Source: an uncultured Gemmatimonadaceae bacterium (lineage in GTDB: Bacteria; Gemmatimonadota; Gemmatimonadetes; Gemmatimonadales; Gemmatimonadaceae). Taken from it: 64,000 nt of DNA. Under the pieces are notes generated by a model. The model saw nothing but the letters and a program-made list of their open reading frames with translations. It did not search any database and had not been told where the DNA came from. Made by a program: the position numbers and the translations under genes. How positions within the stretch are numbered: the first letter of the stretch is position 1; each line of letters starts with the position of its first letter. Shown here one piece after another: positions 1-64,000 of the stretch. The DNA lies in contig CAVVTZ010000010.1 of assembly GCA_963751275.1 (NCBI GenBank), forward strand, positions 1 to 64,000, written 5' to 3'.

Positions 1-475
1 TCGAGTCCACGACAATGTCCCGCTGCGCCGTGCCGTAGAGGCCGAAGTTATTGATGTGGCCGTCGCCATCGATCACGGTCTGAATGCCCGACGCCGGCGT
101 GTGCGAAAGGTCCCATGCCATGACGGCGGCCGCACCGCGCAGGAATGCGAACGGCGACGCGGCCATCCGCCCCATCCGGAGCGGTACGAGCTCCGCCTGC
201 CGGCCGGCGTTCCCGGCGATCACGAAGTCCGCGCCCGACGGACGATGCTTGGGTGCCGTCCACCCGGCGTGACTCTCACGCGGCACCTGCGCCCGCAACG
301 TTCGGCCCGCGGCATAACGCGTCGTCAGGGAACCGTGGACCCGAAGCGGATCGTACGGCACCGCGCCCGTGTGCCAGTATTCCCGCGACGCGTCAAGCGT
401 CGCGATGAGCTGCTGCTGCACGGCATCGAGCTCCGGCAGCTTCGTGACGGCGGGCTCGGAGGGCTTGTTGGGCAT
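1..475 (-). CDS. DUF2252 family protein (kinase-like), truncated by window start
   Basis: Manual translation from ATG 475: MPNKPSEP...GRTLRAQVPRESHAGW...LVPLRMGRMAASPFAFLRGAAAVMAWDL...GDGHINNFG, the typical DUF2252 N-terminal motifs. Not in the ORF track. Confidence 0.85.
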   Translation of the reverse strand, partial: MPNKPSEPAVTKLPELDAVQQQLIATLDASREYWHTGAVPYDPLRVHGSLTTRYAAGRTLRAQVPRESHAGWTAPKHRPSGADFVIAGNAGRQAELVPLRMGRMAASPFAFLRGAAAVMAWDLSHTPASGIQTVIDGDGHINNFGLYGTAQRDIVVDS

Positions 476-602
476 TATTCCGTAGCGGATCGGCGTGGGC
501 GTGCGGAGGACATCCTGAAGCTACTCCGTCTTCGCGGTGGTGAGCGTCAGGCAATCCCTGAGGGCGCCGCCGGCATGCACGGGCCGCGCCGCCGCGATGC
601 AA

Positions 603-641
603 GAGCGGCCGGATCCGCCACCCACTCGGATCCGGCCGCTC
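603..641 (-). terminator. GC-rich hairpin downstream of the sulfatase; possible terminator
   Basis: Perfect 15-bp stem GAGCGGCCGGATCCG / CGGATCCGGCCGCTC with 9-nt loop, 22 nt after the sulfatase stop; U-tract is weak. Confidence 0.5.
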
Positions 642-663
642 GACTGCCTGTTCCGCTCCGCCC

Positions 664-2256
664 CTAGTTCGTCGGCGCCGGCGGCTGGCTCAACGTCTTC
701 AGCACGTCATCCAGCGTGAACGTGCCCACCTTCTGCCGCTGCGGGAATTCCTTGAACGTGCTGAGGAACTGCCCCACGAACGCCTGGGCCGGCACGAGCA
801 CGAATACATGCTCGATCATCCACTTGTAGTATGATTCGGAATCATGTTGGGCCCGCTCGAACGGATCGGCGTAAAGATCCTCGATCAAGGGCACCCGGAG
901 CTGCGTCCACGGCTGCTGCCAGACACCGATGCCGTGATTGTCCTGCACCGCGAAGCTGATCTTCCACCGGTTGTACCGCAGGGCGACGAGACTGCCGTCG
1001 TCGTTGAAGTAGAAGAACTCCTTCCGCGGCGAGTGCGCCGTGTCGCCGGTCAGGTACGGCAACAGGTTGTATCCATCGAGATGCACCTTGTACGTCATGT
1101 CGCCGGCCTTGTAGCCGGTGAGCAGCTTCTCCTTGATGTCCGGCACGCCCGCGGCGGCGAGGATCGTCGGGAACCAGTCCTCGCCCGCGACGATGTCGTT
1201 GCTCAGCTGCCCCGGCTTGATATGACCCGGCCAGCGCACCATCGCCGGCACGCGGAAGCCGCCCTCCCACGCTGTGGCCTTCTCGCCCCGGAACGGCGTC
1301 ATGCCGCCGTCGGGCCAGAACATCACCTCGGCGCCGTTGTCGGTGGTGTAGATCACGATGGTGTTGTTCGCGATCTTGAGATCGTCGAGCTGCTTGAGCA
1401 GCTGGCCGACCATGCCATCGTGTTCCACCATGCCGTCCGCCTCGAGGCCCAGCCCCGTCACCCCTTCGGACGACGGCTTCAAGTGTGTCCAGATGTGCAT
1501 GCGCGTGCTGTTGTACCAGACGAAGAACGGCTTCTTCGCCTTCACGGCGTTGTCGATGAAGCCCATCGCGCCCTTCAGGAATTCCTCGTCGATCGTCTCC
1601 ATGCGCTTGATCGTGAGCGGGCCGGTGTTCTCGATCTTGCCGTTCGCCCAGCTGTGGATCACGCCGCGCGGCCCGAACTTGCTCTTGAACTCGGGGATGT
1701 TCTTCGGATAGTCGGCGTTCTCCGGCTCTTCCTCGGCGTTCAAGTGATACAGGTTGCCGAAGAACTCATCGAAGCCGTGATTCGTGGGCAGGAACTCATC
1801 GCGATCGCCCAGGTGGTTCTTCCCGAACTGCCCGCTGGTGTAGCCGAGCGGCTTCAGGATCTCGGCGATCGTCGGATCCTCCTTCTGCAGCCCTTCCTTC
1901 GCGCCCGGCAGCCCGACCTTCAACAGGCCCGTGCGGTACGGCGACTGCCCGGTGATGAATGCCGAGCGTCCGGCGGTGCAGCTGTTCTGCGCGTAGTAGT
2001 CGGTGAAGCGCATCCCCTCGGTGGCGATGCGGTCGATGTTGGGCGTCTGGTAGCCCATCATCCCCTGATTGTACGCGCTGATGTTGAACCATCCGATGTC
2101 GTCGCCCATGATCATGAGGATGTTCGGCTTTGTCGCCGCGGCGGGCGCGGCGGCGGGCTTCTTGGCTTGTGCGCTCGCGCCGGCGGCGCCCGCGAACAGC
2201 GCGAGGCCGAGGAGCGCGGACCGCGCGAGGCGGCCGGCGAATGGAACGGTGATCAT
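664..2256 (-). CDS. Secreted arylsulfatase (formylglycine-dependent S1 family)
   Basis: Signal peptide, KPNILMIMGDDIG, SCTAGRSAFITG (C-x-A-x-R variant), GKNHLG, TTDNG. Confidence 0.92.
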   Translation of the reverse strand: MITVPFAGRLARSALLGLALFAGAAGASAQAKKPAAAPAAATKPNILMIMGDDIGWFNISAYNQGMMGYQTPNIDRIATEGMRFTDYYAQNSCTAGRSAFITGQSPYRTGLLKVGLPGAKEGLQKEDPTIAEILKPLGYTSGQFGKNHLGDRDEFLPTNHGFDEFFGNLYHLNAEEEPENADYPKNIPEFKSKFGPRGVIHSWANGKIENTGPLTIKRMETIDEEFLKGAMGFIDNAVKAKKPFFVWYNSTRMHIWTHLKPSSEGVTGLGLEADGMVEHDGMVGQLLKQLDDLKIANNTIVIYTTDNGAEVMFWPDGGMTPFRGEKATAWEGGFRVPAMVRWPGHIKPGQLSNDIVAGEDWFPTILAAAGVPDIKEKLLTGYKAGDMTYKVHLDGYNLLPYLTGDTAHSPRKEFFYFNDDGSLVALRYNRWKISFAVQDNHGIGVWQQPWTQLRVPLIEDLYADPFERAQHDSESYYKWMIEHVFVLVPAQAFVGQFLSTFKEFPQRQKVGTFTLDDVLKTLSQPPAPTN

Positions 2257-2365
2257 GTGGTGGCTCTCTCGAAAGAGGAACTGCGACTCAGCGAAGCGCG
2301 CATTGCTCGCGATGCCGAGGATGACCCCGCACAGCAACGTCCGGAGTCGGGAGAATCCTGTATCG

Positions 2366-3241
2366 CTACTCCGGCGGCCGCAGCGCGATCGGATCGACGA
2401 GCGGCGTCTTGCGCACGGGCGTCTCCACCGGCGCTTCCACCGCGCTCGGCGTCTTTCCTGCCGCGATCTCCTTCTCGCGCTTCTCGCGCTCCTTGCGCTG
2501 GCGGATGCGCTTGACCGCCGTCTTGAAATCCTCGGCGTCGAGCGCACGTCCGGCCTGATAGTTGATCTCGGCCACCTGCCGCCCCGCCGTCGTGTACTCC
2601 TGCGATGCGGGTCCGCTCGGATGGATCGGCAGCAACGCGAGCAGCGCCGCGGGGATCTTGTAGTCGGCAATGTAGATGTTGTTCGAATCCAGGCCGTACT
2701 TCTTGCCGCCGGCGCTGAACACGCCGTTCAGCGATCCCGCCTGCTTCTTGGCGAGATCCTGCAGATGCGCCACCGACTCGTGGAACGCGCTGTCGAAGCG
2801 CGCGCTGTCGCTGAGCGGCGCGACGTTCACCGCGCCCGGCGGCAGCCAGATGCGCGAGTCCGTGAGCATCGGCATGATGCCCGGTCCCGCGCCGCCGGCG
2901 CTCACGATCGGACCGGTTCCCACTTCGGGAACGGGCTTCGCGCCGGGTTTCGTCTCGGGCACGCCCACCGGGATCGTGACCGGCGCGCGCAGTTCGTGCG
3001 GCGCGATCACCGGCCCGCGCATGGCCTTGCCATTCCCGCCGGCGTGCACGGCCGCGTTGGTTTGCGGCGCGGTCGCGATATAGCGCACGTTCTCCTGCTT
3101 CGGCGCGAGGTGATGCTGCACGAGCCACTGGTCGATGGGCATCGGCAGCGACAGCACCCACAGGATGCCCACGCCCAGCACGATGTGCAGGGCGACTGAC
3201 GCGAACCACGCCGCGTCGCGTTCCTTCTCGTTCTGCTTCAC
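2366..3241 (-). CDS. Hypothetical membrane-anchored protein
   Basis: N-terminal TM segment (SVALHIVLGVGILWVL), Pro/Gly-rich linker, overlaps the aminotransferase stop codon. Confidence 0.7.
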   Translation of the reverse strand: MKQNEKERDAAWFASVALHIVLGVGILWVLSLPMPIDQWLVQHHLAPKQENVRYIATAPQTNAAVHAGGNGKAMRGPVIAPHELRAPVTIPVGVPETKPGAKPVPEVGTGPIVSAGGAGPGIMPMLTDSRIWLPPGAVNVAPLSDSARFDSAFHESVAHLQDLAKKQAGSLNGVFSAGGKKYGLDSNNIYIADYKIPAALLALLPIHPSGPASQEYTTAGRQVAEINYQAGRALDAEDFKTAVKRIRQRKEREKREKEIAAGKTPSAVEAPVETPVRKTPLVDPIALRPPE

Positions 3242-4422
3242 CCGACGCCGGCTCCGAACGAGGCGAGCACACGGCCCGCGCGCGCAGCCGCTTCCTGCAG
3301 GCGCGACGGCCCGACGATGAACGAGACGCGGAAGAATCCTTCGCCGCCCGCGCCGAACGCCGAACCGGGCATGACCACCACCCCTTCGTCATTCAGGAGG
3401 CGGTCCGCGAAGGCGGCGCTCGGGAGTCCTTCCGGCAGGGGGATCCACAGGTACATCGTGGCGCGCGGCGCGTCGCACGCGAATCCCGCGGCGCGGAAGG
3501 CGGCGACCGCGGCGTCGCGCCGCTCGCGGAACACCGCGAGGTTGCCCGGGAGGAAACTCTCCCAGCTCTCCAGCGCCGCCACTCCCGCCGCCTGGACCGC
3601 CATGAACGCTCCCGTGTCGACGAACGACTTGATCTTGGCGAGCGTCGCCGCGAGCGGCGCGCGCGCGGCCGCCCAGCCGCAGCGCCAGCCCGTCATGTTG
3701 TACGTCTTCGAGAGGGAGTGGAATTCGATCGCGACCTCGCCCGCGCCCTCGATCTCGAAGATGCTCGGCGGCACGTAGCCGTCGAACGCGAGCTCGCTGT
3801 ACGCGTTGTCATACACCAGCAGGATGTCGAGTTCCCGGCAGCGCGCCACGGTGCGCTCGAGATACTCGCGCGGCGCGACGGCGGCGGTCGGGTTGTTCGG
3901 ATAATTCAGGTAGAGCATGCGCGTTCTTTTCAGCACGTCGCGCGGCAGCTCGTCGAGTTCGATCAGGAAATCGTTCTGCGGCCGCAGGGCGACGAGATGC
4001 GGCGTCGCCTCCGAGAGCAGCGTGCCGCCGAGATACGCGAGGTAACCGGGCTCCGGGATCACCGCCACGTCGCCCTGCTCGAGATAGCCGAGCGCGAGAT
4101 GCGCGAGCCCTTCCTTGCTGCCGATGAGCGGCACGATCTCGCTCAGCGGATCGAAGCGCAGCTGGAAGCGCTTCTCCATCCATGCGACGATCGCTTCGCG
4201 ATACGCGGGCAGTCCCAGCCCGAAGCCGTAGCGGCTCATCGCCGGCGTGTGCGCCGCACGCTCGAGCGCCGCGATCGCCGCGGGCGGCGGCGCGAGGTCC
4301 GCATCGCCCGCGCCGAGATCGATCACGTCCACGCCGCGCGCCAGCAACTCCCGCTTCTTCTGCGGGATCGCGGCCAGCGGATACTCGGGCAGCGAACGGA
4401 AACGCGCGGACAGTCTCGGCAT
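3238..4422 (-). CDS. PLP-dependent class I/II aminotransferase (LL-diaminopimelate aminotransferase-like)
   Basis: IGSKEGLAH, LNYPNNPT, YDNAYSE, SLSKTYNMTGWRCG (PLP lysine). Confidence 0.9.
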   Translation of the reverse strand: MPRLSARFRSLPEYPLAAIPQKKRELLARGVDVIDLGAGDADLAPPPAAIAALERAAHTPAMSRYGFGLGLPAYREAIVAWMEKRFQLRFDPLSEIVPLIGSKEGLAHLALGYLEQGDVAVIPEPGYLAYLGGTLLSEATPHLVALRPQNDFLIELDELPRDVLKRTRMLYLNYPNNPTAAVAPREYLERTVARCRELDILLVYDNAYSELAFDGYVPPSIFEIEGAGEVAIEFHSLSKTYNMTGWRCGWAAARAPLAATLAKIKSFVDTGAFMAVQAAGVAALESWESFLPGNLAVFRERRDAAVAAFRAAGFACDAPRATMYLWIPLPEGLPSAAFADRLLNDEGVVVMPGSAFGAGGEGFFRVSFIVGPSRLQEAAARAGRVLASFGAGVG

Positions 4423-4457
4423 GCGTACCAGCGTGGTTGCGGTGGTCGATCGCCGCG

Positions 4458-5072
4458 CTACGGCGCGCGCGCCACCGGGTTCTTCACGACGCTCAGCCCG
4501 GTGATCGTCACTTCCACCGTGTCGCCTGGCGCGAGCGGGCCGACTCCCTCCGGCGTGCCCGTGGCGACGACGTCCCCCGGCTCCAGCGTCATGACACTTG
4601 AAATGTATGCCAGGAGCACCGGAATGGCGAAGGCCATTTCGGCCGCGCGCGCCCGCTGGCGCTCGCCGCCGTTGACGCGCGTGACGACCTCGATCTGCGA
4701 CAGGTCGGCCGGCGGCGCCGACGGCTCGCCGAGCGCGCAAAAGGTGTCGAAGCCCTTCGCGCGGGTCCACTGCCCGTCCTTGTTCTGCAGGTCGCGCGCG
4801 GTGACGTCGTTCACCGCCACGATGCCGCTGATGGCGGCTTGCGTGTCGCTCTCCTTCGCGTGATGCAGCGTGCGGCCGATCACGATGCCGATCTCGCCCT
4901 CGTACTCCACCTTCTCGGATTGCGGTGGCAGCAGGATCGTGCCGCCGTTCGCGATCACGCTCGACGGCGGCTTCAGGAAGATGAGCGGCTCCTTGGGCAT
5001 GGGGTTCCCCAACTCCTGCGCGTGCGCGAGATAATTGCGGCCCACGCAGACGATCTTGCCCGGTCGTTTCAT
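4458..5072 (-). CDS. Fumarylacetoacetate hydrolase family protein
   Basis: KIVCVGRNY, EYEGEIG, NDVTARDLQ, AKGFDTF, TGTPEGVG. Confidence 0.92.
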   Translation of the reverse strand: MKRPGKIVCVGRNYLAHAQELGNPMPKEPLIFLKPPSSVIANGGTILLPPQSEKVEYEGEIGIVIGRTLHHAKESDTQAAISGIVAVNDVTARDLQNKDGQWTRAKGFDTFCALGEPSAPPADLSQIEVVTRVNGGERQRARAAEMAFAIPVLLAYISSVMTLEPGDVVATGTPEGVGPLAPGDTVEVTITGLSVVKNPVARAP

Positions 5073-7604
5073 GCTCGGCGTCCCTCGAGGTAGAAGCGCT
5101 GGAGCGCGGCGCGCGCCTCCGCCCAGGGCGCCACGATGCGGCGCGCGGGGGGAAGTGCATCGAGCATCGCCTCGCCGTAACTCTTGCTCAGTACGCGCGG
5201 ATCGCCGAGAACGATGGCGCCGCGGTCGGTCGTGCTGCGAATGAGACGGCCGAAGCCCTGCTTGAGTCTCAGCGTCGCGTGCGGCAGCATGTACTCGCTG
5301 AACGGATCGCCGCCGGCGAGCGAGATCGCCTCGCAGTGCGCCGCGGTGAGCGGCTCGCTCGGCACGCGGAAGGGGAGCTTCGCGATGAGCAGCGCGCGCA
5401 GCGCCTCCCCCGCGACGTCCACGCCCTCCCAGAAGCTCGACGTGCCGAGCAGCACCGCGCGCCCCGATTCGCGGAAGCGGCGCAGCAGGGCGTCGCGCGG
5501 TCTCCTCGCCGTGCACGAGCACCGGCCAGCGCGCATCGGCGCCGCCGGCGCGCAGCATGCCGGCCACCGCGCGCACCTCGGCGTGGCTCGTGAAGAGCGC
5601 GAACAATCCGCCGTCGCTCGCTTCGGCGAGATCGCGCACGATGCCGGCGATCGCCGCGCGGTGCGCCGGCCCGTCGGTGTTCGGCGCCGGGAAGGTCCAT
5701 CGGCACCACGAGCACCGACTGCTCCGCATAATCGAAGGGCGACGGGAAGACCGCCGTCTCCGGTTCGACCTCCGGCTGATCGAGTCCGAGCCGCTGGCGA
5801 ATGAAGGCGAATTCGCCTTCGCTCGTGAGCGTGGCGCTCGTGATCACGGTGGTCTCGACCTTCAGGAAGAGGTCCTCGCGCAGGATGGGCGCGACATCGA
5901 ACGGCACGGCCACCGCGGCGACGTTCTTCTCCTTGCCGCGCGCCTCGAGCCAGCGCACCGTGCCGCGTTCCGCGTCCGGCGGCGGGCGCAACGCGCGCGT
6001 CAGTCCGTCGCCGATCCCCTCGAGCCGCCGCGTCACCGCACGCATCTCGGCGAGCAGCGGCGCCACCGCTTCGGCGCGGCGCTCGTCGGTCTCGAGACGC
6101 TCGCGCACGAGGCGCAGCCCCTCGCGCAGCATCACGATCTCGCCGAGCAGGTCGGTGAGCGCCACGTCGAGTCCGGCGGCCCACGCGGGATGCGACGCGA
6201 AGTCGGCCGTGAGCCGCAGCGGCGACTGTCCGCTCTCCGTGAGCACGGTCGCGAGCAGATCGAACAGGAGCGCGCCCTTGTCGCGCGCCGCATGCACGGC
6301 GGGCGCGAGCCGCGCGTGCACGAGATCGAGACTCGCGGTGCTGAGCAGGTCGTCGTGCGCGCTCAGCCGCTGCGTGAGCGCCGACAACAAGCCCTTGCCG
6401 CGCCGGTCCAGCCGCGCCAGCAAGCGCTCGAGCGCGCGGCGCGTCACGGTGCTCCCGAGGTGCGAGACCGCCGCGTCCTCGAGATGGTGTCCCTCGTCGA
6501 TCACGAGCCTCGTGTACGCCGGCAGCACCGCGGCATCGCCCCAGTTCTGCGACGCGCGGCGCACGGCGAGATCGGAGAGCAGCAGATGATGGTTCACCAC
6601 GACGACATCCGCCTGCGCCGCGAGGCGCCGGGCCTTGAACAGGAAACACTTCTCGAAGTGCGGGCACTTGAGCCGGCCGCAGAGATCCGACTCGGCGGCC
6701 ACTTCCTCCCACGCCTCGGGGCGCGGCGCCACCGGGAGATCGCTCAGCGAGCCGTCGCTCGTGCGCTCGGCCCAGGCGCGCAGGCCATCGATCTCGTCGC
6801 GCCGGCCGTCGTCGAACATCCCCGCGGGCGCCGCCATCGCCTGCTCCAGCCGCTGCAGGCAGAGATAGTTGTGCCACCCCTTGAGCAGCGCGTAGCGCAC
6901 CGGCTGGTCGCCCAGTGCGTCGCGCAGAAAAGGCAGGTCCTTGCCAACGAGCTGCTCCTGCAGGTTGATCGTGTTCGTCGAGACGACCGTGCGCTCCTTG
7001 TTGGCCGCACGTCCAGCGCAGCGCCGGCACGAGATAGCCGAGCGACTTGCCGACGCCGGTGCCCGCCTCGAAGAGCCCGACGCCGCCGCCGTTGTACAAT
7101 CTCGTGATGCGCTCGGCCATCGCACGCTGGCTCGGTCGGTCCTCCCACGACGCGAGGTGCGCGGCGACGGGGCCGCCCGCGCCCAGCGCGTCGCCCACCG
7201 CGCGCGGGTCGAGGCGCGCCGCGGCGCGGTCGCGCGGCACCTCCACGACCACGTAGATGCGCTTCGACGTCGTTGTCGATGATCCCGAATCCGATCCCGT
7301 CGCCGTGCGATGCGCGCAGCGATCTCGAGATCCGCGTCGGAGGGCTGCGAGCTCGCCGCTCGGATGATTGTGCACGAGCATCTCGCCCGCGCGCCGCGAA
7401 TCCCGGCAGCGCGAGCACGCTGCTCACGTCGCCGCGCGCCACCACGCGCGCCGAGGCCAACGCGCCATCGTCGTCGATCGTCGCGACGAAGCAGACCTCG
7501 CGGCCGCCCGCGAGCGTGATGGCCGCGCGCATCGCCGCAGCCGCCGTCGCGCGAATGCGTGTCTCCTCTCCCGGCGGCGCGGCCGGCGCACGCGCGGGCG
7601 TCAC
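5069..7604 (-). CDS. DinG/YoaA-family ATP-dependent helicase with N-terminal JAB/MPN-like domain; several frameshifts (likely sequencing errors)
   Basis: Motifs spread over several frames: HNHPSG, EAGTGVGKS, STNTINLQEQL, Cys cluster (YLC...LCGRLKCPHFEKC), VIDEGHHL, FWEGVDV, LKQGFGRLIR. Confidence 0.85.
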
Positions 7605-8860
7605 GTCTTCAACGGTTTCCGCTTCGCCGCCGGGAAGAGCACGTTGTTCAGGATCAGCCGGTAGCCCGGCGAGTTCGGGTGCAGCGACAGATCGGTGGGC
7701 GGATTCCCGATCGCGTGCTGGGGATCCTCGGGATCATGGCCGCCGAGGAAGGTCCAGCTTCCTTTGCCGTAGTCGCCGTGGATGTACTTCACCCAGGGCG
7801 CGCCGGGCTCATCGGCGAGGATGGTGACGCTGGGCTTGAGTCTATTTCGCGCAAAACTTGTAGTGACGCCATAGAAGTCGGGGATCACGGACCGGTGGTC
7901 CTGCACCAACATGCTCGGCACCGGGTCGAATTTCGCGCTGAAGGCGAACAGCGTGAACGAACCGAGCGGCTGGCGGCGGCTGGGAACGTTCGCCTGATGG
8001 CCATCGATGTCGCTCATCGAGTTGACGAACTCCTGCGTCTCGATATGCGCGTCCTGGAAGGCGAAACTGCGGTCCCACTGCATGCGCGCGTCAGCATCGC
8101 TCGCCACGGGCGTGCCGTCGGCGTACGAGGCCGCGATGTCCACATCGGCGCCGGCGATCGCGAGATCGAGCGTCTCGGTGGCCCCGCACATCGCGAAGAG
8201 GAATCCGCCGTTCTCCACGTACTGCCGGATGCGCTCGGCCACCGCCTTCTTGAGCTGCGGCACATCCGAGAAGCCATTCGCCCGCGCCTCGGCGATGTTC
8301 GCTTCCTCCTGCTCCACGAACCAGGGCGCGCCCCGGTACGAGATGTAGAACTTGCCGAGCTGACCGGTGAAATCCTCGTGGAAGAGATGGAGCCAGTCGT
8401 ACTTGGCGAGCGCGCCGTGCAGCACGCTGCCGTCCCACACGGTGTCGTAGGGGATGCCGGCGTAGCGCAGCGCGAGCGTCACGGCGTCGTCCCACGGCGC
8501 GGAGTACGGCGCCGTATAGATCGCGATCTTCGGGGCGCGCTCGAGCGGCACCGCCTCCATGTTGCCGCCGGCCATCTCCGCGCGGATCGCCGCGAGCGCG
8601 GCGTCGCCGGTGGCGGCCACGGTGATCCCGTCGAGCGCCGCGCGGCGCCGCAGCTCCGGCGTGTCGGGGAGGAGGAAGCTCCCGCCGCGATAGTTGAGGA
8701 GCCACTCGCCCTTCGCGCCGTCGCGCAGCGCGTTGTACGTGAGACCGTAGGCCTTGAGGTGGTTGGTCTGCGCGTCATCCATGGGCACGAGCAGGTGCTG
8801 CGCGCGCGCGACCGACGGCGCGCACACGAGCAGCGCCGCGAGGCACAGCGCGCGCTTCAT
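7601..8860 (-). CDS. Secreted conserved protein with class I glutamine amidotransferase-like fold (family often labelled 'asparagine synthetase B')
   Basis: Signal peptide; QTNHLKAYG, PWDDAVTLAL, HEDFTGQ, GFLFAMC, GGHDPED, NSPGYRLILNNVLFPAA. Confidence 0.75.
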   Translation of the reverse strand: MKRALCLAALLVCAPSVARAQHLLVPMDDAQTNHLKAYGLTYNALRDGAKGEWLLNYRGGSFLLPDTPELRRRAALDGITVAATGDAALAAIRAEMAGGNMEAVPLERAPKIAIYTAPYSAPWDDAVTLALRYAGIPYDTVWDGSVLHGALAKYDWLHLFHEDFTGQLGKFYISYRGAPWFVEQEEANIAEARANGFSDVPQLKKAVAERIRQYVENGGFLFAMCGATETLDLAIAGADVDIAASYADGTPVASDADARMQWDRSFAFQDAHIETQEFVNSMSDIDGHQANVPSRRQPLGSFTLFAFSAKFDPVPSMLVQDHRSVIPDFYGVTTSFARNRLKPSVTILADEPGAPWVKYIHGDYGKGSWTFLGGHDPEDPQHAIGNPPTDLSLHPNSPGYRLILNNVLFPAAKRKPLKT

Positions 8861-10542
8861 GAGGTGCTCGGCAGCGCGTGGTGCGCGGCGTCGAGCTCGC
8901 GGCGCGCCTGCGGGACGAGCGCGCTTTCGGGATACGTCAGGATCAGATGCTCGAGGCGCGCGACCGCCTCGGCGTCGTGATGCTCGCGGCGCAGCGCGCG
9001 CGCCCACGCGAGCTCGCTCGACGGCGCCTCGGGCGACTGCGGACTCTGTTCCACGACGCGGTTCCAGAGCACGATCGCGGCCGCGTCGTCGCCCTGCGCG
9101 GCGCGGATCCGCGCGGAGAGATCGAGCAGCAGCGATGCGGCGTCGGGCAGCTCCGCGGCCGCCTGCTCGAAGTCGCGCGCCGCCTGCGCGCTGTCGCCGC
9201 GCGCGAGCGCGAGGAAGGCGCGCCCCGTCACGGGCGCGCGATCGCGCGTGGTGCGCACGAGCAGCGCCGCGGCCGCGAGTTCATCGGCCTGCTGCGCGCG
9301 CCCGGGCGGGATCAGCCGGCGCGCCGCGGCGAGATCGCCGTCGTAGAGCGCGAGCCAGCCGGCCGCGTCGCCGGCGTCGGCGCCCGCGGCCTGGAGCGAG
9401 GCGCGGGCGCGCGGGATGTCGCCCGCGCGCAGCCACGCCCACGCCACGCGGCGCGCCATCGTTCCGCGTTCGTCGGGGCCGATCCACTGCGCGTACGCAT
9501 CCACGACGTGCTCCGCCTCGGCGCCGCGCCCGAGCACGCTGAGCGCCTCCACGCGCACGGGCACCGCGACCGCGGCGGCCCGCGCGGAATCCATTTGCGA
9601 CGCCGCGAGCGCGGCGAGCGTGTCGGCGCCGCGCGCGTCGCCCGCGCGCAACGCGGCGCGCGCGGCGCGGGCGAGCAGCTCGGGATCGCGCTGGGCCGCG
9701 GCCGCCGCCGCCAGTGCGTCGCGCGCGACGAGCCACGCCCCCGCCCCCTCGGCGCGCTCCGCGTAGTCGCGCCAGGCGGCCACCGCATCGGTATCCGCGC
9801 GCAGATCGCGCAGCGCGTTCCATCCGAGTCGCGGTTCGCCCCACGCGAGTTCGAGCTGCGCGCTCGCCGATCGCGCGCCGACGTTCACCGGCGCCGCCGC
9901 GAGCGCGGCGGCCACCGCCGCGCGCTGCGCCACCGGCGTGGGCATCAGCGAGAACGCCGCCGCCTGCGCGAAGTAGGGACGCTGCGCGAGCGCATCGTGC
10001 CACGCCAGCGCCGAGGCCTCCCACTGCGCGAGCGACGCGCGGAGCATCGCCGTCTCATACGCGAATTCGCGCGCGCCGCCCGACTGGCGCTCGGCCTCCT
10101 TCAGCACGCTGTCGGCCGCGCGCGGATCGTTGTCGGCCAGCAGGAGGCGCGCGTACGCGCGGAAGGGCGCGAGATCGCCGGGCACGGCGAGCCGCCACTG
10201 CTCGTACGCCTCGCGCGCCGCGGCCCGCCCCTGCGTCGCGCGCACCGCCCGCAGCTGCAGACCGCGCAGCGACGGATCGCTCGGCGACAGCGCGATCGCG
10301 CGCGCGAGCGGCGGGAGGATGGAGTCGCGGATCCCGAGCTGGTCGTACACGCGCTCGAGTCCGAGCAGCGCGCCGAGCGACGTGGGCTGCGACGCGAGCG
10401 CCTCCCGGTACGCGGCCGCGGCTTCGCGCCACTGCTCGCGCTCCTCCAGCGACTGCGCGCGCGCCTCCGCGCTCTGCGCGTGCAGGAGGCCGGCGCCGAG
10501 CGCGACGGCCAGCACGATGGCCGCGCTACGGATTCGCCGCAT
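8857..10542 (-). CDS. Secreted tetratricopeptide-repeat protein
   Basis: Signal peptide, Ala-rich helical repeats, C-terminal LEHLILTYPESALVPQAR (BamD/YbgF-like TPR end). Confidence 0.75.
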   Translation of the reverse strand: MRRIRSAAIVLAVALGAGLLHAQSAEARAQSLEEREQWREAAAAYREALASQPTSLGALLGLERVYDQLGIRDSILPPLARAIALSPSDPSLRGLQLRAVRATQGRAAAREAYEQWRLAVPGDLAPFRAYARLLLADNDPRAADSVLKEAERQSGGAREFAYETAMLRASLAQWEASALAWHDALAQRPYFAQAAAFSLMPTPVAQRAAVAAALAAAPVNVGARSASAQLELAWGEPRLGWNALRDLRADTDAVAAWRDYAERAEGAGAWLVARDALAAAAAAQRDPELLARAARAALRAGDARGADTLAALAASQMDSARAAAVAVPVRVEALSVLGRGAEAEHVVDAYAQWIGPDERGTMARRVAWAWLRAGDIPRARASLQAAGADAGDAAGWLALYDGDLAAARRLIPPGRAQQADELAAAALLVRTTRDRAPVTGRAFLALARGDSAQAARDFEQAAAELPDAASLLLDLSARIRAAQGDDAAAIVLWNRVVEQSPQSPEAPSSELAWARALRREHHDAEAVARLEHLILTYPESALVPQARRELDAAHHALPSTS

Positions 10543-13500
10543 GGTCCAGCCGGTTGAAGTAATCCAGCACCGCCTGGCGCTCATCCGCCGTGAGCGTGCG
10601 CAGTTCGCTCCACGACGGCGCGTCGTAGCGCGACGCCGCGCGCCCCGAGGCGTTCGTGTTCGCGGGCGTGAACGCATCATTGCCGCTCGCCGAGCGTGAC
10701 TCGCGCTTGCCGGTGTCCTCGCGCTCGTCCTTCTCCATCGCGAGCCCCGAATCGAGCAGGCGATGGAAGAGCTTCTCCTGGCGCTGCAGCAGCTGCGGAT
10801 CTACGCGCCCGCGGTCGAGCTGGTCGGCGATGTCGCGCATCTCCCGCGCCATCTGCGCGGCGCGCGCCGGATCGCCGGCGCCCGACTGCTCGAGCGCCTG
10901 CGCCAGAGCGCGCTGCTGGTTCGCCAGCGCCCGCGCCTGGCTCGCCGCCACGTCGCCGGGCGGAGCGCCCGGCGCCGGGAGCAAGCCCGCCGCCTGCGAG
11001 TTCAGCCCGCCCTGCTGCTTCGCGATCTGCGCGAGCTTCTCCATCATCTCCGCGAAACCCAATGCGCTCTGCGCGCCCGCGGCCTGCGCGCGGTCGCTCA
11101 TCATCTTCGAGGCGGCCGACGCCAGCGCCTGCGATGCCTGCGAGAGCTCAGGCGCCGCCTCCCGCCCGCCCCGCCGCGACTCGGCCAGCTCGCGCGTCGC
11201 CTCCGCCACGCTGGTCCGCGCGTCGGCCAGGGCGCGCTGCGACTCGGGCGACACGTGCGCCGACTGTCCAGCTGCCTTCCCCAGCCGCGCGCTCAGTTTG
11301 TCCACCCCTTGCTGCACCGCGCTCTGCTCACCGCGCAGCGTGCTGTCGTTGCCCTCGGCGGCGCGATCGGACAGATCGGCCTCGGTCTTGGAGAGTTCCA
11401 TCGCCTCGGCGGCCGCGCGGTCGAGCTCGGCGGTGAGTCCCTCCTTCCATGCGCGCACCTGCTGTGCGCGCGCATCGGCGAGATCCTGCGCCGTCTGCTG
11501 CATCTCGGCGGCGCCTTCGCGGCTCTCGCTCGCGGCGCGGTCGGCCGGCGCGCCCGAGGCGCTGCTCATCTGCTCCGACGAACGCTGCGCGTGCTGCGCG
11601 GCCGACGGCATCTTCGCGGCCGCGACATCGGCCTGTTCCTTGGCGAGCCGCTCACCGAGTTGCCGCACCTGGTCCGCGAGCGCCTTCGACTGGTCGCTCA
11701 GCGACTTCGCCCCGGCGCGGGCGGACGTGTCGCGCCGCGCGAGCGAGTCCGCCACCGCGTTCGACTTCGCCGCGAGTTCGCGCGCGTCATCGCGCAGCGT
11801 CTGCATCGCGCCCTCGAGCGCGGCGCGCTGGAGCATTCCCGCGGTGCGCTCGAGCTCGGCGCGCAGCCGCTCCTGCTGCTGCGCCAGCTGCTCGAGCGCG
11901 CGCCGCGTCTCCTCGGGCGAGAGCTTCTTGGACGACGACATCACGGCCTCGAGCTGGCGCGCCATCTCGGGGGTGAGCGCCTCGCCAAGCAGCTTCTGCG
12001 CGTCGCGCAGCTGCCGCGCGAGCGAGGTGTCGAGCGCGCCCGCCTCCTTCAGCGCCCGCTCCAGCGCTTTCGTCTCCTGCTGCGCATCGTGCACGCGCTG
12101 CGCGAGCTGCTCCTGCTCGCGCGCGAGCGCGGCGGCGCGCTCCGCGGTCTCGTAGCTCATCGTGCGCGACGCGGGGCGCTCGCCGGACCGCGCGCCGTTC
12201 ATGTCGGTGCTGCGGTCGGACCGCGCGCGCGCCGCCTCCTGCGTGCGCTGCGTGAGATCTTTCTGTGCCGCCGCCGCGCTCGCCGTGCGCGCCGCCGCGC
12301 TGTCGCCCAGCGCCCTTGCGATCGCGCGCGCCTCGGCGAGCGTCGGGACGCGGATCACCAGCTCGCGGCTTTCGGCCGACTGTTTCCACGGCGAATCGTC
12401 CGTCACCGCGAGCATGATGTGCACGGCGTCGCCCGGCGCGAGCGAACGCGAGGCGAGATCGAAGGGGATCTCGCCGGCCCAGGCCGGTGTGCCAGGCTGC
12501 GCGACGGCGAGCTCCGACTCCGCGCCCAGTCGCCCCTCTGCTTCGCTCCGCAGATGCAGGGCCACGCGCGCCACACCGTGGTCATCGCTCGCCGCGAGCC
12601 GCAGCGTGACGATCCCGCCCGACGCGACGAGCGTATCCGCCGCCGGCGCAAGGATCTCGGCATGCGGCGGTGCATCGGGCACTGTCTGCACTTCGAGCGG
12701 CGGCGGAACGTCGGCGATGGGTCCGTCCGGCGCCGTGGCGAACCAGCGCCACGTGCCGCCGGCGCCCGCATCGAGCCGGCCGGCCGCGCGGCGCCCGTGC
12801 GCGGCCAGACGCAGCGTGTCGCCGCCGCCGTCGCGCGCGAGTCCAGCGCGCGTGAGGTCGGTGGACGCGCGCGCCTCGAGGCGCAGCACCGTGCCGCGCG
12901 GCACGCGTACCGGCTCGCCCGCGGGCAGCGCTTCGCTGGCGCGGTGCAGGTACGCGGGATACACGGCCTGCACGCCCACGTCACCCACGAACGCGCGGTC
13001 GCGCACGCGGATGACCACCGTGTCACTGAACGCACGGCCATCGCTCGCGACGAGCGCGAGGTCCGCATCGAGCGGGCCCAGCAGCACACTCGCGCGTCCC
13101 TCGCGCACGGGCAGGCCGGCGCTATGCCACGACGCGCCGGTCGAGCGCGAGGCGAGCGTGATCGCGGCCCGGCCGCGCGCGGCGATCCCGACGCGCACCG
13201 TGTCGCCGCGCATCACGCTGGCCCGCGCGCCGTCGATCGCGATGGGCGGCAACAGGGTGCCGGCGTATGCGCGCGCCGGATGCAGCATGGCGCGCCATCC
13301 GTCCGGCGCCGCGCGCGCGGCCAGTGCCGTACCGGCGAATGCCACGAGGGCGACCGCCGCGCCGGTCGCGAAACGGCGGCGCGCCGAACCGAGCGCCGCC
13401 GGCGCGAGAACGCGGCCCATCGCGCCGAGCTGGCCGGCCATCAGGTCCGACGCATGCCGTCCGAACGCACCCTCGTCCGCGCTCTCCGACGCGGCGCGCA

Positions 13501-13795
13501 GCGCGCCCGCGCGCAGGCCGCGTTCGTGTTCGATGGCGCGCGCCGTCTCGGCGAGTGACGCGCGCCGCGACGTCGCGCGCCGCGTGGCGATGGCGATCGC
13601 CGCGACCGCCGCGATCGCCGCCGCCCACGCGATGAATGGCGCGGCGGGACGCGTGATCCATCGTCCGCCGCCCAGCACGATCGCCGACACGGCGATCACC
13701 GCGAGCGCCGCGCCGATGCCCGCCATGAGGCCGGCCCCGCCGAGCGCGGCCCGGAGGCGCGTCCGCTCGCGCCGCACCATGCGCGCGAGCGTCAT
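10526..13795 (-). CDS. DUF4175-like large membrane-anchored coiled-coil protein
   Basis: N-terminal TM helices, YPAYL, DAPP, ASDDHGV Ig-like motifs, long Gln/Ala coiled coil, C-terminal VLDYFNRL; adjacent to DUF4159. Confidence 0.7.
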   Translation of the reverse strand: MTLARMVRRERTRLRAALGGAGLMAGIGAALAVIAVSAIVLGGGRWITRPAAPFIAWAAAIAAVAAIAIATRRATSRRASLAETARAIEHERGLRAGALRAASESADEGAFGRHASDLMAGQLGAMGRVLAPAALGSARRRFATGAAVALVAFAGTALAARAAPDGWRAMLHPARAYAGTLLPPIAIDGARASVMRGDTVRVGIAARGRAAITLASRSTGASWHSAGLPVREGRASVLLGPLDADLALVASDGRAFSDTVVIRVRDRAFVGDVGVQAVYPAYLHRASEALPAGEPVRVPRGTVLRLEARASTDLTRAGLARDGGGDTLRLAAHGRRAAGRLDAGAGGTWRWFATAPDGPIADVPPPLEVQTVPDAPPHAEILAPAADTLVASGGIVTLRLAASDDHGVARVALHLRSEAEGRLGAESELAVAQPGTPAWAGEIPFDLASRSLAPGDAVHIMLAVTDDSPWKQSAESRELVIRVPTLAEARAIARALGDSAAARTASAAAAQKDLTQRTQEAARARSDRSTDMNGARSGERPASRTMSYETAERAAALAREQEQLAQRVHDAQQETKALERALKEAGALDTSLARQLRDAQKLLGEALTPEMARQLEAVMSSSKKLSPEETRRALEQLAQQQERLRAELERTAGMLQRAALEGAMQTLRDDARELAAKSNAVADSLARRDTSARAGAKSLSDQSKALADQVRQLGERLAKEQADVAAAKMPSAAQHAQRSSEQMSSASGAPADRAASESREGAAEMQQTAQDLADARAQQVRAWKEGLTAELDRAAAEAMELSKTEADLSDRAAEGNDSTLRGEQSAVQQGVDKLSARLGKAAGQSAHVSPESQRALADARTSVAEATRELAESRRGGREAAPELSQASQALASAASKMMSDRAQAAGAQSALGFAEMMEKLAQIAKQQGGLNSQAAGLLPAPGAPPGDVAASQARALANQQRALAQALEQSGAGDPARAAQMAREMRDIADQLDRGRVDPQLLQRQEKLFHRLLDSGLAMEKDEREDTGKRESRSASGNDAFTPANTNASGRAASRYDAPSWSELRTLTADERQAVLDYFNRLDHAANP

Positions 13796-14469
13796 TGCAC
13801 CGTGCGGCTCGTCACCGCGTACACGAACAGGTTGACGCCCATGCGCAGCGCCGCTTCGTGCAGTGCGGGCGGATCGTTGTACGTCTTCACATCCTCCCAC
13901 CCGTTCCCGAGATCGCTCGAGAAGCTGTAATACACCGCGAGGCGATCGCCGAGGAAGATCCCGAATCCGCGCGCGGGCAGCCCGTCGTGCACGTGGATCT
14001 TCGGGATCCCCTTCGGGAAATCGTAGACGATGTGATAGATCGGGTGCGCGAGCGGCACATCCACCAGCGGCCGGTCGGGGAAGACGCGCGCGATCTCGCG
14101 ACGGAAGCTCGGATCGAGACCGTAGTTGTCATCCACGTGCAGGAAACCGCCGCGCTCCAAGTACTCGCGGAGCCGCGCGACCTCGGCGTCGCTGAAATGG
14201 ATGTTGCCGTGGCCGGTCACGTGGAGGAACGGATAATCCCAGAGGCGATCATCCATCAGCGTGACGCGCGCTTCCGTGCGCTCCACCGGGATCGTCGTGC
14301 GCTCGGCGATGGCCGCGAGGAGATTCGGCAGGCTCGAGGGATTCGCGTACCAGTCGCCGCCGCCATCGTACTGGAGCCGCGCGATCGTGAGGCGCGTGCC
14401 ATCCGCGGCCGGCGCCGGGCGCAGCGCGAGCAGCAGAGCGAGCGGCATCACGCGCAGCCAACGGATCAT
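13792..14469 (-). CDS. DUF4159 domain protein
   Basis: IARLQYDGGGDWYANPSSLPNL, YPFLHVTGHG, GGFLHVDDNYG, DLGNGWED, ALRMGVN. Confidence 0.88.
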   Translation of the reverse strand: MIRWLRVMPLALLLALRPAPAADGTRLTIARLQYDGGGDWYANPSSLPNLLAAIAERTTIPVERTEARVTLMDDRLWDYPFLHVTGHGNIHFSDAEVARLREYLERGGFLHVDDNYGLDPSFRREIARVFPDRPLVDVPLAHPIYHIVYDFPKGIPKIHVHDGLPARGFGIFLGDRLAVYYSFSSDLGNGWEDVKTYNDPPALHEAALRMGVNLFVYAVTSRTVQ

Positions 14470-15311
14470 TCCGTCTCCTCTCCTTCGTGCGCCAGCCGGT
14501 ACGCGGCGTTCCGCGCGAGACCGAGTTCGTTGGCGAGCTGCTTCGCGATCTCGCGCGGCCGCATCCCCTCGCCGCGCAGCGCGTCGGCCCGCGCACGCGC
14601 CGCTTGTTCGACATCCGCCGCGGCCGGCGGCGTTGCCCCGGCGATCACGAGCACCACCTCGCCGCGCGGCGGCGTCTCTTCATAGTACCGCGCGAGTTCG
14701 CCCACCGTTCCGCGCCGCGTCTCCTCGAACTTCTTCGTGAGCTCGCGCGCGACCGCCGCTTGGCGCTCGGCGCCCCCGCGCGCCGCGAGATCGGCGAGCG
14801 TCGCAGCCACCCGCGCCGGCGCTTCGTAGATCACCGCCGTGTGCGGCAGACGCGCGATCTCATCCAGTGCGGCCGTGCGGTCCGCACCTTTCCTCTCGAG
14901 GAAACCGAAGAAGGTGAAGCGCGACGCGTCGAGGCCCGACGTCACGAGCGCCGCGAGCAGCGCCGATGGACCGGGCACCGCCACCACCGGCACGCCGGCC
15001 TCGATCGCGGCGCGTACGAGCCGCGCACCCGGATCCGAGAGCAGCGGAGTGCCCGCATCCGAGACGAGCGCGATGCTCTCCCCAGCACAGAGTTTCGCGA
15101 CGATGCCCGGAGACGAGGAGGCTTCGTTGTGCTCGTGATGCGACGCGAGCGCGGTCTTCACGCCGGCATGATCGAGGAGCACGCGGGCGTGACGAGTATC
15201 CTCGGCGAGCACGAGGGACACCGACTTCAACGTGTCGGCCGCCCGCGGAGAGAGATCGCCGAGGTTGCCGATCGGGGTGCTCACCACGTACAACGTCCCA
15301 GTCGCGCCCAT
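14466..15311 (-). CDS. rsmI: 16S rRNA (cytidine1402-2'-O)-methyltransferase
   Basis: LYVVSTPIGNLGD, AEDTR, VSDAGTPLLSDPG, YEAP, RELTKKFEE, RGEVVLVI. Confidence 0.95.
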   Translation of the reverse strand: MGATGTLYVVSTPIGNLGDLSPRAADTLKSVSLVLAEDTRHARVLLDHAGVKTALASHHEHNEASSSPGIVAKLCAGESIALVSDAGTPLLSDPGARLVRAAIEAGVPVVAVPGPSALLAALVTSGLDASRFTFFGFLERKGADRTAALDEIARLPHTAVIYEAPARVAATLADLAARGGAERQAAVARELTKKFEETRRGTVGELARYYEETPPRGEVVLVIAGATPPAAADVEQAARARADALRGEGMRPREIAKQLANELGLARNAAYRLAHEGEETE

Positions 15312-15326
15312 GCTCCAAGATACATG

Positions 15327-15405
15327 AACGGCGCGGATTGGCCCTAGTACCGCTGGAACGGCGCGTCTGGCAACTGAGCGTATGGTACGCCTCGGCGCGC
15401 GTGGG
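15327..15405. repeat. Left arm of a 79-bp imperfect inverted repeat flanking the four-helix-bundle gene
   Basis: Ungapped match to the reverse complement of 15948-16026 at 65/79 positions, including perfect blocks AGTACCGCTGGAAC (14) and GCAACTGAGCGTATGGTA (18). Confidence 0.9.
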
Positions 15406-15488
15406 GAAACGATGCGGCGTGCAACGACTGGGTGGCGCTCACCAATCGCAAAGAGCTGACATTGTTTGCTCCTCGATCGGAGCGGGCG

Positions 15489-15914
15489 ATGACGTACGAT
15501 GAATGGGAAGCAGCGGTGCCGGAGCATATGCGCGCCAATGCGATGTGGGGGCTGCGGGTGTACCGCTCCGCGCTCTACGCGGGAGAGCTAGGGCGCACGG
15601 ATGCTGCGCTTCTCGCCCAGTTTGCGGAGTTCAACCACATCGCCGATCAGTTGGCTCGCGCGACCGCCTCGATCAGCGTGAACATCGCCGAGGGCTACAG
15701 CCGCTTCGGCCGCAAGGACCGCGGACGTTTCTACGAATACGCACTCGGCTCCGCGCGCGAAGCGCGCGACTGGTACTACAAGTCCACTGGCGCCCTCGGC
15801 TCCGCCACAACGGATGCGCGCATGTCTCTCCACACGACCCTCGTGCGCATCCTCACCGTCCTCGTCAAGAACGCGCGAGCGGAATCGCACCCTTCAGTAA
15901 TCATTTCCGGCTGA
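15489..15914 (+). CDS. Four helix bundle protein (23S rRNA IVP / Avd-like family)
   Basis: LRVY, DQLARATASISVNIAEGYSR, FYEYALGSARE family motifs; antisense to the surrounding trxA-rsmI run. Confidence 0.9.
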   Translation: MTYDEWEAAVPEHMRANAMWGLRVYRSALYAGELGRTDAALLAQFAEFNHIADQLARATASISVNIAEGYSRFGRKDRGRFYEYALGSAREARDWYYKSTGALGSATTDARMSLHTTLVRILTVLVKNARAESHPSVIISG

Positions 15915-15947
15915 CCTCCGGATACGGCAAAGGCGCGTGTGGTGAGT

Positions 15948-16026
15948 CCCACACGCGCCCCGGCATACCATACGCTCAGTTGCTAGTCACGCTGTTCCAG
16001 CGGTACTTGCCCCTACACGCGCCGTT
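15948..16026. repeat. Right arm of the 79-bp inverted repeat; ends in the trxA stop codon
   Basis: Reverse complement of 15327-15405; overlaps a separate perfect 11-bp hairpin at 15932-15959. Confidence 0.9.
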
Positions 16027-16354
16027 AAGCCGCCGTATGCTGCTGGATCTTCGCCTCATACGTCGCCTTCGGCATCGCGCCAACGACCATATCCACCACC
16101 TTCCCACCCTTGAAGAACAGAATGGTGGGAATCGACCGCACATTGTATCGAGTCGACGTCCGGATGTTCGCGTCCACGTCCATCTTCACCACTTTCGCCT
16201 TCCCCGCGTATTCCGTCGCCAGCTGGTCCACGATCGGACCCACCATGCGGCACGGCCCGCACCACGTCGCCCAGAAATCCACGAGCGTGAGTCCATCGTG
16301 CTTCTCGACCTGGGTCTCGAAATCCGCGTCCGTCACTGCTGCTGTGTTCGACAT
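16025..16354 (-). CDS. trxA: Thioredoxin
   Basis: VDFWATWCGPCRM, YNVRSIPT; 109 aa. Confidence 0.95.
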   Translation of the reverse strand: MSNTAAVTDADFETQVEKHDGLTLVDFWATWCGPCRMVGPIVDQLATEYAGKAKVVKMDVDANIRTSTRYNVRSIPTILFFKGGKVVDMVVGAMPKATYEAKIQQHTAA

Positions 16355-16439
16355 TTCTGCTCCCTCTCCGGCGCGGACTCGCTCGCCGCGCATTTGTCGT
16401 TAGATTGTCCTCGCCCCCCGTTCCCGGAGTGCGATCGTC

Positions 16440-16850
16440 GTGAATCCTGCATCCCGTCGCGGCGCCCGGCTCGCCCACATCGGCATCGCCGTTCGCTCGC
16501 TCGAGACGATCTTGCCGTTCTACCGCGACGTCCTCGGCCTCGAGGACGTGCCACTCGATGACGCCGACGGGGCGCACATCGCCGGCCTGTCCGCCGGCGA
16601 ACCCCTCGTCGAACTCCTCGAACCCGCCGAACCCGGTTCACCCATCGCGAAATTCATCGACAAGCGCGGACCGGGCATCCACCATCTCTGTTTCGCCGTC
16701 CCCGACCTCGACGCCGCGCTCGCGCGATGCCGTGCCGCGGGACTGCAGCTGATCGATCAGACCCCCCGCACCGGCGCCGAAGGCAAACGCATCGCCTTCC
16801 TGCACCCGTCATCCACGGCGGGCGTGCTGATCGAACTCACCGAATATTAA
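16440..16850 (+). CDS. mce: Methylmalonyl-CoA epimerase (VOC family)
   Basis: HIGIAV, VELLEP, RGPGIHHLCF, GAEGKRIAFLHP, GVLIEL. Confidence 0.85.
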   Translation: MNPASRRGARLAHIGIAVRSLETILPFYRDVLGLEDVPLDDADGAHIAGLSAGEPLVELLEPAEPGSPIAKFIDKRGPGIHHLCFAVPDLDAALARCRAAGLQLIDQTPRTGAEGKRIAFLHPSSTAGVLIELTEY

Positions 16851-16886
16851 TCGATCCGCGCCGCGATGAGTTCCCGGAACCCCCGC

Positions 16887-17357
16887 TCACTTCGTGCTGC
16901 TCTGCCCCGAGCACAGGTCCTTGAGCGGCTGCAGGTCGGTCTCCCCCACGAACCACCGGTTGTTCGGTCCGAGAAAGACCTTCGTGGTCGTCTGCCGCGT
17001 GAACGAACCCTTCGTGATGGACAGCGTCACGACGTGCACCTTGTCCGACGCCACCACATCGTTCACGATCTGGTAGCTGTCGTGCTTGAGGTAGCACTGC
17101 ATGATCATCGCGCGCTGCGAGAGCTGGTCCTTCGCGGGCAGATCCACCGCCGGACCCTTCTCGGAGCCCCAGATCAGCCCGAGCGCGTCCACGTCCTGGT
17201 CGTTGATCGCCTTCATGAACGCGCCGATGGCAAGGCTCGGTGTGGCCGCGCCGGGATCGCCGGCCGTCGTCGGCGGCGCGTTCGCCGGGTTGCCCGTGTA
17301 GGCGGGGGTCGAGCTGCAACCCGCCACGATCAGCGCCAAGAAGAGGATGCGGTTCAT
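16887..17357 (-). CDS. Hypothetical lipoprotein
   Basis: MNRILFLALIVAGC lipobox; codon usage fits this frame. Confidence 0.7.
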   Translation of the reverse strand: MNRILFLALIVAGCSSTPAYTGNPANAPPTTAGDPGAATPSLAIGAFMKAINDQDVDALGLIWGSEKGPAVDLPAKDQLSQRAMIMQCYLKHDSYQIVNDVVASDKVHVVTLSITKGSFTRQTTTKVFLGPNNRWFVGETDLQPLKDLCSGQSSTK

Positions 17358-17405
17358 TCGGCTCGCCCGGTTGGCAGACACGTGCGAAGCTAGCGGACGC
17401 CCATC

Positions 17406-18143
17406 ATGCGAGCAACCCTGCAGCGCCTCTACATCAACGTCGATCACGTCGCCACGATCCGGCAGGCGCGGCGCACCGACGAGCCCGATCCGGTGCTCGC
17501 CGCCGCGCTCTGTGAAGACGCCGGCGCCGATGGCATCACCGCGCACCTGCGCGAGGACCGCCGCCACATGCAGGACGACGACATCGAGCGCCTCGCGCGC
17601 GCCATCCGCACGAAGTTCAATCTCGAGATGGCGCTCACCGACGAGATGCTCGCCATCGCGGAGCGACTGCGCCCCTTCCAGGTGACGCTCGTCCCCGAGC
17701 GCCGCGAGGAAGTGACCACCGAGGGCGGGCTCGACGTCGCCCGGGATCCGGCGCGGCTGGCCGCCGGCCTCGCCCGCCTGAAACGCGCGGGGGTGCGTAC
17801 GAGTCTATTCATCGCCCCCGCGACGGATGCGGTGCGGCGCTCGCGCGACCTGGGGGCGGATGCGGTGGAATTCCATACCGGCGCCTATGCCCACCACCCG
17901 CACGATGGCGCCGCGCTCGCTGCTCTCGCGGGGGCGTCCACGCTCGGCGCCTCGCTCGGCCTGGCGGTGCACGCGGGACACGGGCTCACGGTGCGGAACG
18001 TCGCGCCGGTGGCCGCGATCCCCGAGCTGGAGGAATTGAACATCGGGCATTCGATCGTCAGCCGCGCCGTCTTCATCGGCATCGCGGCGGCCGTGCGCGA
18101 AATGCGTGCGGCGATGGACGCGGCGCGCGGCGTTTCTCGTTGA
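17406..18143 (+). CDS. pdxJ: Pyridoxine 5'-phosphate synthase
   Basis: NVDHVATIRQAR, HLREDRRH, LVPERREEVTTEGGL, HAGHGL, NIGHSIVSRA. Confidence 0.95.
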   Translation: MRATLQRLYINVDHVATIRQARRTDEPDPVLAAALCEDAGADGITAHLREDRRHMQDDDIERLARAIRTKFNLEMALTDEMLAIAERLRPFQVTLVPERREEVTTEGGLDVARDPARLAAGLARLKRAGVRTSLFIAPATDAVRRSRDLGADAVEFHTGAYAHHPHDGAALAALAGASTLGASLGLAVHAGHGLTVRNVAPVAAIPELEELNIGHSIVSRAVFIGIAAAVREMRAAMDAARGVSR

Positions 18144-18168
18144 CCGCCCGCCGGGCAGCGCATAGCTT
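18140..18168 (+). promoter_or_regulatory. Putative sigma70-type promoter
   Basis: TTGACC-N17-TAGCTT upstream of the Hpt-like gene. Confidence 0.55.
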
Positions 18169-18201
18169 CGCAGATACGCACCACCACCTGTCGGAGAGCG
18201 G

Positions 18202-19950
18202 ATGACGGCATCAGCCGGAGTGATGGACTTCTTCATCGTCGAAGCGAGCGAGTACATCGAGCGCCTCGACAATCTGCTCACATCCGCCGGTCCCGCCGGC
18301 CCGAACGCCGATTCCTTCGGCCGCTACGCGCGCGCGCTGCGCGGCAGCGCGACGATGTCCCGGCAGTACGGCATCGCCGACATCGCCGGCGCGCTGGAGC
18401 GCGTCGCGCGCGGGCTCCGCAATCGCGCGATGGGCTGGACCCCCGCGGCGAGCGCCGCCGTGGTCGCTGCGGTGGACGATCTCCGCATCCTCGTGCGCGC
18501 GGTGCGCGACTGGAGTCCAGCAGAGGACCGCCGCGCGCAGGCGCGCACCGCCGAGCTCGACCGCCTCGCCCCCGGCCCCGGCGGCGCGCCCTACGTGCCG
18601 CCTCCAGCCTCCGCGCCCACCGAGAACGAACCGCTCACCGGCGCGAACTTCCTGGCCGCCGAGACCGCCGACCTCGCCCGTTCGCTCGAGCAGCTCGTGG
18701 CCGCCCCCGAGGACACGAGCGTGATCGCGGCGCTCGCCGGCCGCGTGCGCGCGCTGCGCGGCGTGGCCGACCTGAAGGACATGCCGCCGCTGCCCGACGT
18801 GGTGGACGCCGTCGAGCGCGCGCTCAAGGGACTCGAGCTCGGCGCGCCGCACCCCACGCCGAGCGCCAAGCAGAAGTCGCTCTTCGCCACCGCCGCCGCC
18901 GTGCTCCGGCGCGCGTCGCGCGACATCGGCCAGCGCGGCCGCCCCGTGCCCGGCGCCCCCGAGGTGCTCGCGTTCCACAATGCGATGGCCGCGCTCCCCG
19001 ACGAAGGGGGCAGCGCCGACCGCATCGTGCCGATCGCGCAGCTCTTCTTCGACGACGCCGGCCCGCACATCGTGAGCGCCGCGAGCGCGCCGCCCACCAC
19101 GGCGGCCGAGCGCTTCCGCATGGAGGTCGTGAGCCTCGCCGAGCATCTGCGGCGCGTGGTGAGCGATGCGCGCGCGACGCGCGCCCCCGATGCGCGCGAT
19201 CACACCGCCCGCGAACTGCGCACCGCGCTGCGCGCGCTCGGCAGCGCCGCGAGCAGCTTCGGCGAGCGCCAGGTGGCGCGCTTCGCCGCCGAGTGGAGCG
19301 TGAAGGTCGCGACGCTGAACGACGCGGGCCTCACCGCACTCGATCGCGCCGCGACGATGCTCGCCGACCCTGAGACGCGCCCCGAGCAGTTGGCGCGCGC
19401 GCTCGAGCAGCTCGCCGCGCCGCGCAGCCCGCAGACCGCCGGCCGCTCGACGGTGGCGCTGCTCGCCGGCGACATCCCGCCCATGCGCACGCCGACGCCG
19501 CCGATGGCCGTGCGGCCGGTGGCGCCGCCGGCGGTGTCGGTCACGCCCTCGCCGCGCCGCTCGCTGGAGCGCCCGGTGGTCGAGCTGTCGCAGGCGCCGG
19601 CCGGATCGTTCCCGGCGTGGCCCGCCGCGACGCCGCCGGCCGCGCCGGCCGTGCCGGTAGTTCCCGAGCCGCGGCGCCCGGGCGCCGAGTCCACTGGCGA
19701 TTCGCTCCGCGCCTTCCTGCAGGAAGGGATCAGCGGTCTGCGCCGTCTCGAAGACCAGCCGCTGAGCCCGCCCGCGATCGTGCCCAACGAAGACGGCACG
19801 GTGCCGATCGACCAGTTGCTCTACCGCGGCCGCGCCGCGCTCGAACGCGCCGCCGAGCTGCGCCACGAATGGCAGCGCGCCGGCGCACCGCCCACGCCCG
19901 AAGCGGTCGCCGAACTGTTCGACCTGCTCGATCTCGCGCTCGTCGAGTAG
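18202..19950 (+). CDS. Protein with tandem degenerate Hpt-like domains
   Basis: DFFIVEASEYIERLD...ARALRGSATMS resembles CheA P1/Hpt; two further related repeats; Pro-rich linker. Confidence 0.7.
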   Translation: MTASAGVMDFFIVEASEYIERLDNLLTSAGPAGPNADSFGRYARALRGSATMSRQYGIADIAGALERVARGLRNRAMGWTPAASAAVVAAVDDLRILVRAVRDWSPAEDRRAQARTAELDRLAPGPGGAPYVPPPASAPTENEPLTGANFLAAETADLARSLEQLVAAPEDTSVIAALAGRVRALRGVADLKDMPPLPDVVDAVERALKGLELGAPHPTPSAKQKSLFATAAAVLRRASRDIGQRGRPVPGAPEVLAFHNAMAALPDEGGSADRIVPIAQLFFDDAGPHIVSAASAPPTTAAERFRMEVVSLAEHLRRVVSDARATRAPDARDHTARELRTALRALGSAASSFGERQVARFAAEWSVKVATLNDAGLTALDRAATMLADPETRPEQLARALEQLAAPRSPQTAGRSTVALLAGDIPPMRTPTPPMAVRPVAPPAVSVTPSPRRSLERPVVELSQAPAGSFPAWPAATPPAAPAVPVVPEPRRPGAESTGDSLRAFLQEGISGLRRLEDQPLSPPAIVPNEDGTVPIDQLLYRGRAALERAAELRHEWQRAGAPPTPEAVAELFDLLDLALVE

Positions 19951-19956
19951 GCGAAG

Positions 19957-20968
19957 GTGAGCGCGCGCTGGCGGAACCTGCTCGGCGTCGCGCTCAGCGT
20001 CGGGCTGCTCTGGTGGACGTTCCGCGGCCAGGATCCCGCGGTGATCTGGGGCAATCTCCGCGACGCCAACATTCTGGTACCTCCTGGCCGCGATGGTCAC
20101 CGGCACGCTGATCTTCCCGCTGCGCGCGATCCGGTGGCGCGTGATCCTCGACCCGATCGCGCCGGACATCCCGCTGTACGATCTCTGGCGCGCCACCGCG
20201 ATCGGCATGGCCGGCAACAACGTGCTGCCGGCGCGCGCCGGTGAATTCGCGCGCGCGTACGTGCTCTCGAAGGAGACCGAGCGCGTCACGTTCTCCGCCG
20301 CCTTCGCGTCGCTGGCCGTGGACCGCGTATTCGATGCCTTCGTGGTGCTGCTGCTCATGCTTGCGGCGATGATGTCGCCGTCGTTCCCCAACCTGCCCAT
20401 TGGCGGCCGGCACGTGAGCGACTACGTGATCGGCGGCGCGATCGTCGCGACCGCCGCGCTCGGCGCACTCTACCTCATCGTGTTCTTCCCGCAGTGGATC
20501 ATCACGATGTACGAGTGGCTCGTGCGCAAGGTGGCGCCGAAGTTCGAGGACCAGGGGCGCCAGCTGCTGCTGTCGTTCGCCTCGGGGCTCGGTGTGCTCC
20601 GGCATCCATCGCGCTTCTTCCGCGTGCTGCTCTGGACGATCGCGCACTGGCTGCTCAACGGCGTCGCCTTCCTGTGCGCCTTCAAGGCCGTGGGGATCAC
20701 GGCGCCGTACAGCGCCGCGCTGCTGCTGCAGGGGTTGATCGCGATCGGCGTCGCGGTGCCGAGCGCGCCGGGATTCTTCGGCATCTTCGAGAAGATCGGC
20801 CAGGTGGGCCTCGGCATCTACGGCGTGGACAAGTCGCTCGCGACGAGCTGGGCGATCGGGTTCCATCTGCTCACGTTCATCCCGATCACGCTCATCGGCA
20901 TCTACTACTTCACGAAACTCGGGTTCCATCTCCGCGATTTGAAGCGCGCGGAGACCGACGCGGCATGA
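19957..20968 (+). CDS. Lysylphosphatidylglycerol synthase TM / UPF0104 flippase-like membrane protein (frameshift near 20075)
   Basis: LRAIRWRVIL, NNVLPARAGEFARA, VDRVFD, PSAPGFFG; N-terminus in the adjacent frame. Confidence 0.85.
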
Positions 20969-21852
20969 GCGCGCGCGCCGCGCGCGTCGCGGCGCAGGCG
21001 AAGATCAACCTGGGCCTGCGCGTGCTGAGTCGCGAAACGTCGGGCTACCACGGGATCGAGACGGTCTTCCAGCGGCTGGCGCTCGCCGACGACGTGAGGG
21101 TGCGGATCACCGACGGCCCGCGCACACTCGACACGCGGGGCGCCGACGTCGGCCCCACCGAGAAGAACCTCGCCTGGCGCGCGGCGCTCGCGATGCGCGC
21201 GGCCACGGGCTGGCCCGCCGGCTTCGCGATCACGATCGAGAAGCGCATCCCCGTGGGCGCGGGACTCGGCGGCGGCAGCGCCGACGCCGGCGCGGTGCTC
21301 CGCGCGCTCAACGCGCTGGCGCCGCATCCCGTGAGCGAACTGGAACTGATGCGCATCGCCGCGCCATTGGGCGCCGATGTCCCGTTCCTCACCGGCACGG
21401 CGTCACTCGCGATGGCGTGGGGGCGCGGCGAGCGGATGCTGTCGCTGCCGCCGCTGCCGGAGCGCAGTGTGGCGCTCGTGCAGCCGGGCTTCGCGGTGAG
21501 TACCGCCGAGGCCTACGCGTGGCTCGACGCGTCGCGCGGCGGCTACGCCCCGCAGCCGCAGATGATGGGCGCCGAGCGGTTCGCGAGCTGGGAGGCCGTG
21601 GCGCCGCTCACCGGGAATGATTTCGAGCCGGTGATCGCCGAACACCACGCCGGGCTGCCCGGGATCGCCGAGGCGCTGCACCGCGCCGGCGCGTCGATCG
21701 CGCGCATGACCGGCTCCGGCTCGACCATGTACGGGATCTTCGCGCTCCCGCCGAACGCCGCGGCATTGGCGAAATCGGTGCCGGGCACGGTGATCGTCAC
21801 GAGCACCGTGATGAGCGTGCAACCCGTGGAGCTGGTGGACGTTCGCGCTTGA
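20965..21852 (+). CDS. ispE: 4-diphosphocytidyl-2-C-methyl-D-erythritol kinase
   Basis: AKINLGL, KRIPVGAGLGGGSADA, LGADVPF, NDFE, MTGSGS. Confidence 0.95.
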   Translation: MSARAARVAAQAKINLGLRVLSRETSGYHGIETVFQRLALADDVRVRITDGPRTLDTRGADVGPTEKNLAWRAALAMRAATGWPAGFAITIEKRIPVGAGLGGGSADAGAVLRALNALAPHPVSELELMRIAAPLGADVPFLTGTASLAMAWGRGERMLSLPPLPERSVALVQPGFAVSTAEAYAWLDASRGGYAPQPQMMGAERFASWEAVAPLTGNDFEPVIAEHHAGLPGIAEALHRAGASIARMTGSGSTMYGIFALPPNAAALAKSVPGTVIVTSTVMSVQPVELVDVRA

Positions 21853-21877
21853 GTGCCTGTGCCGGCGGCACTAACTT
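21849..21877 (+). promoter_or_regulatory. Putative promoter for tRNA-Gln
   Basis: TTGAGT-N17-TAACTT ending 11 nt before the tRNA. Confidence 0.55.
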
Positions 21878-21888
21878 CCGCCTGCTGA

Positions 21889-21959
21889 TGCCCCCTCGTC
21901 CAATGGCAGGACTCCGGACTTTGGATCCGGTAATGGTGGTTCGAATCCACCGGGGGCAA
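21889..21959 (+). tRNA. tRNA-Gln (anticodon TTG), CCA not encoded
   Basis: Acceptor stem TGCCCCC/GGGGGCA, anticodon arm CCGGA-CTTTGGA-TCCGG, T-arm GGTGG-TTCGAAT-CCACC; usual ispE-tRNA-Gln-prs context. Confidence 0.97.
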
Positions 21960-21987
21960 CTACTACTGACTGCGCGTCTGGTCGTTC

Positions 21988-22079
21988 GCGTGTAGTCCTC
22001 GGCATGACAACAAATTGTGTGATGCGCGAGAGGCCCTCAGAGTCGTACAGAATTCGTTGTCATGCCTCGGACCATACGC
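21988..22079. repeat. About 90-nt imperfect palindrome between tRNA-Gln and prs
   Basis: Perfect GGCATGACAAC/GTTGTCATGCC core extended by GCGTGTAGTCC/GGACCATACGC. Confidence 0.75.
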
Positions 22080-22100
22080 CATACGCTGTCGTTTGCAGTG

Positions 22101-22129
22101 TTGCGTAACCCATTCAGCCGGACTAACTT
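22101..22129 (+). promoter_or_regulatory. Putative promoter for prs
   Basis: TTGCGT-N17-TAACTT upstream of ATG 22145. Confidence 0.5.
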
Positions 22130-22144
22130 TGATGGCTGTGAAAC

Positions 22145-23099
22145 ATGGATGAGCTAAGCGTCCCGCGACGGGGCTTCAAGCTCTTGTCGGGCACGGCGAA
22201 CCGGGGGCTCGCGGAGGAGATCAGCCGCACCCTCGGCGTCGAACTCGGCAAGGTCACGCTGAGCCGGTTCGCCGACGGCGAGATCTTCGTCCGCATCGAC
22301 GAGAACGTGCGCGGGCACGATGTGTTCATCGTGCAGCCGACCAATCCGCCGGCCGAGAACATCATGGAGCTCCTGCTCATGATCGACGCGGCGCGACGGG
22401 CCTCGGCGGCACGCATCACCTGCGTGATGCCGTACTATGGATATTCGCGGCAGGACCGGAAGGACCAGCCGCGGGTGGCGATCGGCGCGAAGCTCGTCGC
22501 CAACTTGATCGTGAAGGCCGGGGCGGACCGGGTGCTGGGGATCGATTTCCACCAGCACGCGCTGCAGGGGTTCTTCGACATTCCCGTCGACCACCTCTAC
22601 GCGGCGCCGGTGCTCACCGCGCATTACCGGAAGAAGGCAGTTGAAGGACCTCGTGGTCGTCGCGCCGGATGTCGGCTCGGCGAAGATGGCGAGGGGATTC
22701 GCGAAGAGGCTCAACGGCACCTTCGCGATCATCGACAAACGGCGGCCCGCGGCGAACGTCGCCGAGGTGCTGAACGTCGTCGGTGAAGTGGAAGGTCGGG
22801 ATTGTCTCATTCCCGATGACATGATCGACACCGCCGGCACGGTATCCGAGGCGGCCCGCGCGCTCAAAGCGCTCGGCGCCAACGATATCTACGTCTGCGC
22901 CACGCACGCGATGCTCTCCGGCCCAGCCGTCGAGCGTCTCTCCGCGGCGCCGATCGCCGAGGTGACCGTGACCGATACGATCGCGTTGCCGCCGTCCAAA
23001 CGATTCGAGAAGCTGCGCATCCTCTCGATCGGTGAACTGCTGGCGAAAGCGATCCGCTATACGCACAGCGACGAATCCGTCAGTTCGCTGTTCGAGTGA
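22145..23099 (+). CDS. prs: Ribose-phosphate pyrophosphokinase (frameshift near 22636)
   Basis: FADGEIFVRIDENVRG, PYYGYSRQDRK in the first frame; VVAPDVG, DDMIDTAGT in the second. Confidence 0.93.
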
Positions 23100-23144
23100 C
23101 CGCCGCTCCACCACCGTTTCCGCAACCGCAAGCGAGATCGAACC

Positions 23145-23832
23145 ATGGCCACTGAGATCCTCACCGCGCACGAACGCGCGACGACCGGCAAGGGCACGGC
23201 CCGCAAGCTGCGCGCCGACAAGAAGGTGCCCGGCATCATCTACGGACACGCACGCGAGCCGCAGGCGATCACGCTCGACGAGCGCGAGCTCGACCGCATG
23301 CTCGGCCGCGTCTCCGCCGACACGACGGTCTTCGACGTCACGATCGGCAAGAAGGTCGCGCGCTCGCTGATCCGCGAGGTCCAGCGCCACCCGATCCGCC
23401 GCAACATCCTCCACGTCGACTTCCAGGAACTGGTCGCCGGCGAGGCCGTCACGGTGGACATCCCGATCGTGCTCGTCGGTTCGCCCGACGGCGTGCGCAA
23501 CCAGCAGGGCACGCTCGACCAGATCATGCGGTCGATCAGCGTGGAAGTGGACCCGGCGAACATCCCGAACCGACTTCGACCTGAACGTGGACGCGCTGAA
23601 GCTCAACGAGTCGCTGCACGTGCGCGACCTGACGCTGCCCGCCGGTCTCAAGGTGCTCGAGGACATGGACGCGACGGTGTGCGTCGTCGTGCCGCCGCGC
23701 ATCGAGGTCGAGGCGACGCCGGTCGTGGCGGAAGGCGCTGAGGGTGCGGTGGCGGCGGAAGGCGCGGCGCCGGCCGAGCCCGAGCTGATCCGCAAGGTCA
23801 AGGCGAAGGACGAAGAGGAAGAGAAGGACTAG
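23145..23832 (+). CDS. rplY: 50S ribosomal protein L25/Ctc (frameshift near 23575)
   Basis: GKGTARKLR, VPGIIYG, REVQRHP, LHVDFQ; C-terminus AEPELIRK in the next frame. Confidence 0.92.
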
Positions 23833-23878
23833 CGCGACGGGGCGGAATCTCGCCCCGCCCCGCTTCGCCTTCTTTCGC

Positions 23879-24511
23879 ATGAAGGTCATCATCGGCCTCG
23901 GCAATCCTGGCCGGCAATACGAACGGACGCGCCACAACGTCGGCTGGTGGGTGGTGGACCACCTGGCCGACGTTTGGCATTTCGGGAAGTGGCGCGAGGA
24001 GGGCCGCACGCTGAGCGCGGGCGGCCGCCTCGGCGCCGCGCACGTGCGACTCGTGAAGCCGCTCACGTACATGAACCTGAGCGGCGAGGTGCTGGTGCCC
24101 TGGCTCCGGCGGCCGGCGTGGAGCGCGGCCACCGATCTGCTCGCGGTGGTGGACGACGTCGCGATCCCGGTGGGGACGTGGCGGCTGCGCGCCGAGGGCT
24201 CGAGCGGCGGGCACAACGGGCTCAAGAGCATAGAGAAGCAGGTGGGGTCGCGCGAATACGCGAGGCTCCGCATCGGGATCAAGCCGCTGGAGACGGACCG
24301 GCCCACCGTGCCGCTCGACGCGTTCGTGCTCGCACCGTTCGCGGCGGCGGAGCGCGAGGCGACGTTGGGGCTGTTCCCGCGGCTCGTGGAAGTGGCGGAG
24401 CGCTGGGTGCACGATGGCGTGACGTGCGGCCATGCATCTGCAGACGCGAACAGACGTCGGACGTTAGACGTTAGAACACATCAGAGGGCTGAATGCCTAG
24501 CAAAGGGCTGA
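23879..24511 (+). CDS. pth: Peptidyl-tRNA hydrolase (true stop may be TAG at about 24467 if one base near 24425 is an error)
   Basis: GLGNPG, TRHNVG, KPLTYMNLSG, GSSGGHNGLKS, RLRIGI. Confidence 0.93.
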   Translation: MKVIIGLGNPGRQYERTRHNVGWWVVDHLADVWHFGKWREEGRTLSAGGRLGAAHVRLVKPLTYMNLSGEVLVPWLRRPAWSAATDLLAVVDDVAIPVGTWRLRAEGSSGGHNGLKSIEKQVGSREYARLRIGIKPLETDRPTVPLDAFVLAPFAAAEREATLGLFPRLVEVAERWVHDGVTCGHASADANRRRTLDVRTHQRAECLAKG

Positions 24512-25613
24512 ATGCTTAGACTCGCGATCGTCGGTCTGCCGAACGTCGGAAAGTCCACGCTGTTCAATGCGCTCACGAGCGCCAAGGCGGAGGCAGCGAA
24601 CTATCCGTTCTGCACCGTGGAGCCGAACGTCGGCATCGTCGAAGTGCCGGACCCGCGGCTCGCGAAGCTGGCCGAGGTGGTGCAACCCAAGCGCACCGTG
24701 CCCGCGGCGGTGGAGTTCGTGGACATCGCGGGGCTGGTGAAAGGCGCGAGCGCGGGCGAGGGTCTGGGCAACAAGTTCCTGGCGAATATCCGTGAGACCG
24801 ACGCGATCGTGCATGTGGTGCGTTGCTTCGACGATCCGGACGTGACGCACGTGATGGGCAGCGTGGATCCCGTGCGCGACCGCGAGGTGATCGAGCTGGA
24901 GCTGGCGCTGGCCGACCTCGCGGCGGTGGAGAAGCGGCTGGACCGCACGCGGCGCGCCGCGAAATCGAATGGAGAAGGAGGCGCTCGCCGAGCTGCCGGC
25001 GCTCGAGGCCGCGTACGCCGCACTCTCCGCGGGGCGCGGGCTCTGGGAAGTGAAGCTCACCGATGAACAGCGCGCGCTGCTCAAGCCGCTGGCGCTGCTC
25101 ACCGCGAAGCCCGTCCTGTACGCCGCGAACGTGACCGACCACGAGCTGACGGGTGACGAGGGCCCGCACTTGAAGGCGCTGCGCGCGGCGGTGGCGAAGA
25201 GCGGCGAGCATGCGCAGATCGTGCCGTTCTCCGCGAAGATCGAAGCCGAACTCGCCGAACTGCCGCCGGCGGATCGCGAGGATTTTCTCGCATCGCTCGG
25301 GCTGACGTCGGCGGGGTTGGACCGGCTGATCCGCGCCGGCTACGAATTGCTCGGCCTGCAGACCTACTTCACCGCCGGCGAGCAGGAAGTGCGCGCCTGG
25401 ACCATCCACAAAGGCGACCGAGCGCCCGCGGCGGCCGGCGTGATCCACACGGATTTCGAGCATGGGTTCATCCGCGCGGAGACGGTGGCGTACCCGGATT
25501 TCATTTCCATGGGCGGATGGAAGGGCGCAAAGGAGAAGGGGGCGGTTCGCAGCGAAGGGAAAGAGTACGTGGTGGCCGATGGAGACGTCCTGCTGTTCCG
25601 GTTCAACGTGTAA
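24512..25613 (+). CDS. ychF: Redox-regulated ATPase YchF (frameshift near 24967)
   Basis: [57 protein letters not shown]. Confidence 0.95.
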
Positions 25614-25625
25614 CTGCAGCGGCGC

Positions 25626-25796
25626 GAGTAGCACCCCGGACTACGTACTTGGTCCCCCGAACTCCGTTGCTAGCAGGTGAGGCGTAGTCACGGCATGGGC
25701 GTATTTGGCAACACCAAGTACGCCCGAGCTGTGACCACGCCTTAGTTGCCAGAAACGGAGTTCGGGGGACCAATGACGGAGTTCGGGGTGCCACTC
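25626..25796. repeat. 171-nt imperfect palindrome between ychF and rpsF
   Basis: 83-nt arms match ungapped at 68/83, 5-nt loop; perfect 20-bp block TTGGTCCCCCGAACTCCGTT; 21-nt tandem duplication in the arms. Confidence 0.92.
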
Positions 25797-25844
25797 CCGA
25801 ACAACGGCAGTGAGCATTAGGTTACACCTCACAATTGATTCACC

Positions 25845-25906
25845 GACCCTCCTCCGGAACCTGATCGTCCGGGGGCGGCCACGACCACAGGGAGGATCAG
25901 AGAATC
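25845..25906 (+). promoter_or_regulatory. Possible S6:S18 autoregulatory ribosomal leader
   Basis: CCCT-CCTCCGGA...TCCGGGGG hairpin with CCCT able to pair to the AGGGAGG Shine-Dalgarno, directly upstream of rpsF. Confidence 0.45.
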
Positions 25907-26272
25907 ATGCCTCGCACTTATGAGGCGGTGTACATCTTCGACTCCACGCTCGCGGACACCGCCGTCACCGAAAAACTCACCAAGCTCCACTCGCTCCTCA
26001 CCGTCGAGGGCGACATCGCCCTGACGCATTGGGGCCGCCGCCAGCTCGCCTACCCCATCGGGCGCCGCGAGAACGGCTACTACGTCATCGCGAAGTTCGA
26101 CGCCGAGCCCGCTACGCTGCCCGAGTACGAGCGCGCGCTCAAGCTCGACAATGGCGTCGTGCGCTACCTGGTGACCCTGCACGAACACGAAGTGGGCGCG
26201 CCCGTGCTCACCGAAGAAGAAATGGCCGCCGCTCGCGCTCGTGCGGGCGACGATGACGACGACGAGGAATAA
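25907..26272 (+). CDS. rpsF: 30S ribosomal protein S6
   Basis: [25 protein letters not shown]; acidic tail. Confidence 0.95.
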
Positions 26273-26274
26273 CA

Positions 26275-26496
26275 ATGCGACGCCCAGCCAAGACGTGCCC
26301 GTTCTGCGAGACCCGCGTGCGCTTCATCGACTACAAGGATGACCGGACGCTCGGCCGCTTCCTCACCGACACCGGCAAGATCCTGCCGAGCCGGTTGAGC
26401 GGCGCGTGCGCGCGTCATCAGCGGCAGCTGTCCACGGCGATCAAGCGCGCCCGCTATCTGGCGCTGGTCCCGTACATCCGGGGTCTCACCGCGTAA
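26275..26496 (+). CDS. rpsR: 30S ribosomal protein S18
   Basis: [33 protein letters not shown]. Confidence 0.97.
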
Positions 26497-26498
26497 CA

Positions 26499-27542
26499 AT
26501 GTCCGGCGTGACCGCGCCGGTGCAGCGGGAACAGGGGTGGATGCGCGTGGTGCTCGCCACCGCCGCCTTCCTTCTGCTCGCGCGCGCGCCCGGTGCCCGC
26601 GCGTTCCTGCCGGTGGTGGATACGTTCCTGCTCCTCTTTCCCGTGCTCACGGCCTGCTTCGTCGCCGGCTGGGTGAACGGGGGCCCGGCGTCGCTCGCGA
26701 TCGTCTGGGTGCTCATGACGGCGGCGCTCTTCGTGCTGCCGGCCTCTTCGGGCAACGAGTCGTACCACGATCTCGCGCGCGCGTGGGGGTTGCTGGTGGG
26801 TGGTGCGTTCGGCGTGGTGTGCGTGCTGAGCGGACGCGGTTCGCTCTTCTCGCGCGCGCTGAACGCGGCGGGGTTGGCGCTCGTCGGCGCGGTGATCTTT
26901 GCCGGCGCGGCCGCTCTCTCGCTGGGTGCGATGGAGCAGGTGTTCGCGCAGGAGTTCGCGTCGCGCAATGCGGCGACCGCGAGCGCGCTCGCGCGGTGGC
27001 TGCCGGCGGTGGGGTCGGTCTTCCCCGGCGCCGGTGAGTGGGCGGCGACGCGGTCGCTGGCGTTGAGCCAGGCGTCGTCGGCGCTCGCCGCGCCGCTCGT
27101 GCCGGCGTTGCTGGTGCTGGAAGCGCTGGCGGCCTGTGCGCTGGCGTGGTCGTTGTACCACCGGCTAAGCCGCACACGGCTCGGCCTGCCGCTGTCGTCG
27201 CTGAAGACGTTCACCTTCGGCCACGGGTTGGTGTGGGCGTTGGTGGCGGGCGGCGCGCTCGTGGCGGTGCCGGCACTGCACGGCAGCGGCGCGGCGATCC
27301 TGGGGGCGAACATGGTGGTGCTGGTGGGCGCGCTCTTCGCGCTCCGCGGCGCCGCCGTGGCGGCCTGGTTCATCCCGATCCGCCGGACGGCGGCGCAGGT
27401 GGCGTCGTGCCTGGCGGCGCTGGCGCTCGCGCCGGTGACGGTGCCGGCGGCGGTGGGGCTGGGTGTGGCGGACAATTGGCTCGATTGGCGCGGACTCGCG
27501 CGGCCGGCGGCAGCCGGAGCGAGTCCCACCTCAACTGATTAA
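26499..27542 (+). CDS. DUF2232/YybS-like integral membrane protein
   Basis: Multi-TM hydrophobic protein ending GLGVADNWLDWR; typical rpsR-DUF2232-rplI position. Confidence 0.7.
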   Translation: MSGVTAPVQREQGWMRVVLATAAFLLLARAPGARAFLPVVDTFLLLFPVLTACFVAGWVNGGPASLAIVWVLMTAALFVLPASSGNESYHDLARAWGLLVGGAFGVVCVLSGRGSLFSRALNAAGLALVGAVIFAGAAALSLGAMEQVFAQEFASRNAATASALARWLPAVGSVFPGAGEWAATRSLALSQASSALAAPLVPALLVLEALAACALAWSLYHRLSRTRLGLPLSSLKTFTFGHGLVWALVAGGALVAVPALHGSGAAILGANMVVLVGALFALRGAAVAAWFIPIRRTAAQVASCLAALALAPVTVPAAVGLGVADNWLDWRGLARPAAAGASPTSTD

Positions 27543-27565
27543 CTCGTTCCTACCGGAGCATTCCC

Positions 27566-28012
27566 ATGGAAGTGATCCTGCGGCAGAGCATCGACCAGCT
27601 CGGACAGCCGGGTGACGTCGTGAAGGTGTCGGCCGGCTACGCGCGCAATTTCCTCCTCCCGCGCGGTCTCGCCTACGAGGCGACGCCGGGCAACCGGAAG
27701 CGCATCGGCCAGGAGAAGGCGCGCCTCGAGCTCGCCGAGAACGCGCGGCGCGAAGCGGCGCAGGCACTGGCCGCGCGGCTGGAGCAGGTGTCGCTCACCT
27801 TCTCGGCGCGCGTCGGCGAAGAGGAGAAGCTCTTCGGCTCCGTCACCGCCGCCGATATCGCCGCGCAGCTGCACGCGCAGGGATTCAACGAGGTCGAGAA
27901 GCGCATGATCGATCTCCACGAGCCGATCAAGGCGCTCGGCATCTTCAAGGTGCCCGTGCGCTTGCACGCGGACGTGAAGCCGGAACTCCGCGTGTGGGTG
28001 GTGAAACAGTAA
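27566..28012 (+). CDS. rplI: 50S ribosomal protein L9
   Basis: MEVIL, LGQPGDVVKVSAGYARNFLLPRG, KLFGSVT, PIKALG. Confidence 0.97.
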   Translation: MEVILRQSIDQLGQPGDVVKVSAGYARNFLLPRGLAYEATPGNRKRIGQEKARLELAENARREAAQALAARLEQVSLTFSARVGEEEKLFGSVTAADIAAQLHAQGFNEVEKRMIDLHEPIKALGIFKVPVRLHADVKPELRVWVVKQ

Positions 28013-28090
28013 GGAATACGGCGAGCGGAGTGGAACTTTCGGCTTCTTTCGTGGTTCCACGAGACAGTCCCTCTCACCTCAAGAAGGCGA

Positions 28091-28474
28091 ATGGCCATCA
28101 GCCCGCCCGCCAACCGTTCCTCGCTCGCGCAGGTTCAGCGCGCTGCGGCGCTCTGCCTGGATCTCAAGGCCCATGACGTCGCGCTGCTGGACCTGCGGCG
28201 CGTCTCCAATGCCACCGATTATTTCCTGATCGCGAGCGGGACGTCGGACACGCACGTGCGCGCGGTGGCGGGGCACATGATCGATGCGCTGCGGGCGCTC
28301 GGGATAAAACCCTACGGGGTGGAGGGGCTCGAATCGGGGCGCTGGGTACTGGTGGACTACGTGGACTTCGTGGTCCACGTCTTCCATCCGGCCATGCGCC
28401 AGTACTACCAACTCGAGCGCCTCTGGGGCGACGCGCAAGGCGTGGCCCTGGATGCGCAGGGAGCGGCGACATGA
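28091..28474 (+). CDS. rsfS: Ribosome silencing factor
   Basis: KAHDVALLDL, DYFLIASG, WVLVDYVDFVVHVF, YYQLERLWGDA. Confidence 0.95.
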   Translation: MAISPPANRSSLAQVQRAAALCLDLKAHDVALLDLRRVSNATDYFLIASGTSDTHVRAVAGHMIDALRALGIKPYGVEGLESGRWVLVDYVDFVVHVFHPAMRQYYQLERLWGDAQGVALDAQGAAT

Positions 28475-31400
28475 GCGCGCGCGTGATGCGGTCCCTGGCG
28501 GCGACGGCCGCCCTGCTCCTCGCGGCCGCTCCGCGGCTCGCGGCGCAGTTCGGGAAGAACCAGGTGGAGTATACGCGCTTCGACTGGCACGTCATCGAGA
28601 CGCAGCACTTCACCATCCACTATTATCCGTCGGAAGCCACCGTCGCGATGGACGTCGCGCGCATGTCGGAGCGCGCGTACGAGCGGCTCTCGCGCGTCTT
28701 CCAGTGGGAGTTCCGCGACAAGAAGCCGATCATGCTCTTCGCGTCCCGCGCCGATTTCGGCGAGAACCTCGTGACGGGCGACCTCGGCGAGGGAACGGGC
28801 GGCGTCACCGAGCCGATCCGCCACCGCATGCTCTTCTTCTTCACCGGCAACTATCGCAGCACCGAGCACGTGCTCACGCACGAAATGGTGCACGAGTTCC
28901 AGTTCGACATCTTCGGCCACGGGAAGGCCGGCGGCGGGCTCAACGCGCTCGAGGCGGTGAATCCCCCGCTGTGGTTCATGGAAGGTATGGCCGAGTACCT
29001 GTCGAAGGGCCCCGGCGATCCGCACACCGGCGTCGTCATGCGCGATGCCGTGGCGGAGAACAACATCCCGTCGCTCGCGCAGATGACGAACGATCCGAAC
29101 CAGTTCTTCCCGTACCGGTTCGGTGAGTCGTACTTCGCGTACGTGGGCCAGCACTGGGGCGACGAGGTGATCGGCCAGATCATGCTCGAGACTCCGAATA
29201 TCGGCATCGACCGTTCCTTCGAGCGCGCCACCAACAAGACGCCGGTGCAGATCGCCGCCGAGTGGAAGCAGGCGCTCCAGGATCAGTACCTGCCCGAGAT
29301 CGCGCAGCTCGCGCGCGCGCGCGAAGTCGCGCAGCCGGTGCTCACCACGCACCGCACCGGCGGCGACATCTTCGTGGACCCGGCGCTGTCCCCCGACGGG
29401 AAGTACCTCGTCTTCCTGTCGAACGGCAGCTTCAACAAGGGCGAGGTCTTCATCGACCTCTGGCTCGCCGACGCCACGACCGGCGAGCGCATCAAGCGTC
29501 TCGTGAAGAGCACGCTCGACCCGAACTACGAGGAGATCGGACTGCTCTATTCGCAGGCCGCCTTCTCCCCGGACGGGACGAAGCTCGCCTTCTCCGCGCT
29601 CTCCGGCGGCAAGGAAGTGCTGTACGTGCTCGACGTCGCGAAGCGGAAGCGCATCGCCACCATCTCGCTGCCGCTGGATGGGCTCACCGGCCCGAGCTGG
29701 TCGCCCGACGGCACGAAGATCGTCTTCAGCGGCGCGAAGGGCGGCATCACGGACATCTACACGGTGGACGCCGACGGCACGAATCTCACGCAGCTGATGC
29801 ACGACCGGAACGGCGATGCGCAGCCGCAATGGTCGCCCGACGGCAAGACGATCGCGTTCGCGAGCGAGCGCGGCGCCGGCACGGACCTGGCGAACCTCGT
29901 CTTCCCGAAGATGCGCATCACGCTCTACCACGTGGACACGCACGAGATCGAGGTGCTCCCCGACCAGGAGGGGCTCAACATCTAATCCGAACTGGTCCCC
30001 CGATGGCGAGACGATCGCCTTCATCTCGGACCGGGGCGGCTCGCCGAACGTCTATCTCTTCGATCTCGCGACGCGCAAGCAATTCCGCATCACGCACTTC
30101 GTAGGCGGCGTCACCGGCATCACGGACGTGAGCCCCGCGCTGAGCTGGGCGCACAAAGCCGACCGGCTCGCCTTCGTGTACTACGAGAACAACGGCTATT
30201 CGATCTGGACGATGGACAATCCGCGCAAGCTCGAGCGGGTGCCCGTGGGGGCACAGGTCGCCGCCGCGGCGCCGGCGGCGGCCGCCGCGCCGGTCGCGGC
30301 GCCGCCTCCTCTGCCTTCGGTCGCGGGCGATCCGGTGGCCACGTTCTACAAGGGTCCCTCCGGATTCCGCGCCGCCGAGGCGCTGCCACGCGGGTCCGAC
30401 ACCACCGAGGAGGCGATCAGCGTCGCCGCCATCCTCGACACCGGCGCCGTGAAGCTCCCGGATACGAGCACGTTCTTCAAATATCCGTACAAGCTCAAGC
30501 TCAGCCCGGAGTACGTCGCGACGCCGACGATCGGCTATTCACACGACAACTTCGGCAGCGGCATCTACGGCGGCACCGCGGTCACGCTCACGGACATGGT
30601 CGGCTCCACGCGCGCGACCATCGCCCTCGCCGTGAACGGCCGCCTCGCGGACTTCCAGTTCTACGCCGCCTATGCGTATCTCGCCGGGCGATTCCAGTAC
30701 CAGGTGGGCGTGGAGAACGTCCCGTTCTACTTCGCCAACGGCTACTCGTGCGAATCAGCGACCGTGTGCACGACCTATACGACGCGCTATCTGAACCGTT
30801 CGGCCTTCGGGGTGGGCATTTATCCACTCAATCGTTTCGACCGCTTCGAGGTCGGGCTCGGCCTGAACTCGCTGGACGAGCAAATCGTGGCCATCACCAC
30901 GGACTACGTCAACCTGACGCAGGGTCGCGCGACGATCGATTTCGGCACCCGGTACTATGCGACGCCCGACATCGCCTACGTGTCCGACAACACGCTCTTC
31001 GGCTACTTCGCGCCGATCTCCGGCCGCCGCTACCGCTTCGAGATCCAGCCGGCGGTCGGTGACTTCCGCTGGATCGGCTACCTGGGGGACTATCGGCGTT
31101 ACGACCCGATCATCTTCAACAAGCTGATCGTCGCCACCCACCTGGCGGCGTACGTGAAGACGGGGCGCGACGCCGACAGCACCCGGCAGTACATCGCGTA
31201 CAGCCAGGCGGTGCGCGGCTATGACGGCAGCAACTTCCTGATCGATCCCACGGAGTGCGTCAACGTCGGCAAGACCTCCGACTACTGCAACCCGGCCGTC
31301 GGCAGCAGCGCATACTACGGCAGCGTCGAGATCCGCGCGCCGTTCTACCGCGGCGGCCAGGGCACGGTGATCCCGGTGCCGCCCATCGAGTTGTTCGCCT

Positions 31401-31618
31401 TCGTGGACCTGGGCAGCACCTGGTTCACGGGACAGACGGTGGTGTTCGCCGACCAGACGCACTACGATCCGCTCCTCACGCGCGGCTTCCTCTGGGCCAA
31501 CGGCTTTGGCGCGCGCGTCAATCTCTTCGGCGCGGCCATCATGAGCTGGGCCTGGGTGATCCCGCACGATCTCGGACTGCACCCGTACATCCAGTTCTCG
31601 CTGTACGCTCCATTCTAA
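28471..31618 (+). CDS. Peptidase-MA-like + PD40 propeller + Omp85/BamA-like barrel protein (frameshift near 29983)
   Basis: Signal peptide, FGKNQVEY, HEMVHEF (HExxH) + WFMEGMAEY, repeated P.WSPDG, C-terminal barrel (VRGY, AFVDLG, GFGARVN, terminal F). Confidence 0.82.
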
Positions 31619-31636
31619 CGGCGGCGCGCGCGCGGC

Positions 31637-31665
31637 TTGTTCCGCGCGCGCGCTCCCGGTAGCTT
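31637..31665 (+). promoter_or_regulatory. Putative promoter, possibly leaderless
   Basis: TTGTTC-N17-TAGCTT, 6 nt before an in-frame GTG at 31672. Confidence 0.45.
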
Positions 31666-33192
31666 GTGCACGTGCGCACGTTGCTGATGGCGCTGGGCCT
31701 CGCGCTGGCCGCGTGCGGCCGCACGGAGCGCATTCCCCCCGCGGCCGGCGTCCCAGCCAGCGCCCGGCGCGGCCCGGACCTCTTGGTCCTTCGCGCTCCC
31801 CGCAGCGGCGGACCGGTGCGCGTCTTCGCCTACCCGCGCCTTGACTCGCTCATCTGGACCTCCACCGCCAAGGCGCCGCCGCTCGATCGGATCCTCGGAT
31901 TCGACGACGCCGCGGGCACGGTGCTGTCGGAATCGGACAAGGGCTATCCCGTACGCATCGATCTCCGCCTCGGCACGGTGACCACGGACGAGACGCCGCG
32001 ACTCCGCGCGCTCTCCACCGCCGACGGCGCCACGGCGTTCGGCGTCGCCCCGAACGGCGGCGTCGTGCGCACTACGCCCAGCGGCGTCTGGTCGTTCAAG
32101 CCGCCGGCGCCCGCGCGCGACGTGCTGCCGCAGCCGGACGGCCAGCTGCTCATCCTCGCCGACCGGCCCGGCGGCGTGGTGCTCTGGTCGGTGCGTCCCC
32201 CCGATTCCATCATGGGCGACAGCGCGGTGCTCCCGCCGATCTCGCGTGCCCTGCGCACTCCGGTGGGCGACCGCGTGTACTTCACGGGCGGACGTTGGCT
32301 GCTGGCCGTGCGCGTGCGTGGACTCGATTCCCTGCCCGCGATCGAGCTGCCCCGCCCCGCGAACGCGATGGTGACCACGCCGAGCGGCGACCGCCTGTTC
32401 GCGGCGCTCGACTCGCTCCCCGAGATCCTCATCCTGGACCGGTACACGGGCAAGACGACGGCCACGCTCACGCTGCCGGCGCCGGCGCTGTCGCTGCGCA
32501 TGGATCCCTTCGGCCGCGTGCTCCTCGCGCGCATGGAGGGTGACAGCATCGCGGTGGTCGCGCTCGGCACCGATCGCGTGATCGGCGTGGTGGGCAGTGC
32601 GTGGCGCGTGGACCTGCCGGCCGTCGCGCCGAACGGATGGATCGCGCTCGCCGCGGGGAGCGATGTGCAGTTCGTGGACGGCGATTCGCTGCGCCCGGCC
32701 GCGCGCGTCACCGGCGGCGCGAAGGATCTCTGGGCCTTCCTGCACTGGAACGGTTTCCGGCCGCGCGCCGCGGGACTCGACGAGCCGGTCACCTTTCCCG
32801 AGGACACCGTCGTGCCGCACGACAGCACGAATCCGTTCGCCGAGGTGCCGGGCGATACCATGCGCCGGCCCGCGGACACGACTCTTCACACCGCACCGCC
32901 TCCCGCCGCGGCCCCGCCGGCGCCGCCGCCCGCGCCCGCGCCGGCGCGCGACACCGCGCCACATGGTCCGCAGTTCACCATCCAGTTCGCCGCCCTGCGC
33001 ACCGACTCGTCCGCGCGCGTCGCCATGCGCGCGATCCACGTCACCGGCGCGACGCCGCGGGTGGTACCCAACGCGCACGATGGAGTGATAACGTACCGGG
33101 TCGTGATCGGCCCGTTCCCGACGCGCGAAGAAGCCGAGCGCATCGCCCGCACCGCGGGAATGTCCTACTGGATCTACGAGGGCTCGCCCTGA
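31666..33192 (+). CDS. Lipoprotein with beta-propeller-like region and C-terminal SPOR domain
   Basis: LALAAC lipobox; C-terminal FTIQFAAL...YRVVIGPFPTREEAE SPOR signature. Confidence 0.75.
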   Translation: MHVRTLLMALGLALAACGRTERIPPAAGVPASARRGPDLLVLRAPRSGGPVRVFAYPRLDSLIWTSTAKAPPLDRILGFDDAAGTVLSESDKGYPVRIDLRLGTVTTDETPRLRALSTADGATAFGVAPNGGVVRTTPSGVWSFKPPAPARDVLPQPDGQLLILADRPGGVVLWSVRPPDSIMGDSAVLPPISRALRTPVGDRVYFTGGRWLLAVRVRGLDSLPAIELPRPANAMVTTPSGDRLFAALDSLPEILILDRYTGKTTATLTLPAPALSLRMDPFGRVLLARMEGDSIAVVALGTDRVIGVVGSAWRVDLPAVAPNGWIALAAGSDVQFVDGDSLRPAARVTGGAKDLWAFLHWNGFRPRAAGLDEPVTFPEDTVVPHDSTNPFAEVPGDTMRRPADTTLHTAPPPAAAPPAPPPAPAPARDTAPHGPQFTIQFAALRTDSSARVAMRAIHVTGATPRVVPNAHDGVITYRVVIGPFPTREEAERIARTAGMSYWIYEGSP

Positions 33193-33193
33193 G

Positions 33194-34654
33194 ATGACCA
33201 CGCCGCCATTCGACGAGCCGATGCTCTCCCCCTGGGAGGAGGAAGGGCGCCGCCAGGCCGCGGCGCTCGACGGCTGCGGCTTCGTGCTCGTGGTGGGCGG
33301 CGATCCGCTCGCGGCGGCAGAGCTCGCGCTCGGCATCGGCCGCGTGCAGGCGCGCCGGCGGCGCGTGGTGGTCGCCGATGCGGTGGGCGAGCTCGGACCG
33401 ATCGATGACCTCGGGCCGATGGACGCGCCGTACGGGATCGCCGACGTCTTCGTCCGCGGCCTGCCGCTCGAGCAGGCGGCGCACGCGGTGGACGCCGCGG
33501 GGAATTTCCACGTGCTGCCGAGCGGGCCCGCGCCGCTCGACCACGGCGCCGTGCTGCGCAGCGCGCGCTGGGAGGGACTGTCCACGGAATTCCGCGAGGC
33601 GGATGCGCTGCTGCTCGTCGTCGTGCCCAATGAAGAGCCGGCGGTGGACGCGCTGCTGCCGCTCGTGGATGGCGTGGTGCTGCTGGGGCGCGTGCAGCCG
33701 CTCGTGGGCGCGCGCGTGCTGCTCTACGTGCGCGGCCCGGGCTCCGGCGGCCACGACATGGAGCGCGTCACCGGCACGATCAGCGCGCTGCAGCTGCCGC
33801 AGCATGACACCGAGAAGGTCGCAACGCGCGGGCGCGCCAGCACGATGCGTACGGTGGCGCCGCCCCCGCCGCGCCGCTCGAGCTGGCCCGCGTGGCTTGG
33901 CGTGCTCGCCGTGATCGCGCTGGTGGGCGGCGGCCTCTGGCGTTCGGGCCTCTTCCACCGCGCGACCGTGACGGACTCGGCGACCGCGGTGCTGCCGCCC
34001 GACGACGGGACCGCCGGCGCGATCGATTCGTTCATCGTCCCGGAGAGCACCGGCGCCGCACCGCCCGCGCCGCCGCCGCTGGCGCCCCTCCCGGCGGGCA
34101 CCGCCGCGACGGCGACGACGCCCGCGATGCTCCTCGCGCAGCGCGCCGCCGCCGCGGCCGCCGACTCCAACGCGCGCGCCGCGGGATTCGCCGTCGAGAT
34201 CGCGGTCACGAACAATTCTACGAGCGCGAACGCGCGCCTGGAAGACGAGATGCTGAAGAACCTGCCCGCGCTCACGATCGCGCCGTTGGCCGAGCCGGAT
34301 GGGAACAAGACCTTCCACGTGATCGCCGGCGCGTTCACACAGCGCGCCGGCGCCGATTCCCTGCTCGCGTCGCTCGTCGCGAACGGCGCCATGATCAAGG
34401 GCCAGGGCAAGGTCACGCGCCTCCCGTTCGCGGTGCTGCTGCAGAGCGCCGTCACGCGCGATGAAGCATCTTTCTATAGCGCGGCGTACCGGTCGAAAGG
34501 GTTCGCCGTGTATTCGCTGATGGCGGGCGATGGCCGGATGCGGCTTTATGCCGGCGCCTTCGAGCGCGCGGAGGACGCGGTGCTGCTCGCTGCGGCGCTG
34601 CGCGCCAACGGCGACGCGCCGATCGTAACCTACCGGATGGGGAGATTGCCCTAG
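33194..34654 (+). CDS. Membrane protein with degenerate ParA/MinD/BY-kinase-like N-terminus and periplasmic SPOR-like domains
   Basis: RRVVVAD...GIADVF...NFHVLPSG; TM segment WLGVLAVIALVGGGLW; FHVIAGAF and RLYAGAFE SPOR-like motifs. Confidence 0.6.
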   Translation: MTTPPFDEPMLSPWEEEGRRQAAALDGCGFVLVVGGDPLAAAELALGIGRVQARRRRVVVADAVGELGPIDDLGPMDAPYGIADVFVRGLPLEQAAHAVDAAGNFHVLPSGPAPLDHGAVLRSARWEGLSTEFREADALLLVVVPNEEPAVDALLPLVDGVVLLGRVQPLVGARVLLYVRGPGSGGHDMERVTGTISALQLPQHDTEKVATRGRASTMRTVAPPPPRRSSWPAWLGVLAVIALVGGGLWRSGLFHRATVTDSATAVLPPDDGTAGAIDSFIVPESTGAAPPAPPPLAPLPAGTAATATTPAMLLAQRAAAAAADSNARAAGFAVEIAVTNNSTSANARLEDEMLKNLPALTIAPLAEPDGNKTFHVIAGAFTQRAGADSLLASLVANGAMIKGQGKVTRLPFAVLLQSAVTRDEASFYSAAYRSKGFAVYSLMAGDGRMRLYAGAFERAEDAVLLAAALRANGDAPIVTYRMGRLP

Positions 34655-37600
34655 TGCGGCTGACGAAGCTCGAGATCCACGGATTCAAGTCGTTCGCGGA
34701 CCACACGCACCTCGACTTCGAGGCGGGCGTCACCGCGATCGTCGGTCCCAACGGGTGCGGCAAGTCGAACGTCTCGGATGCGGTGCGCTGGGTGCTCGGC
34801 GAGCAGCGTCCGCGCCTGCTGCGCGGCCTCAAGATGGAAGAGGTGATCTTCCAGGGCTCGTCGGCGCGCCGCCCGGTGAACATCGCGGAGGTCTCCCTTC
34901 ACTTCTCGAACGAGGACGGCGTGCTGCCCGTCGCGTTCAAGGAAGTGGTGATCTCGCGCCGCCTCTCGCGTTCGGGGGAGAGCGAGTATCTGCTCAATCG
35001 CGCGCCCTGCCGCCTGCGCGACATCCACGATCTCGTCTCGGGCACCGGGCTCGGCGCCGACGCGGGCGTCGTGATCGAGGCGCGCATGATCGACGCGCTG
35101 CTCTCCGACCGCCCTGATGACCGCCGCGAGCTGTTCGAGGAGGCCGCGGGCGTCGCGCTCTACCGCGACCGGCGCCGCAGCACCGAGCGCCGCCTCGAGG
35201 AGACGACCGTCGACCTCGCGCGCCTCGACGATCTCATTGGCGAGGTGCAGAGCCAGGTCCGGTCGCTCTCGCGCCAGCGGAAGAAGGCGGAACGGCACGT
35301 GGAGCTCAACGCGCAGCGGTTCAATCTCGAGCTGACGCTCGCGTCGCGCGACATGGCGAGCTGGCGCGATGAGCTGGCGCGCCTCGAGGTGACCGTCGCG
35401 GCGCAGCGCGCCCGCGCCCCCGAGGCGGAGCGCGACGTGACCGCGGCCGAAGCGGCGCGCGAGGCCGCCTACGCCGCGCGCGGCGGCGCCGAGACGCGCC
35501 GCGGGGATCTCGCCCGCTCGGTGAACATGCAGCAGCAGGATGTGATGCGCCTCGAGAGCGAGCTGCGCGTGGCCGAGGAGCGGCAGCGCAACGCGAGTGC
35601 GCGCCGATTGCGCGCGGAAGAGGAACGCCGCCAGGGCGAGCAGCTCAATCTGCAGCTCGGCACCGACCGCGAGCAGGCGCTGAGTGCGCGCTCGGGCGTG
35701 GAAGCCGAGGTGGAAGAGGCGCGCCGCGCGCTCGCGGCGCGGCAGGGCGCGGAGGAGCAGGCGCGCGTGCAGGTGGCCGCGGCCCGCGCCGCATTCGATG
35801 ACCTGGAGCGCGCGGCCGCCGCCGCGCGCGACGATGCACGGCGCGTGTCGCTGGACCGGGAGAGCGCGGACCACGAGCGCGGCGAGCTGTCGGGCCGCGC
35901 GTCGGCCGCGGCCGCCGAGCGCGCGCAGCACGAGGAAGCGCGCGCCGCCGCGATGGCGGAGCTCAAGGGCGCCGAGAAGGATCTGGATGAAGCCACCGCG
36001 CGCGCGCTCGGCGCGGCGGCGGGGCTCGCCGCCGCCCGCGCGCACGCCGACCAGGCGCGCGCCCGCGATGCGTCGGCCCGCGGCGCCCTGCTCTCCTCGG
36101 AGGAACAGCTCGCCGCGCTGCAGGGGAAGTCGAACGCGCTCGAGGCGCTCGAGCGCGATCGCGTGGGACTCGCGCCCGCCACGGCGCGGCTGCTCGAGGA
36201 CCGCGCGAGCTTCGGCGAAGGCGCGATCATCGGCCCGCTCTCCGATTTCATCACCGCGGGCGCGCAGTCCGCGACGCTCATCGAACGGTTCCTGGGCAAC
36301 ACGGTGCACGCGGTGCTGGTGCGCGACCGCGCGGTGGCGGATGCCGTGCGCGAATGGCACGCGCGCGTGAATCCGGGCTCGCTGCTCCTGCTGCCGCTCG
36401 ACGGCCAGATGTTCGCCGACATGGACCGTGGCACGCTCGCCGCGCGCGTGGACGCCGCGGAGATCGCGCGCACGTGGGTGAAGAACCTGCTCGGTCATGT
36501 GCGCGTGACCGATGACGGCGCCGCGTTCGTGGACGCGCGCGGCGCCATGTGGCTCCCCGGCGACGCCGGCGGTCCCGGCCCGCTGCGCCGCCGCGCCGAG
36601 CTCGTCGCGCTGCGCGAGCAGCTCGGCACCGCGGCCGCGGCGCGCGATGCCGCGCAGGCGCAGGCCGAATCCGCGCGCGCCGCGCTCGACGCCGCGGAGC
36701 GCGCCGTGTCCGCGGCCACCGATGCGGCCGACACCGCGCAGCACCATGCGCGCGACGCCGCCGACGCGCGCGCCGCGATCGAGCTGCGCGCGCGCCGTCA
36801 CGAGAAGGAATTGGCCACCACCCAGGCGCTCGCCGCGCGCATCGCCGAGCGCCACGCCGAACTGGGTGCGCGGCTCACGGCGCTCGAGAGCGAGGCCGGC
36901 CGCGCCGCAGCGGCCATCGCCGATCGCGCCGCCGCGCTCGACGCCGCGCGCGATGCGCTCGCCGCCGCCGAGAAGCGCCAGGATGCCGCGCGCGAGGACC
37001 GCACGCGGTGGCAGGTGGAGCAGGCGCAGGCCGAGGGCCGGCTGCAGGTGGCGCTCGATCGCGAGCGCCGCCTCGCCACCGAGGTCGCCACCGCCGACCA
37101 GCGCGTGGCCGCGCTCGCCGCCGAACTCGCCGAGATCCAGCAGGCCGACCGCGAGCTCGCGACGCGCATGACCGAGTGGCAGGTGCAGGCCGAGGCCCGC
37201 CGCGCCGCGCTGGCCGGCGACGAGAAGCAGCTCAAGGACGCCGAGCACGCCGTGCGCGACGCCGACAGCAAGTTGCAGGAGATCGAGCACGCGCTGGACG
37301 CCGCGCGCCACGCGGCCACCGCGCTCGCCGATGAGCTGCATCAGGCCGAGCTGCGCTACACCGAACTGTCGGGGCGGCGCACGGCGATCAAGGAGCGGCT
37401 CGAGGCCGAGTGGCGCCGCCCGCTCGACGACATGTTCGCGCAACTCGCGCCGGTGGAGATGGACGACGAGACGCTGCGCGCCGAGGTGGGCCGCCTGCGC
37501 GACGAGCTCGAGGCGATCGGCCCGGTGAACGCGCTCGCCGTGGAGGAGCACGACGAAGAAGTGAAGCGCCTCGACTATCTCACCACGCAGCGCGCCGATC

Positions 37601-38211
37601 TCGTGAGCGCGAAGAATTCCCTGCACCAGGCGATCCGCGAGATCGACGCCACCGCGCAGGCGCTCTTCCTGGAGACCTTCGCGCAGGTGCGCGAGAACTT
37701 CCGCCAGATCTTCCTGACGCTCTTCGGCGGCGGCGACTGCGACCTGCGCCTCGAGGATCCCGACCGGCCGCTCGAATGCGACATCGAGATCCACGCATCG
37801 CCGCGCGGCAAGCGCACGCAGCGCATCCATCTGCTGTCGAGCGGCGAGCGCGCGCTGGTCGCGCTCTCCCTGCTCTTCGGGATCTTCCTCACGAAGCCGA
37901 GTCCATTCTGTCTCATGGACGAAGTGGACGCGCCGCTCGATGACGCGAACGTCGGGCGCTTCGTGAAGATGCTCAACCAGTTCAAGACGAAGACGCAGTT
38001 CATCGTGATCACGCACAATCCGCGCACCACCACCGCGGCCGCGGACGCGGTGTACGGCGTCACGATGCAGGAGCCGGGCGTGTCCAGCTTCGTGAGCGTG
38101 CGGATGCGCGGCGAGCCGGTGGACGAGTTCATCGAGGGTGAGGCGACCGCGAAGCCCGGCGACCCGCGCCGGCGCCCGCCCGCCGTGCCAGAGAGCGAGG
38201 CCCGGGCGTAG
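34654..38211 (+). CDS. smc: Chromosome segregation protein SMC
   Basis: GFKSF, VGPNGCGKSN, coiled coils and hinge, GPVNALA, LSSGE, MDEVDAPLD, ITHN; 1185 aa. Confidence 0.97.
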   Translation: MRLTKLEIHGFKSFADHTHLDFEAGVTAIVGPNGCGKSNVSDAVRWVLGEQRPRLLRGLKMEEVIFQGSSARRPVNIAEVSLHFSNEDGVLPVAFKEVVISRRLSRSGESEYLLNRAPCRLRDIHDLVSGTGLGADAGVVIEARMIDALLSDRPDDRRELFEEAAGVALYRDRRRSTERRLEETTVDLARLDDLIGEVQSQVRSLSRQRKKAERHVELNAQRFNLELTLASRDMASWRDELARLEVTVAAQRARAPEAERDVTAAEAAREAAYAARGGAETRRGDLARSVNMQQQDVMRLESELRVAEERQRNASARRLRAEEERRQGEQLNLQLGTDREQALSARSGVEAEVEEARRALAARQGAEEQARVQVAAARAAFDDLERAAAAARDDARRVSLDRESADHERGELSGRASAAAAERAQHEEARAAAMAELKGAEKDLDEATARALGAAAGLAAARAHADQARARDASARGALLSSEEQLAALQGKSNALEALERDRVGLAPATARLLEDRASFGEGAIIGPLSDFITAGAQSATLIERFLGNTVHAVLVRDRAVADAVREWHARVNPGSLLLLPLDGQMFADMDRGTLAARVDAAEIARTWVKNLLGHVRVTDDGAAFVDARGAMWLPGDAGGPGPLRRRAELVALREQLGTAAAARDAAQAQAESARAALDAAERAVSAATDAADTAQHHARDAADARAAIELRARRHEKELATTQALAARIAERHAELGARLTALESEAGRAAAAIADRAAALDAARDALAAAEKRQDAAREDRTRWQVEQAQAEGRLQVALDRERRLATEVATADQRVAALAAELAEIQQADRELATRMTEWQVQAEARRAALAGDEKQLKDAEHAVRDADSKLQEIEHALDAARHAATALADELHQAELRYTELSGRRTAIKERLEAEWRRPLDDMFAQLAPVEMDDETLRAEVGRLRDELEAIGPVNALAVEEHDEEVKRLDYLTTQRADLVSAKNSLHQAIREIDATAQALFLETFAQVRENFRQIFLTLFGGGDCDLRLEDPDRPLECDIEIHASPRGKRTQRIHLLSSGERALVALSLLFGIFLTKPSPFCLMDEVDAPLDDANVGRFVKMLNQFKTKTQFIVITHNPRTTTAAADAVYGVTMQEPGVSSFVSVRMRGEPVDEFIEGEATAKPGDPRRRPPAVPESEARA

Positions 38212-38229
38212 CGTCCGGCGCTGCACACA

Positions 38230-38994
38230 TTGCGCCTCACCACGATCGGCACCGGCACGGCGAGCCCTAGCCCGCAGCGCGTGAACGCCGCGCACCTCAT
38301 CGAGGGCGGCGACGTGCGCCTGCTCATCGACTGCGGCAGCGGCGCCGTGCACCGCATGGCCGGCCTGGGCGTCGACTGGCTCGGCATCACGCATCTCGCC
38401 TTCACACACTTCCACCCCGATCACACGCTGGACCTTACCACGCTCTTCTACGCGTGGCGGTACGGCACCCTGCCCGCGCGCTCGGCGCCCCTGGCCGTCC
38501 ATGGGCCCCCGGGCACCGTCGCCCTGTTCGAGCGCTTCGCCGCGCTCTACGGCGAGACCCTCGCCGCCCCGCCGTGGCCCATGGAGATCACCGAGATCCC
38601 CTTCGGGGGCGGCGCGGAGCTGGGCAGCGGGGTACGAATGGACACCCTGAAGGTTCCCCATACCGAGGAGAGCGTGGCATATTCCATAGCACGCGGGAGC
38701 CGCCGGATCGTGTTCACGGGCGACACCGGCGAGAGCGACGCGCTCGGCGATTGGGCGCGTGGCTGCGACGTGCTCCTGGCGGAATGCTCGCTGCCCGACG
38801 CGATGGCGATGCCGATCCATCTCACCCCATCGAGGTGCGGGACGCTGGCGGCGCGCGCGATGCCGGGCATGCTGGCGCTCACGCATTTCTTCACGGTGGT
38901 GGAGCAGGAAGACATTCGCGCGGCGATCGCGCCGCGGTTCGGCGGCCCCGTGACGCTCACGGTGGACGGCTGGTTCACTGAGATCGAGGAATAG
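38230..38994 (+). CDS. RNase Z-like MBL-fold metallo-hydrolase
   Basis: IGTGT, IDCGSG, THFHPDH, TGDT, LTHF. Confidence 0.85.
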   Translation: MRLTTIGTGTASPSPQRVNAAHLIEGGDVRLLIDCGSGAVHRMAGLGVDWLGITHLAFTHFHPDHTLDLTTLFYAWRYGTLPARSAPLAVHGPPGTVALFERFAALYGETLAAPPWPMEITEIPFGGGAELGSGVRMDTLKVPHTEESVAYSIARGSRRIVFTGDTGESDALGDWARGCDVLLAECSLPDAMAMPIHLTPSRCGTLAARAMPGMLALTHFFTVVEQEDIRAAIAPRFGGPVTLTVDGWFTEIEE

Positions 38995-38995
38995 C

Positions 38996-40049
38996 ATGCT
39001 GGTCGTGATGAAAACCGGGGCGAAGCCGGCGGAGATCGAAGCCGTCGTTCGCGTGATCGAGGAGATGGGCTACGAGGCGCGCCCGATGCCGGGCGCGCAA
39101 CGCACCGCGGTGGGACTCGTCGGCAACGACGGCCGCGTGGACGCGTCGCGCATCGAAGCGCTGTCGGGGGTGGCGCAGGTCATCCACGTCACGCAGCCCT
39201 ACAAGCAGGTGTCGCGCGAGTGGAAGGCCGAGAGCACGATCGTCACGATCGGCGGCACGGTGCACGTGGGCGGCACGGAAGTGCCGATCATCGCCGGCCC
39301 GTGCTCGGTGGAGAGCGAGGAGCAGATCGTGACCGCGGCGCGCGATGGTGCGCGCGGCGGGCGCGGCGGCGCTGCGCGGCGGTGCGTTCAAGCCGCGGAG
39401 CTCGCCATACTCATTCCAGGGACTCGGCAAGAAGGGGCTGGAATTGCTGGCGCTGGCGCGGCAGGAGACGGGCCTCGCCATCGTGACCGAAGCGATGGAC
39501 GAAGAGGGCGCGGAGCTGGTGGCCGAGTACGCGGACTGCATCCAGATCGGCGCGCGGAACATGCAGAACTATTCGCTGCTCAAGTTCTGCGGCACGTTGA
39601 ACAAGCCCGTGCTGCTGAAGCGCGGCCTTGCGGCCACGATCCAGGAGCTGCTGCTGAGCGCGGAGTACGTGCTGGCGAGCGGGAATCCGAATGTGATCCT
39701 GTGCGAGCGCGGCGTGCGCACCTTCGACAACGTGGCGCGCAATATGTTCGACCTCACGGCGATCCCGATCGTGCAGCAGCTGTCGCACCTGCCGATCATC
39801 GCCGATCCGAGCCATGGCACGGGGATCCGCGACAAGGTGATCCCGATGGCGCGCGCGGCGGTCGCCGCGGGGGCGAACGGCGTGATGGTGGAGGTGCATC
39901 CGAATCCCGAGCGGGCGCTGTCGGACGGCGCGCAGTCGCTCTATCCGGAGCAGTTCGCGCAGCTGGTGGGCGAGCTGCGGTTGATCGCCGCGGCGATCGG
40001 GCGGACGATCACGCCGGCGCCGGCGCTCGCGGCGGCGGGCGCCCGATGA
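38996..40049 (+). CDS. aroF: 3-deoxy-7-phosphoheptulonate (DAHP) synthase, type I-beta with N-terminal regulatory domain (frameshift near 39340)
   Basis: [55 protein letters not shown]. Confidence 0.92.
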
Positions 40050-40711
40050 ACCGCGCCGTCGCCGGCGCGGCATTCGCGCTGGCGGCGCTCGTGGGGGCGA
40101 GTGGCGCGCAGTCGGCCACGGCCACGCTCGAGCGCGCGGCCGCCGTCTATGCGAAGATGCGAACGGCCAAAGTGAGCTTCACGCAAACGGTGGACAACCC
40201 GCTCACCGGCCACGGCGTCGATTCCAAGGGCGAGATGCTGCAGCGGCTGCCGGGACGCTACGCGGTGAGCTTCACGCAGCCGGCCGGCGACCGCATCGTG
40301 TCCGACGGCAAGGCGGTGTGGATCTACCTGCCGAGCACGAATCCCGGCCAGGTGATCCGCATGACCGTGGGCGAGGGGGGCGCGAAGATCCCCGATTTCA
40401 CGACGTGGCTGGTGGATTCACCCACCCAGCGTTTCGTCATCACCGACGGCGGCACGGCGGTGATCGGCGGCCATGCGACGCACATCGTGGGCCTCACGCC
40501 GCGCGGCCGCAACGCGCCCTTCGCCTTCGCGAGACTCTGGATCGACGACGCCGACGCGATCGTGCGCCAGTTCGAGACCAAGGATGCGAACGGCAGCATG
40601 CGCCGCGTGCGGATCGATGCGATCCAGATGAATGTGCCGGTGAGCGACGGGAATTTCATCTTCACGCCGCCGGCGGGCGTGAAGGTGTACGACCAAGGCG
40701 CGGCGAACTAG
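40046..40711 (+). CDS. lolA: Outer membrane lipoprotein carrier LolA family protein
   Basis: Signal peptide; [30 protein letters not shown]. Confidence 0.8.
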
Positions 40712-40717
40712 ACACTT

Positions 40718-40885
40718 CTGACGGCGAGAGTGACGACGCTGACGGCGAGGGTGACGACGCTGACGGCGCCTGTGATCGTTGACGTGTGGCAACGGCCGCG
40801 GCGTGCGTAGTTGCTACACGTCAACGATCACAGGCGCCCCCAGCGGTGTCACCCTCGCCGTCAGCGGTGTTACTCTCGCCGTCAG
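40718..40885. repeat. 168-nt imperfect palindrome with 21-nt tandem units between convergent genes
   Basis: 76-nt arms match ungapped at 68/76, 16-nt loop; unit CTGACGGCGAG(A/G)GTGACGACG repeated on the left arm and mirrored on the right. Confidence 0.93.
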
Positions 40886-40888
40886 CCG

Positions 40889-41737
40889 TCAGCTCGTGCC
40901 CCTGAGCACCGCCGTGATCTCCGCGAGCTTGGCGGGATCGGTGCCCGCCTTCCTCGCGAGGTCCACCGCCGCGAGCGACAGCGCGCGATAGAGCGCGAGC
41001 AGCTCCGGCGTCGCCGCGAGCGCGGCCAAATGCCGCCGCACGGTCTCGGCATCGCCACGCACGATCGGCCCGGTGAGCGCCTGCGCGCTCGGCTTCGCGC
41101 GCACGTTGTCCGCGCCAGCGGAGAAGAGCGGCATGAGCGCGGCGCGCGCATCGTCCGCGCCGATCCCGATCTGCGCGAAGAGCGCTTCGCCGCTCGCCAT
41201 CAGCAGCGCCGGGAAGTTCGACGCGAACACCGCGGCCGCGTGGTACCGCACCTTCTCGCCCGCGGGGATCTCGAGCGTCCGCGATCCCAGCGCCGCCGCG
41301 AGCGACTGCGCCGCTTCTCGCGCGCGCGCGTCGCCATCCAGGCCGAACCACGCTCTCCCGATGCTCGTCGCGGCGCGCGCCGGATCCGTGAACGCGAGCA
41401 GCGGGTGCATCGTGCCGCATGGGTGGCCCTGCGCGCGCAACGCGGCGAGCGCCAGGGGATCGGCGCTGCCGCTCGCGTGCAGCACCACCGCGCCCGGCGC
41501 CAGCGACGCGCTCACGAGCGAGGTCAGCACCTCTTCCAGCTGCGGATCGCGCACGGTGACGAGCACCACGGTGGCGCGCGCGATCGAGACGGGCAGCGGT
41601 CCCGCGGTGATCGCGTCGGGCCCACTCTGCGGCTTCCGGCCGTGCAGTCCGACCACATCCACCCCCGCCGCCTTCCACGCGCGCGCGAGCGCGGTGCCGA
41701 CGCGGCCCGCGCCCAGCACGAACACGCGCTCACTCAC
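40889..41737 (-). CDS. Rossmann-like / DUF2520 oxidoreductase
   Basis: VLGAGRVG, HASGS, MHPL, YHAAAVFASNF, LTGPIVRGD..TVRRHL. Confidence 0.88.
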   Translation of the reverse strand: MSERVFVLGAGRVGTALARAWKAAGVDVVGLHGRKPQSGPDAITAGPLPVSIARATVVLVTVRDPQLEEVLTSLVSASLAPGAVVLHASGSADPLALAALRAQGHPCGTMHPLLAFTDPARAATSIGRAWFGLDGDARAREAAQSLAAALGSRTLEIPAGEKVRYHAAAVFASNFPALLMASGEALFAQIGIGADDARAALMPLFSAGADNVRAKPSAQALTGPIVRGDAETVRRHLAALAATPELLALYRALSLAAVDLARKAGTDPAKLAEITAVLRGTS

Positions 41738-43350
41738 GGCGCCGCCGGAACGTCTTCGTGTCTCGCCGCCCGCTGCTCGGCCGCGCGCGTGAGCAGGTCC
41801 TTCTCGCTCTGCGCGCCCGCGGCGAGCGCGAGCGCCTGCGTCACCACGCGGTCGTCGTCGAGCCGCTTGCGCCACGCCGCCTCGGCGCCGAGCGCATCGC
41901 GCGCGATCTCATCGCCCAGCATGCGGGAGATGGCCGCGGCCGCGGCATCGTATTGCGCGCGGCTCAGGTGCACCCCCTTCGCCTGCGCGCGCCGGAACAG
42001 ATCGTCGCGCATCGCCGGCGTGATCGTGATCGCCGTGCCGCGCACCGCGCCGTCGCCGCGCGCCTGCGTCGCAACGTCCACCATCGCGTCGCGGAGCTTG
42101 GGCAGGTCGCGCCCCAGTTCGCGGATCAGCGCGAGCGTGCCGTCCGCGGAATCCTGCGGCGTCACGATGATGTCGGGGGTGATCCCGCCGCCGCCGTACA
42201 CCGTGCGTCCGGCGTCGGTGCGATACGGCTTCCGCTGCGAGAGCGGGCGCTCGCGCAGCGTGTCGGTGTCCGTGGCGTCGCCCGGCTCAGGGTGCGGCCG
42301 CTGGATGCTGCGCCCGCTCGGCGTGAACCAGAGCGCCGTCGTGAGCCGCAGCGCGTGCTGCTCGCCCTCGAGATCGAAGATCGACTGCGCGCTCCCCTTC
42401 CCGTACGTGGTCGAGCCCATCACCACCGCGCGGTCGTGGTCCTGCAGCGCCCCGGCGACGATCTCCGACGCGCTGGCGCTCCCCTCGTCCACCAGCACGA
42501 TCACCAGCAGGCCGGGCCAGAGCTGCGGATGCTCATCGCTGATCGTGACCGTGCTCGCCGGCGTGCGGCCGCGCAGCGACACCACCGCCTGCCCCTCGTC
42601 CAGGAACTCATCGCTCACGCCGACGCCCTGCACGAGCAGCCCGCCGGGGTCGCCCCGCAGGTCGAGCAGGATCGTGCGCGCGCCCGCAGAGCGCAGCCGC
42701 TCCACCGCGCGGCGCAATTCCACCGCGCTCGAGTCCGCGAACACCGCGAGCTGCACGTAGCCCGCGTCGCCCGTGAGCATCATCGCGTGGCGCACCGGGT
42801 TCAGATGGATCGCCGCGCGCGTGACGACGATCGGGATGTGTCCGGCGACGCCCGGCCGCTCCACGAGCAGCGTGACCTTGGTGCCCGGCGCGCCGCGTAG
42901 TCCGGCGCGCGCCGAGTCGGCGAGCCGCGCGCTCACCACCTTTCCATCGATCTCGAGGATCCGGTCGCCGGCGCGCAAGCCCGCGATCTCCGCGGGCGAG
43001 CCCGCCAGCGGCGCGATCACGCTCAGCCAGCCATCACGCACATCGATCTGCACGCCGAGCCCATCGTACTGGCCCGCGGTGGTCTCGGTCAGCCGCTTGA
43101 AGAGGCGCTCATCGAGGAGCGACGAGTTGGGATCGTGCAGCTCCGCGACCATCCCGGTGGCCGCCTTGGCGTAGAGGTCCGCCGGATCGAGGGAGTCCAC
43201 GTAGTTGTCCTCGACGTGCGCGAGCACCTGGTCGAAGAGCGTCGCGCGCGCGACACCGCCGCCGGCCAGCGAACCGCGCAGCAGCTGGCCGCCGGCGAAC
43301 ATCACGACGGCGAAGAGCGCCAAGGCCGTGAGGGTGCGGCCGCGGGTCAT
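41734..43350 (-). CDS. S41 family C-terminal processing peptidase (PDZ)
   Basis: LHDPNS, GLGVQI PDZ, DLRGDPGG, SASASEIVAGALQDHDR, TYGKGSAQ. Confidence 0.92.
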   Translation of the reverse strand: MTRGRTLTALALFAVVMFAGGQLLRGSLAGGGVARATLFDQVLAHVEDNYVDSLDPADLYAKAATGMVAELHDPNSSLLDERLFKRLTETTAGQYDGLGVQIDVRDGWLSVIAPLAGSPAEIAGLRAGDRILEIDGKVVSARLADSARAGLRGAPGTKVTLLVERPGVAGHIPIVVTRAAIHLNPVRHAMMLTGDAGYVQLAVFADSSAVELRRAVERLRSAGARTILLDLRGDPGGLLVQGVGVSDEFLDEGQAVVSLRGRTPASTVTISDEHPQLWPGLLVIVLVDEGSASASEIVAGALQDHDRAVVMGSTTYGKGSAQSIFDLEGEQHALRLTTALWFTPSGRSIQRPHPEPGDATDTDTLRERPLSQRKPYRTDAGRTVYGGGGITPDIIVTPQDSADGTLALIRELGRDLPKLRDAMVDVATQARGDGAVRGTAITITPAMRDDLFRRAQAKGVHLSRAQYDAAAAAISRMLGDEIARDALGAEAAWRKRLDDDRVVTQALALAAGAQSEKDLLTRAAEQRAARHEDVPAAP

Positions 43351-44018
43351 TGGGCGGCCTCGAACGATGAGGGCCAGCGCGCCGAGAGCGCCGCGAGCAC
43401 GCGGTCGAACACGGCACTCTCGTCGCCCGAGCCGTCGATCGCGACGATCGGGCCGCACTCCGGATGCGCGGCCTGCCACTCGGCGCCGGCGAAGAGCGTG
43501 AACGCCGCCGCCACGCGCTCGTGGAAGTCGGCGCCGGCCCGCTCGATCTTGTCGGCGTGGCCGCGCGCCGTGGCGCGCGCGTCGCGCACCGCGGCGTCGA
43601 GCGTGAACACCAGCGTCACATCGGGCACGAGGCCGCCCGTGGCGAGCGCATTCGCGGTGCGCACCGGCTCGAACGGCAGGCCGCGGCCGTGCACCTGGTA
43701 CGCGTATGTCGAGAGGAAGAAGCGGTCCGCGAGCACGAACTCGCCGCGGTCGAGCGCGGGCCGGATCACGCGTTCCACCAGCTCCGCGCGCGACGCCATG
43801 AACAGCATCGCCTCGGCGCGCGGCGTGAGATCGGCGTGCTTGGGATCCAGGAGCCAGCGGCGGATGTCGTCGCCGAGCGCCGTGCCGCCGGGCTCGCGCA
43901 CCGCGGTGTGGGCCACGCGGTTGCGCGCGAGCCACGCGGTGAGGCGCGCGAGTTGGGTGGTCTTGCCCGCCCCCTCCGGCGCCTCGAACACGATGAGCCG
44001 CCCGGGCGTGTTGCTCAC
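43347..44018 (-). CDS. tmk: Thymidylate kinase
   Basis: FEAPEGAGKTTQ, REPGGT, ADRFFLSTYAYQ. Confidence 0.95.
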   Translation of the reverse strand: MSNTPGRLIVFEAPEGAGKTTQLARLTAWLARNRVAHTAVREPGGTALGDDIRRWLLDPKHADLTPRAEAMLFMASRAELVERVIRPALDRGEFVLADRFFLSTYAYQVHGRGLPFEPVRTANALATGGLVPDVTLVFTLDAAVRDARATARGHADKIERAGADFHERVAAAFTLFAGAEWQAAHPECGPIVAIDGSGDESAVFDRVLAALSARWPSSFEAAQ

Positions 44019-44368
44019 CCCAGCGTGATGATCGGGCTCGCCGCGCCGCGTCGGATCCCGTCCAGGATCCACTCGTTCACGCGCGCCATGAGCTTGTCGA
44101 AGTTCTCCTGCGCCACCATCACGGCCTGGTACACGGGGCTGCCCTGCACCTTGAGGAGCAGCTCGTCCAGCTGCTGCTCCATCGCCTCGGTGGGCTGCTC
44201 GCCGCGCTCGATCATCGCCTGCGCGTCCCGGCGGATCTGCTCCATCTGCTTCAAGACGGCCACGGCATCGGTGTTCGCCGTGAGCGCTTCGTTCGCGCGC
44301 TTCACCGCCTGGTATTCGCTGCTCTGGCCGATCAGCCGGCCGATCTCCTTCGCACGGTCCTCGAGCAC
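44015..44368 (-). CDS. YlbF/YmcA (Com_YlbF) family protein
   Basis: AKEIGRLIGQSSEYQ...AQENFDKLMARVNEWI helical pattern. Confidence 0.75.
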   Translation of the reverse strand: MLEDRAKEIGRLIGQSSEYQAVKRANEALTANTDAVAVLKQMEQIRRDAQAMIERGEQPTEAMEQQLDELLLKVQGSPVYQAVMVAQENFDKLMARVNEWILDGIRRGAASPIITLG

Positions 44369-44369
44369 G

Positions 44370-45255
44370 TCACTCCTCTCCTCGTCTCGCCAGCAGGAAG
44401 CGTTCCCGTCCCGCGAGATCGAGTCTCACGGACACGTCGCGGTAATGGCCGTCGGCGAGGGCGAGCTCCGCCGCCAGCGATGCGCGCCGGCTGTCGACTT
44501 CGAGCGCCAGCAGGCCGCCCGCCTCGAGCACCGTGTGCGCCCCGTGAATGATACACGCGATGTCGCGCATTCCGGAGTCCTCGGCGAAGAGCGCCACCGG
44601 CGGCTCCCAGTCGCGCACCGACGCGGGCAGCGCGCCCGCTTCGCCGCTGCGCAATGTAGGGCGGATTGGACGCCACCGCGCGCGCGCGCACGCCGGCGAG
44701 CGGCGCGAGCCATTCACCCGCGCGGAATTCCACCGGGCAATTCAACATCGGCGCGCAGGCCGCGGCGTTCGCGCGGGCCACGGCGAGCGCGCCATTGCTA
44801 ATGTCGGTCGCGATCACGCGCGCGAACCGGCCCTCCTGCGCCAGCGCGAGCGCGATCGCCCCGCTGCCGGTGCCGAGGTCCACCGCCGTGCCGCCGGATT
44901 CGTCCGTCATCTCATCCAGTACGCGTTGGACCAGTTCCTCGGTTTCGACGCGAGGGATCAGCACGCGCTCATCGACGGCGAGCGTGAGGTGCCGGAAGGC
45001 GGCGCGGCCCACCGCATAGGCGAAGGGCGCACCGTTCGCCCGGCGCGCGGCGGCGGCGCGCATGGCGGCGGCGTGGTCGGCGCTCACCGACTCGCCCGCG
45101 TGCGACGCGGCCCAGAATCGCGGCGCATCGAGCAGCGCAGCCACGATGTCCGCGGCCTCGCGCTTCGCCTCGGGAATGCGCGCGGCCGTCAGGACGGCGG
45201 CGAGTTCCTCCACCAGTGGCGATACCGCGGCGCCGCTCGCGTCAGTCGGCGCCAC
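44370..45255 (-). CDS. prmC: Release factor glutamine methyltransferase (frameshift near 44655)
   Basis: VLIPRVETEEL, DLGTGSGAI, SNPPYI; EPPVALF and DLAGRER in the second frame. Confidence 0.92.
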
Positions 45256-46312
45256 CGAGCTTCTCCTCGACCTCGGCCATCGCGAGCGCCTCGATGAGCG
45301 GATCGAGCTCGCCCTCGAGCGTGCGCGACAACTCGTGGATCGTGAAATTGATCCGGTGGTCGGTGACGCGGTTCTGCGGAAAGTTGTAGGTGCGGATCTT
45401 GGCCGAGCGGTCGCCGGTGCCCACCTGCGTCTTCCGCATGCGCGAGCGCTCGGCCTCCTGCTCCGCGAGCCGCGCGTCGAGCAGGCGCGCGCGCAGCACT
45501 TCCATGGCCTTGAGCTTGTTCTGCAGCTGCGACTTCTGGTCCTGCTGGCTGACCACGAGGCCGGTGGGGATGTGCGTGATGCGCACCGCGCTGTCGGTGG
45601 TGTTCACGCTCTGGCCGCCGGGGCCGGACGAGCGGAAGACATCGATGCGAGGTCCTTCTGCTCGATCTTGATGTCGACCTCCTCGGCCTCGGGCAGCACG
45701 GCGACCGTGGCGGCCGAGGTGTGGATGCGCCCCTGCGCCTCGGTGGCGGGCACGCGCTGCACGCGGTGCACGCCGCTCTCGCGGCGGAGCCGGCCGAACG
45801 CGGCGTCGCCCTTCGACCTTGAAGATCGCTTCCTTGATCCCGCCCAGCGCGCCCTCGGAGCGTTGCAGCAACTCGACCTTCCAGCCCTGCCGCTCGGCGT
45901 AGCGCGTGTACATGCGCACGAGGTCGGCGGCGAAGAGTGCGGCTTCGTCGCCGCCGGTGCCGGCGCGGATCTCGAAGATGGCGGGGCGGTCGTCGAGCGG
46001 ATCGCGCGGCACAAGGAGCGGCGGCAGCTTCGCTTCGATCTCGGCGATCTCCGCGGAGAGGCGGTCGTTCTCGGCGCGCGCTTCGGCGGCCATGTCGGCG
46101 TCGGCGGCGGTGAGCAGCTCCGCCAGCTGCGCGCGCTCGCTCTCGGCGCGCGCGAGGCGGCCGGCGAGTTCGGCTATGGGGGTGAGGCGCCGGTGCTCCC
46201 GGCCGAGTTCGGCGATCCGGCCGGAGTCGCGGGGCCCGACCGGATTCGCCAGCTCGCGCTCGATCTCATCGAAGCGCGCGAGCGCCTGCGCGAGGAGATC
46301 GCGGAGGCTCAG
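45242..46312 (-). CDS. prfA: Peptide chain release factor 1 (apparent CTG start; two compensating frameshifts at about 45812 and 45650)
   Basis: [25 protein letters not shown] (PxT), [23 protein letters not shown]. Confidence 0.93.
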
Positions 46313-46512
46313 CTCTCCCTACCGTACTTCTGACGGAAGCGTTCGACGCGACCCGCGGTGTCCATCAGCTTCTGCTTGCCGGTGTAGAACGGGTGGCAAT
46401 TCGAGCAGACGTCGGTATGGATCTCGCCCTGGGTCGAGCGGGTGGTGAACGTGTTGCCACAAGCGCACTTGACGACGGCGGTGGCGTAGGTGGGATGGAT
46501 TTCCTTCTTCAC
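46309..46512 (-). CDS. rpmE: 50S ribosomal protein L31 (zinc-binding type)
   Basis: [30 protein letters not shown] start. Confidence 0.96.
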
Positions 46513-46545
46513 TTTGGGTTCCTCGAGGATTTCGGGTAGCCGCGT

Positions 46546-46575
46546 AATATACCGACTTTCTAGGCCCGAATTCAA
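46546..46575 (-). promoter_or_regulatory. Putative rpmE-prfA operon promoter
   Basis: Minus strand TTGAAT-N18-TATATT. Confidence 0.55.
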
Positions 46576-46965
46576 CCCCGAAGGCCGTGAGGCGTGAGGC
46601 GTGCGGCGAACGGATCGAACAGCGTGAGGCGCGACCCGAACGCCGTGAGGCGCACCCGAACGCCGTGAGGCGCGACCCGAACGCCGTGAGGCGCGACCCG
46701 AACGCCGTGAGGCGTGAGGCGTGCGGCGAAGGGATTGTACAGCGTGAGGCGCGCCCCGCTCACCGTGAGGCGTGAGGCGAGGAGTCACTCCGTCGCACGC
46801 CACTCGCCTCACGGGGTTCGGGGTGCGCCTCACGCCTTATGCAGGAGTTCCTCGCACGCCTCACGCCTCACGGGGTTCGGGGTGCGCCTCACGCCTTATA
46901 AGCAGGAGTTCCGTCGCACGCCTCACGCCTCACGGGGTTCGGGGTGCGCCTCACGGCCTTCGGGT
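46576..46965. repeat. About 390-bp palindromic array of GTGAGGC/GCCTCAC heptamers
   Basis: Left half: GTGAGGC heptamers and tandem GAACGCCGTGAGGCGCGACCC 21-mers. Right half: three ~57-nt units rich in GCCTCAC. Ends pair (CCCGAAGGCCGTGAGGCG / CGCCTCACGGCCTTCGGG). Confidence 0.93.
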
Positions 46966-46999
46966 CGCCACTTCCGCCCCTAAGGCGGCGTTTCGTTCT

Positions 47000-47028
47000 T
47001 TGACAGTGCAACCCGCCAGCCGTAAGTT
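47000..47028 (+). promoter_or_regulatory. Putative sigma70 promoter for the CsgG-like/CRP/HD-GYP cluster
   Basis: Perfect TTGACA-N17-TAAGTT. Confidence 0.65.
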
Positions 47029-47058
47029 GGCACGGCCTAATTAATCCTCATTTCCGCG

Positions 47059-48342
47059 ATGGTTCTCATGCGTATCCCCTCGTCGGCGTTCGCCGGGATC
47101 CTGGCTGCGGCCGGAGCCATCGGCTGTGCCGGGAAGCCCGCCCTCGAGCCGATCTCGCCCGCCTCGGCAGTGGAGCAGCTCGGCGCGGCGACGATCGCCT
47201 TTGCGGCCGATCCGGGGAACCCGAGCCTGCGCGTGGCCTACGGCCGTGCCCAGTACCTCTCCAACCAGGACGTGGCGGCACGCCGGACGCTGGAACCCCT
47301 GCTCGCGACCGGCGGTTCCACGGGAGCGGACGCGAACCTGTACGCCGGCGCCGCGGCGCAGCGGATGGGCAACCTGGCCGATGCGCGCGTCGACTATCTG
47401 CGCTACCTCTCGATCGCCGGGAAGAACCAGGATGTCGAAGCGCGGCTGGGCGATATCGCGCGCCAGGAGGCGATGCTGTCCGCGCAGCAGTCGATCAAGA
47501 ACGAGCAGCTTCTGAATCCCGCGACCTTCCCCGCGTCGGCGGTCGGCGTCTCGCCGCTGGTCGTGCCGCAGAGCGACACCACGCTCGCGCCGCTCGGCTA
47601 CGGCGTCGCGGACCTGCTCATCGCCGATCTCAGCATCAGCCCGCAGTTGCAGATCGTGGACCGCGTGCGCGTGGACGCCGTGCTCCGCGAGCTCGAACTC
47701 TCGAAGAGCGGCCGCACCGACACGACCTCGGCGCCGGCCCTGGGCAAGCTCGTCGGCGCGAGCCGCATGGTGAACGGCGAGATCCGCTCGGGCCTCAAGA
47801 ATCACATCACGATGGACGCCCAGGTCACGAGCGTGGAGCGCGGCGCCATCGTCGGGAAGCCGGTATCGGAGCAGACGGCGATGGTCGAGATCCTCGACGG
47901 CGAGAAGCGTCTCGCGCTGCAGCTGTTCGGTGAACTGGGCGTCACGCTCACGCCGGCGCAGATGCAGGCGGTGCGGAAGCGTCCCACGCGGTATCTCTCC
48001 GCCTTCCTCGCGTACTCGCGCGGCGCCGCCGCGGAGGCGCAATGGAATCTCGACGCGGCCGAGTCGTACTACGTAGGCGCGCTCTCGATCGATCCCGGAT
48101 TCATCCTGGCGCAGCAGCGCCTCGCGGCGGTGCGTTCGAGCAGCGGCCGGCCGCGCGCGCACGATCTGCCGATCGATCCGGACAACTGGAGCCAGAACAT
48201 CCTGGGCGGCGTCACGCAGGGGATCAATCCAAGTCCCGGCGACGTGGTCGGTTCGGCCGGCAACACGACGAACGCGCCGCTCGACGCCGCACTCACCGCG
48301 GCGTCGCAGGGCACGATCATCATCATCATCGGAACGCCCTAA
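47059..48342 (+). CDS. Lipoprotein with TPR and CsgG/HfaB-like domain
   Basis: AIGC lipobox; TPR helices; LGYGVADLLIADL...LQIVDRVRVDAVLRELEL...LGKLVGA. Confidence 0.75.
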   Translation: MVLMRIPSSAFAGILAAAGAIGCAGKPALEPISPASAVEQLGAATIAFAADPGNPSLRVAYGRAQYLSNQDVAARRTLEPLLATGGSTGADANLYAGAAAQRMGNLADARVDYLRYLSIAGKNQDVEARLGDIARQEAMLSAQQSIKNEQLLNPATFPASAVGVSPLVVPQSDTTLAPLGYGVADLLIADLSISPQLQIVDRVRVDAVLRELELSKSGRTDTTSAPALGKLVGASRMVNGEIRSGLKNHITMDAQVTSVERGAIVGKPVSEQTAMVEILDGEKRLALQLFGELGVTLTPAQMQAVRKRPTRYLSAFLAYSRGAAAEAQWNLDAAESYYVGALSIDPGFILAQQRLAAVRSSSGRPRAHDLPIDPDNWSQNILGGVTQGINPSPGDVVGSAGNTTNAPLDAALTAASQGTIIIIIGTP

Positions 48343-49550
48343 TGCCCTTCGGACGTCCGGCCGGCGCCGCCATCGCGGCGCTCTGCCTGTTCGCCGCCGC
48401 GCCGCGCGCGGCCGCTCAGCTCCCCTTCGACGGGAAGACGGGATTCACCGTCGCGCCCGTGTATCAGCAGTGGAGCTTCGGCTGCTGCTCGAGCGACACC
48501 GTGCCCGCCTCGCTCAAGAGCGCGCAGGAACTCACCGTGCCGCTCGCCGGCGCGTTCGCGATCGGCAAGCGCGTGCTGATCGACGGCTACGTCGCGTACG
48601 TGAGCGGCTCCGCCACCTCGCGCGACTCGGCCAACCTCCCCTCGCAGACCGTGCGCGTGAACGGCTTCACCGACATGACCGTGCGCGCCGGATTCCGGCT
48701 GCACGGCGACGACGCGATCATCACCGCGGGCGTCAACCTACCGACGGGGCTCACGAACCTCGACTCCTCGCAGTTCGGCGCGATGCGCGTGCTCGGCTCG
48801 CCGGTGCTCGCGGCCGCGTCGCCGGTGCTCGGCAGCGGCTTCGGTTTCACCGTGGGCGGCGTGTACGCGAAGAAGATCTCGGGCTGGGCCTGGGGGCTGG
48901 GCGCCTCGTATCAGTACCGCACCCAGTACTCGCCCATGCAGGCGGCGGCGCTCGGGCTCGGCACGTCGGTCACCAACGTGGAGCTCGCGCCGGGGTCGGC
49001 GTTCCGCGTGTCGGTGGGCACCAATGGATTGGTCGGCTCGGGGGCGATGGCCTTCAGCTTCGCGGGCACGTTCTACACGCAGGACAATCTGACCCGCACG
49101 CTGCCGGGCGACACCATACTCCAGACGCAGGTGACGCTCGGGCCGATGCTGCAGGGCGAATGGCGCTGGCGCACGCAGGCGCCGGGTTTCCGCACGCTCA
49201 ACGTGTTCGCGTACGATCGCTACGTGTCGCGCTACACGAGCGCGGGCAAGACCGTGCCCGGCACGAACGGGAATTTCCTGTACTTCGGCGTGAACGGGAT
49301 CACGCCGCTGAACCCGGACGTCGGGCTCGTGACGCAGCTCCACGGGCGCTGGCTCACCGGGCTCACGATCGACAACACCCTCCCGACGGCGGCGACGTTC
49401 ACGATGGGCGCCGGCGCGGGCGTCGGCTGGTTCGCCGGGTCGTTCGTGCTCACGCCGATGCTCGGCGCGGAGTTCGGGAACATCCAATCGGGCACGAACA
49501 CGTTCGGCGTGAGCGAGTGGCAGTTCTCCTTCACCATAGGCAGCCGCTGA
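48342..49550 (+). CDS. Putative outer-membrane beta-barrel protein
   Basis: Signal peptide; alternating Gly/aromatic beta-strands; GVNLPTG; C-terminal WQFSFTIG. Confidence 0.65.
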   Translation: MPFGRPAGAAIAALCLFAAAPRAAAQLPFDGKTGFTVAPVYQQWSFGCCSSDTVPASLKSAQELTVPLAGAFAIGKRVLIDGYVAYVSGSATSRDSANLPSQTVRVNGFTDMTVRAGFRLHGDDAIITAGVNLPTGLTNLDSSQFGAMRVLGSPVLAAASPVLGSGFGFTVGGVYAKKISGWAWGLGASYQYRTQYSPMQAAALGLGTSVTNVELAPGSAFRVSVGTNGLVGSGAMAFSFAGTFYTQDNLTRTLPGDTILQTQVTLGPMLQGEWRWRTQAPGFRTLNVFAYDRYVSRYTSAGKTVPGTNGNFLYFGVNGITPLNPDVGLVTQLHGRWLTGLTIDNTLPTAATFTMGAGAGVGWFAGSFVLTPMLGAEFGNIQSGTNTFGVSEWQFSFTIGSR

Positions 49551-50230
49551 GCGACGCGCCGACGGCGGAGTTCCTCGCGACCGTCCCACTCCTGAGCGGC
49601 CTCGGCGCCGCGGAGCTGCAGCGGTTCGCCGGAGACGCGCGCGAGCGCGGCTATCCGAAGGGTACGGTCATCCTCTTCGAGGACGATCCCGGGGATTCAC
49701 TCTTCATCGTGCGCGGCGGCCAGGTGAAGGTCGTCCTCGTGGGCGAGGACGGGCGGGAAGTGATCCTTGGCATGCTGGGCGTGGGCGCGCATTTCGGCGA
49801 GCTCTCGCTCATCGACAGCCGGCCGCGCTCCGCGCACGTGATCGCGGTGGAGGACTCGACGCTGATCGTGCTGCGCCGCGAGGATTTCCGCCGCCGCGTG
49901 GAAGAGTCGCCGGCGGTCGCGTGGGCGCTCATGCAGGAACTGTCGCGCCGCCTGCGGCGCGCCGACGAGCAGATCGGCAGCCTGGTGCTGCTGGATGTGG
50001 ACGGGCGCATCGCGCGCCTGCTCCTCGACGCCGCGGGGGAAGGCGGCGCCGCGCTGATCGAGCGGCGGCTGACGCACCAGACGATCGCGCAGATGATCGG
50101 CGCGAGCCGCGAGACCGTCTCGCGCGCGATGCGCGAATTCCAGGAGCGCGGGCTGATCACCGTGGTGCGCCGGCAGATCTCGATCGCCGACCGTACGGGG
50201 CTCGAAGCGCTCGCGCAAGTGAAGGTGTGA
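49547..50230 (+). CDS. Crp/Fnr family transcriptional regulator (start uncertain: CTG 49547 or GTG 49517)
   Basis: FGELSLID..PRSA cNMP pocket; LTHQTIAQMIGASRETVSR HTH. Confidence 0.92.
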   Translation: MSDAPTAEFLATVPLLSGLGAAELQRFAGDARERGYPKGTVILFEDDPGDSLFIVRGGQVKVVLVGEDGREVILGMLGVGAHFGELSLIDSRPRSAHVIAVEDSTLIVLRREDFRRRVEESPAVAWALMQELSRRLRRADEQIGSLVLLDVDGRIARLLLDAAGEGGAALIERRLTHQTIAQMIGASRETVSRAMREFQERGLITVVRRQISIADRTGLEALAQVKV

Positions 50231-50231
50231 C

Positions 50232-51102
50232 GTGACGCTCTCGCTGCGCTTCTGGGGCACGCGGGGCTCCGTGCCGGCGCCGGGCGCGAATACGGTGCGC
50301 TACGGGGGCAACACGCCCTGTCTCGAGGTACGAACCGGCGCCGGCGCGCTGCTCATCTTCGACGCCGGCACCGGCATTCGCGAACTCGGCCGCACGCTCA
50401 CGGCGAACGCCCACGGCGCGCCGATCATCGCGGACATCTTCCTGAGCCACGCGCACTGGGACCACATCCACGGACTCCCGTACTTCGCGCCGCTCTTCGC
50501 GCGCGGCAACCGCTTCACCATCTGGAGCACGCAGGCGCTGATGCCGGCCGTGGACCGCGCGGTGCGCGAGCAGAATGTCGCCCACGGTCTTCCCGGTGAC
50601 GTTCGACGAGGTGGAATCCACCGTCGAATTCCGCGTGCTCGGCGACACGCACAAGGGCGACGGCTATCTGCTGCGCCCGCTGGCCGTGCGGCATCCCGGC
50701 GGCGCGATCGCGTACCGGCTCACCGCGGCGCGCGAGGGCGGGAAGTCGCTCGTGTACATTTCCGACAACGAGCTCGGCGATGCGCCGGGCTACGTGCAGG
50801 CGGCCGGCTGGCGCGACGAACTCGTGGCCTTCGCGCGGGGCGCGTCCTTGCTAGTACACGACGCCATGTACACCGTTGAAGAGTACGCGCGGCACCGCGG
50901 CTGGGGCCATTCGCACATCGGCCACGCCGTGGACCTCGCGGTGGACGCCGGCGTGGACCGGCTCGCCATCTTCCATCACAATCCGGAGCACAGCGACGCG
51001 GAGTTGGACCAGCTCGTTGAAACGGGGCGCGCCATGGCCAAGAAGCGGGGCGCATCCCTGGAGATCCTCGCGGCGGCAGAAGGACTCACTCTCACCGTCT
51101 AG
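50232..51102 (+). CDS. MBL-fold metallo-hydrolase, possible cyclic-nucleotide phosphodiesterase (frameshift near 50572)
   Basis: FWGTRGSVP, YGGNTPC, DAGTG, SHAHWDHIHG; then HPGG, SDNE, HDAMY, GWGHS, FHHNP. Confidence 0.85.
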
Positions 51103-51120
51103 CACTCGACGGAGGCGCAC

Positions 51121-51876
51121 ATGAAGGCGACTGTGGTGACGCGCAGCATACGGATCGCATCGGCGATGGCGGCCATGCCGGTGGTGGCCGCGTTGGCGGC
51201 GCTCGCGGCGGGAACGCTCGCGGCGCAGAGCGATACGCGCCCGACGATCGCCGTCGTGGCCTTCTCGAACGGCGCGCTCGGCCCGGCGCACGCGGAGCTG
51301 GATCCGCTGTCCGCGGGCATGCAGGATCTGCTCATCTACTCGCTCTCGGGGAACGCGAAGATCCGCGTCGTGGAGCGGGCCAACCTCCAGGCGCTGATCA
51401 ACGAGCAGAACCTCGGCGCGAGCGGCCGCGTGGATGCGGCCACCGCGGCGCACCTGGGCAAGATCCTGGGCGCGGGCCACATGATCATGGGCGGGTTCAT
51501 CACCGACACGCAGGGTGCGATGCGCATCGTCGCGCGCTCGGTGAACGTCGAGACGTCGCTCGTGGAGTACAGCACGTCGGTGGACGGGAAGCAGGCCGAC
51601 GTGATGCTGCTGATCACCAAGCTCGCCGACCAGATCAATTCGGGACTCAAGCTGCCGGCGCTCGCGACCGGCACGAAGGAGGCGGCGATCGATCAGGCGA
51701 AGAAGGTGCCCTTCCAGGCGACGATGCTCTACTCGCGCGCGCTCGCGGCGAAGGATTCTGGCAACAAGGATGAAGCGGTGCAGCTGCTGCAGAAATCGCT
51801 CGAGGCTTTCCCGGACTTCGGCCCCGCGCAGCAGGAGCTCAAGAAGCTGCAGCCCCCGCCGAGCGGCACGGAGTAG
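51121..51876 (+). CDS. Secreted CsgG/HfaB-like domain protein with C-terminal TPR
   Basis: Signal peptide; RPTIAVVAF, IRVVERANLQALINEQNL, VDAATAAHLGKILGA. Confidence 0.8.
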   Translation: MKATVVTRSIRIASAMAAMPVVAALAALAAGTLAAQSDTRPTIAVVAFSNGALGPAHAELDPLSAGMQDLLIYSLSGNAKIRVVERANLQALINEQNLGASGRVDAATAAHLGKILGAGHMIMGGFITDTQGAMRIVARSVNVETSLVEYSTSVDGKQADVMLLITKLADQINSGLKLPALATGTKEAAIDQAKKVPFQATMLYSRALAAKDSGNKDEAVQLLQKSLEAFPDFGPAQQELKKLQPPPSGTE

Positions 51877-51892
51877 CGCACGCCGTGCGCCC

Positions 51893-53842
51893 GTGAAGCC
51901 GCTGCTCATCGCGTCGGCTGAGACGCTCGCCGCCATCGCCCCGCTGCTCGGGGGCGATGGCGAAGTGGAGACGCGCGCCGCGGAGCGGTTCCCTTCGCCC
52001 TCGTCGCTCGATCCCGCGCGCGCGACGGTGATCGTGGCGGATCGTGCGCTGCTCAAGGGCGCGGATGCGGCGGCGGTGGCGGGCGCCGCCGAGCGGGCGG
52101 CGCTGCTGGGCGCGGGCGGTGCGCAGGATGCGGAGCCCACCGCCGACTGGCCCCGCGAGCGGCTCGCGGGATTCATCCCCGGCGGGGCGCGCCCCGGCCT
52201 CGCCGCGGCGCAGCTGCGCGGCGCGCTGCACACCGCCCGCGCGCTCGCGGCGGCGTATTCCGCGCGCGCGAATGAGGAGCAGCGCTCGCGCGAACTGCGC
52301 GAGCTGGCGCAGGTGGGCGCGGCGCTCTCCACCGAGCGCGATCCGCTCAAGCTGCTCGAGATGATCCTCTCGCAAGCGCGCCGCGTGACCAACAGCGACG
52401 CGGGCTCGATCTATCTCGTGGAGCGCGATGAGACCGACGCACCCCAGGCGCTGCGATTCAAGCTCGCGCAGAACGATTCGCTCACGGGCGTGCCGTTCAG
52501 CGAGTTCACCGTGCCCATCGATCACACGAGCCTCGCCGGCCACGCCGCGTCCACGCGCGAGCCGATGATCATCGACGATGTGTACCTGCTCCCATCGGGC
52601 GCGAGCTACAAGCAGAATCGCAGCTTCGACGAGCGCACCGGCTACCGCACGAAGTCGATGCTCGTCTTCCCCCTCACCACGCTGCGCGACGACATCGTTG
52701 GAGTGCTGCAGCTCATCAACCGGAAGCGCGACCCAGCGGTGAAGCTCACGAGCGCGGACGTCGCCGACCGCGAGGTGCTGCCGTACGATGCGCGCGCCGT
52801 GGAGCTCGTGGGCGCGCTCGCGTCGCAGGCCGCCGTCTCGCTCGAGAACTCCCTGCTCTACGAGGACATCGAGAAGCTCTTCGCCGGTTTCGTGACGGCG
52901 GCGGTCACCGCGATCGAGTCGCGCGACCCGACCACGGCGGGCCACTCCGGGCGCGTGGCCGATCTCACCGTGGGGCTCGCGCAGGCGCTCGAGCGCGGCG
53001 GCTCCGGGAAATACGCGGGCTTCACCTTCACGCGCGAGCAGGTGCGCGAGCTCCGCTACGCGAGCCTCCTGCACGATTTCGGCAAGGTCGGCGTGCGCGA
53101 GCAGGTGCTCGTGAAAGCGAAGAAGCTCTACGGCCCGACACTCGAAGCCATCCGCGACCGCGTCGGCTATCTCAAGCAGACCGCCGAACTCGAGTTCGAG
53201 CGCGCGCGCGCGGCCTTCCTGTCCGAGCACGGCCGGCGCGGCTTCGAGTCCCACGAGGCGGAGCTGCGCGCGCAGTTCGCCGCCCGCAACGCGGAGCTGG
53301 ACCGCTTCCTCGCGTCGGTGCTCACGGCGAACGAGCCCAATCTCCTCGCCGAGACCGCCGCGGTGGATCTGCGCGAGTTCGGCAGCCGCGGCTTCAAGGG
53401 CTGGGACGGCGAGGAGCATCCGATGCTCGACGAGGATGAGCTGCGCCTGCTCACGATCCCCAAGGGCACGCTGGACGAAGCCGAGCGCCGCGAGATCGAG
53501 TCGCACGTGACGCACACGTTCCGCTTCCTGCGCGAGATCCCGTGGACGCGCGAACTGCGCCGGCTCCCCGAGATCGCCTTCGGCCATCACGAGAAGCTGA
53601 ACGGCGCCGGCTATCCGCGCGGCATTCGCGGCGAGGAGATCCCGGTGCAGACGCGCATGATGACGATCTCCGACATCTTCGACGCGCTCACCGCCGCCGA
53701 CCGGCCGTACAAGCCCGCGGTGCAGCTGCCGAAGGCGCTCGACATCCTGCGCATGGAGACGAAGGGCGGGATGATCGATGCGGATCTCGTGGAGCTGTTC
53801 GTGAACGCGAAGGTCTACGAGGCGACGGTCTCAGGTTCCTGA
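51893..53842 (+). CDS. GAF + HD-GYP domain phosphodiesterase
   Basis: DAGSIYL, GYRTKSML, GVLQLINRK (GAF); TAGHSGRV, LLHDFGK, HHEKLNGAGYP, DIFDALT, RPYK. Confidence 0.92.
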   Translation: MKPLLIASAETLAAIAPLLGGDGEVETRAAERFPSPSSLDPARATVIVADRALLKGADAAAVAGAAERAALLGAGGAQDAEPTADWPRERLAGFIPGGARPGLAAAQLRGALHTARALAAAYSARANEEQRSRELRELAQVGAALSTERDPLKLLEMILSQARRVTNSDAGSIYLVERDETDAPQALRFKLAQNDSLTGVPFSEFTVPIDHTSLAGHAASTREPMIIDDVYLLPSGASYKQNRSFDERTGYRTKSMLVFPLTTLRDDIVGVLQLINRKRDPAVKLTSADVADREVLPYDARAVELVGALASQAAVSLENSLLYEDIEKLFAGFVTAAVTAIESRDPTTAGHSGRVADLTVGLAQALERGGSGKYAGFTFTREQVRELRYASLLHDFGKVGVREQVLVKAKKLYGPTLEAIRDRVGYLKQTAELEFERARAAFLSEHGRRGFESHEAELRAQFAARNAELDRFLASVLTANEPNLLAETAAVDLREFGSRGFKGWDGEEHPMLDEDELRLLTIPKGTLDEAERREIESHVTHTFRFLREIPWTRELRRLPEIAFGHHEKLNGAGYPRGIRGEEIPVQTRMMTISDIFDALTAADRPYKPAVQLPKALDILRMETKGGMIDADLVELFVNAKVYEATVSGS

Positions 53843-55376
53843 GGGCGCGCCGTATCCGCCGCCGCCCGGCGTCTCGATCGTCACGACATCGCCCGGCTCC
53901 AGCTCCACCCGGCACTTGGCCGGGAGCACGCGGTCGTTCAGCCGGTTCACGCCCACCGCGCCATCGCCGCCGCCGTGCGCGCCCGCCGGCGCGCGGGTGC
54001 GGCGCTCGGTGAGCAGGGTGAGCGTGCAGCGCTCGAGCACGCGGTACCGGCGGATCACGCCGTCGCCGCCACGGAACTTCGCCCGCGCCGCCGGTGCCGC
54101 GCCGCACGCCGTACGCATCAATGCGCAGCGGGTACGCCCACTCGAGCGCCTCGATGGGCGTGTTGCGCGTGTTGCTCATGCCCACGTGCACGGCGTCGGG
54201 GCCGTCGCCGCGCGCACTCGCCCCCTGGCCGCCGCCGAGCGTCTCGTAGAAGGTCCAGCCGGCGCCGCCGAAGGTGATGTTGTTCATCGTGCCCTGCCCT
54301 TGCGCCGGCACTTCGAGGCCGGCGTTCGCGAGCGCGGAGAACATCGTGTCCGCGAGCCGCTGCGACATCTCGACGTTGCCCGCCGCGACGGCCGCGGGCC
54401 AGCGCGCGTGCACCGCGCTCCCCTCCTCCGCCACCAGGTCGATCGCGCGCGCGATCCCGTCGTTGGTCGGCACATCGTCGTCGAGCAGCGTGCGCAGCAC
54501 GAACGCCGCCGCCGCGCGCGTGACCGCGAGCGGGCAGTTCACGTTGCCGCGCACCTGCGTCGACGTGCCCGCGAAATCGAAGCGCAGCTTTCCCTCGAAC
54601 ACGCTCACCTCCACGACCACCGGCACCGGATCCTCGCTCAAGCCGTCGCCCTCGAGCAGGTCCTCGGCGCGGCCCGTGCGGTCGCCGAGCTGCGCGATCG
54701 CCGCGCGCGCGCGCCGCTCGGTGTAGCCGAGCAGCGCGTCGCCGGCCGCGGTCACGCGCGCCGCACCCTCGCGCGCCACGAGCGCACGGAGCCCCGCCAC
54801 GCCCGCCGCGCACGCCGCCAGCTGCGCGCGCAGATCGCCCAGCCGCTCCTCGGGCGTGCGCACGTTCGCCAGCACCAGCGCGAGCAGCTCCTCGTCGATG
54901 ATCCCCTCGCGCACCAGCCGCACCGGCGGCAGCACGAGCCCTTCCTGCACGAGTTCAGTGGCCCCCTGCGGCATGCTCCCGGGGCTCATGCCGCCCACGT
55001 CGGCGTGATGCGCGCGCACGGCGCCGAAGCCGGCGCTCCGCCCCTCGAGCGCGATCGCCTCGACCAGCGTGAGATCGGGCAGATGCGAGCCGCCATGATA
55101 CGGATCGTTGAGCAGGAACACATCGCGCGGGCGCGGCTTGCTCGCGATCACCGCGCGCACGGCCTCCGGCATCGCGCCCAGATGCACCGGGATGTGCGCG
55201 GCCTGCGCGATCATCCGGCCGCGCACGTCGAAGAGCGCCGCCGAGGAATCGCGCCGCTCGCGGATGTTCGGCGAGAGCGCGCCGCGCACGAGCACCGCGC
55301 CCATCTCCTCGGCGATCGCGGCGAAGCCGTGCGCCATGACCTCGAGGTCCAGCGGATCGAACGTCTCGTCGCTCAT
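53831..55376 (-). CDS. Hydantoinase B / 5-oxoprolinase subunit (frameshift near 54080)
   Basis: SPNIRERRD, HIPVHLG, NDPYHGGSHLPD, HHADVGG, NTPIEALE; terminal ETPGGGGYG in the next frame. Confidence 0.88.
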
Positions 55377-57295
55377 GCGTCGCGCTCCAGCAGCCAGCCG
55401 CCGATCGGCAGGGCGCGCGCCGTCCAGCCGGGCGCCACGAGCAGGGTGGCATCGGGCAGCGAGATCACGGCGCGTCCGGTCACGGTCACGTCGAGTTCGG
55501 CGCCCGTGTCCTCCATGGACGGGCCCCACGCCGCGGTGCCGCGGCGCGCGAGCACCAGCGGCCGCACCGATCCGGATGCCGCGTGGCGCGCGCTGATGAC
55601 CTCCACCTCGCGCGTGAGCGTGAAGTTGTAGCGGCGGTCGTGCATGTCCGCGAAGCGCGCGGCGATCTCCTGCCCCGCATCGCCCGGCTCGAACGTGATC
55701 TCCAGCTCGTGTCCCTGCCCTTCGTAGCGCGCCCGGGCCCACCACCGGTGCGCGTACTTGGGATCCGGCTTGCCCGAGAGCGAATGCGCGAGGCGCCGCG
55801 TGTCGCCGGGATCGAGCTCGGTCACCTTCCGCATCACGCTCGTCAGCGTCTCGCGCCGTTCCGCCGAGATCGCGAGGCCGAGTGCGCTGAGCACGCCGGC
55901 GAAGGGCGGCACGAGCACCGCGCGCATGCCGAGGTGTTCGGCCAGCGCGCATCCGTGCAGCGGCCCGCCGCCGCCGAAGGCGACGAGCACCGCGCGGCGC
56001 GGATCGGCGCCGCGCTCCACGCTCACGCGCCGCAGCGCGCGCGCCATCGAGGCGTCGGCCGCGGCGATCATCGCGCGCGCGGCGCGTTCCGCATCCACGC
56101 CGAGCTGCGCGGCGAGGCGCCCCACCGCCTCGCGCGCGGCCGCGGCGTTCAGCGTGATGCCGCCGCTCATGCGCGCGCGATGCACGTTGCCCAGCACGAT
56201 GTGCGCGTCCGTCACCGTCGCGCCGGTACCGCCGCGGCCGAACGCCGCCGGGCCGGGATTCGCGCCGGCGCTGCGCGGCCCCACGCGGAGCGCGCCGCCG
56301 TCGTCCACCCAGCCCAGGCTGCCGCCGCCCGCCGACACGGTCTCCACGAGCACGCGCGGGAGCGCGATCGGCACGCCGGCCACGTCGCCCCCCGCCTCCG
56401 TGACGGGCTCGCCCTCGAGGATCAGCCCCGCGTCGGCGCTGGTGCCGCCGATGTCGATCGTCAGCGCCTCGTTGAAGCCCGCGAGTCCGGCGACGAACGC
56501 CGCGCCCACCACGCCCCCCGCCGGACCCGAGAGCGCGAGCGACGCCGCGTTCGTGGCCGCATCCTTCCCCGTGCGCATCCCGCCGCTCGACGTGAGCACC
56601 GCGAGCGGCGGCGCGCCGCGCGCCGCGAGCTGCTCGCCCAGCTTCGACAGATACCGGCCGACGCCCGGCCGCAGGTACGCCTCGGCGACGGTGGTCGCGG
56701 TGCGTTCGTATTCGCGGATCTCGGGCAGCACTTCGCTCGAGCGGATCACTTCGAGCTTCGGCTTCTTCGCCTTGATCGCCTTGACCATCGCCTCCTCGTG
56801 CCGCGGGTCGAGATACGCGTGCAGCAGCGCCACGGCAACGACTTCGGGCTTGAGCTCCAGCGCCCGCGCCGCGGCCGCGTCCGCCTCCTCGGCGCTGAGC
56901 GGCTGCGTCTCCCCGTCGGGCGCGACGCGCCCCGGCACGGCGACACGCTGCTCCGGGGGCACGAGCGGCGCCGGGTGCTGCCGCGTGAGATCGTACAGCG
57001 ACGCGCGCTCCTGGCGGCGGAGATCCAGCAGATCCGTCGCGTGCTCGGTGGCGCACAGCACCACGCGCGCGCCGGTGCGCTCGAGCAGCATGTTGGTGGC
57101 GACGGTGGTGCCGTGCACGAGGCGCTCGAGCGTCTTGGGCGCGCCGCCGAGCGCGTCGAGCGCATCGAGCACGCCGGCGCTCTGATCCGCGGGGGTGCTC
57201 AGCACCTTGCGCGCTTCGGCCATCCCCGCCTCATCGATCGCGACGAGGTCGGTGTAGGTGCCGCCGACGTCGATGCCCACCGTGCGGCCGCTCAC
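55373..57295 (-). CDS. Hydantoinase A / 5-oxoprolinase subunit
   Basis: GIDVGGTYTD, HGTTVATN, SGPAGG, DIGGTS, VGPRSAGANPGP, FGGGGPLH. Confidence 0.92.
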   Translation of the reverse strand: MSGRTVGIDVGGTYTDLVAIDEAGMAEARKVLSTPADQSAGVLDALDALGGAPKTLERLVHGTTVATNMLLERTGARVVLCATEHATDLLDLRRQERASLYDLTRQHPAPLVPPEQRVAVPGRVAPDGETQPLSAEEADAAAARALELKPEVVAVALLHAYLDPRHEEAMVKAIKAKKPKLEVIRSSEVLPEIREYERTATTVAEAYLRPGVGRYLSKLGEQLAARGAPPLAVLTSSGGMRTGKDAATNAASLALSGPAGGVVGAAFVAGLAGFNEALTIDIGGTSADAGLILEGEPVTEAGGDVAGVPIALPRVLVETVSAGGGSLGWVDDGGALRVGPRSAGANPGPAAFGRGGTGATVTDAHIVLGNVHRARMSGGITLNAAAAREAVGRLAAQLGVDAERAARAMIAAADASMARALRRVSVERGADPRRAVLVAFGGGGPLHGCALAEHLGMRAVLVPPFAGVLSALGLAISAERRETLTSVMRKVTELDPGDTRRLAHSLSGKPDPKYAHRWWARARYEGQGHELEITFEPGDAGQEIAARFADMHDRRYNFTLTREVEVISARHAASGSVRPLVLARRGTAAWGPSMEDTGAELDVTVTGRAVISLPDATLLVAPGWTARALPIGGWLLERDA

Positions 57296-58851
57296 GCCGC
57301 TCGCTCCGTGTTGCGCGCCACGATGATGAGGCCGATCGTCGCCGCGACGCACAGCCAACCGATCCAATCGCCGAGGATCACATAGAGCGTCCGAATGTCG
57401 GTCGTTTGCGCCGCGTACTGTCGCGTGGCGGACACGAACAGTTCCGTCTCGCCGTGGATGCGCCCGAGCGGATCGGTGTACGAGCTGATCCCGGTGTTCG
57501 CCGCGCGCACGATCCCCACGCGATTCTCGATCGCGCGCAGCGCGATGTGCGCCTCGTGCTGCCATGGCGCGAGGCTGCGGCCGAACCACGCGTCGTTCGT
57601 GATGTTCACCAGGATCGCCGCGCCATTGCGCCGGTAGTCGCGCGACAACGACGGGAAGATCGACTCGTAGCAGATGAGCACGCCCACTTTGCCGAACGGC
57701 AGCGTGAAGGGCGGCTGATGCCCGCCGCGCCCGAAGCTGCCGAAATAGCGAAACCGCCGGAACCAGCGCGGGTCGAGGAAGGGCACACGCTCCACCACCG
57801 GCACGAGGAAGCTCTTGTGATATGGCGGCTGGGAACGGATCGAGCCCGCCGTGTCGGAGAGCATCGCCGCGTTGAAATATTCGAACTGCCCCGGCGCGGG
57901 GAAATCCAGGTCGAGGACGCCGAAGATGATCGGCGTGCGGCTCTGCCGGCTCACGGTCGAGACCGCGGTCTCCCATTCCGGATGCTCGGGGAGGAATCCG
58001 GGCAGCGACGCCTCGGGCCAGAGCACGAGTTGCGGCGCGGCGCTGTCGGCATGCGGCGTGAGCGCTTCCTTGGTGAGCACGAGCAGCATGCCGAGGATGC
58101 GCCCCTGGTTCTGCGCCTGCCACTTGTCCTCCTGCGGCACGTTCGGCTGGACGATCGCCACCGGCGCCACCGGCTTGAGCGCGATGCGCGGCATCCGCCA
58201 GCTGCCATAGAGCCAGATCGCGCCCGCGATCGCGATCACCGCGGCGACGCGCGTGGCGACGGCCCTCCATTGGCGGCGGGCGAGCCACGCGTCGGCGAGC
58301 AGACCGTTCGTCGCCGCGATCCACAGGCTGAGCCCATGCACGCCGCTCAGTTCCGCGGTCTGCGCGAGCACCGGTGTGCGCGCGAGCGCGAGCCCCAGCG
58401 GGAGCCACGGGAAGGAGAGATCGGAGATGTGCATGAGCGCCATCTCGACGGCCACCCACGTCAGCGGCAGCAGCAGTGCCAGCGGCAGCTTCGTGCGCCG
58501 CCGGATCACGAACAGCGCCGCACCGCCCACGCCCACCACCGGCGCGAGCACGAGCATCACGGCGGCGGCGTAGCCGAGGATCGCGAGCTTGGTATAGATC
58601 GCGAGGGCGATCGCGATCCAGTAGAGCGTCGCGCCGTACGCGAGCATGCCGGTCCAGTAGGCGAAGCGGAATGCGCGGCCGCCGGTGCCGCCGCCATCCG
58701 CCAGCTGGGCGATCTCGAGCGCGAATGGGATCAAACAGAGGAACGCCGGCACGACCAGCGGCACCGGGGGGAACGCCAGCGCGAACAGCGCGGCCGACGC
58801 GGCCGCCGCCGCGGCCTCTCGTCGCGCGGGGAAGAGCGCGCGCCACGTCAC
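57292..58851 (-). CDS. lnt: Apolipoprotein N-acyltransferase
   Basis: TM N-terminus, VQPN, WPE, YHK..LVP..E, ICYESIF, TNDAWFG, RAIENR, RAANTGIS. Confidence 0.94.
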   Translation of the reverse strand: MTWRALFPARREAAAAAASAALFALAFPPVPLVVPAFLCLIPFALEIAQLADGGGTGGRAFRFAYWTGMLAYGATLYWIAIALAIYTKLAILGYAAAVMLVLAPVVGVGGAALFVIRRRTKLPLALLLPLTWVAVEMALMHISDLSFPWLPLGLALARTPVLAQTAELSGVHGLSLWIAATNGLLADAWLARRQWRAVATRVAAVIAIAGAIWLYGSWRMPRIALKPVAPVAIVQPNVPQEDKWQAQNQGRILGMLLVLTKEALTPHADSAAPQLVLWPEASLPGFLPEHPEWETAVSTVSRQSRTPIIFGVLDLDFPAPGQFEYFNAAMLSDTAGSIRSQPPYHKSFLVPVVERVPFLDPRWFRRFRYFGSFGRGGHQPPFTLPFGKVGVLICYESIFPSLSRDYRRNGAAILVNITNDAWFGRSLAPWQHEAHIALRAIENRVGIVRAANTGISSYTDPLGRIHGETELFVSATRQYAAQTTDIRTLYVILGDWIGWLCVAATIGLIIVARNTERAA

Positions 58852-59852
58852 AGGCGGATCTCGGTCCCTTCGCTCGCGGAGCGGTAGATCGCCTCCACGA
58901 GGCGAATGACGGTCACCTGGTCGGCCGGCGCTTCGTAGGGCTGCTCCTCGCGGAGCACCGCCACGAAGTGCGCGAGCTCCGCGCGGTAGCTCTGGAGGAA
59001 CGGCGTCTCGCGCGCCGCGGCGCCGCGCGGCGTCACGTCCACCGCGTTGCCGTTCAGCTCCTTCGCCACGTTCAGCGGCGCGAGCCGCGCCGATCCGCGC
59101 GACGCGAGCACGTCGAACCAGAAGCGGTCTTCCGCGCCCACGTACTCCCAGCAGACATCGATCGCGACCGTGAGCCCGCCCGTGCACTCGACCACCGCGA
59201 ACACCGAATCCTCCACTTCCTTCGCGCCGCGGCCGCGGTGCAGATGCGCGGTCACGCGCCGCGGCGCGGGGAAATCGGCGAGCCAGAGCGCGAGATCGAG
59301 GAGCGGCACACCGTGCTCGAGCATGACGCCGCCCCCCGACTCCGCGCGGCGGAACCGCCAGCCGTCGGGGGTGCGCCGGGGCTCGAAATGACCCGCGCGG
59401 ATCGCGCCGAGCGCACCCAGTTCCCCGCTCCGGAGGAACGCGCTGGCGGCCTGCACGTCGGTGCGGAAGCGGTGGTTGTTCCCGACCGCGACCTTGCGGT
59501 CCGCGCGCGCCGCCGCGGCGAGGATCCGCTCCACGCCGCGCGCCGTGAGCGCCAGCGGGCGCTCGCACAGCACGTGCATCTTCCGCGCGAGCGCGCTCAG
59601 CACGTGCGGCTCGTGCAGATGGTTGGGCGTCATGATGATCACCGCATCCAGCTCGGCGCCCTCGAGCATGTCCTCGATGTCCGTGAACACGTAGCGTGCG
59701 CCGAACCGGTCGGCGAGCTGACGGGCCTTCACGCCGTCGGCGTCGCAGATCGCCACGAGCTCCGTTCCCTTGAGTTTCTCGATCGATGGCAGGTGCGCGA
59801 TCTGCGCGATCGCGCCCGCGCCGACGATGCCGATGCGCACGGTGGAGGTCAT
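58848..59852 (-). CDS. Gfo/Idh/MocA family oxidoreductase
   Basis: IGIVGAGAIA, TPNHLH, HVLCERP, GGGVMLEHGV. Confidence 0.9.
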   Translation of the reverse strand: MTSTVRIGIVGAGAIAQIAHLPSIEKLKGTELVAICDADGVKARQLADRFGARYVFTDIEDMLEGAELDAVIIMTPNHLHEPHVLSALARKMHVLCERPLALTARGVERILAAAARADRKVAVGNNHRFRTDVQAASAFLRSGELGALGAIRAGHFEPRRTPDGWRFRRAESGGGVMLEHGVPLLDLALWLADFPAPRRVTAHLHRGRGAKEVEDSVFAVVECTGGLTVAIDVCWEYVGAEDRFWFDVLASRGSARLAPLNVAKELNGNAVDVTPRGAAARETPFLQSYRAELAHFVAVLREEQPYEAPADQVTVIRLVEAIYRSASEGTEIRL

Positions 59853-59904
59853 CGATGCCGGGTGGAGAGGTGCGGTGGAAAGTATGACCCGTGGCGCATG
59901 ACGG

Positions 59905-61278
59905 CTACTCCGGCAGCGCCGTCACGACGGTGCCCGGGTAGTACGTCGCGAGGATCGTGCGCGCGTCCTGCCCGGCCCGCGCGCGTCCGATCGCGCCCCA
60001 CTGGCACATGCCCACGCCGTGCCCGTTCCCCGATCCGGTGACGGTGAGCAGCGTCACGCGCCCGTCGCCGTCGCGCTCCATGTCCAGCGAGAACATCGCG
60101 CTCGGCAGGATCTCGCTTCCCGGCGCGCGGAGCACGAAACGGATCTCGTTGCTGCGCAGCGAGTATTCGCCGCGGTCCGTCACGAGCACGAGCGTCCCCA
60201 CGCGGCCGCTGGGCGTGCGGTGGTCGATGCGCATGTCCGTCACCGCGCCGATCGCGCCATTCACCGGCGCATACGCGCGCAGGTTCTTCTCGAGCGCGGC
60301 CGACAACTGCTTTCGCGTGAAGGTGCGTGTCCAGCGGAAGTGCGGCGCGATGTCGCAGTAGAACCGGTCGCCGCTCCCCTTGATCCGGTCGCTCACCGAC
60401 TGCAGGTAGGCCGCCGTCCCCTGGTGCCAGACTTCGTCGGCGTCGGCGGTGCGGCCGCCGCAGTTCGCCGAGTACGGCGCCGCGATCACGCGGCCCTGCC
60501 AGGTGATCACGAGTGAGCGCGTGGACGCGATCGCGGCATCGCTGAGCGGCGTCTCCGCCTCGACGCCGCCGTACACCTGGTCGCTCACGGTGGAGAGCAG
60601 ATCGTACGAGCGCGCCGCGTCGGTGCGCAGATGCGCGAGCGCGTAGCTGCGCGCGGCGATCGCCTGCGCCTCCACGGCGGCCCGTTCCTCGGGGCGGCGG
60701 CGCCCGATCTCGAGCGGCACCACGCCGCGCAGGTAATCCTCGAGCGAGAGCCGGTTCACCACGACGAGGCCGTCCTTGCCGATGCGCACGGCGATCTCGC
60801 CGCGGTAGGAGCGGCCGTTCACGGTCACGAGCGCACCGGCGCGCGCGGGGCGCGCGACGAAGGGCGCATCGCGGCGCGAGGTCCGGTCGTTGGCCGTGCG
60901 CACGGCGCGCAGCTTGCCGTGGTCCGCCTCGATGGTCCAATCGTCGCCGGCGTCGCCCTTCACGACGAGGCTCGCGCCATCGCTGTCATAGAGGCGCCAC
61001 GGTCCGGTGCCCGAGATCGTGACGCGCGGCGTGGACGTGTGCAGCGCGACACGCACGGCGCGCCCGCTCGCGAAGTCCGCGAGCTTCGGCGCTTCGACGT
61101 TGTCGCCGGGCGGGAGCGGCTGCTCCGCCGCGTTGTCCGTGGGGAGCGGCGGCTCCGCGGGAATGCCGGACGGTGGCGCACCCGGCTCGCGCTCCGGCGG
61201 CGCCTTGCCGCCGCACGCCGCGAGCAGCGTGAGCGCCGCGAGCGCGGCCGCAATGGCGGCGTCGCGCGCGGGGCGCAT
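59905..61278 (-). CDS. SpoIID/LytB domain lipoprotein (lytic transglycosylase-like)
   Basis: LAAC lipobox; LEDYLRGVVPLE, AQAIAARSYA, DQVYGG, GNGHGVGMCQWGA, ILATYYPG. Confidence 0.9.
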   Translation of the reverse strand: MRPARDAAIAAALAALTLLAACGGKAPPEREPGAPPSGIPAEPPLPTDNAAEQPLPPGDNVEAPKLADFASGRAVRVALHTSTPRVTISGTGPWRLYDSDGASLVVKGDAGDDWTIEADHGKLRAVRTANDRTSRRDAPFVARPARAGALVTVNGRSYRGEIAVRIGKDGLVVVNRLSLEDYLRGVVPLEIGRRRPEERAAVEAQAIAARSYALAHLRTDAARSYDLLSTVSDQVYGGVEAETPLSDAAIASTRSLVITWQGRVIAAPYSANCGGRTADADEVWHQGTAAYLQSVSDRIKGSGDRFYCDIAPHFRWTRTFTRKQLSAALEKNLRAYAPVNGAIGAVTDMRIDHRTPSGRVGTLVLVTDRGEYSLRSNEIRFVLRAPGSEILPSAMFSLDMERDGDGRVTLLTVTGSGNGHGVGMCQWGAIGRARAGQDARTILATYYPGTVVTALPE

Positions 61279-62645
61279 CAGCGGCCGAAGCTCCCCTGCA
61301 CCACGCCGCCGAGCATCGGCAGCGCGCGTCCCGCGCGCGCCGGCGCCGGGGGCGGCGACACGACCCGCTCGAGCGTCGCGGCGAAGTCGTAGTCGTCCAC
61401 CACGTCGTCGATGCGCACGTCCACGATCGCGCCAGCGGGCGCGTCGCCCGCCACGCGCGTGATGCCATCGATGTCATCCGCCTGCCAGAGCGTCCGGGCC
61501 TCGCCCGGACGGTCCATGATGGCGCGCATCGTGGAGCCGATCATCCCCTCGTACCGCTCGGCGGTGATCGCGCGCTGCAGCGATGTGATGCGTTCGAGCC
61601 GCTCGCGCTTCTCCACCATGGGCACGTCGTCGTCGAGCTCCGCGGCGCGCGTGCCCTCCTGCTCCGAATAGGTGAAGGCGCCCACGCGCTCGAACCTCGC
61701 CTCCTCGAGCAGATCCGCGAGCTGCGCGACATTGTCCGGCGTCTCGCCCGGGAATCCGAGGATGCACGTGGTGCGGATCGCGACGCCGGGCACGGCATCG
61801 CGCACGCGCCGCACCGTCTCGCGGATCGTGCGCGCGCGCTCGGGGCGCCGCATGCGCGCGAGCACGGCGTCGGATCCGTGCTGGATCGGCATGTCGAGGT
61901 ACGGCACGATGCGCGGCTCGCGCGCCATGAGCTCGAGCATCCGCGGCGTGAGGCCCGCCGAATAGATGTAGAGGAGACGGAACCAGGGGATCGACGTCTC
62001 GGCGAGCAGCGCCTCGAGCAGATCGGGGAGCTGCACGCCGTCGCGCACGTCGCGGCCGTAGTGCGCGAGGTCCTGCGCCACGAGATTCACCTCGCGCGCG
62101 CCCTGCAGCTCGAGCATCTGCGCCTCGCGGATCACGTCGGCGCGCGTGAACGAGCGGTGCTTGCCCCGCATGAGCGGGATCGCGCAGAAGGCGCAGCCGT
62201 GGTCGCAGCCCTCGCTCACCTTGAGGTAGCGCACGTGCGGCAGGTCGCCGGCGTAGAGGCGCACGCCCGGATGCGCCGTGTAGCCGCCCTCGATCGCGCC
62301 GCGCGCCGTGAGTTCCTGCGCGAGCGTGTCCATCTCCGACGTGCCGAGGAAGAAATCCACCTCGGGCAGCGCCTCGGCGAGCTCGCCTTTGTGCCGCTCC
62401 ACCATGCAGCCGACCGCCGCGAGGATCCGGCAATTCCCCGAAGACTTGAGCCGGCCCGCTTCCACGATGGCATCGATCGACTCCCGCTTCGCGGCGTCGA
62501 TGAAGCCGCACGTGTTCACGACGATCAGTTCCGCATCGCCCGGCGAACGCACCGGCTCGAGCCCGAAGCCCGCCAGTTCGGCGAGCACGCGCTCGGAGTC
62601 CACCGTGTTCTTGTCGCAGCCCAGCGTGATGACACTGACCTTCAT
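61278..62645 (-). CDS. rimO: Ribosomal protein S12 methylthiotransferase
   Basis: LGCDKNTVDSE, NTCGFI..AKRES, SEGCDHGCAFCAIP (CxxxCxxC), YLDMPIQH, DIDG. Confidence 0.93.
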   Translation of the reverse strand: MKVSVITLGCDKNTVDSERVLAELAGFGLEPVRSPGDAELIVVNTCGFIDAAKRESIDAIVEAGRLKSSGNCRILAAVGCMVERHKGELAEALPEVDFFLGTSEMDTLAQELTARGAIEGGYTAHPGVRLYAGDLPHVRYLKVSEGCDHGCAFCAIPLMRGKHRSFTRADVIREAQMLELQGAREVNLVAQDLAHYGRDVRDGVQLPDLLEALLAETSIPWFRLLYIYSAGLTPRMLELMAREPRIVPYLDMPIQHGSDAVLARMRRPERARTIRETVRRVRDAVPGVAIRTTCILGFPGETPDNVAQLADLLEEARFERVGAFTYSEQEGTRAAELDDDVPMVEKRERLERITSLQRAITAERYEGMIGSTMRAIMDRPGEARTLWQADDIDGITRVAGDAPAGAIVDVRIDDVVDDYDFAATLERVVSPPPAPARAGRALPMLGGVVQGSFGR

Positions 62646-62651
62646 GGGAGC

Positions 62652-62680
62652 AAGCTAGCGGCGGCGCGGGGCCCGCTCAA
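62652..62680 (-). promoter_or_regulatory. Putative leaderless promoter of rimO
   Basis: Minus strand TTGAGC-N17-TAGCTT followed by 6 nt and the ATG. Confidence 0.55.
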
Positions 62681-62742
62681 CCGCGCGGTGACCTCCGGTC
62701 GAGAGTGGAGTCCTTCACAGACACCCGCGCCGCCCTCCCCGC

Positions 62743-63840
62743 ATGACCTTCCTCTTCGCATCCGCCATCGACCCGAGCTGTCCGACGCTCGCCGGCGGAG
62801 CGCGCCTCGATCAATTGGACCGCACGGGGCACTACGCGCGATGGGAAGAGGACCTCGAGCGCGCGCGCATGCTCGGCCTCGATGCGCTCTGGTACGGCGC
62901 GCCGTACTACCGGGCGCACCTCGCGCCCGACCACCATGATTGGGAATGCGTCGAGGAGCCCCTGTTCCGCCTGCGCGATCTCGGCGTGGAAGTGATCGCC
63001 GATCTGTGCCGCTTCGGCGTGCCTTCGTGGCTCGGTGGGTTCCAGGATCCGGCATTTCCTGTGCTCTTCGCCGAATACGCGCGCGCCTTCGCGCGCCGCT
63101 TCCCCTGGGTGCGCTGCTTCACGCCGGTGAGCGACATCCTGCAGTGCGCGTCGGCGTCGGCGCTGCACGGGGAGTGGAACGAGTGTGAGCGGAGTGATTC
63201 GGCGTTCGTGCGGGCGATCCGCAATCTCTGCATGGCGCACGAGCTCGCGGTGGAAGCGCTGCTCAACGAGCGGCCGGGCGCGCTGATCGTGCACCGCGAG
63301 GGCATCGCGCCCGCGCCGCCGGAGAGCGCCGAGGCCGCGCAGGGCGGCCGGTGGGACGCGTTGTGCCATCTCGCGCTCGATCTCACCCTGGGCCACGAGC
63401 TGTCGCCGGGCGCGGGGGCGTACCTGCAGCGGCACGGCGTGCCATCGAACGAATTGAGCTTCTTCCGCGAGGCGCGCGCCGCCGACCGGCGGTGGCTGGC
63501 TGTGAGCGCACCCGCGGCGGCGCACGCGCGGCACCGGTGCCCGCTCTTCCCGATCGCGGGCGCGGGCGACGGTGGCCGTGCGATGCCCGCCCTGCGCGCC
63601 GCGTGGGATGCCTCGCTCGCGCTGCACGCGGGCGGCGCGCCGGTGCGCGGCTTCGCGTGGACGGCGCTCACCGACACCGTGGGCTGGGAGCATGGCGCGA
63701 GCGTGGCGGGGAACGCGGTGCGCGCCGACGGCCTGTGCACCCACGCGCGCCACGTGAGCGCGCTGGGCGAGCAATTCGCGGCCATGATGTTCGCGCGCCC
63801 GGACTCGGGCGCCGCGCCGGCGCTACGCGCTCAGCGGTAG
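62743..63840 (+). CDS. Family 1 glycoside hydrolase-like protein, apparently degenerate
   Basis: [57 protein letters not shown]; catalytic motifs altered. Confidence 0.7.
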
Positions 63841-64000
63841 TTCCCGAACTTCAGCTCCACGCCGAAGTCCTTGCCGCGCAGCAGCGCGATGACCTCCTGC
63901 AGCTCGTCGCGCGATGGCGACGTGATGCGCACCTGCTCGCCCTGGATCGAGGCCTGCACCTTCTTCATCTTGGCCTCCTTGATCGCGGCGACCACCTTCT
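63831..64000 (-). CDS. yajQ: YajQ family nucleotide-binding protein, 3' part only
   Basis: Manual translation: [43 protein letters not shown]. Confidence 0.9.

Follow-up and report, generated by a model that had tools for sequence, protein, structure and literature searches.

Five long imperfect palindromes lie in intergenic gaps of a stretch of DNA from an uncultured Gemmatimonadaceae bacterium (64,000 nucleotides, hereafter the window), which also carries a gene for a four-helix-bundle protein. A first-pass annotation proposed that the palindromes are a single, structure-defined repeat system, possibly composed of cargo-less relatives of the cassette that holds this gene. The question is what these hairpins are, and how they relate to the gene. 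The genome of the source assembly (G000; 83% complete, 3.1 Mb) was compared with those of five congeners (G001–G005), all six genus genomes being incomplete (63–89%).

The hairpins of the window

The five inverted repeats are present where they had been described, with three ungapped arm pairs of 79, 83 and 76 nt matched at 82–89%, and the motifs quoted for them are all found at the quoted positions. The idea of a single family did not hold: no BLAST match connects any two of the five, which are members of five different genome-wide families (8–48 strong copies each).

The 15.3 kb palindrome, previously counted among the cargo-less relatives, is actually the gene-bearing cassette itself. Its left arm (15327..15405, forward strand) and its right arm (15948..16026, reverse strand), both inverted-repeat calls of 79 nt matched at 82%, belong to family F2 (41 strong elements genome-wide and, in a profile search, 42 empty pairs); the right arm overlaps the trxA stop codon, and an orthologous arm exists in G002, G004 and G005. 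A small GC-rich hairpin read from the sequence at the inner end of the right arm (15932..15959) also occurs in the trxA-adjacent arm of these three congeners. A terminator scan made no intrinsic-terminator call on it, and a consensus scan of the cassette recognized neither a promoter nor an intrinsic terminator.

The enclosed gene (15489..15914, forward strand, 141 aa) was assigned by profile match and predicted fold: its product passes the curated cut-offs of TIGR02436 (56.1 bits vs 24) and PF05635 (50.4 vs 33.8), and its model (pLDDT 91.7) shows a four-long-helix fold like that of Xcc0516 (2GSC) and BT_0352 (2RLD), chains of which make up the Foldseek top ten (TM 0.66–0.70 by query; best E=0.005). 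The gene evolves with a dN/dS of ~0.16 relative to its orthologue L052. To our knowledge, no catalytic site has been recognized in this protein. The 2GSC structure contains five chains and the solved relatives are pentameric (PMC4990558); the 15.5 kb gene product may likewise form a homopentamer.

The other four hairpins are gene-less. The 22.0 kb hairpin (21988..22079; arms 21988–22019 and 22048–22079, 32 nt, 81%) belongs to F10 (8 strong elements) and lies just downstream of a tRNA gene (21889..21959, forward strand; Gln, anticodon TTG read from the sequence), the single match (RF00005) of an Rfam search of the window, which returned no other known RNA family. Its RNA-fold z-score is -3.8, and the orthologous site holds F10 in G002, a hybrid in G005, a different heptamer hairpin in G001 and none in G003 or G004. 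The 25.7 kb hairpin (25626..25796; arms 25626–25708 and 25714–25796, 83 nt, 82%; z-score -17.5) is a member of F1 (48 strong elements) located directly behind the ychF stop codon; the site is occupied by different families in G002, G003 and G005, and is empty in G001. The 40.7 kb hairpin (40718..40885; arms 40718–40793 and 40810–40885, 76 nt, 89%), of the F6 family (18 strong elements, 21-nt units), occupies the whole gap between convergent stop codons, where G002, G004 and G005 have F7. Finally, the divergent rpmE gap contains a nested hairpin array (46575..46968) of F3 (28 strong elements, 7/21-nt units), replaced by an F1-type element in G002 and G004 and by a different family in G005.

The notion of cargo-less relatives stands for F1, F2, F3 and F6, which have gene-enclosing sisters: at C9:573.4 kb of G000 for F1, in G002 and G004 for F6, and at C9:570.9 kb and C2:57.3 kb (frameshifted) of G000 for F3. 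The 22.0 kb element is linked indirectly, through GGCATGACAAC, which its inner stem has in common with F7, a sister copy of which encloses a four-helix-bundle gene. The proposed link to the window's own gene has to be narrowed, as different families go with different paralogues, that gene being matched by the 15.3 kb family alone. Among the short motifs, the suspected enrichment of TRGCAAC is clear: T[AG]GCAAC, common to F1, F2 and F6, is ~29-fold denser inside elements (90 matches in 70 kb, compared with 138 outside them in 3.05 Mb). TCTGGCAACT has 12 matches inside elements and 1 outside. By contrast, CCATACGC, which was thought to connect the 16.0 and 22.0 kb elements, is an F2 word (14 of its 15 in-element matches) and is missing from the orthologous 22.0 kb element of G002; its sharing is probably due to chance. 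GTGAGGCG is present as quoted but has four more copies in the window outside the five elements.

Families and enclosed genes

The 3.1-Mb genome contains ~310 inverted-repeat clusters of at least 45 bits, which fall into 15 families and make up ~2% of the DNA; two order-5 Markov sequences of 439 kb each, used as background, gave no inverted repeat of at least 35 bits. The family consensuses consist of tandem-word arms and an outer AAC(T/G)(G/A)C motif, and lack the GTAG/CGTC-tagged short palindrome of REP sequences. F1, F2, F3 and F6 are related degenerate heptamer arrays, the consensus similarity of F1–F2, F1–F6 and F2–F6 being weak (z 1.6–3.3). The profile search of G000 gave 331 empty pairs, 6 of them with their midpoint inside a called gene, vs 12 pairs with a long interior. 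Among gaps longer than 60 nt, an element is present in 104 of the 228 between convergent genes, 164 of the 968 between co-directional genes and 48 of the 334 between divergent genes. They start a median of 1–8 nt past the stop codon, stems reaching into the upstream ORF being infrequent (8/140), and the outer motif is found no further than 24 nt from the stop codon in 102 of 261 genes followed by an element, compared with 116 of 2311 other genes. Variants of the left arm recur in mirrored form on the right (1304 observed, 589 expected), and an arm resembles its own partner more than any foreign arm in just 58 of 273 elements. In co-directional gaps, G-U pairs outnumber A-C pairs on the transcribed strand (284 vs 226, p=0.012), with no such excess in convergent or divergent gaps.

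All six TIGR02436 genes of G000 are enclosed by inverted arms, which belong to five distinct profiled families and, for the sixth gene, are F14-like. Arms of at least 30 bits flank 32 of the 34 TIGR02436 genes of the genus, and across the host family inverted arms surround 24 of 29 such genes, compared with 3 of 250 controls. The genes of F1, F2, F3 and F6 form one clade (support 100/100), whose relatives in other phyla have CGT-containing heptamers at 51 of 64 loci, compared with 2 of 21 loci of the remaining TIGR02436 genes (p=1e-8). The four-helix-bundle genes are under purifying selection (dN/dS 0.07–0.18) and keep a few fixed loci in the genus. At C11:13.7 kb, G000 has an empty F6 hairpin and the same orthologous site comprises arms plus gene in G002 and G004, which provides direct support for the existence of cargo-less relatives. 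Broken genes are found at C2:57.3 kb and C9:285.2 kb. G002 has F14 arms at one site, yet F13 arms around its gene at the F13/F14 locus. F6, F8, F12 and F13, though abundant, enclose no gene in the 83% complete G000 assembly, and F10 encloses none in G000 or at 19 loci of G002, G004 and G005. The empty loops are devoid of gene remnants (3 of 115 match the cassette region, through arm sequence), and loops within one family resemble each other. No phage carriage of this protein clade was found on viral contigs. The literature searched contains no report of a link between hairpin families and four-helix-bundle genes; in particular, the available portions of PMC5524665, PMC8700078 and PMC4679880 make no link between gene and repeats.

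The first-pass annotation was right in not tying the repeats to a transposase: the IS200-like Y1/HUH (RAYT) transposase profile PF01797 and the reverse transcriptase profile PF00078 (RVT_1) have no match in the six genus genomes (63–89% complete). IS110 and DUF559 were not found either, no recognized transposase appears in the translations of the long interiors, and an rve gene occurs once in G000 and is absent from G002, G003 and G005. RNase III was found neither in the six genus genomes (PF00636) nor in 61 host-family genomes, 57 of them at least 90% complete (PF14622, found in 8 of 14 controls), so that excision of the elements by this enzyme was discarded. A below-cut-off SbcD-like match is present in all six genus genomes, which bears on whether a missing SbcD explains palindrome persistence. 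The largest family, F0, associates with genes for GxxExxY proteins, which we take to be nucleases, and not with four-helix-bundle genes. GxxExxY genes are present in 6/6 genus genomes; two lie between F0 arms, one is next to an F4 element, and arms enclose just 1 of 7 further loci in the genus. GxxExxY pairs with 9-nt families and the four-helix-bundle gene with 7-nt families, and eleven host-family genomes (at least 90% complete) have TIGR02436 and no GxxExxY match.

Turnover at orthologous sites

Relatives hold at orthologous gaps nothing, a hairpin of the same or of another family, or a hairpin plus a four-helix-bundle gene. Comparison of 562 such gaps between G000 and G002 gave 24 with homologous stems, 17 with unrelated stems, 24 occupied on one side and 497 empty. 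Unrelated stems are therefore found in 17 of 41 doubly occupied gaps, where 1.5 would be expected, or ~4.4 over the 211 larger gaps alone. Such stems could also arise by repeated independent insertion at preferred sites. At C9:331.2 kb, the central hairpin is retained and the arms on either side are swapped, and left/right hybrid elements combining two families exist. The one clean new insertion, at a stop/start overlap, shows no target duplication relative to three congeners, at an identity (85%) at which short duplications may have decayed.

Divergence is also raised in coding sequence that ends at an element. Fourfold sites of such genes diverge by 0.45 at the 3' end, a value that declines to 0.30 some 180 nt further inward, compared with 0.21–0.30 in controls (79 element-ending vs 153 control genes, p=7e-8), silent sites near the 3' end diverging ~1.5–2 times faster. 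Divergence is not raised in genes that start after an element (60 vs 196 genes, p=0.93); C/T differences at 5' ends (0.066 vs 0.033 unpolarized) are not significant once polarized. Substitutions towards C are not raised and the local excess is not adenine-specific. Given the flat 5' ends and the absence of an excess towards C, selection on the mRNA fits these data as well as repair does. A G-C skew test for a strand-symmetric resection halo was not significant. The last 25 codons of genes are poor in C (pooled p=2e-6).

Known systems, mechanism and rival explanations

The hairpin system behaves like REPIN-RAYT, is built like the ORF-bearing rRNA intervening sequences, and fails the defining tests of both. 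REP/REPIN-RAYT systems comprise hundreds of extragenic hairpin doublets of several families (PMC3116915, PMC3686654, PMC5581495; TIRtrons, PMC3733652), reported as randomly distributed over extragenic space, and a gene of low copy number, inherited for the most part vertically, that has its cognate repeat on either side; orthologous genes flanked by different repeat classes have been described in terms of 'orthogroups' and 'orthoswitch' (PMC3686654). The analogy drawn in the first-pass annotation fits the pattern, genes staying at fixed loci while repeats change: extragenic inverted doublets are in high copy (331 empty pairs), and a low-copy gene keeps its locus between copies of its cognate repeat. 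Unlike in REPIN-RAYT, however, there is no Y1/HUH transposase, a four-helix-bundle or GxxExxY gene lies inside the stem as partner, the arms are 30–120-nt degenerate arrays of 7- or 9-mers without a GTAG/CGTC tag, and elements replace one another at fixed gaps. The 23S rRNA intervening sequences of Coxiella and Leptospira (S23p; PMC4990558), which RNase III excises, contain the same protein family (PF05635/TIGR02436) inside terminal inverted repeats forming a stem, with heptamer repeats adjoining the ORF. Here, by contrast, the flanks are protein genes or a tRNA gene, gene-less copies number in the hundreds, and RNase III was not found in the 61 host-family genomes. With no transposase and RNase III not found, neither textbook mechanism applies.

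Heptamer or octamer inverted pairs are also known as GGGAATC in Xanthomonas (PMC4692102) and as class 1–3 sites in Geobacter metallireducens (PMC2700814); the parts of these papers considered here propose G-quadruplexes or regulator sites and name no partner gene. Compared with what is described there, the 7–8-nt tandem units, the inverted pairing, the position close behind stop codons and the F8 word, GGGA(C/A)TC, are alike, whereas the arms are longer and degenerate here, and both a gene link and site replacement are observed. Avd of diversity-generating retroelements (DGRs) forms a pentamer in which an RNA stem-loop is gripped by all five protomers (bioRxiv 10.1101/2023.10.23.563531; PDB 4DWL) and has a related four-helix fold (TM 0.58–0.71, E=0.71), but none of the six genomes has a reverse transcriptase and the substitution excess lacks the adenine specificity of DGRs. 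Like MITEs, the elements include forms that lack the gene through internal deletion of a larger, inverted-ended element; they differ in having no cognate transposase, ragged ends and a stem that spans the entire element. The one clean insertion shows no target-site duplication, although a short one may have decayed in congeners that are 85% identical.

A mechanism has to accommodate family membership, gene-bearing sisters, the orthologous gene-bearing/empty pair, family replacement, hybrids, mirrored variants and the lack of the usual mobility enzymes. We give about even odds to the following reading: the five hairpins are gene-less family copies, and such copies probably spread by overwriting hairpins already present past stop codons, with a predicted word-specific ring protein as the likely guide. 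The protein would form a pentamer like its solved relatives, recognize its own 7-base word and bind its cognate arm when this is single-stranded or folded into a hairpin. The hairpin would be nicked or broken, and host repair would re-synthesize one arm using another element as template, the second arm being then corrected by fold-back copying; this repair would raise the substitution rate in the adjacent gene end. Such sites may be retained because the host tolerates a hairpin just past a stop codon, or benefits from it as a 3' structure of the transcript. Note that a coupling between words and protein clades is also expected from co-inheritance of gene and arms. Several observations speak against this reading: the abundance of F6, F8, F12 and F13 in G000 and of F10 in spite of their lacking an enclosed gene there, the F14 arms of G002, the low number of arms nearest to their own partner, the flat divergence of genes that start after an element and the weak similarity between family consensuses.

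Alternatively, the hairpins could be host 3'-end structures (terminators or stabilizers) kept by selection, their sequence changing by ectopic gene conversion and an autoregulated bundle protein binding them. This explanation, which we find rather unlikely although worth keeping in view, agrees with the filling of many gaps in all three orientations, the starts just past stop codons, the occupancy conserved between relatives, the G-U excess in co-directional gaps, the C depletion in the last 25 codons and the purifying selection and fixed loci of the bundle genes. However, a terminator requires no 80-nt arms, 15 families or 7-nt phasing, the sites are free of elements in some congeners, one element inserted into a stop/start overlap, 48 elements lie in divergent gaps, and the G-U bias is small. 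It is still more doubtful that a trans-acting nuclease, GxxExxY or an unrecognized enzyme, moves all families REPIN-style via AAC(T/G)(G/A)C with the bundle gene as passenger or accessory: GxxExxY is present in all six genomes, with two of its genes enclosed by F0 arms and one next to an F4 element, and the outer motif is enriched near the stops of element-followed genes, but GxxExxY is tied to 9-nt and not 7-nt families, is enclosed at 1 of 7 further loci and is missing from eleven TIGR02436-containing genomes, and a passenger gene leaves the clade-word coupling unexplained.

Two further readings carry little weight. That every empty hairpin is the relic of its own gene-bearing insertion, the gene being lost later and empty forms never copied, is very improbable: a gene that was cleanly lost or gained inside the arms of one orthologous site and the two broken genes are what such relics should look like, but empty pairs vastly outnumber those with a long interior (331 vs 12), the loops are alike within a family and without gene remnants, and the genes are confined to a few fixed loci. 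Fold-back assembly artefacts, which deserve practically no credence, are excluded because orthologous hairpins recur in independent genomes and contigs from unrelated public runs cross the elements; moreover, the arms are imperfect, fall into families and respect gene boundaries.

Copying guided by ring proteins, if real, suggests a wider reading, which we advance tentatively and with somewhat less than even confidence: competing hairpin families, each paired with its own word-specific four-helix-bundle ring protein, would be replicators that do without transposase and reverse transcriptase, overwrite each other where genes end and introduce mutations into the neighbouring coding sequence. On this view, the rRNA intervening sequences and the bacterial heptamer repeats would count as particular instances, with DGR Avd as a relative that was domesticated. 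This would assign a testable role, for which several paralogue/word pairs are available within one genus, to a very common but functionally uncharacterized family of proteins, and a possible origin to long-unexplained intergenic heptamer repeats. In any case, the hairpins combine REPIN-like population behaviour without a transposase with an intervening-sequence architecture in a lineage where RNase III was not found. As to individual families, a dprA-like gene end at C11:13.7 kb is a candidate origin of F6.

Five hairpin families in the window

The five long palindromes described in the first-pass annotation were recovered with the same positions, arm lengths and identities. With gene names read from Pfam matches, the 15.3 kb element (15327-16026) lies between rsmI-like and trxA genes, the 22.0 kb element (21988-22079) behind a tRNA and before prs, the 25.7 kb element (25626-25796) behind ychF, the 40.7 kb element (40718-40885) between the convergent lolA and DUF2520 genes, and the 46.6 kb element (46576-46965) in the divergent gap at rpmE. 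The genome-wide inverted-repeat scan suggested by that annotation yielded 310 clusters of at least 45 bits in the host genome (G000), versus no inverted repeat even at 35 bits in two Markov controls of 439 kb each.

Clustering of the arms in G000 gave 15 families (F0–F14, 3–59 elements each) and four singletons. The window palindromes belong to five different families: F2 (15.3 kb; 41 elements), F10 (22.0 kb; 8), F1 (25.7 kb; 48), F6 (40.7 kb; 18) and F3 (46.6 kb; 28). The proposal of a single family was therefore not borne out, no two of the five being matched by BLAST. Homology is clear between F1 and F3 (z 13–16), similarity is weak between F1 and F2 (z about 3) and weaker still for F6 (z 1.6–1.9), and F10 has an inner stem in common with F7. 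The word T[AG]GCAAC, put forward for an enrichment check, is a genuine module common to F1, F2 and F6 and about 29-fold enriched; the link drawn between the 16.0 and 22.0 kb elements through CCATACGC is probably due to chance, since this word belongs to F2 and its 22.0 kb copy is absent in the orthologue. A profile search of G000 returned 331 empty (gene-less) pairs and 12 pairs with an interior of at least 250 nt, four of which contain neither of the two gene types discussed below; arms make up 1.9% of the genome.

Two families differ in architecture. F4 (for example at C12:51953-52176 and C7:729924-730123) has 9-mer arms 88–110 nt apart; the spacer between them is unrelated in sequence except for a conserved palindrome of the TTGTTGTTAACAACAA type at its centre, whose distance to each arm hardly varies (23 loops). 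F9 (for example at C9:120477-120831 and C7:978918-979255), which may be a separate element type, consists of nested, GC-rich hairpins 250–350 nt long whose loops are related; neither a 7- nor a 9-nt period was seen in it, and no partner gene was found.

Coupling to helix-bundle and GxxExxY genes

G000 contains six four-helix-bundle (TIGR02436) genes, surrounded by arms of F7, F1, F2, F3 and F5 and by an F14-like word, and a seventh, frameshifted copy with F3 arms. It also contains three GxxExxY genes, two inside F0 arms and one adjoining F4; one F4 copy lies directly upstream of a GxxExxY gene. Families linked to helix-bundle genes show a periodicity of 7/14/21 nt, nearly lost in F2, and those linked to GxxExxY genes one of 9/18/27 nt. 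Across the six genomes of the genus, arms of at least 30 bits were present at 32 of 34 helix-bundle loci (34 of 43 matches; of the other nine, two lay at contig ends and seven lacked a retrieved locus); four of these seven, obtained later, also have arms. In the host family, arms accompany 24 of 29 best TIGR02436 matches and only 3 of 250 genes taken as controls.

Genes lying inside F1, F2, F3 and F6 arms form one clade (support 100/100). Among relatives of this clade from Chloroflexota, Poribacteria, Salinibacter-like and other genomes, heptamer arms in inverted orientation are present at 44 of 63 loci, and CGT occurs within the unit at 51 of 64 such loci versus 2 of 21 other TIGR02436 genes, a coupling whose significance is overstated because kin are not independent. 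A distant clade member in an Oscillochloris record (L187) is flanked by arrays containing CGTGAGG, a word of F3. The helix-bundle genes are under purifying selection (dN/dS 0.07–0.18; four pairs, rough method) and sit at a few fixed loci, at which arm words may differ between congeners. The protein enclosed in the window cassette has its closest named relatives in uncultured Gemmatimonadaceae, and its predicted fold matches those of Xcc0516 and BT_0352, with a weaker match to Avd.

The first-pass view that the empty palindromes are cargo-less relatives of the cassette holds for F1 and F3, whose arms enclose helix-bundle genes elsewhere in G000, and for F6: no F6-enclosed gene was found in G000, and its empty F6 hairpin at C11:13.7 kb is matched, at the same site in two congeners (G002 and G004), by F6 arms plus a gene. 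For F10 the tie is only indirect, through the inner stem common with F7; no enclosed gene was found in any F10 locus checked.

Turnover at orthologous sites and gene ends

Orthologues of the 15.3 kb cassette occur in G002, G004 and G005, and G001 lacks it. The suggested comparison of orthologous gaps, made at the window's four empty sites, showed that congeners may have a member of the family seen here, one of a different family, a hybrid, or no hairpin at all. In a family-free test of G000 against G002 (85.6% identical; about 1.2 Mb of G002 covered), 562 orthologous gaps comprised 497 without a hairpin, 24 with homologous stems, 17 with unrelated stems and 24 that were one-sided. The 17 unrelated pairs compare with 1.5 expected, or about 4.4 when eligibility is limited to the 211 larger gaps. 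A family-based count over 199 gaps, which leaned partly on hand-made patterns, agrees (21 same family, 19 different, 10 on one side), and family swaps were found also between genomes 93% identical. At C9:331.2 kb the central hairpin was kept while both arms switched family, and at five of the nine loci of mixed type in G000 the left and right arms come from different families. One element is inserted at a stop/start overlap; no target duplication was seen. Arm variants are mirrored 1304 times versus 589 expected, and in only 58 of 273 elements is the partner arm the nearest relative of an arm; therefore, local symmetrisation and copying between loci both operate.

Among gaps longer than 60 nt, delimited with our own simple gene caller, elements occupy 104 of 228 gaps between convergent genes, 164 of 968 between co-directional genes and 48 of 334 between divergent genes. 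They start at a median of 1–8 nt past the stop codon. The outer motif AAC(T/G)(G/A)C, which frequently overlaps the stop, is enriched there (within 24 nt of the stop in 102 of 261 genes preceding an element vs 116 of 2311 others). TAA stops end 85 of these 261 genes versus 253 of 2311 elsewhere, in a genome of 68% GC. At C11:13.7 kb, C14:60.3 kb, C9:645.6 kb and C9:396.4 kb the arm covers the upstream gene's last codons and provides the stop, and at C9:463.4 kb an inserted arm apparently provides a new in-frame start.

Genes stopping at an element show a halo of raised silent divergence: with distance from the end, fourfold divergence is 0.45, 0.41, 0.38, 0.37, 0.36 and 0.30, versus 0.21–0.31 at control ends (79 vs 153 genes, p=7e-8). 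No excess was found at 5' ends. C is depleted at fourfold sites in the last 25 codons, a G-C skew test at gene ends was not significant, and polarised changes (53 genes) are up 1.5–2.8-fold for C>A, C>G, C>T, G>A and G>T and not for G>C. The halo is compatible with mutagenic re-synthesis or with selection against C in the mRNA, alone or together.

Mechanism, rival readings and known systems

The reading we rate best, with about even confidence, is that hairpin families overwrite one another under the guidance of ring proteins. Each helix-bundle paralogue would probably be pentameric and bind its own heptamer word in single-stranded or hairpin form; a structural precedent is Avd, for which a preprint describes five protomers touching an RNA stem-loop whose bases flip out into the crevices that separate the protomers (bioRxiv 10.1101/2023.10.23.563531). 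When a resident hairpin is nicked or broken, it would be repaired with another element as template, one arm per round, and fold-back copying would then complete the palindrome. Sites behind stop codons would be retained, being either tolerated or useful. That this amounts to a transposase-free replicator of a categorically new type is a tentative proposition, somewhat short of an even chance.

The position of the elements just past stop codons is what might be anticipated of host 3'-end structures subject to ordinary conversion, a rival that we regard as possible but rather unlikely. Mobilisation of the hairpins in trans by a nuclease is less probable again. The proposed search for RAYT/TnpA and reverse transcriptase found neither a Y1 transposase nor a reverse transcriptase in any of the six genus genomes (63–89% complete), IS110 and DUF559 were not found in G000, and its one rve gene is absent from three congeners, which show turnover as well. 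GxxExxY is present in all six genus genomes; eleven near-complete family genomes have TIGR02436 and lack GxxExxY. That the empty hairpins are independent relics of gene loss seems quite improbable. A fold-back assembly artefact, to which we give practically no credence, is ruled out by orthologous hairpins in independent genomes and by public contigs that span two of the elements (15.3 and 22.0 kb). In the ORF list several housekeeping genes of the window (prs, ychF, the DAHP-synthase/lolA region and a release factor; 22145-23099, 24573-25613, 38996-40711, 45242-46093) seem to be broken up or joined across reading frames, probably through assembly frameshifts.

Overall, the first-pass observation was confirmed and its interpretation partly supported. 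Its analogy with REPIN-RAYT stands for behaviour: the relevant sections of the papers concerned describe doublets as units (PMC3116915), partner genes that are single-copy and vertically kept (PMC5581495), repeat classes that differ between orthologous genes (PMC3686654) and TIRtrons (PMC3733652). It does not stand for membership, because the transposase is missing. The Coxiella intervening sequence, as presented in passages of PMC4990558, is similar in its S23p ORF, terminal stem and heptamers; by contrast, the present elements lie outside rRNA, and the excising enzyme was not found. Gene-less heptamer pairs have been described in Xanthomonas (PMC4692102) and Geobacter (PMC2700814), with no partner gene named in the sections concerned, main-text passages in the latter case. 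In the open-access literature we found no paper in which palindrome families are tied to TIGR02436 or GxxExxY genes. RNase III (PF00636, PF14622) was not found in the six genus genomes or in 61 of 61 family genomes, of which 57 reach 90% completeness or more, and we found no publication on its absence in this family in the literature searched. One genome counted in the family tallies, G012, is flagged as unpublished, and none of the claims depends on it alone. Added here are one family per paralogue, the coupling of clade and word, the orthologous gene-bearing and empty pair, replacement as measured at orthologous gaps, the halo of divergence at gene ends, and the failure to find RNase III.

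In G002, G004 and G005 (L061, L063, L065), 3.6–4 kb of extra genes are bounded on one side by the cassette's own right arm and on the other by a second F2 arm beside trxA. The arms may act as recombination points, because the window's right arm (within 15914-16026) matches that second arm and a 2.15 kb gene of the extra stretch is found without arms at C11:340730-342880 of G000. Ordinary-looking genes flanked by inverted arms of one family, at C7:838143-838861, C9:276950-277891, C14:95451-96183 and C1:46231-47005, could be movable.
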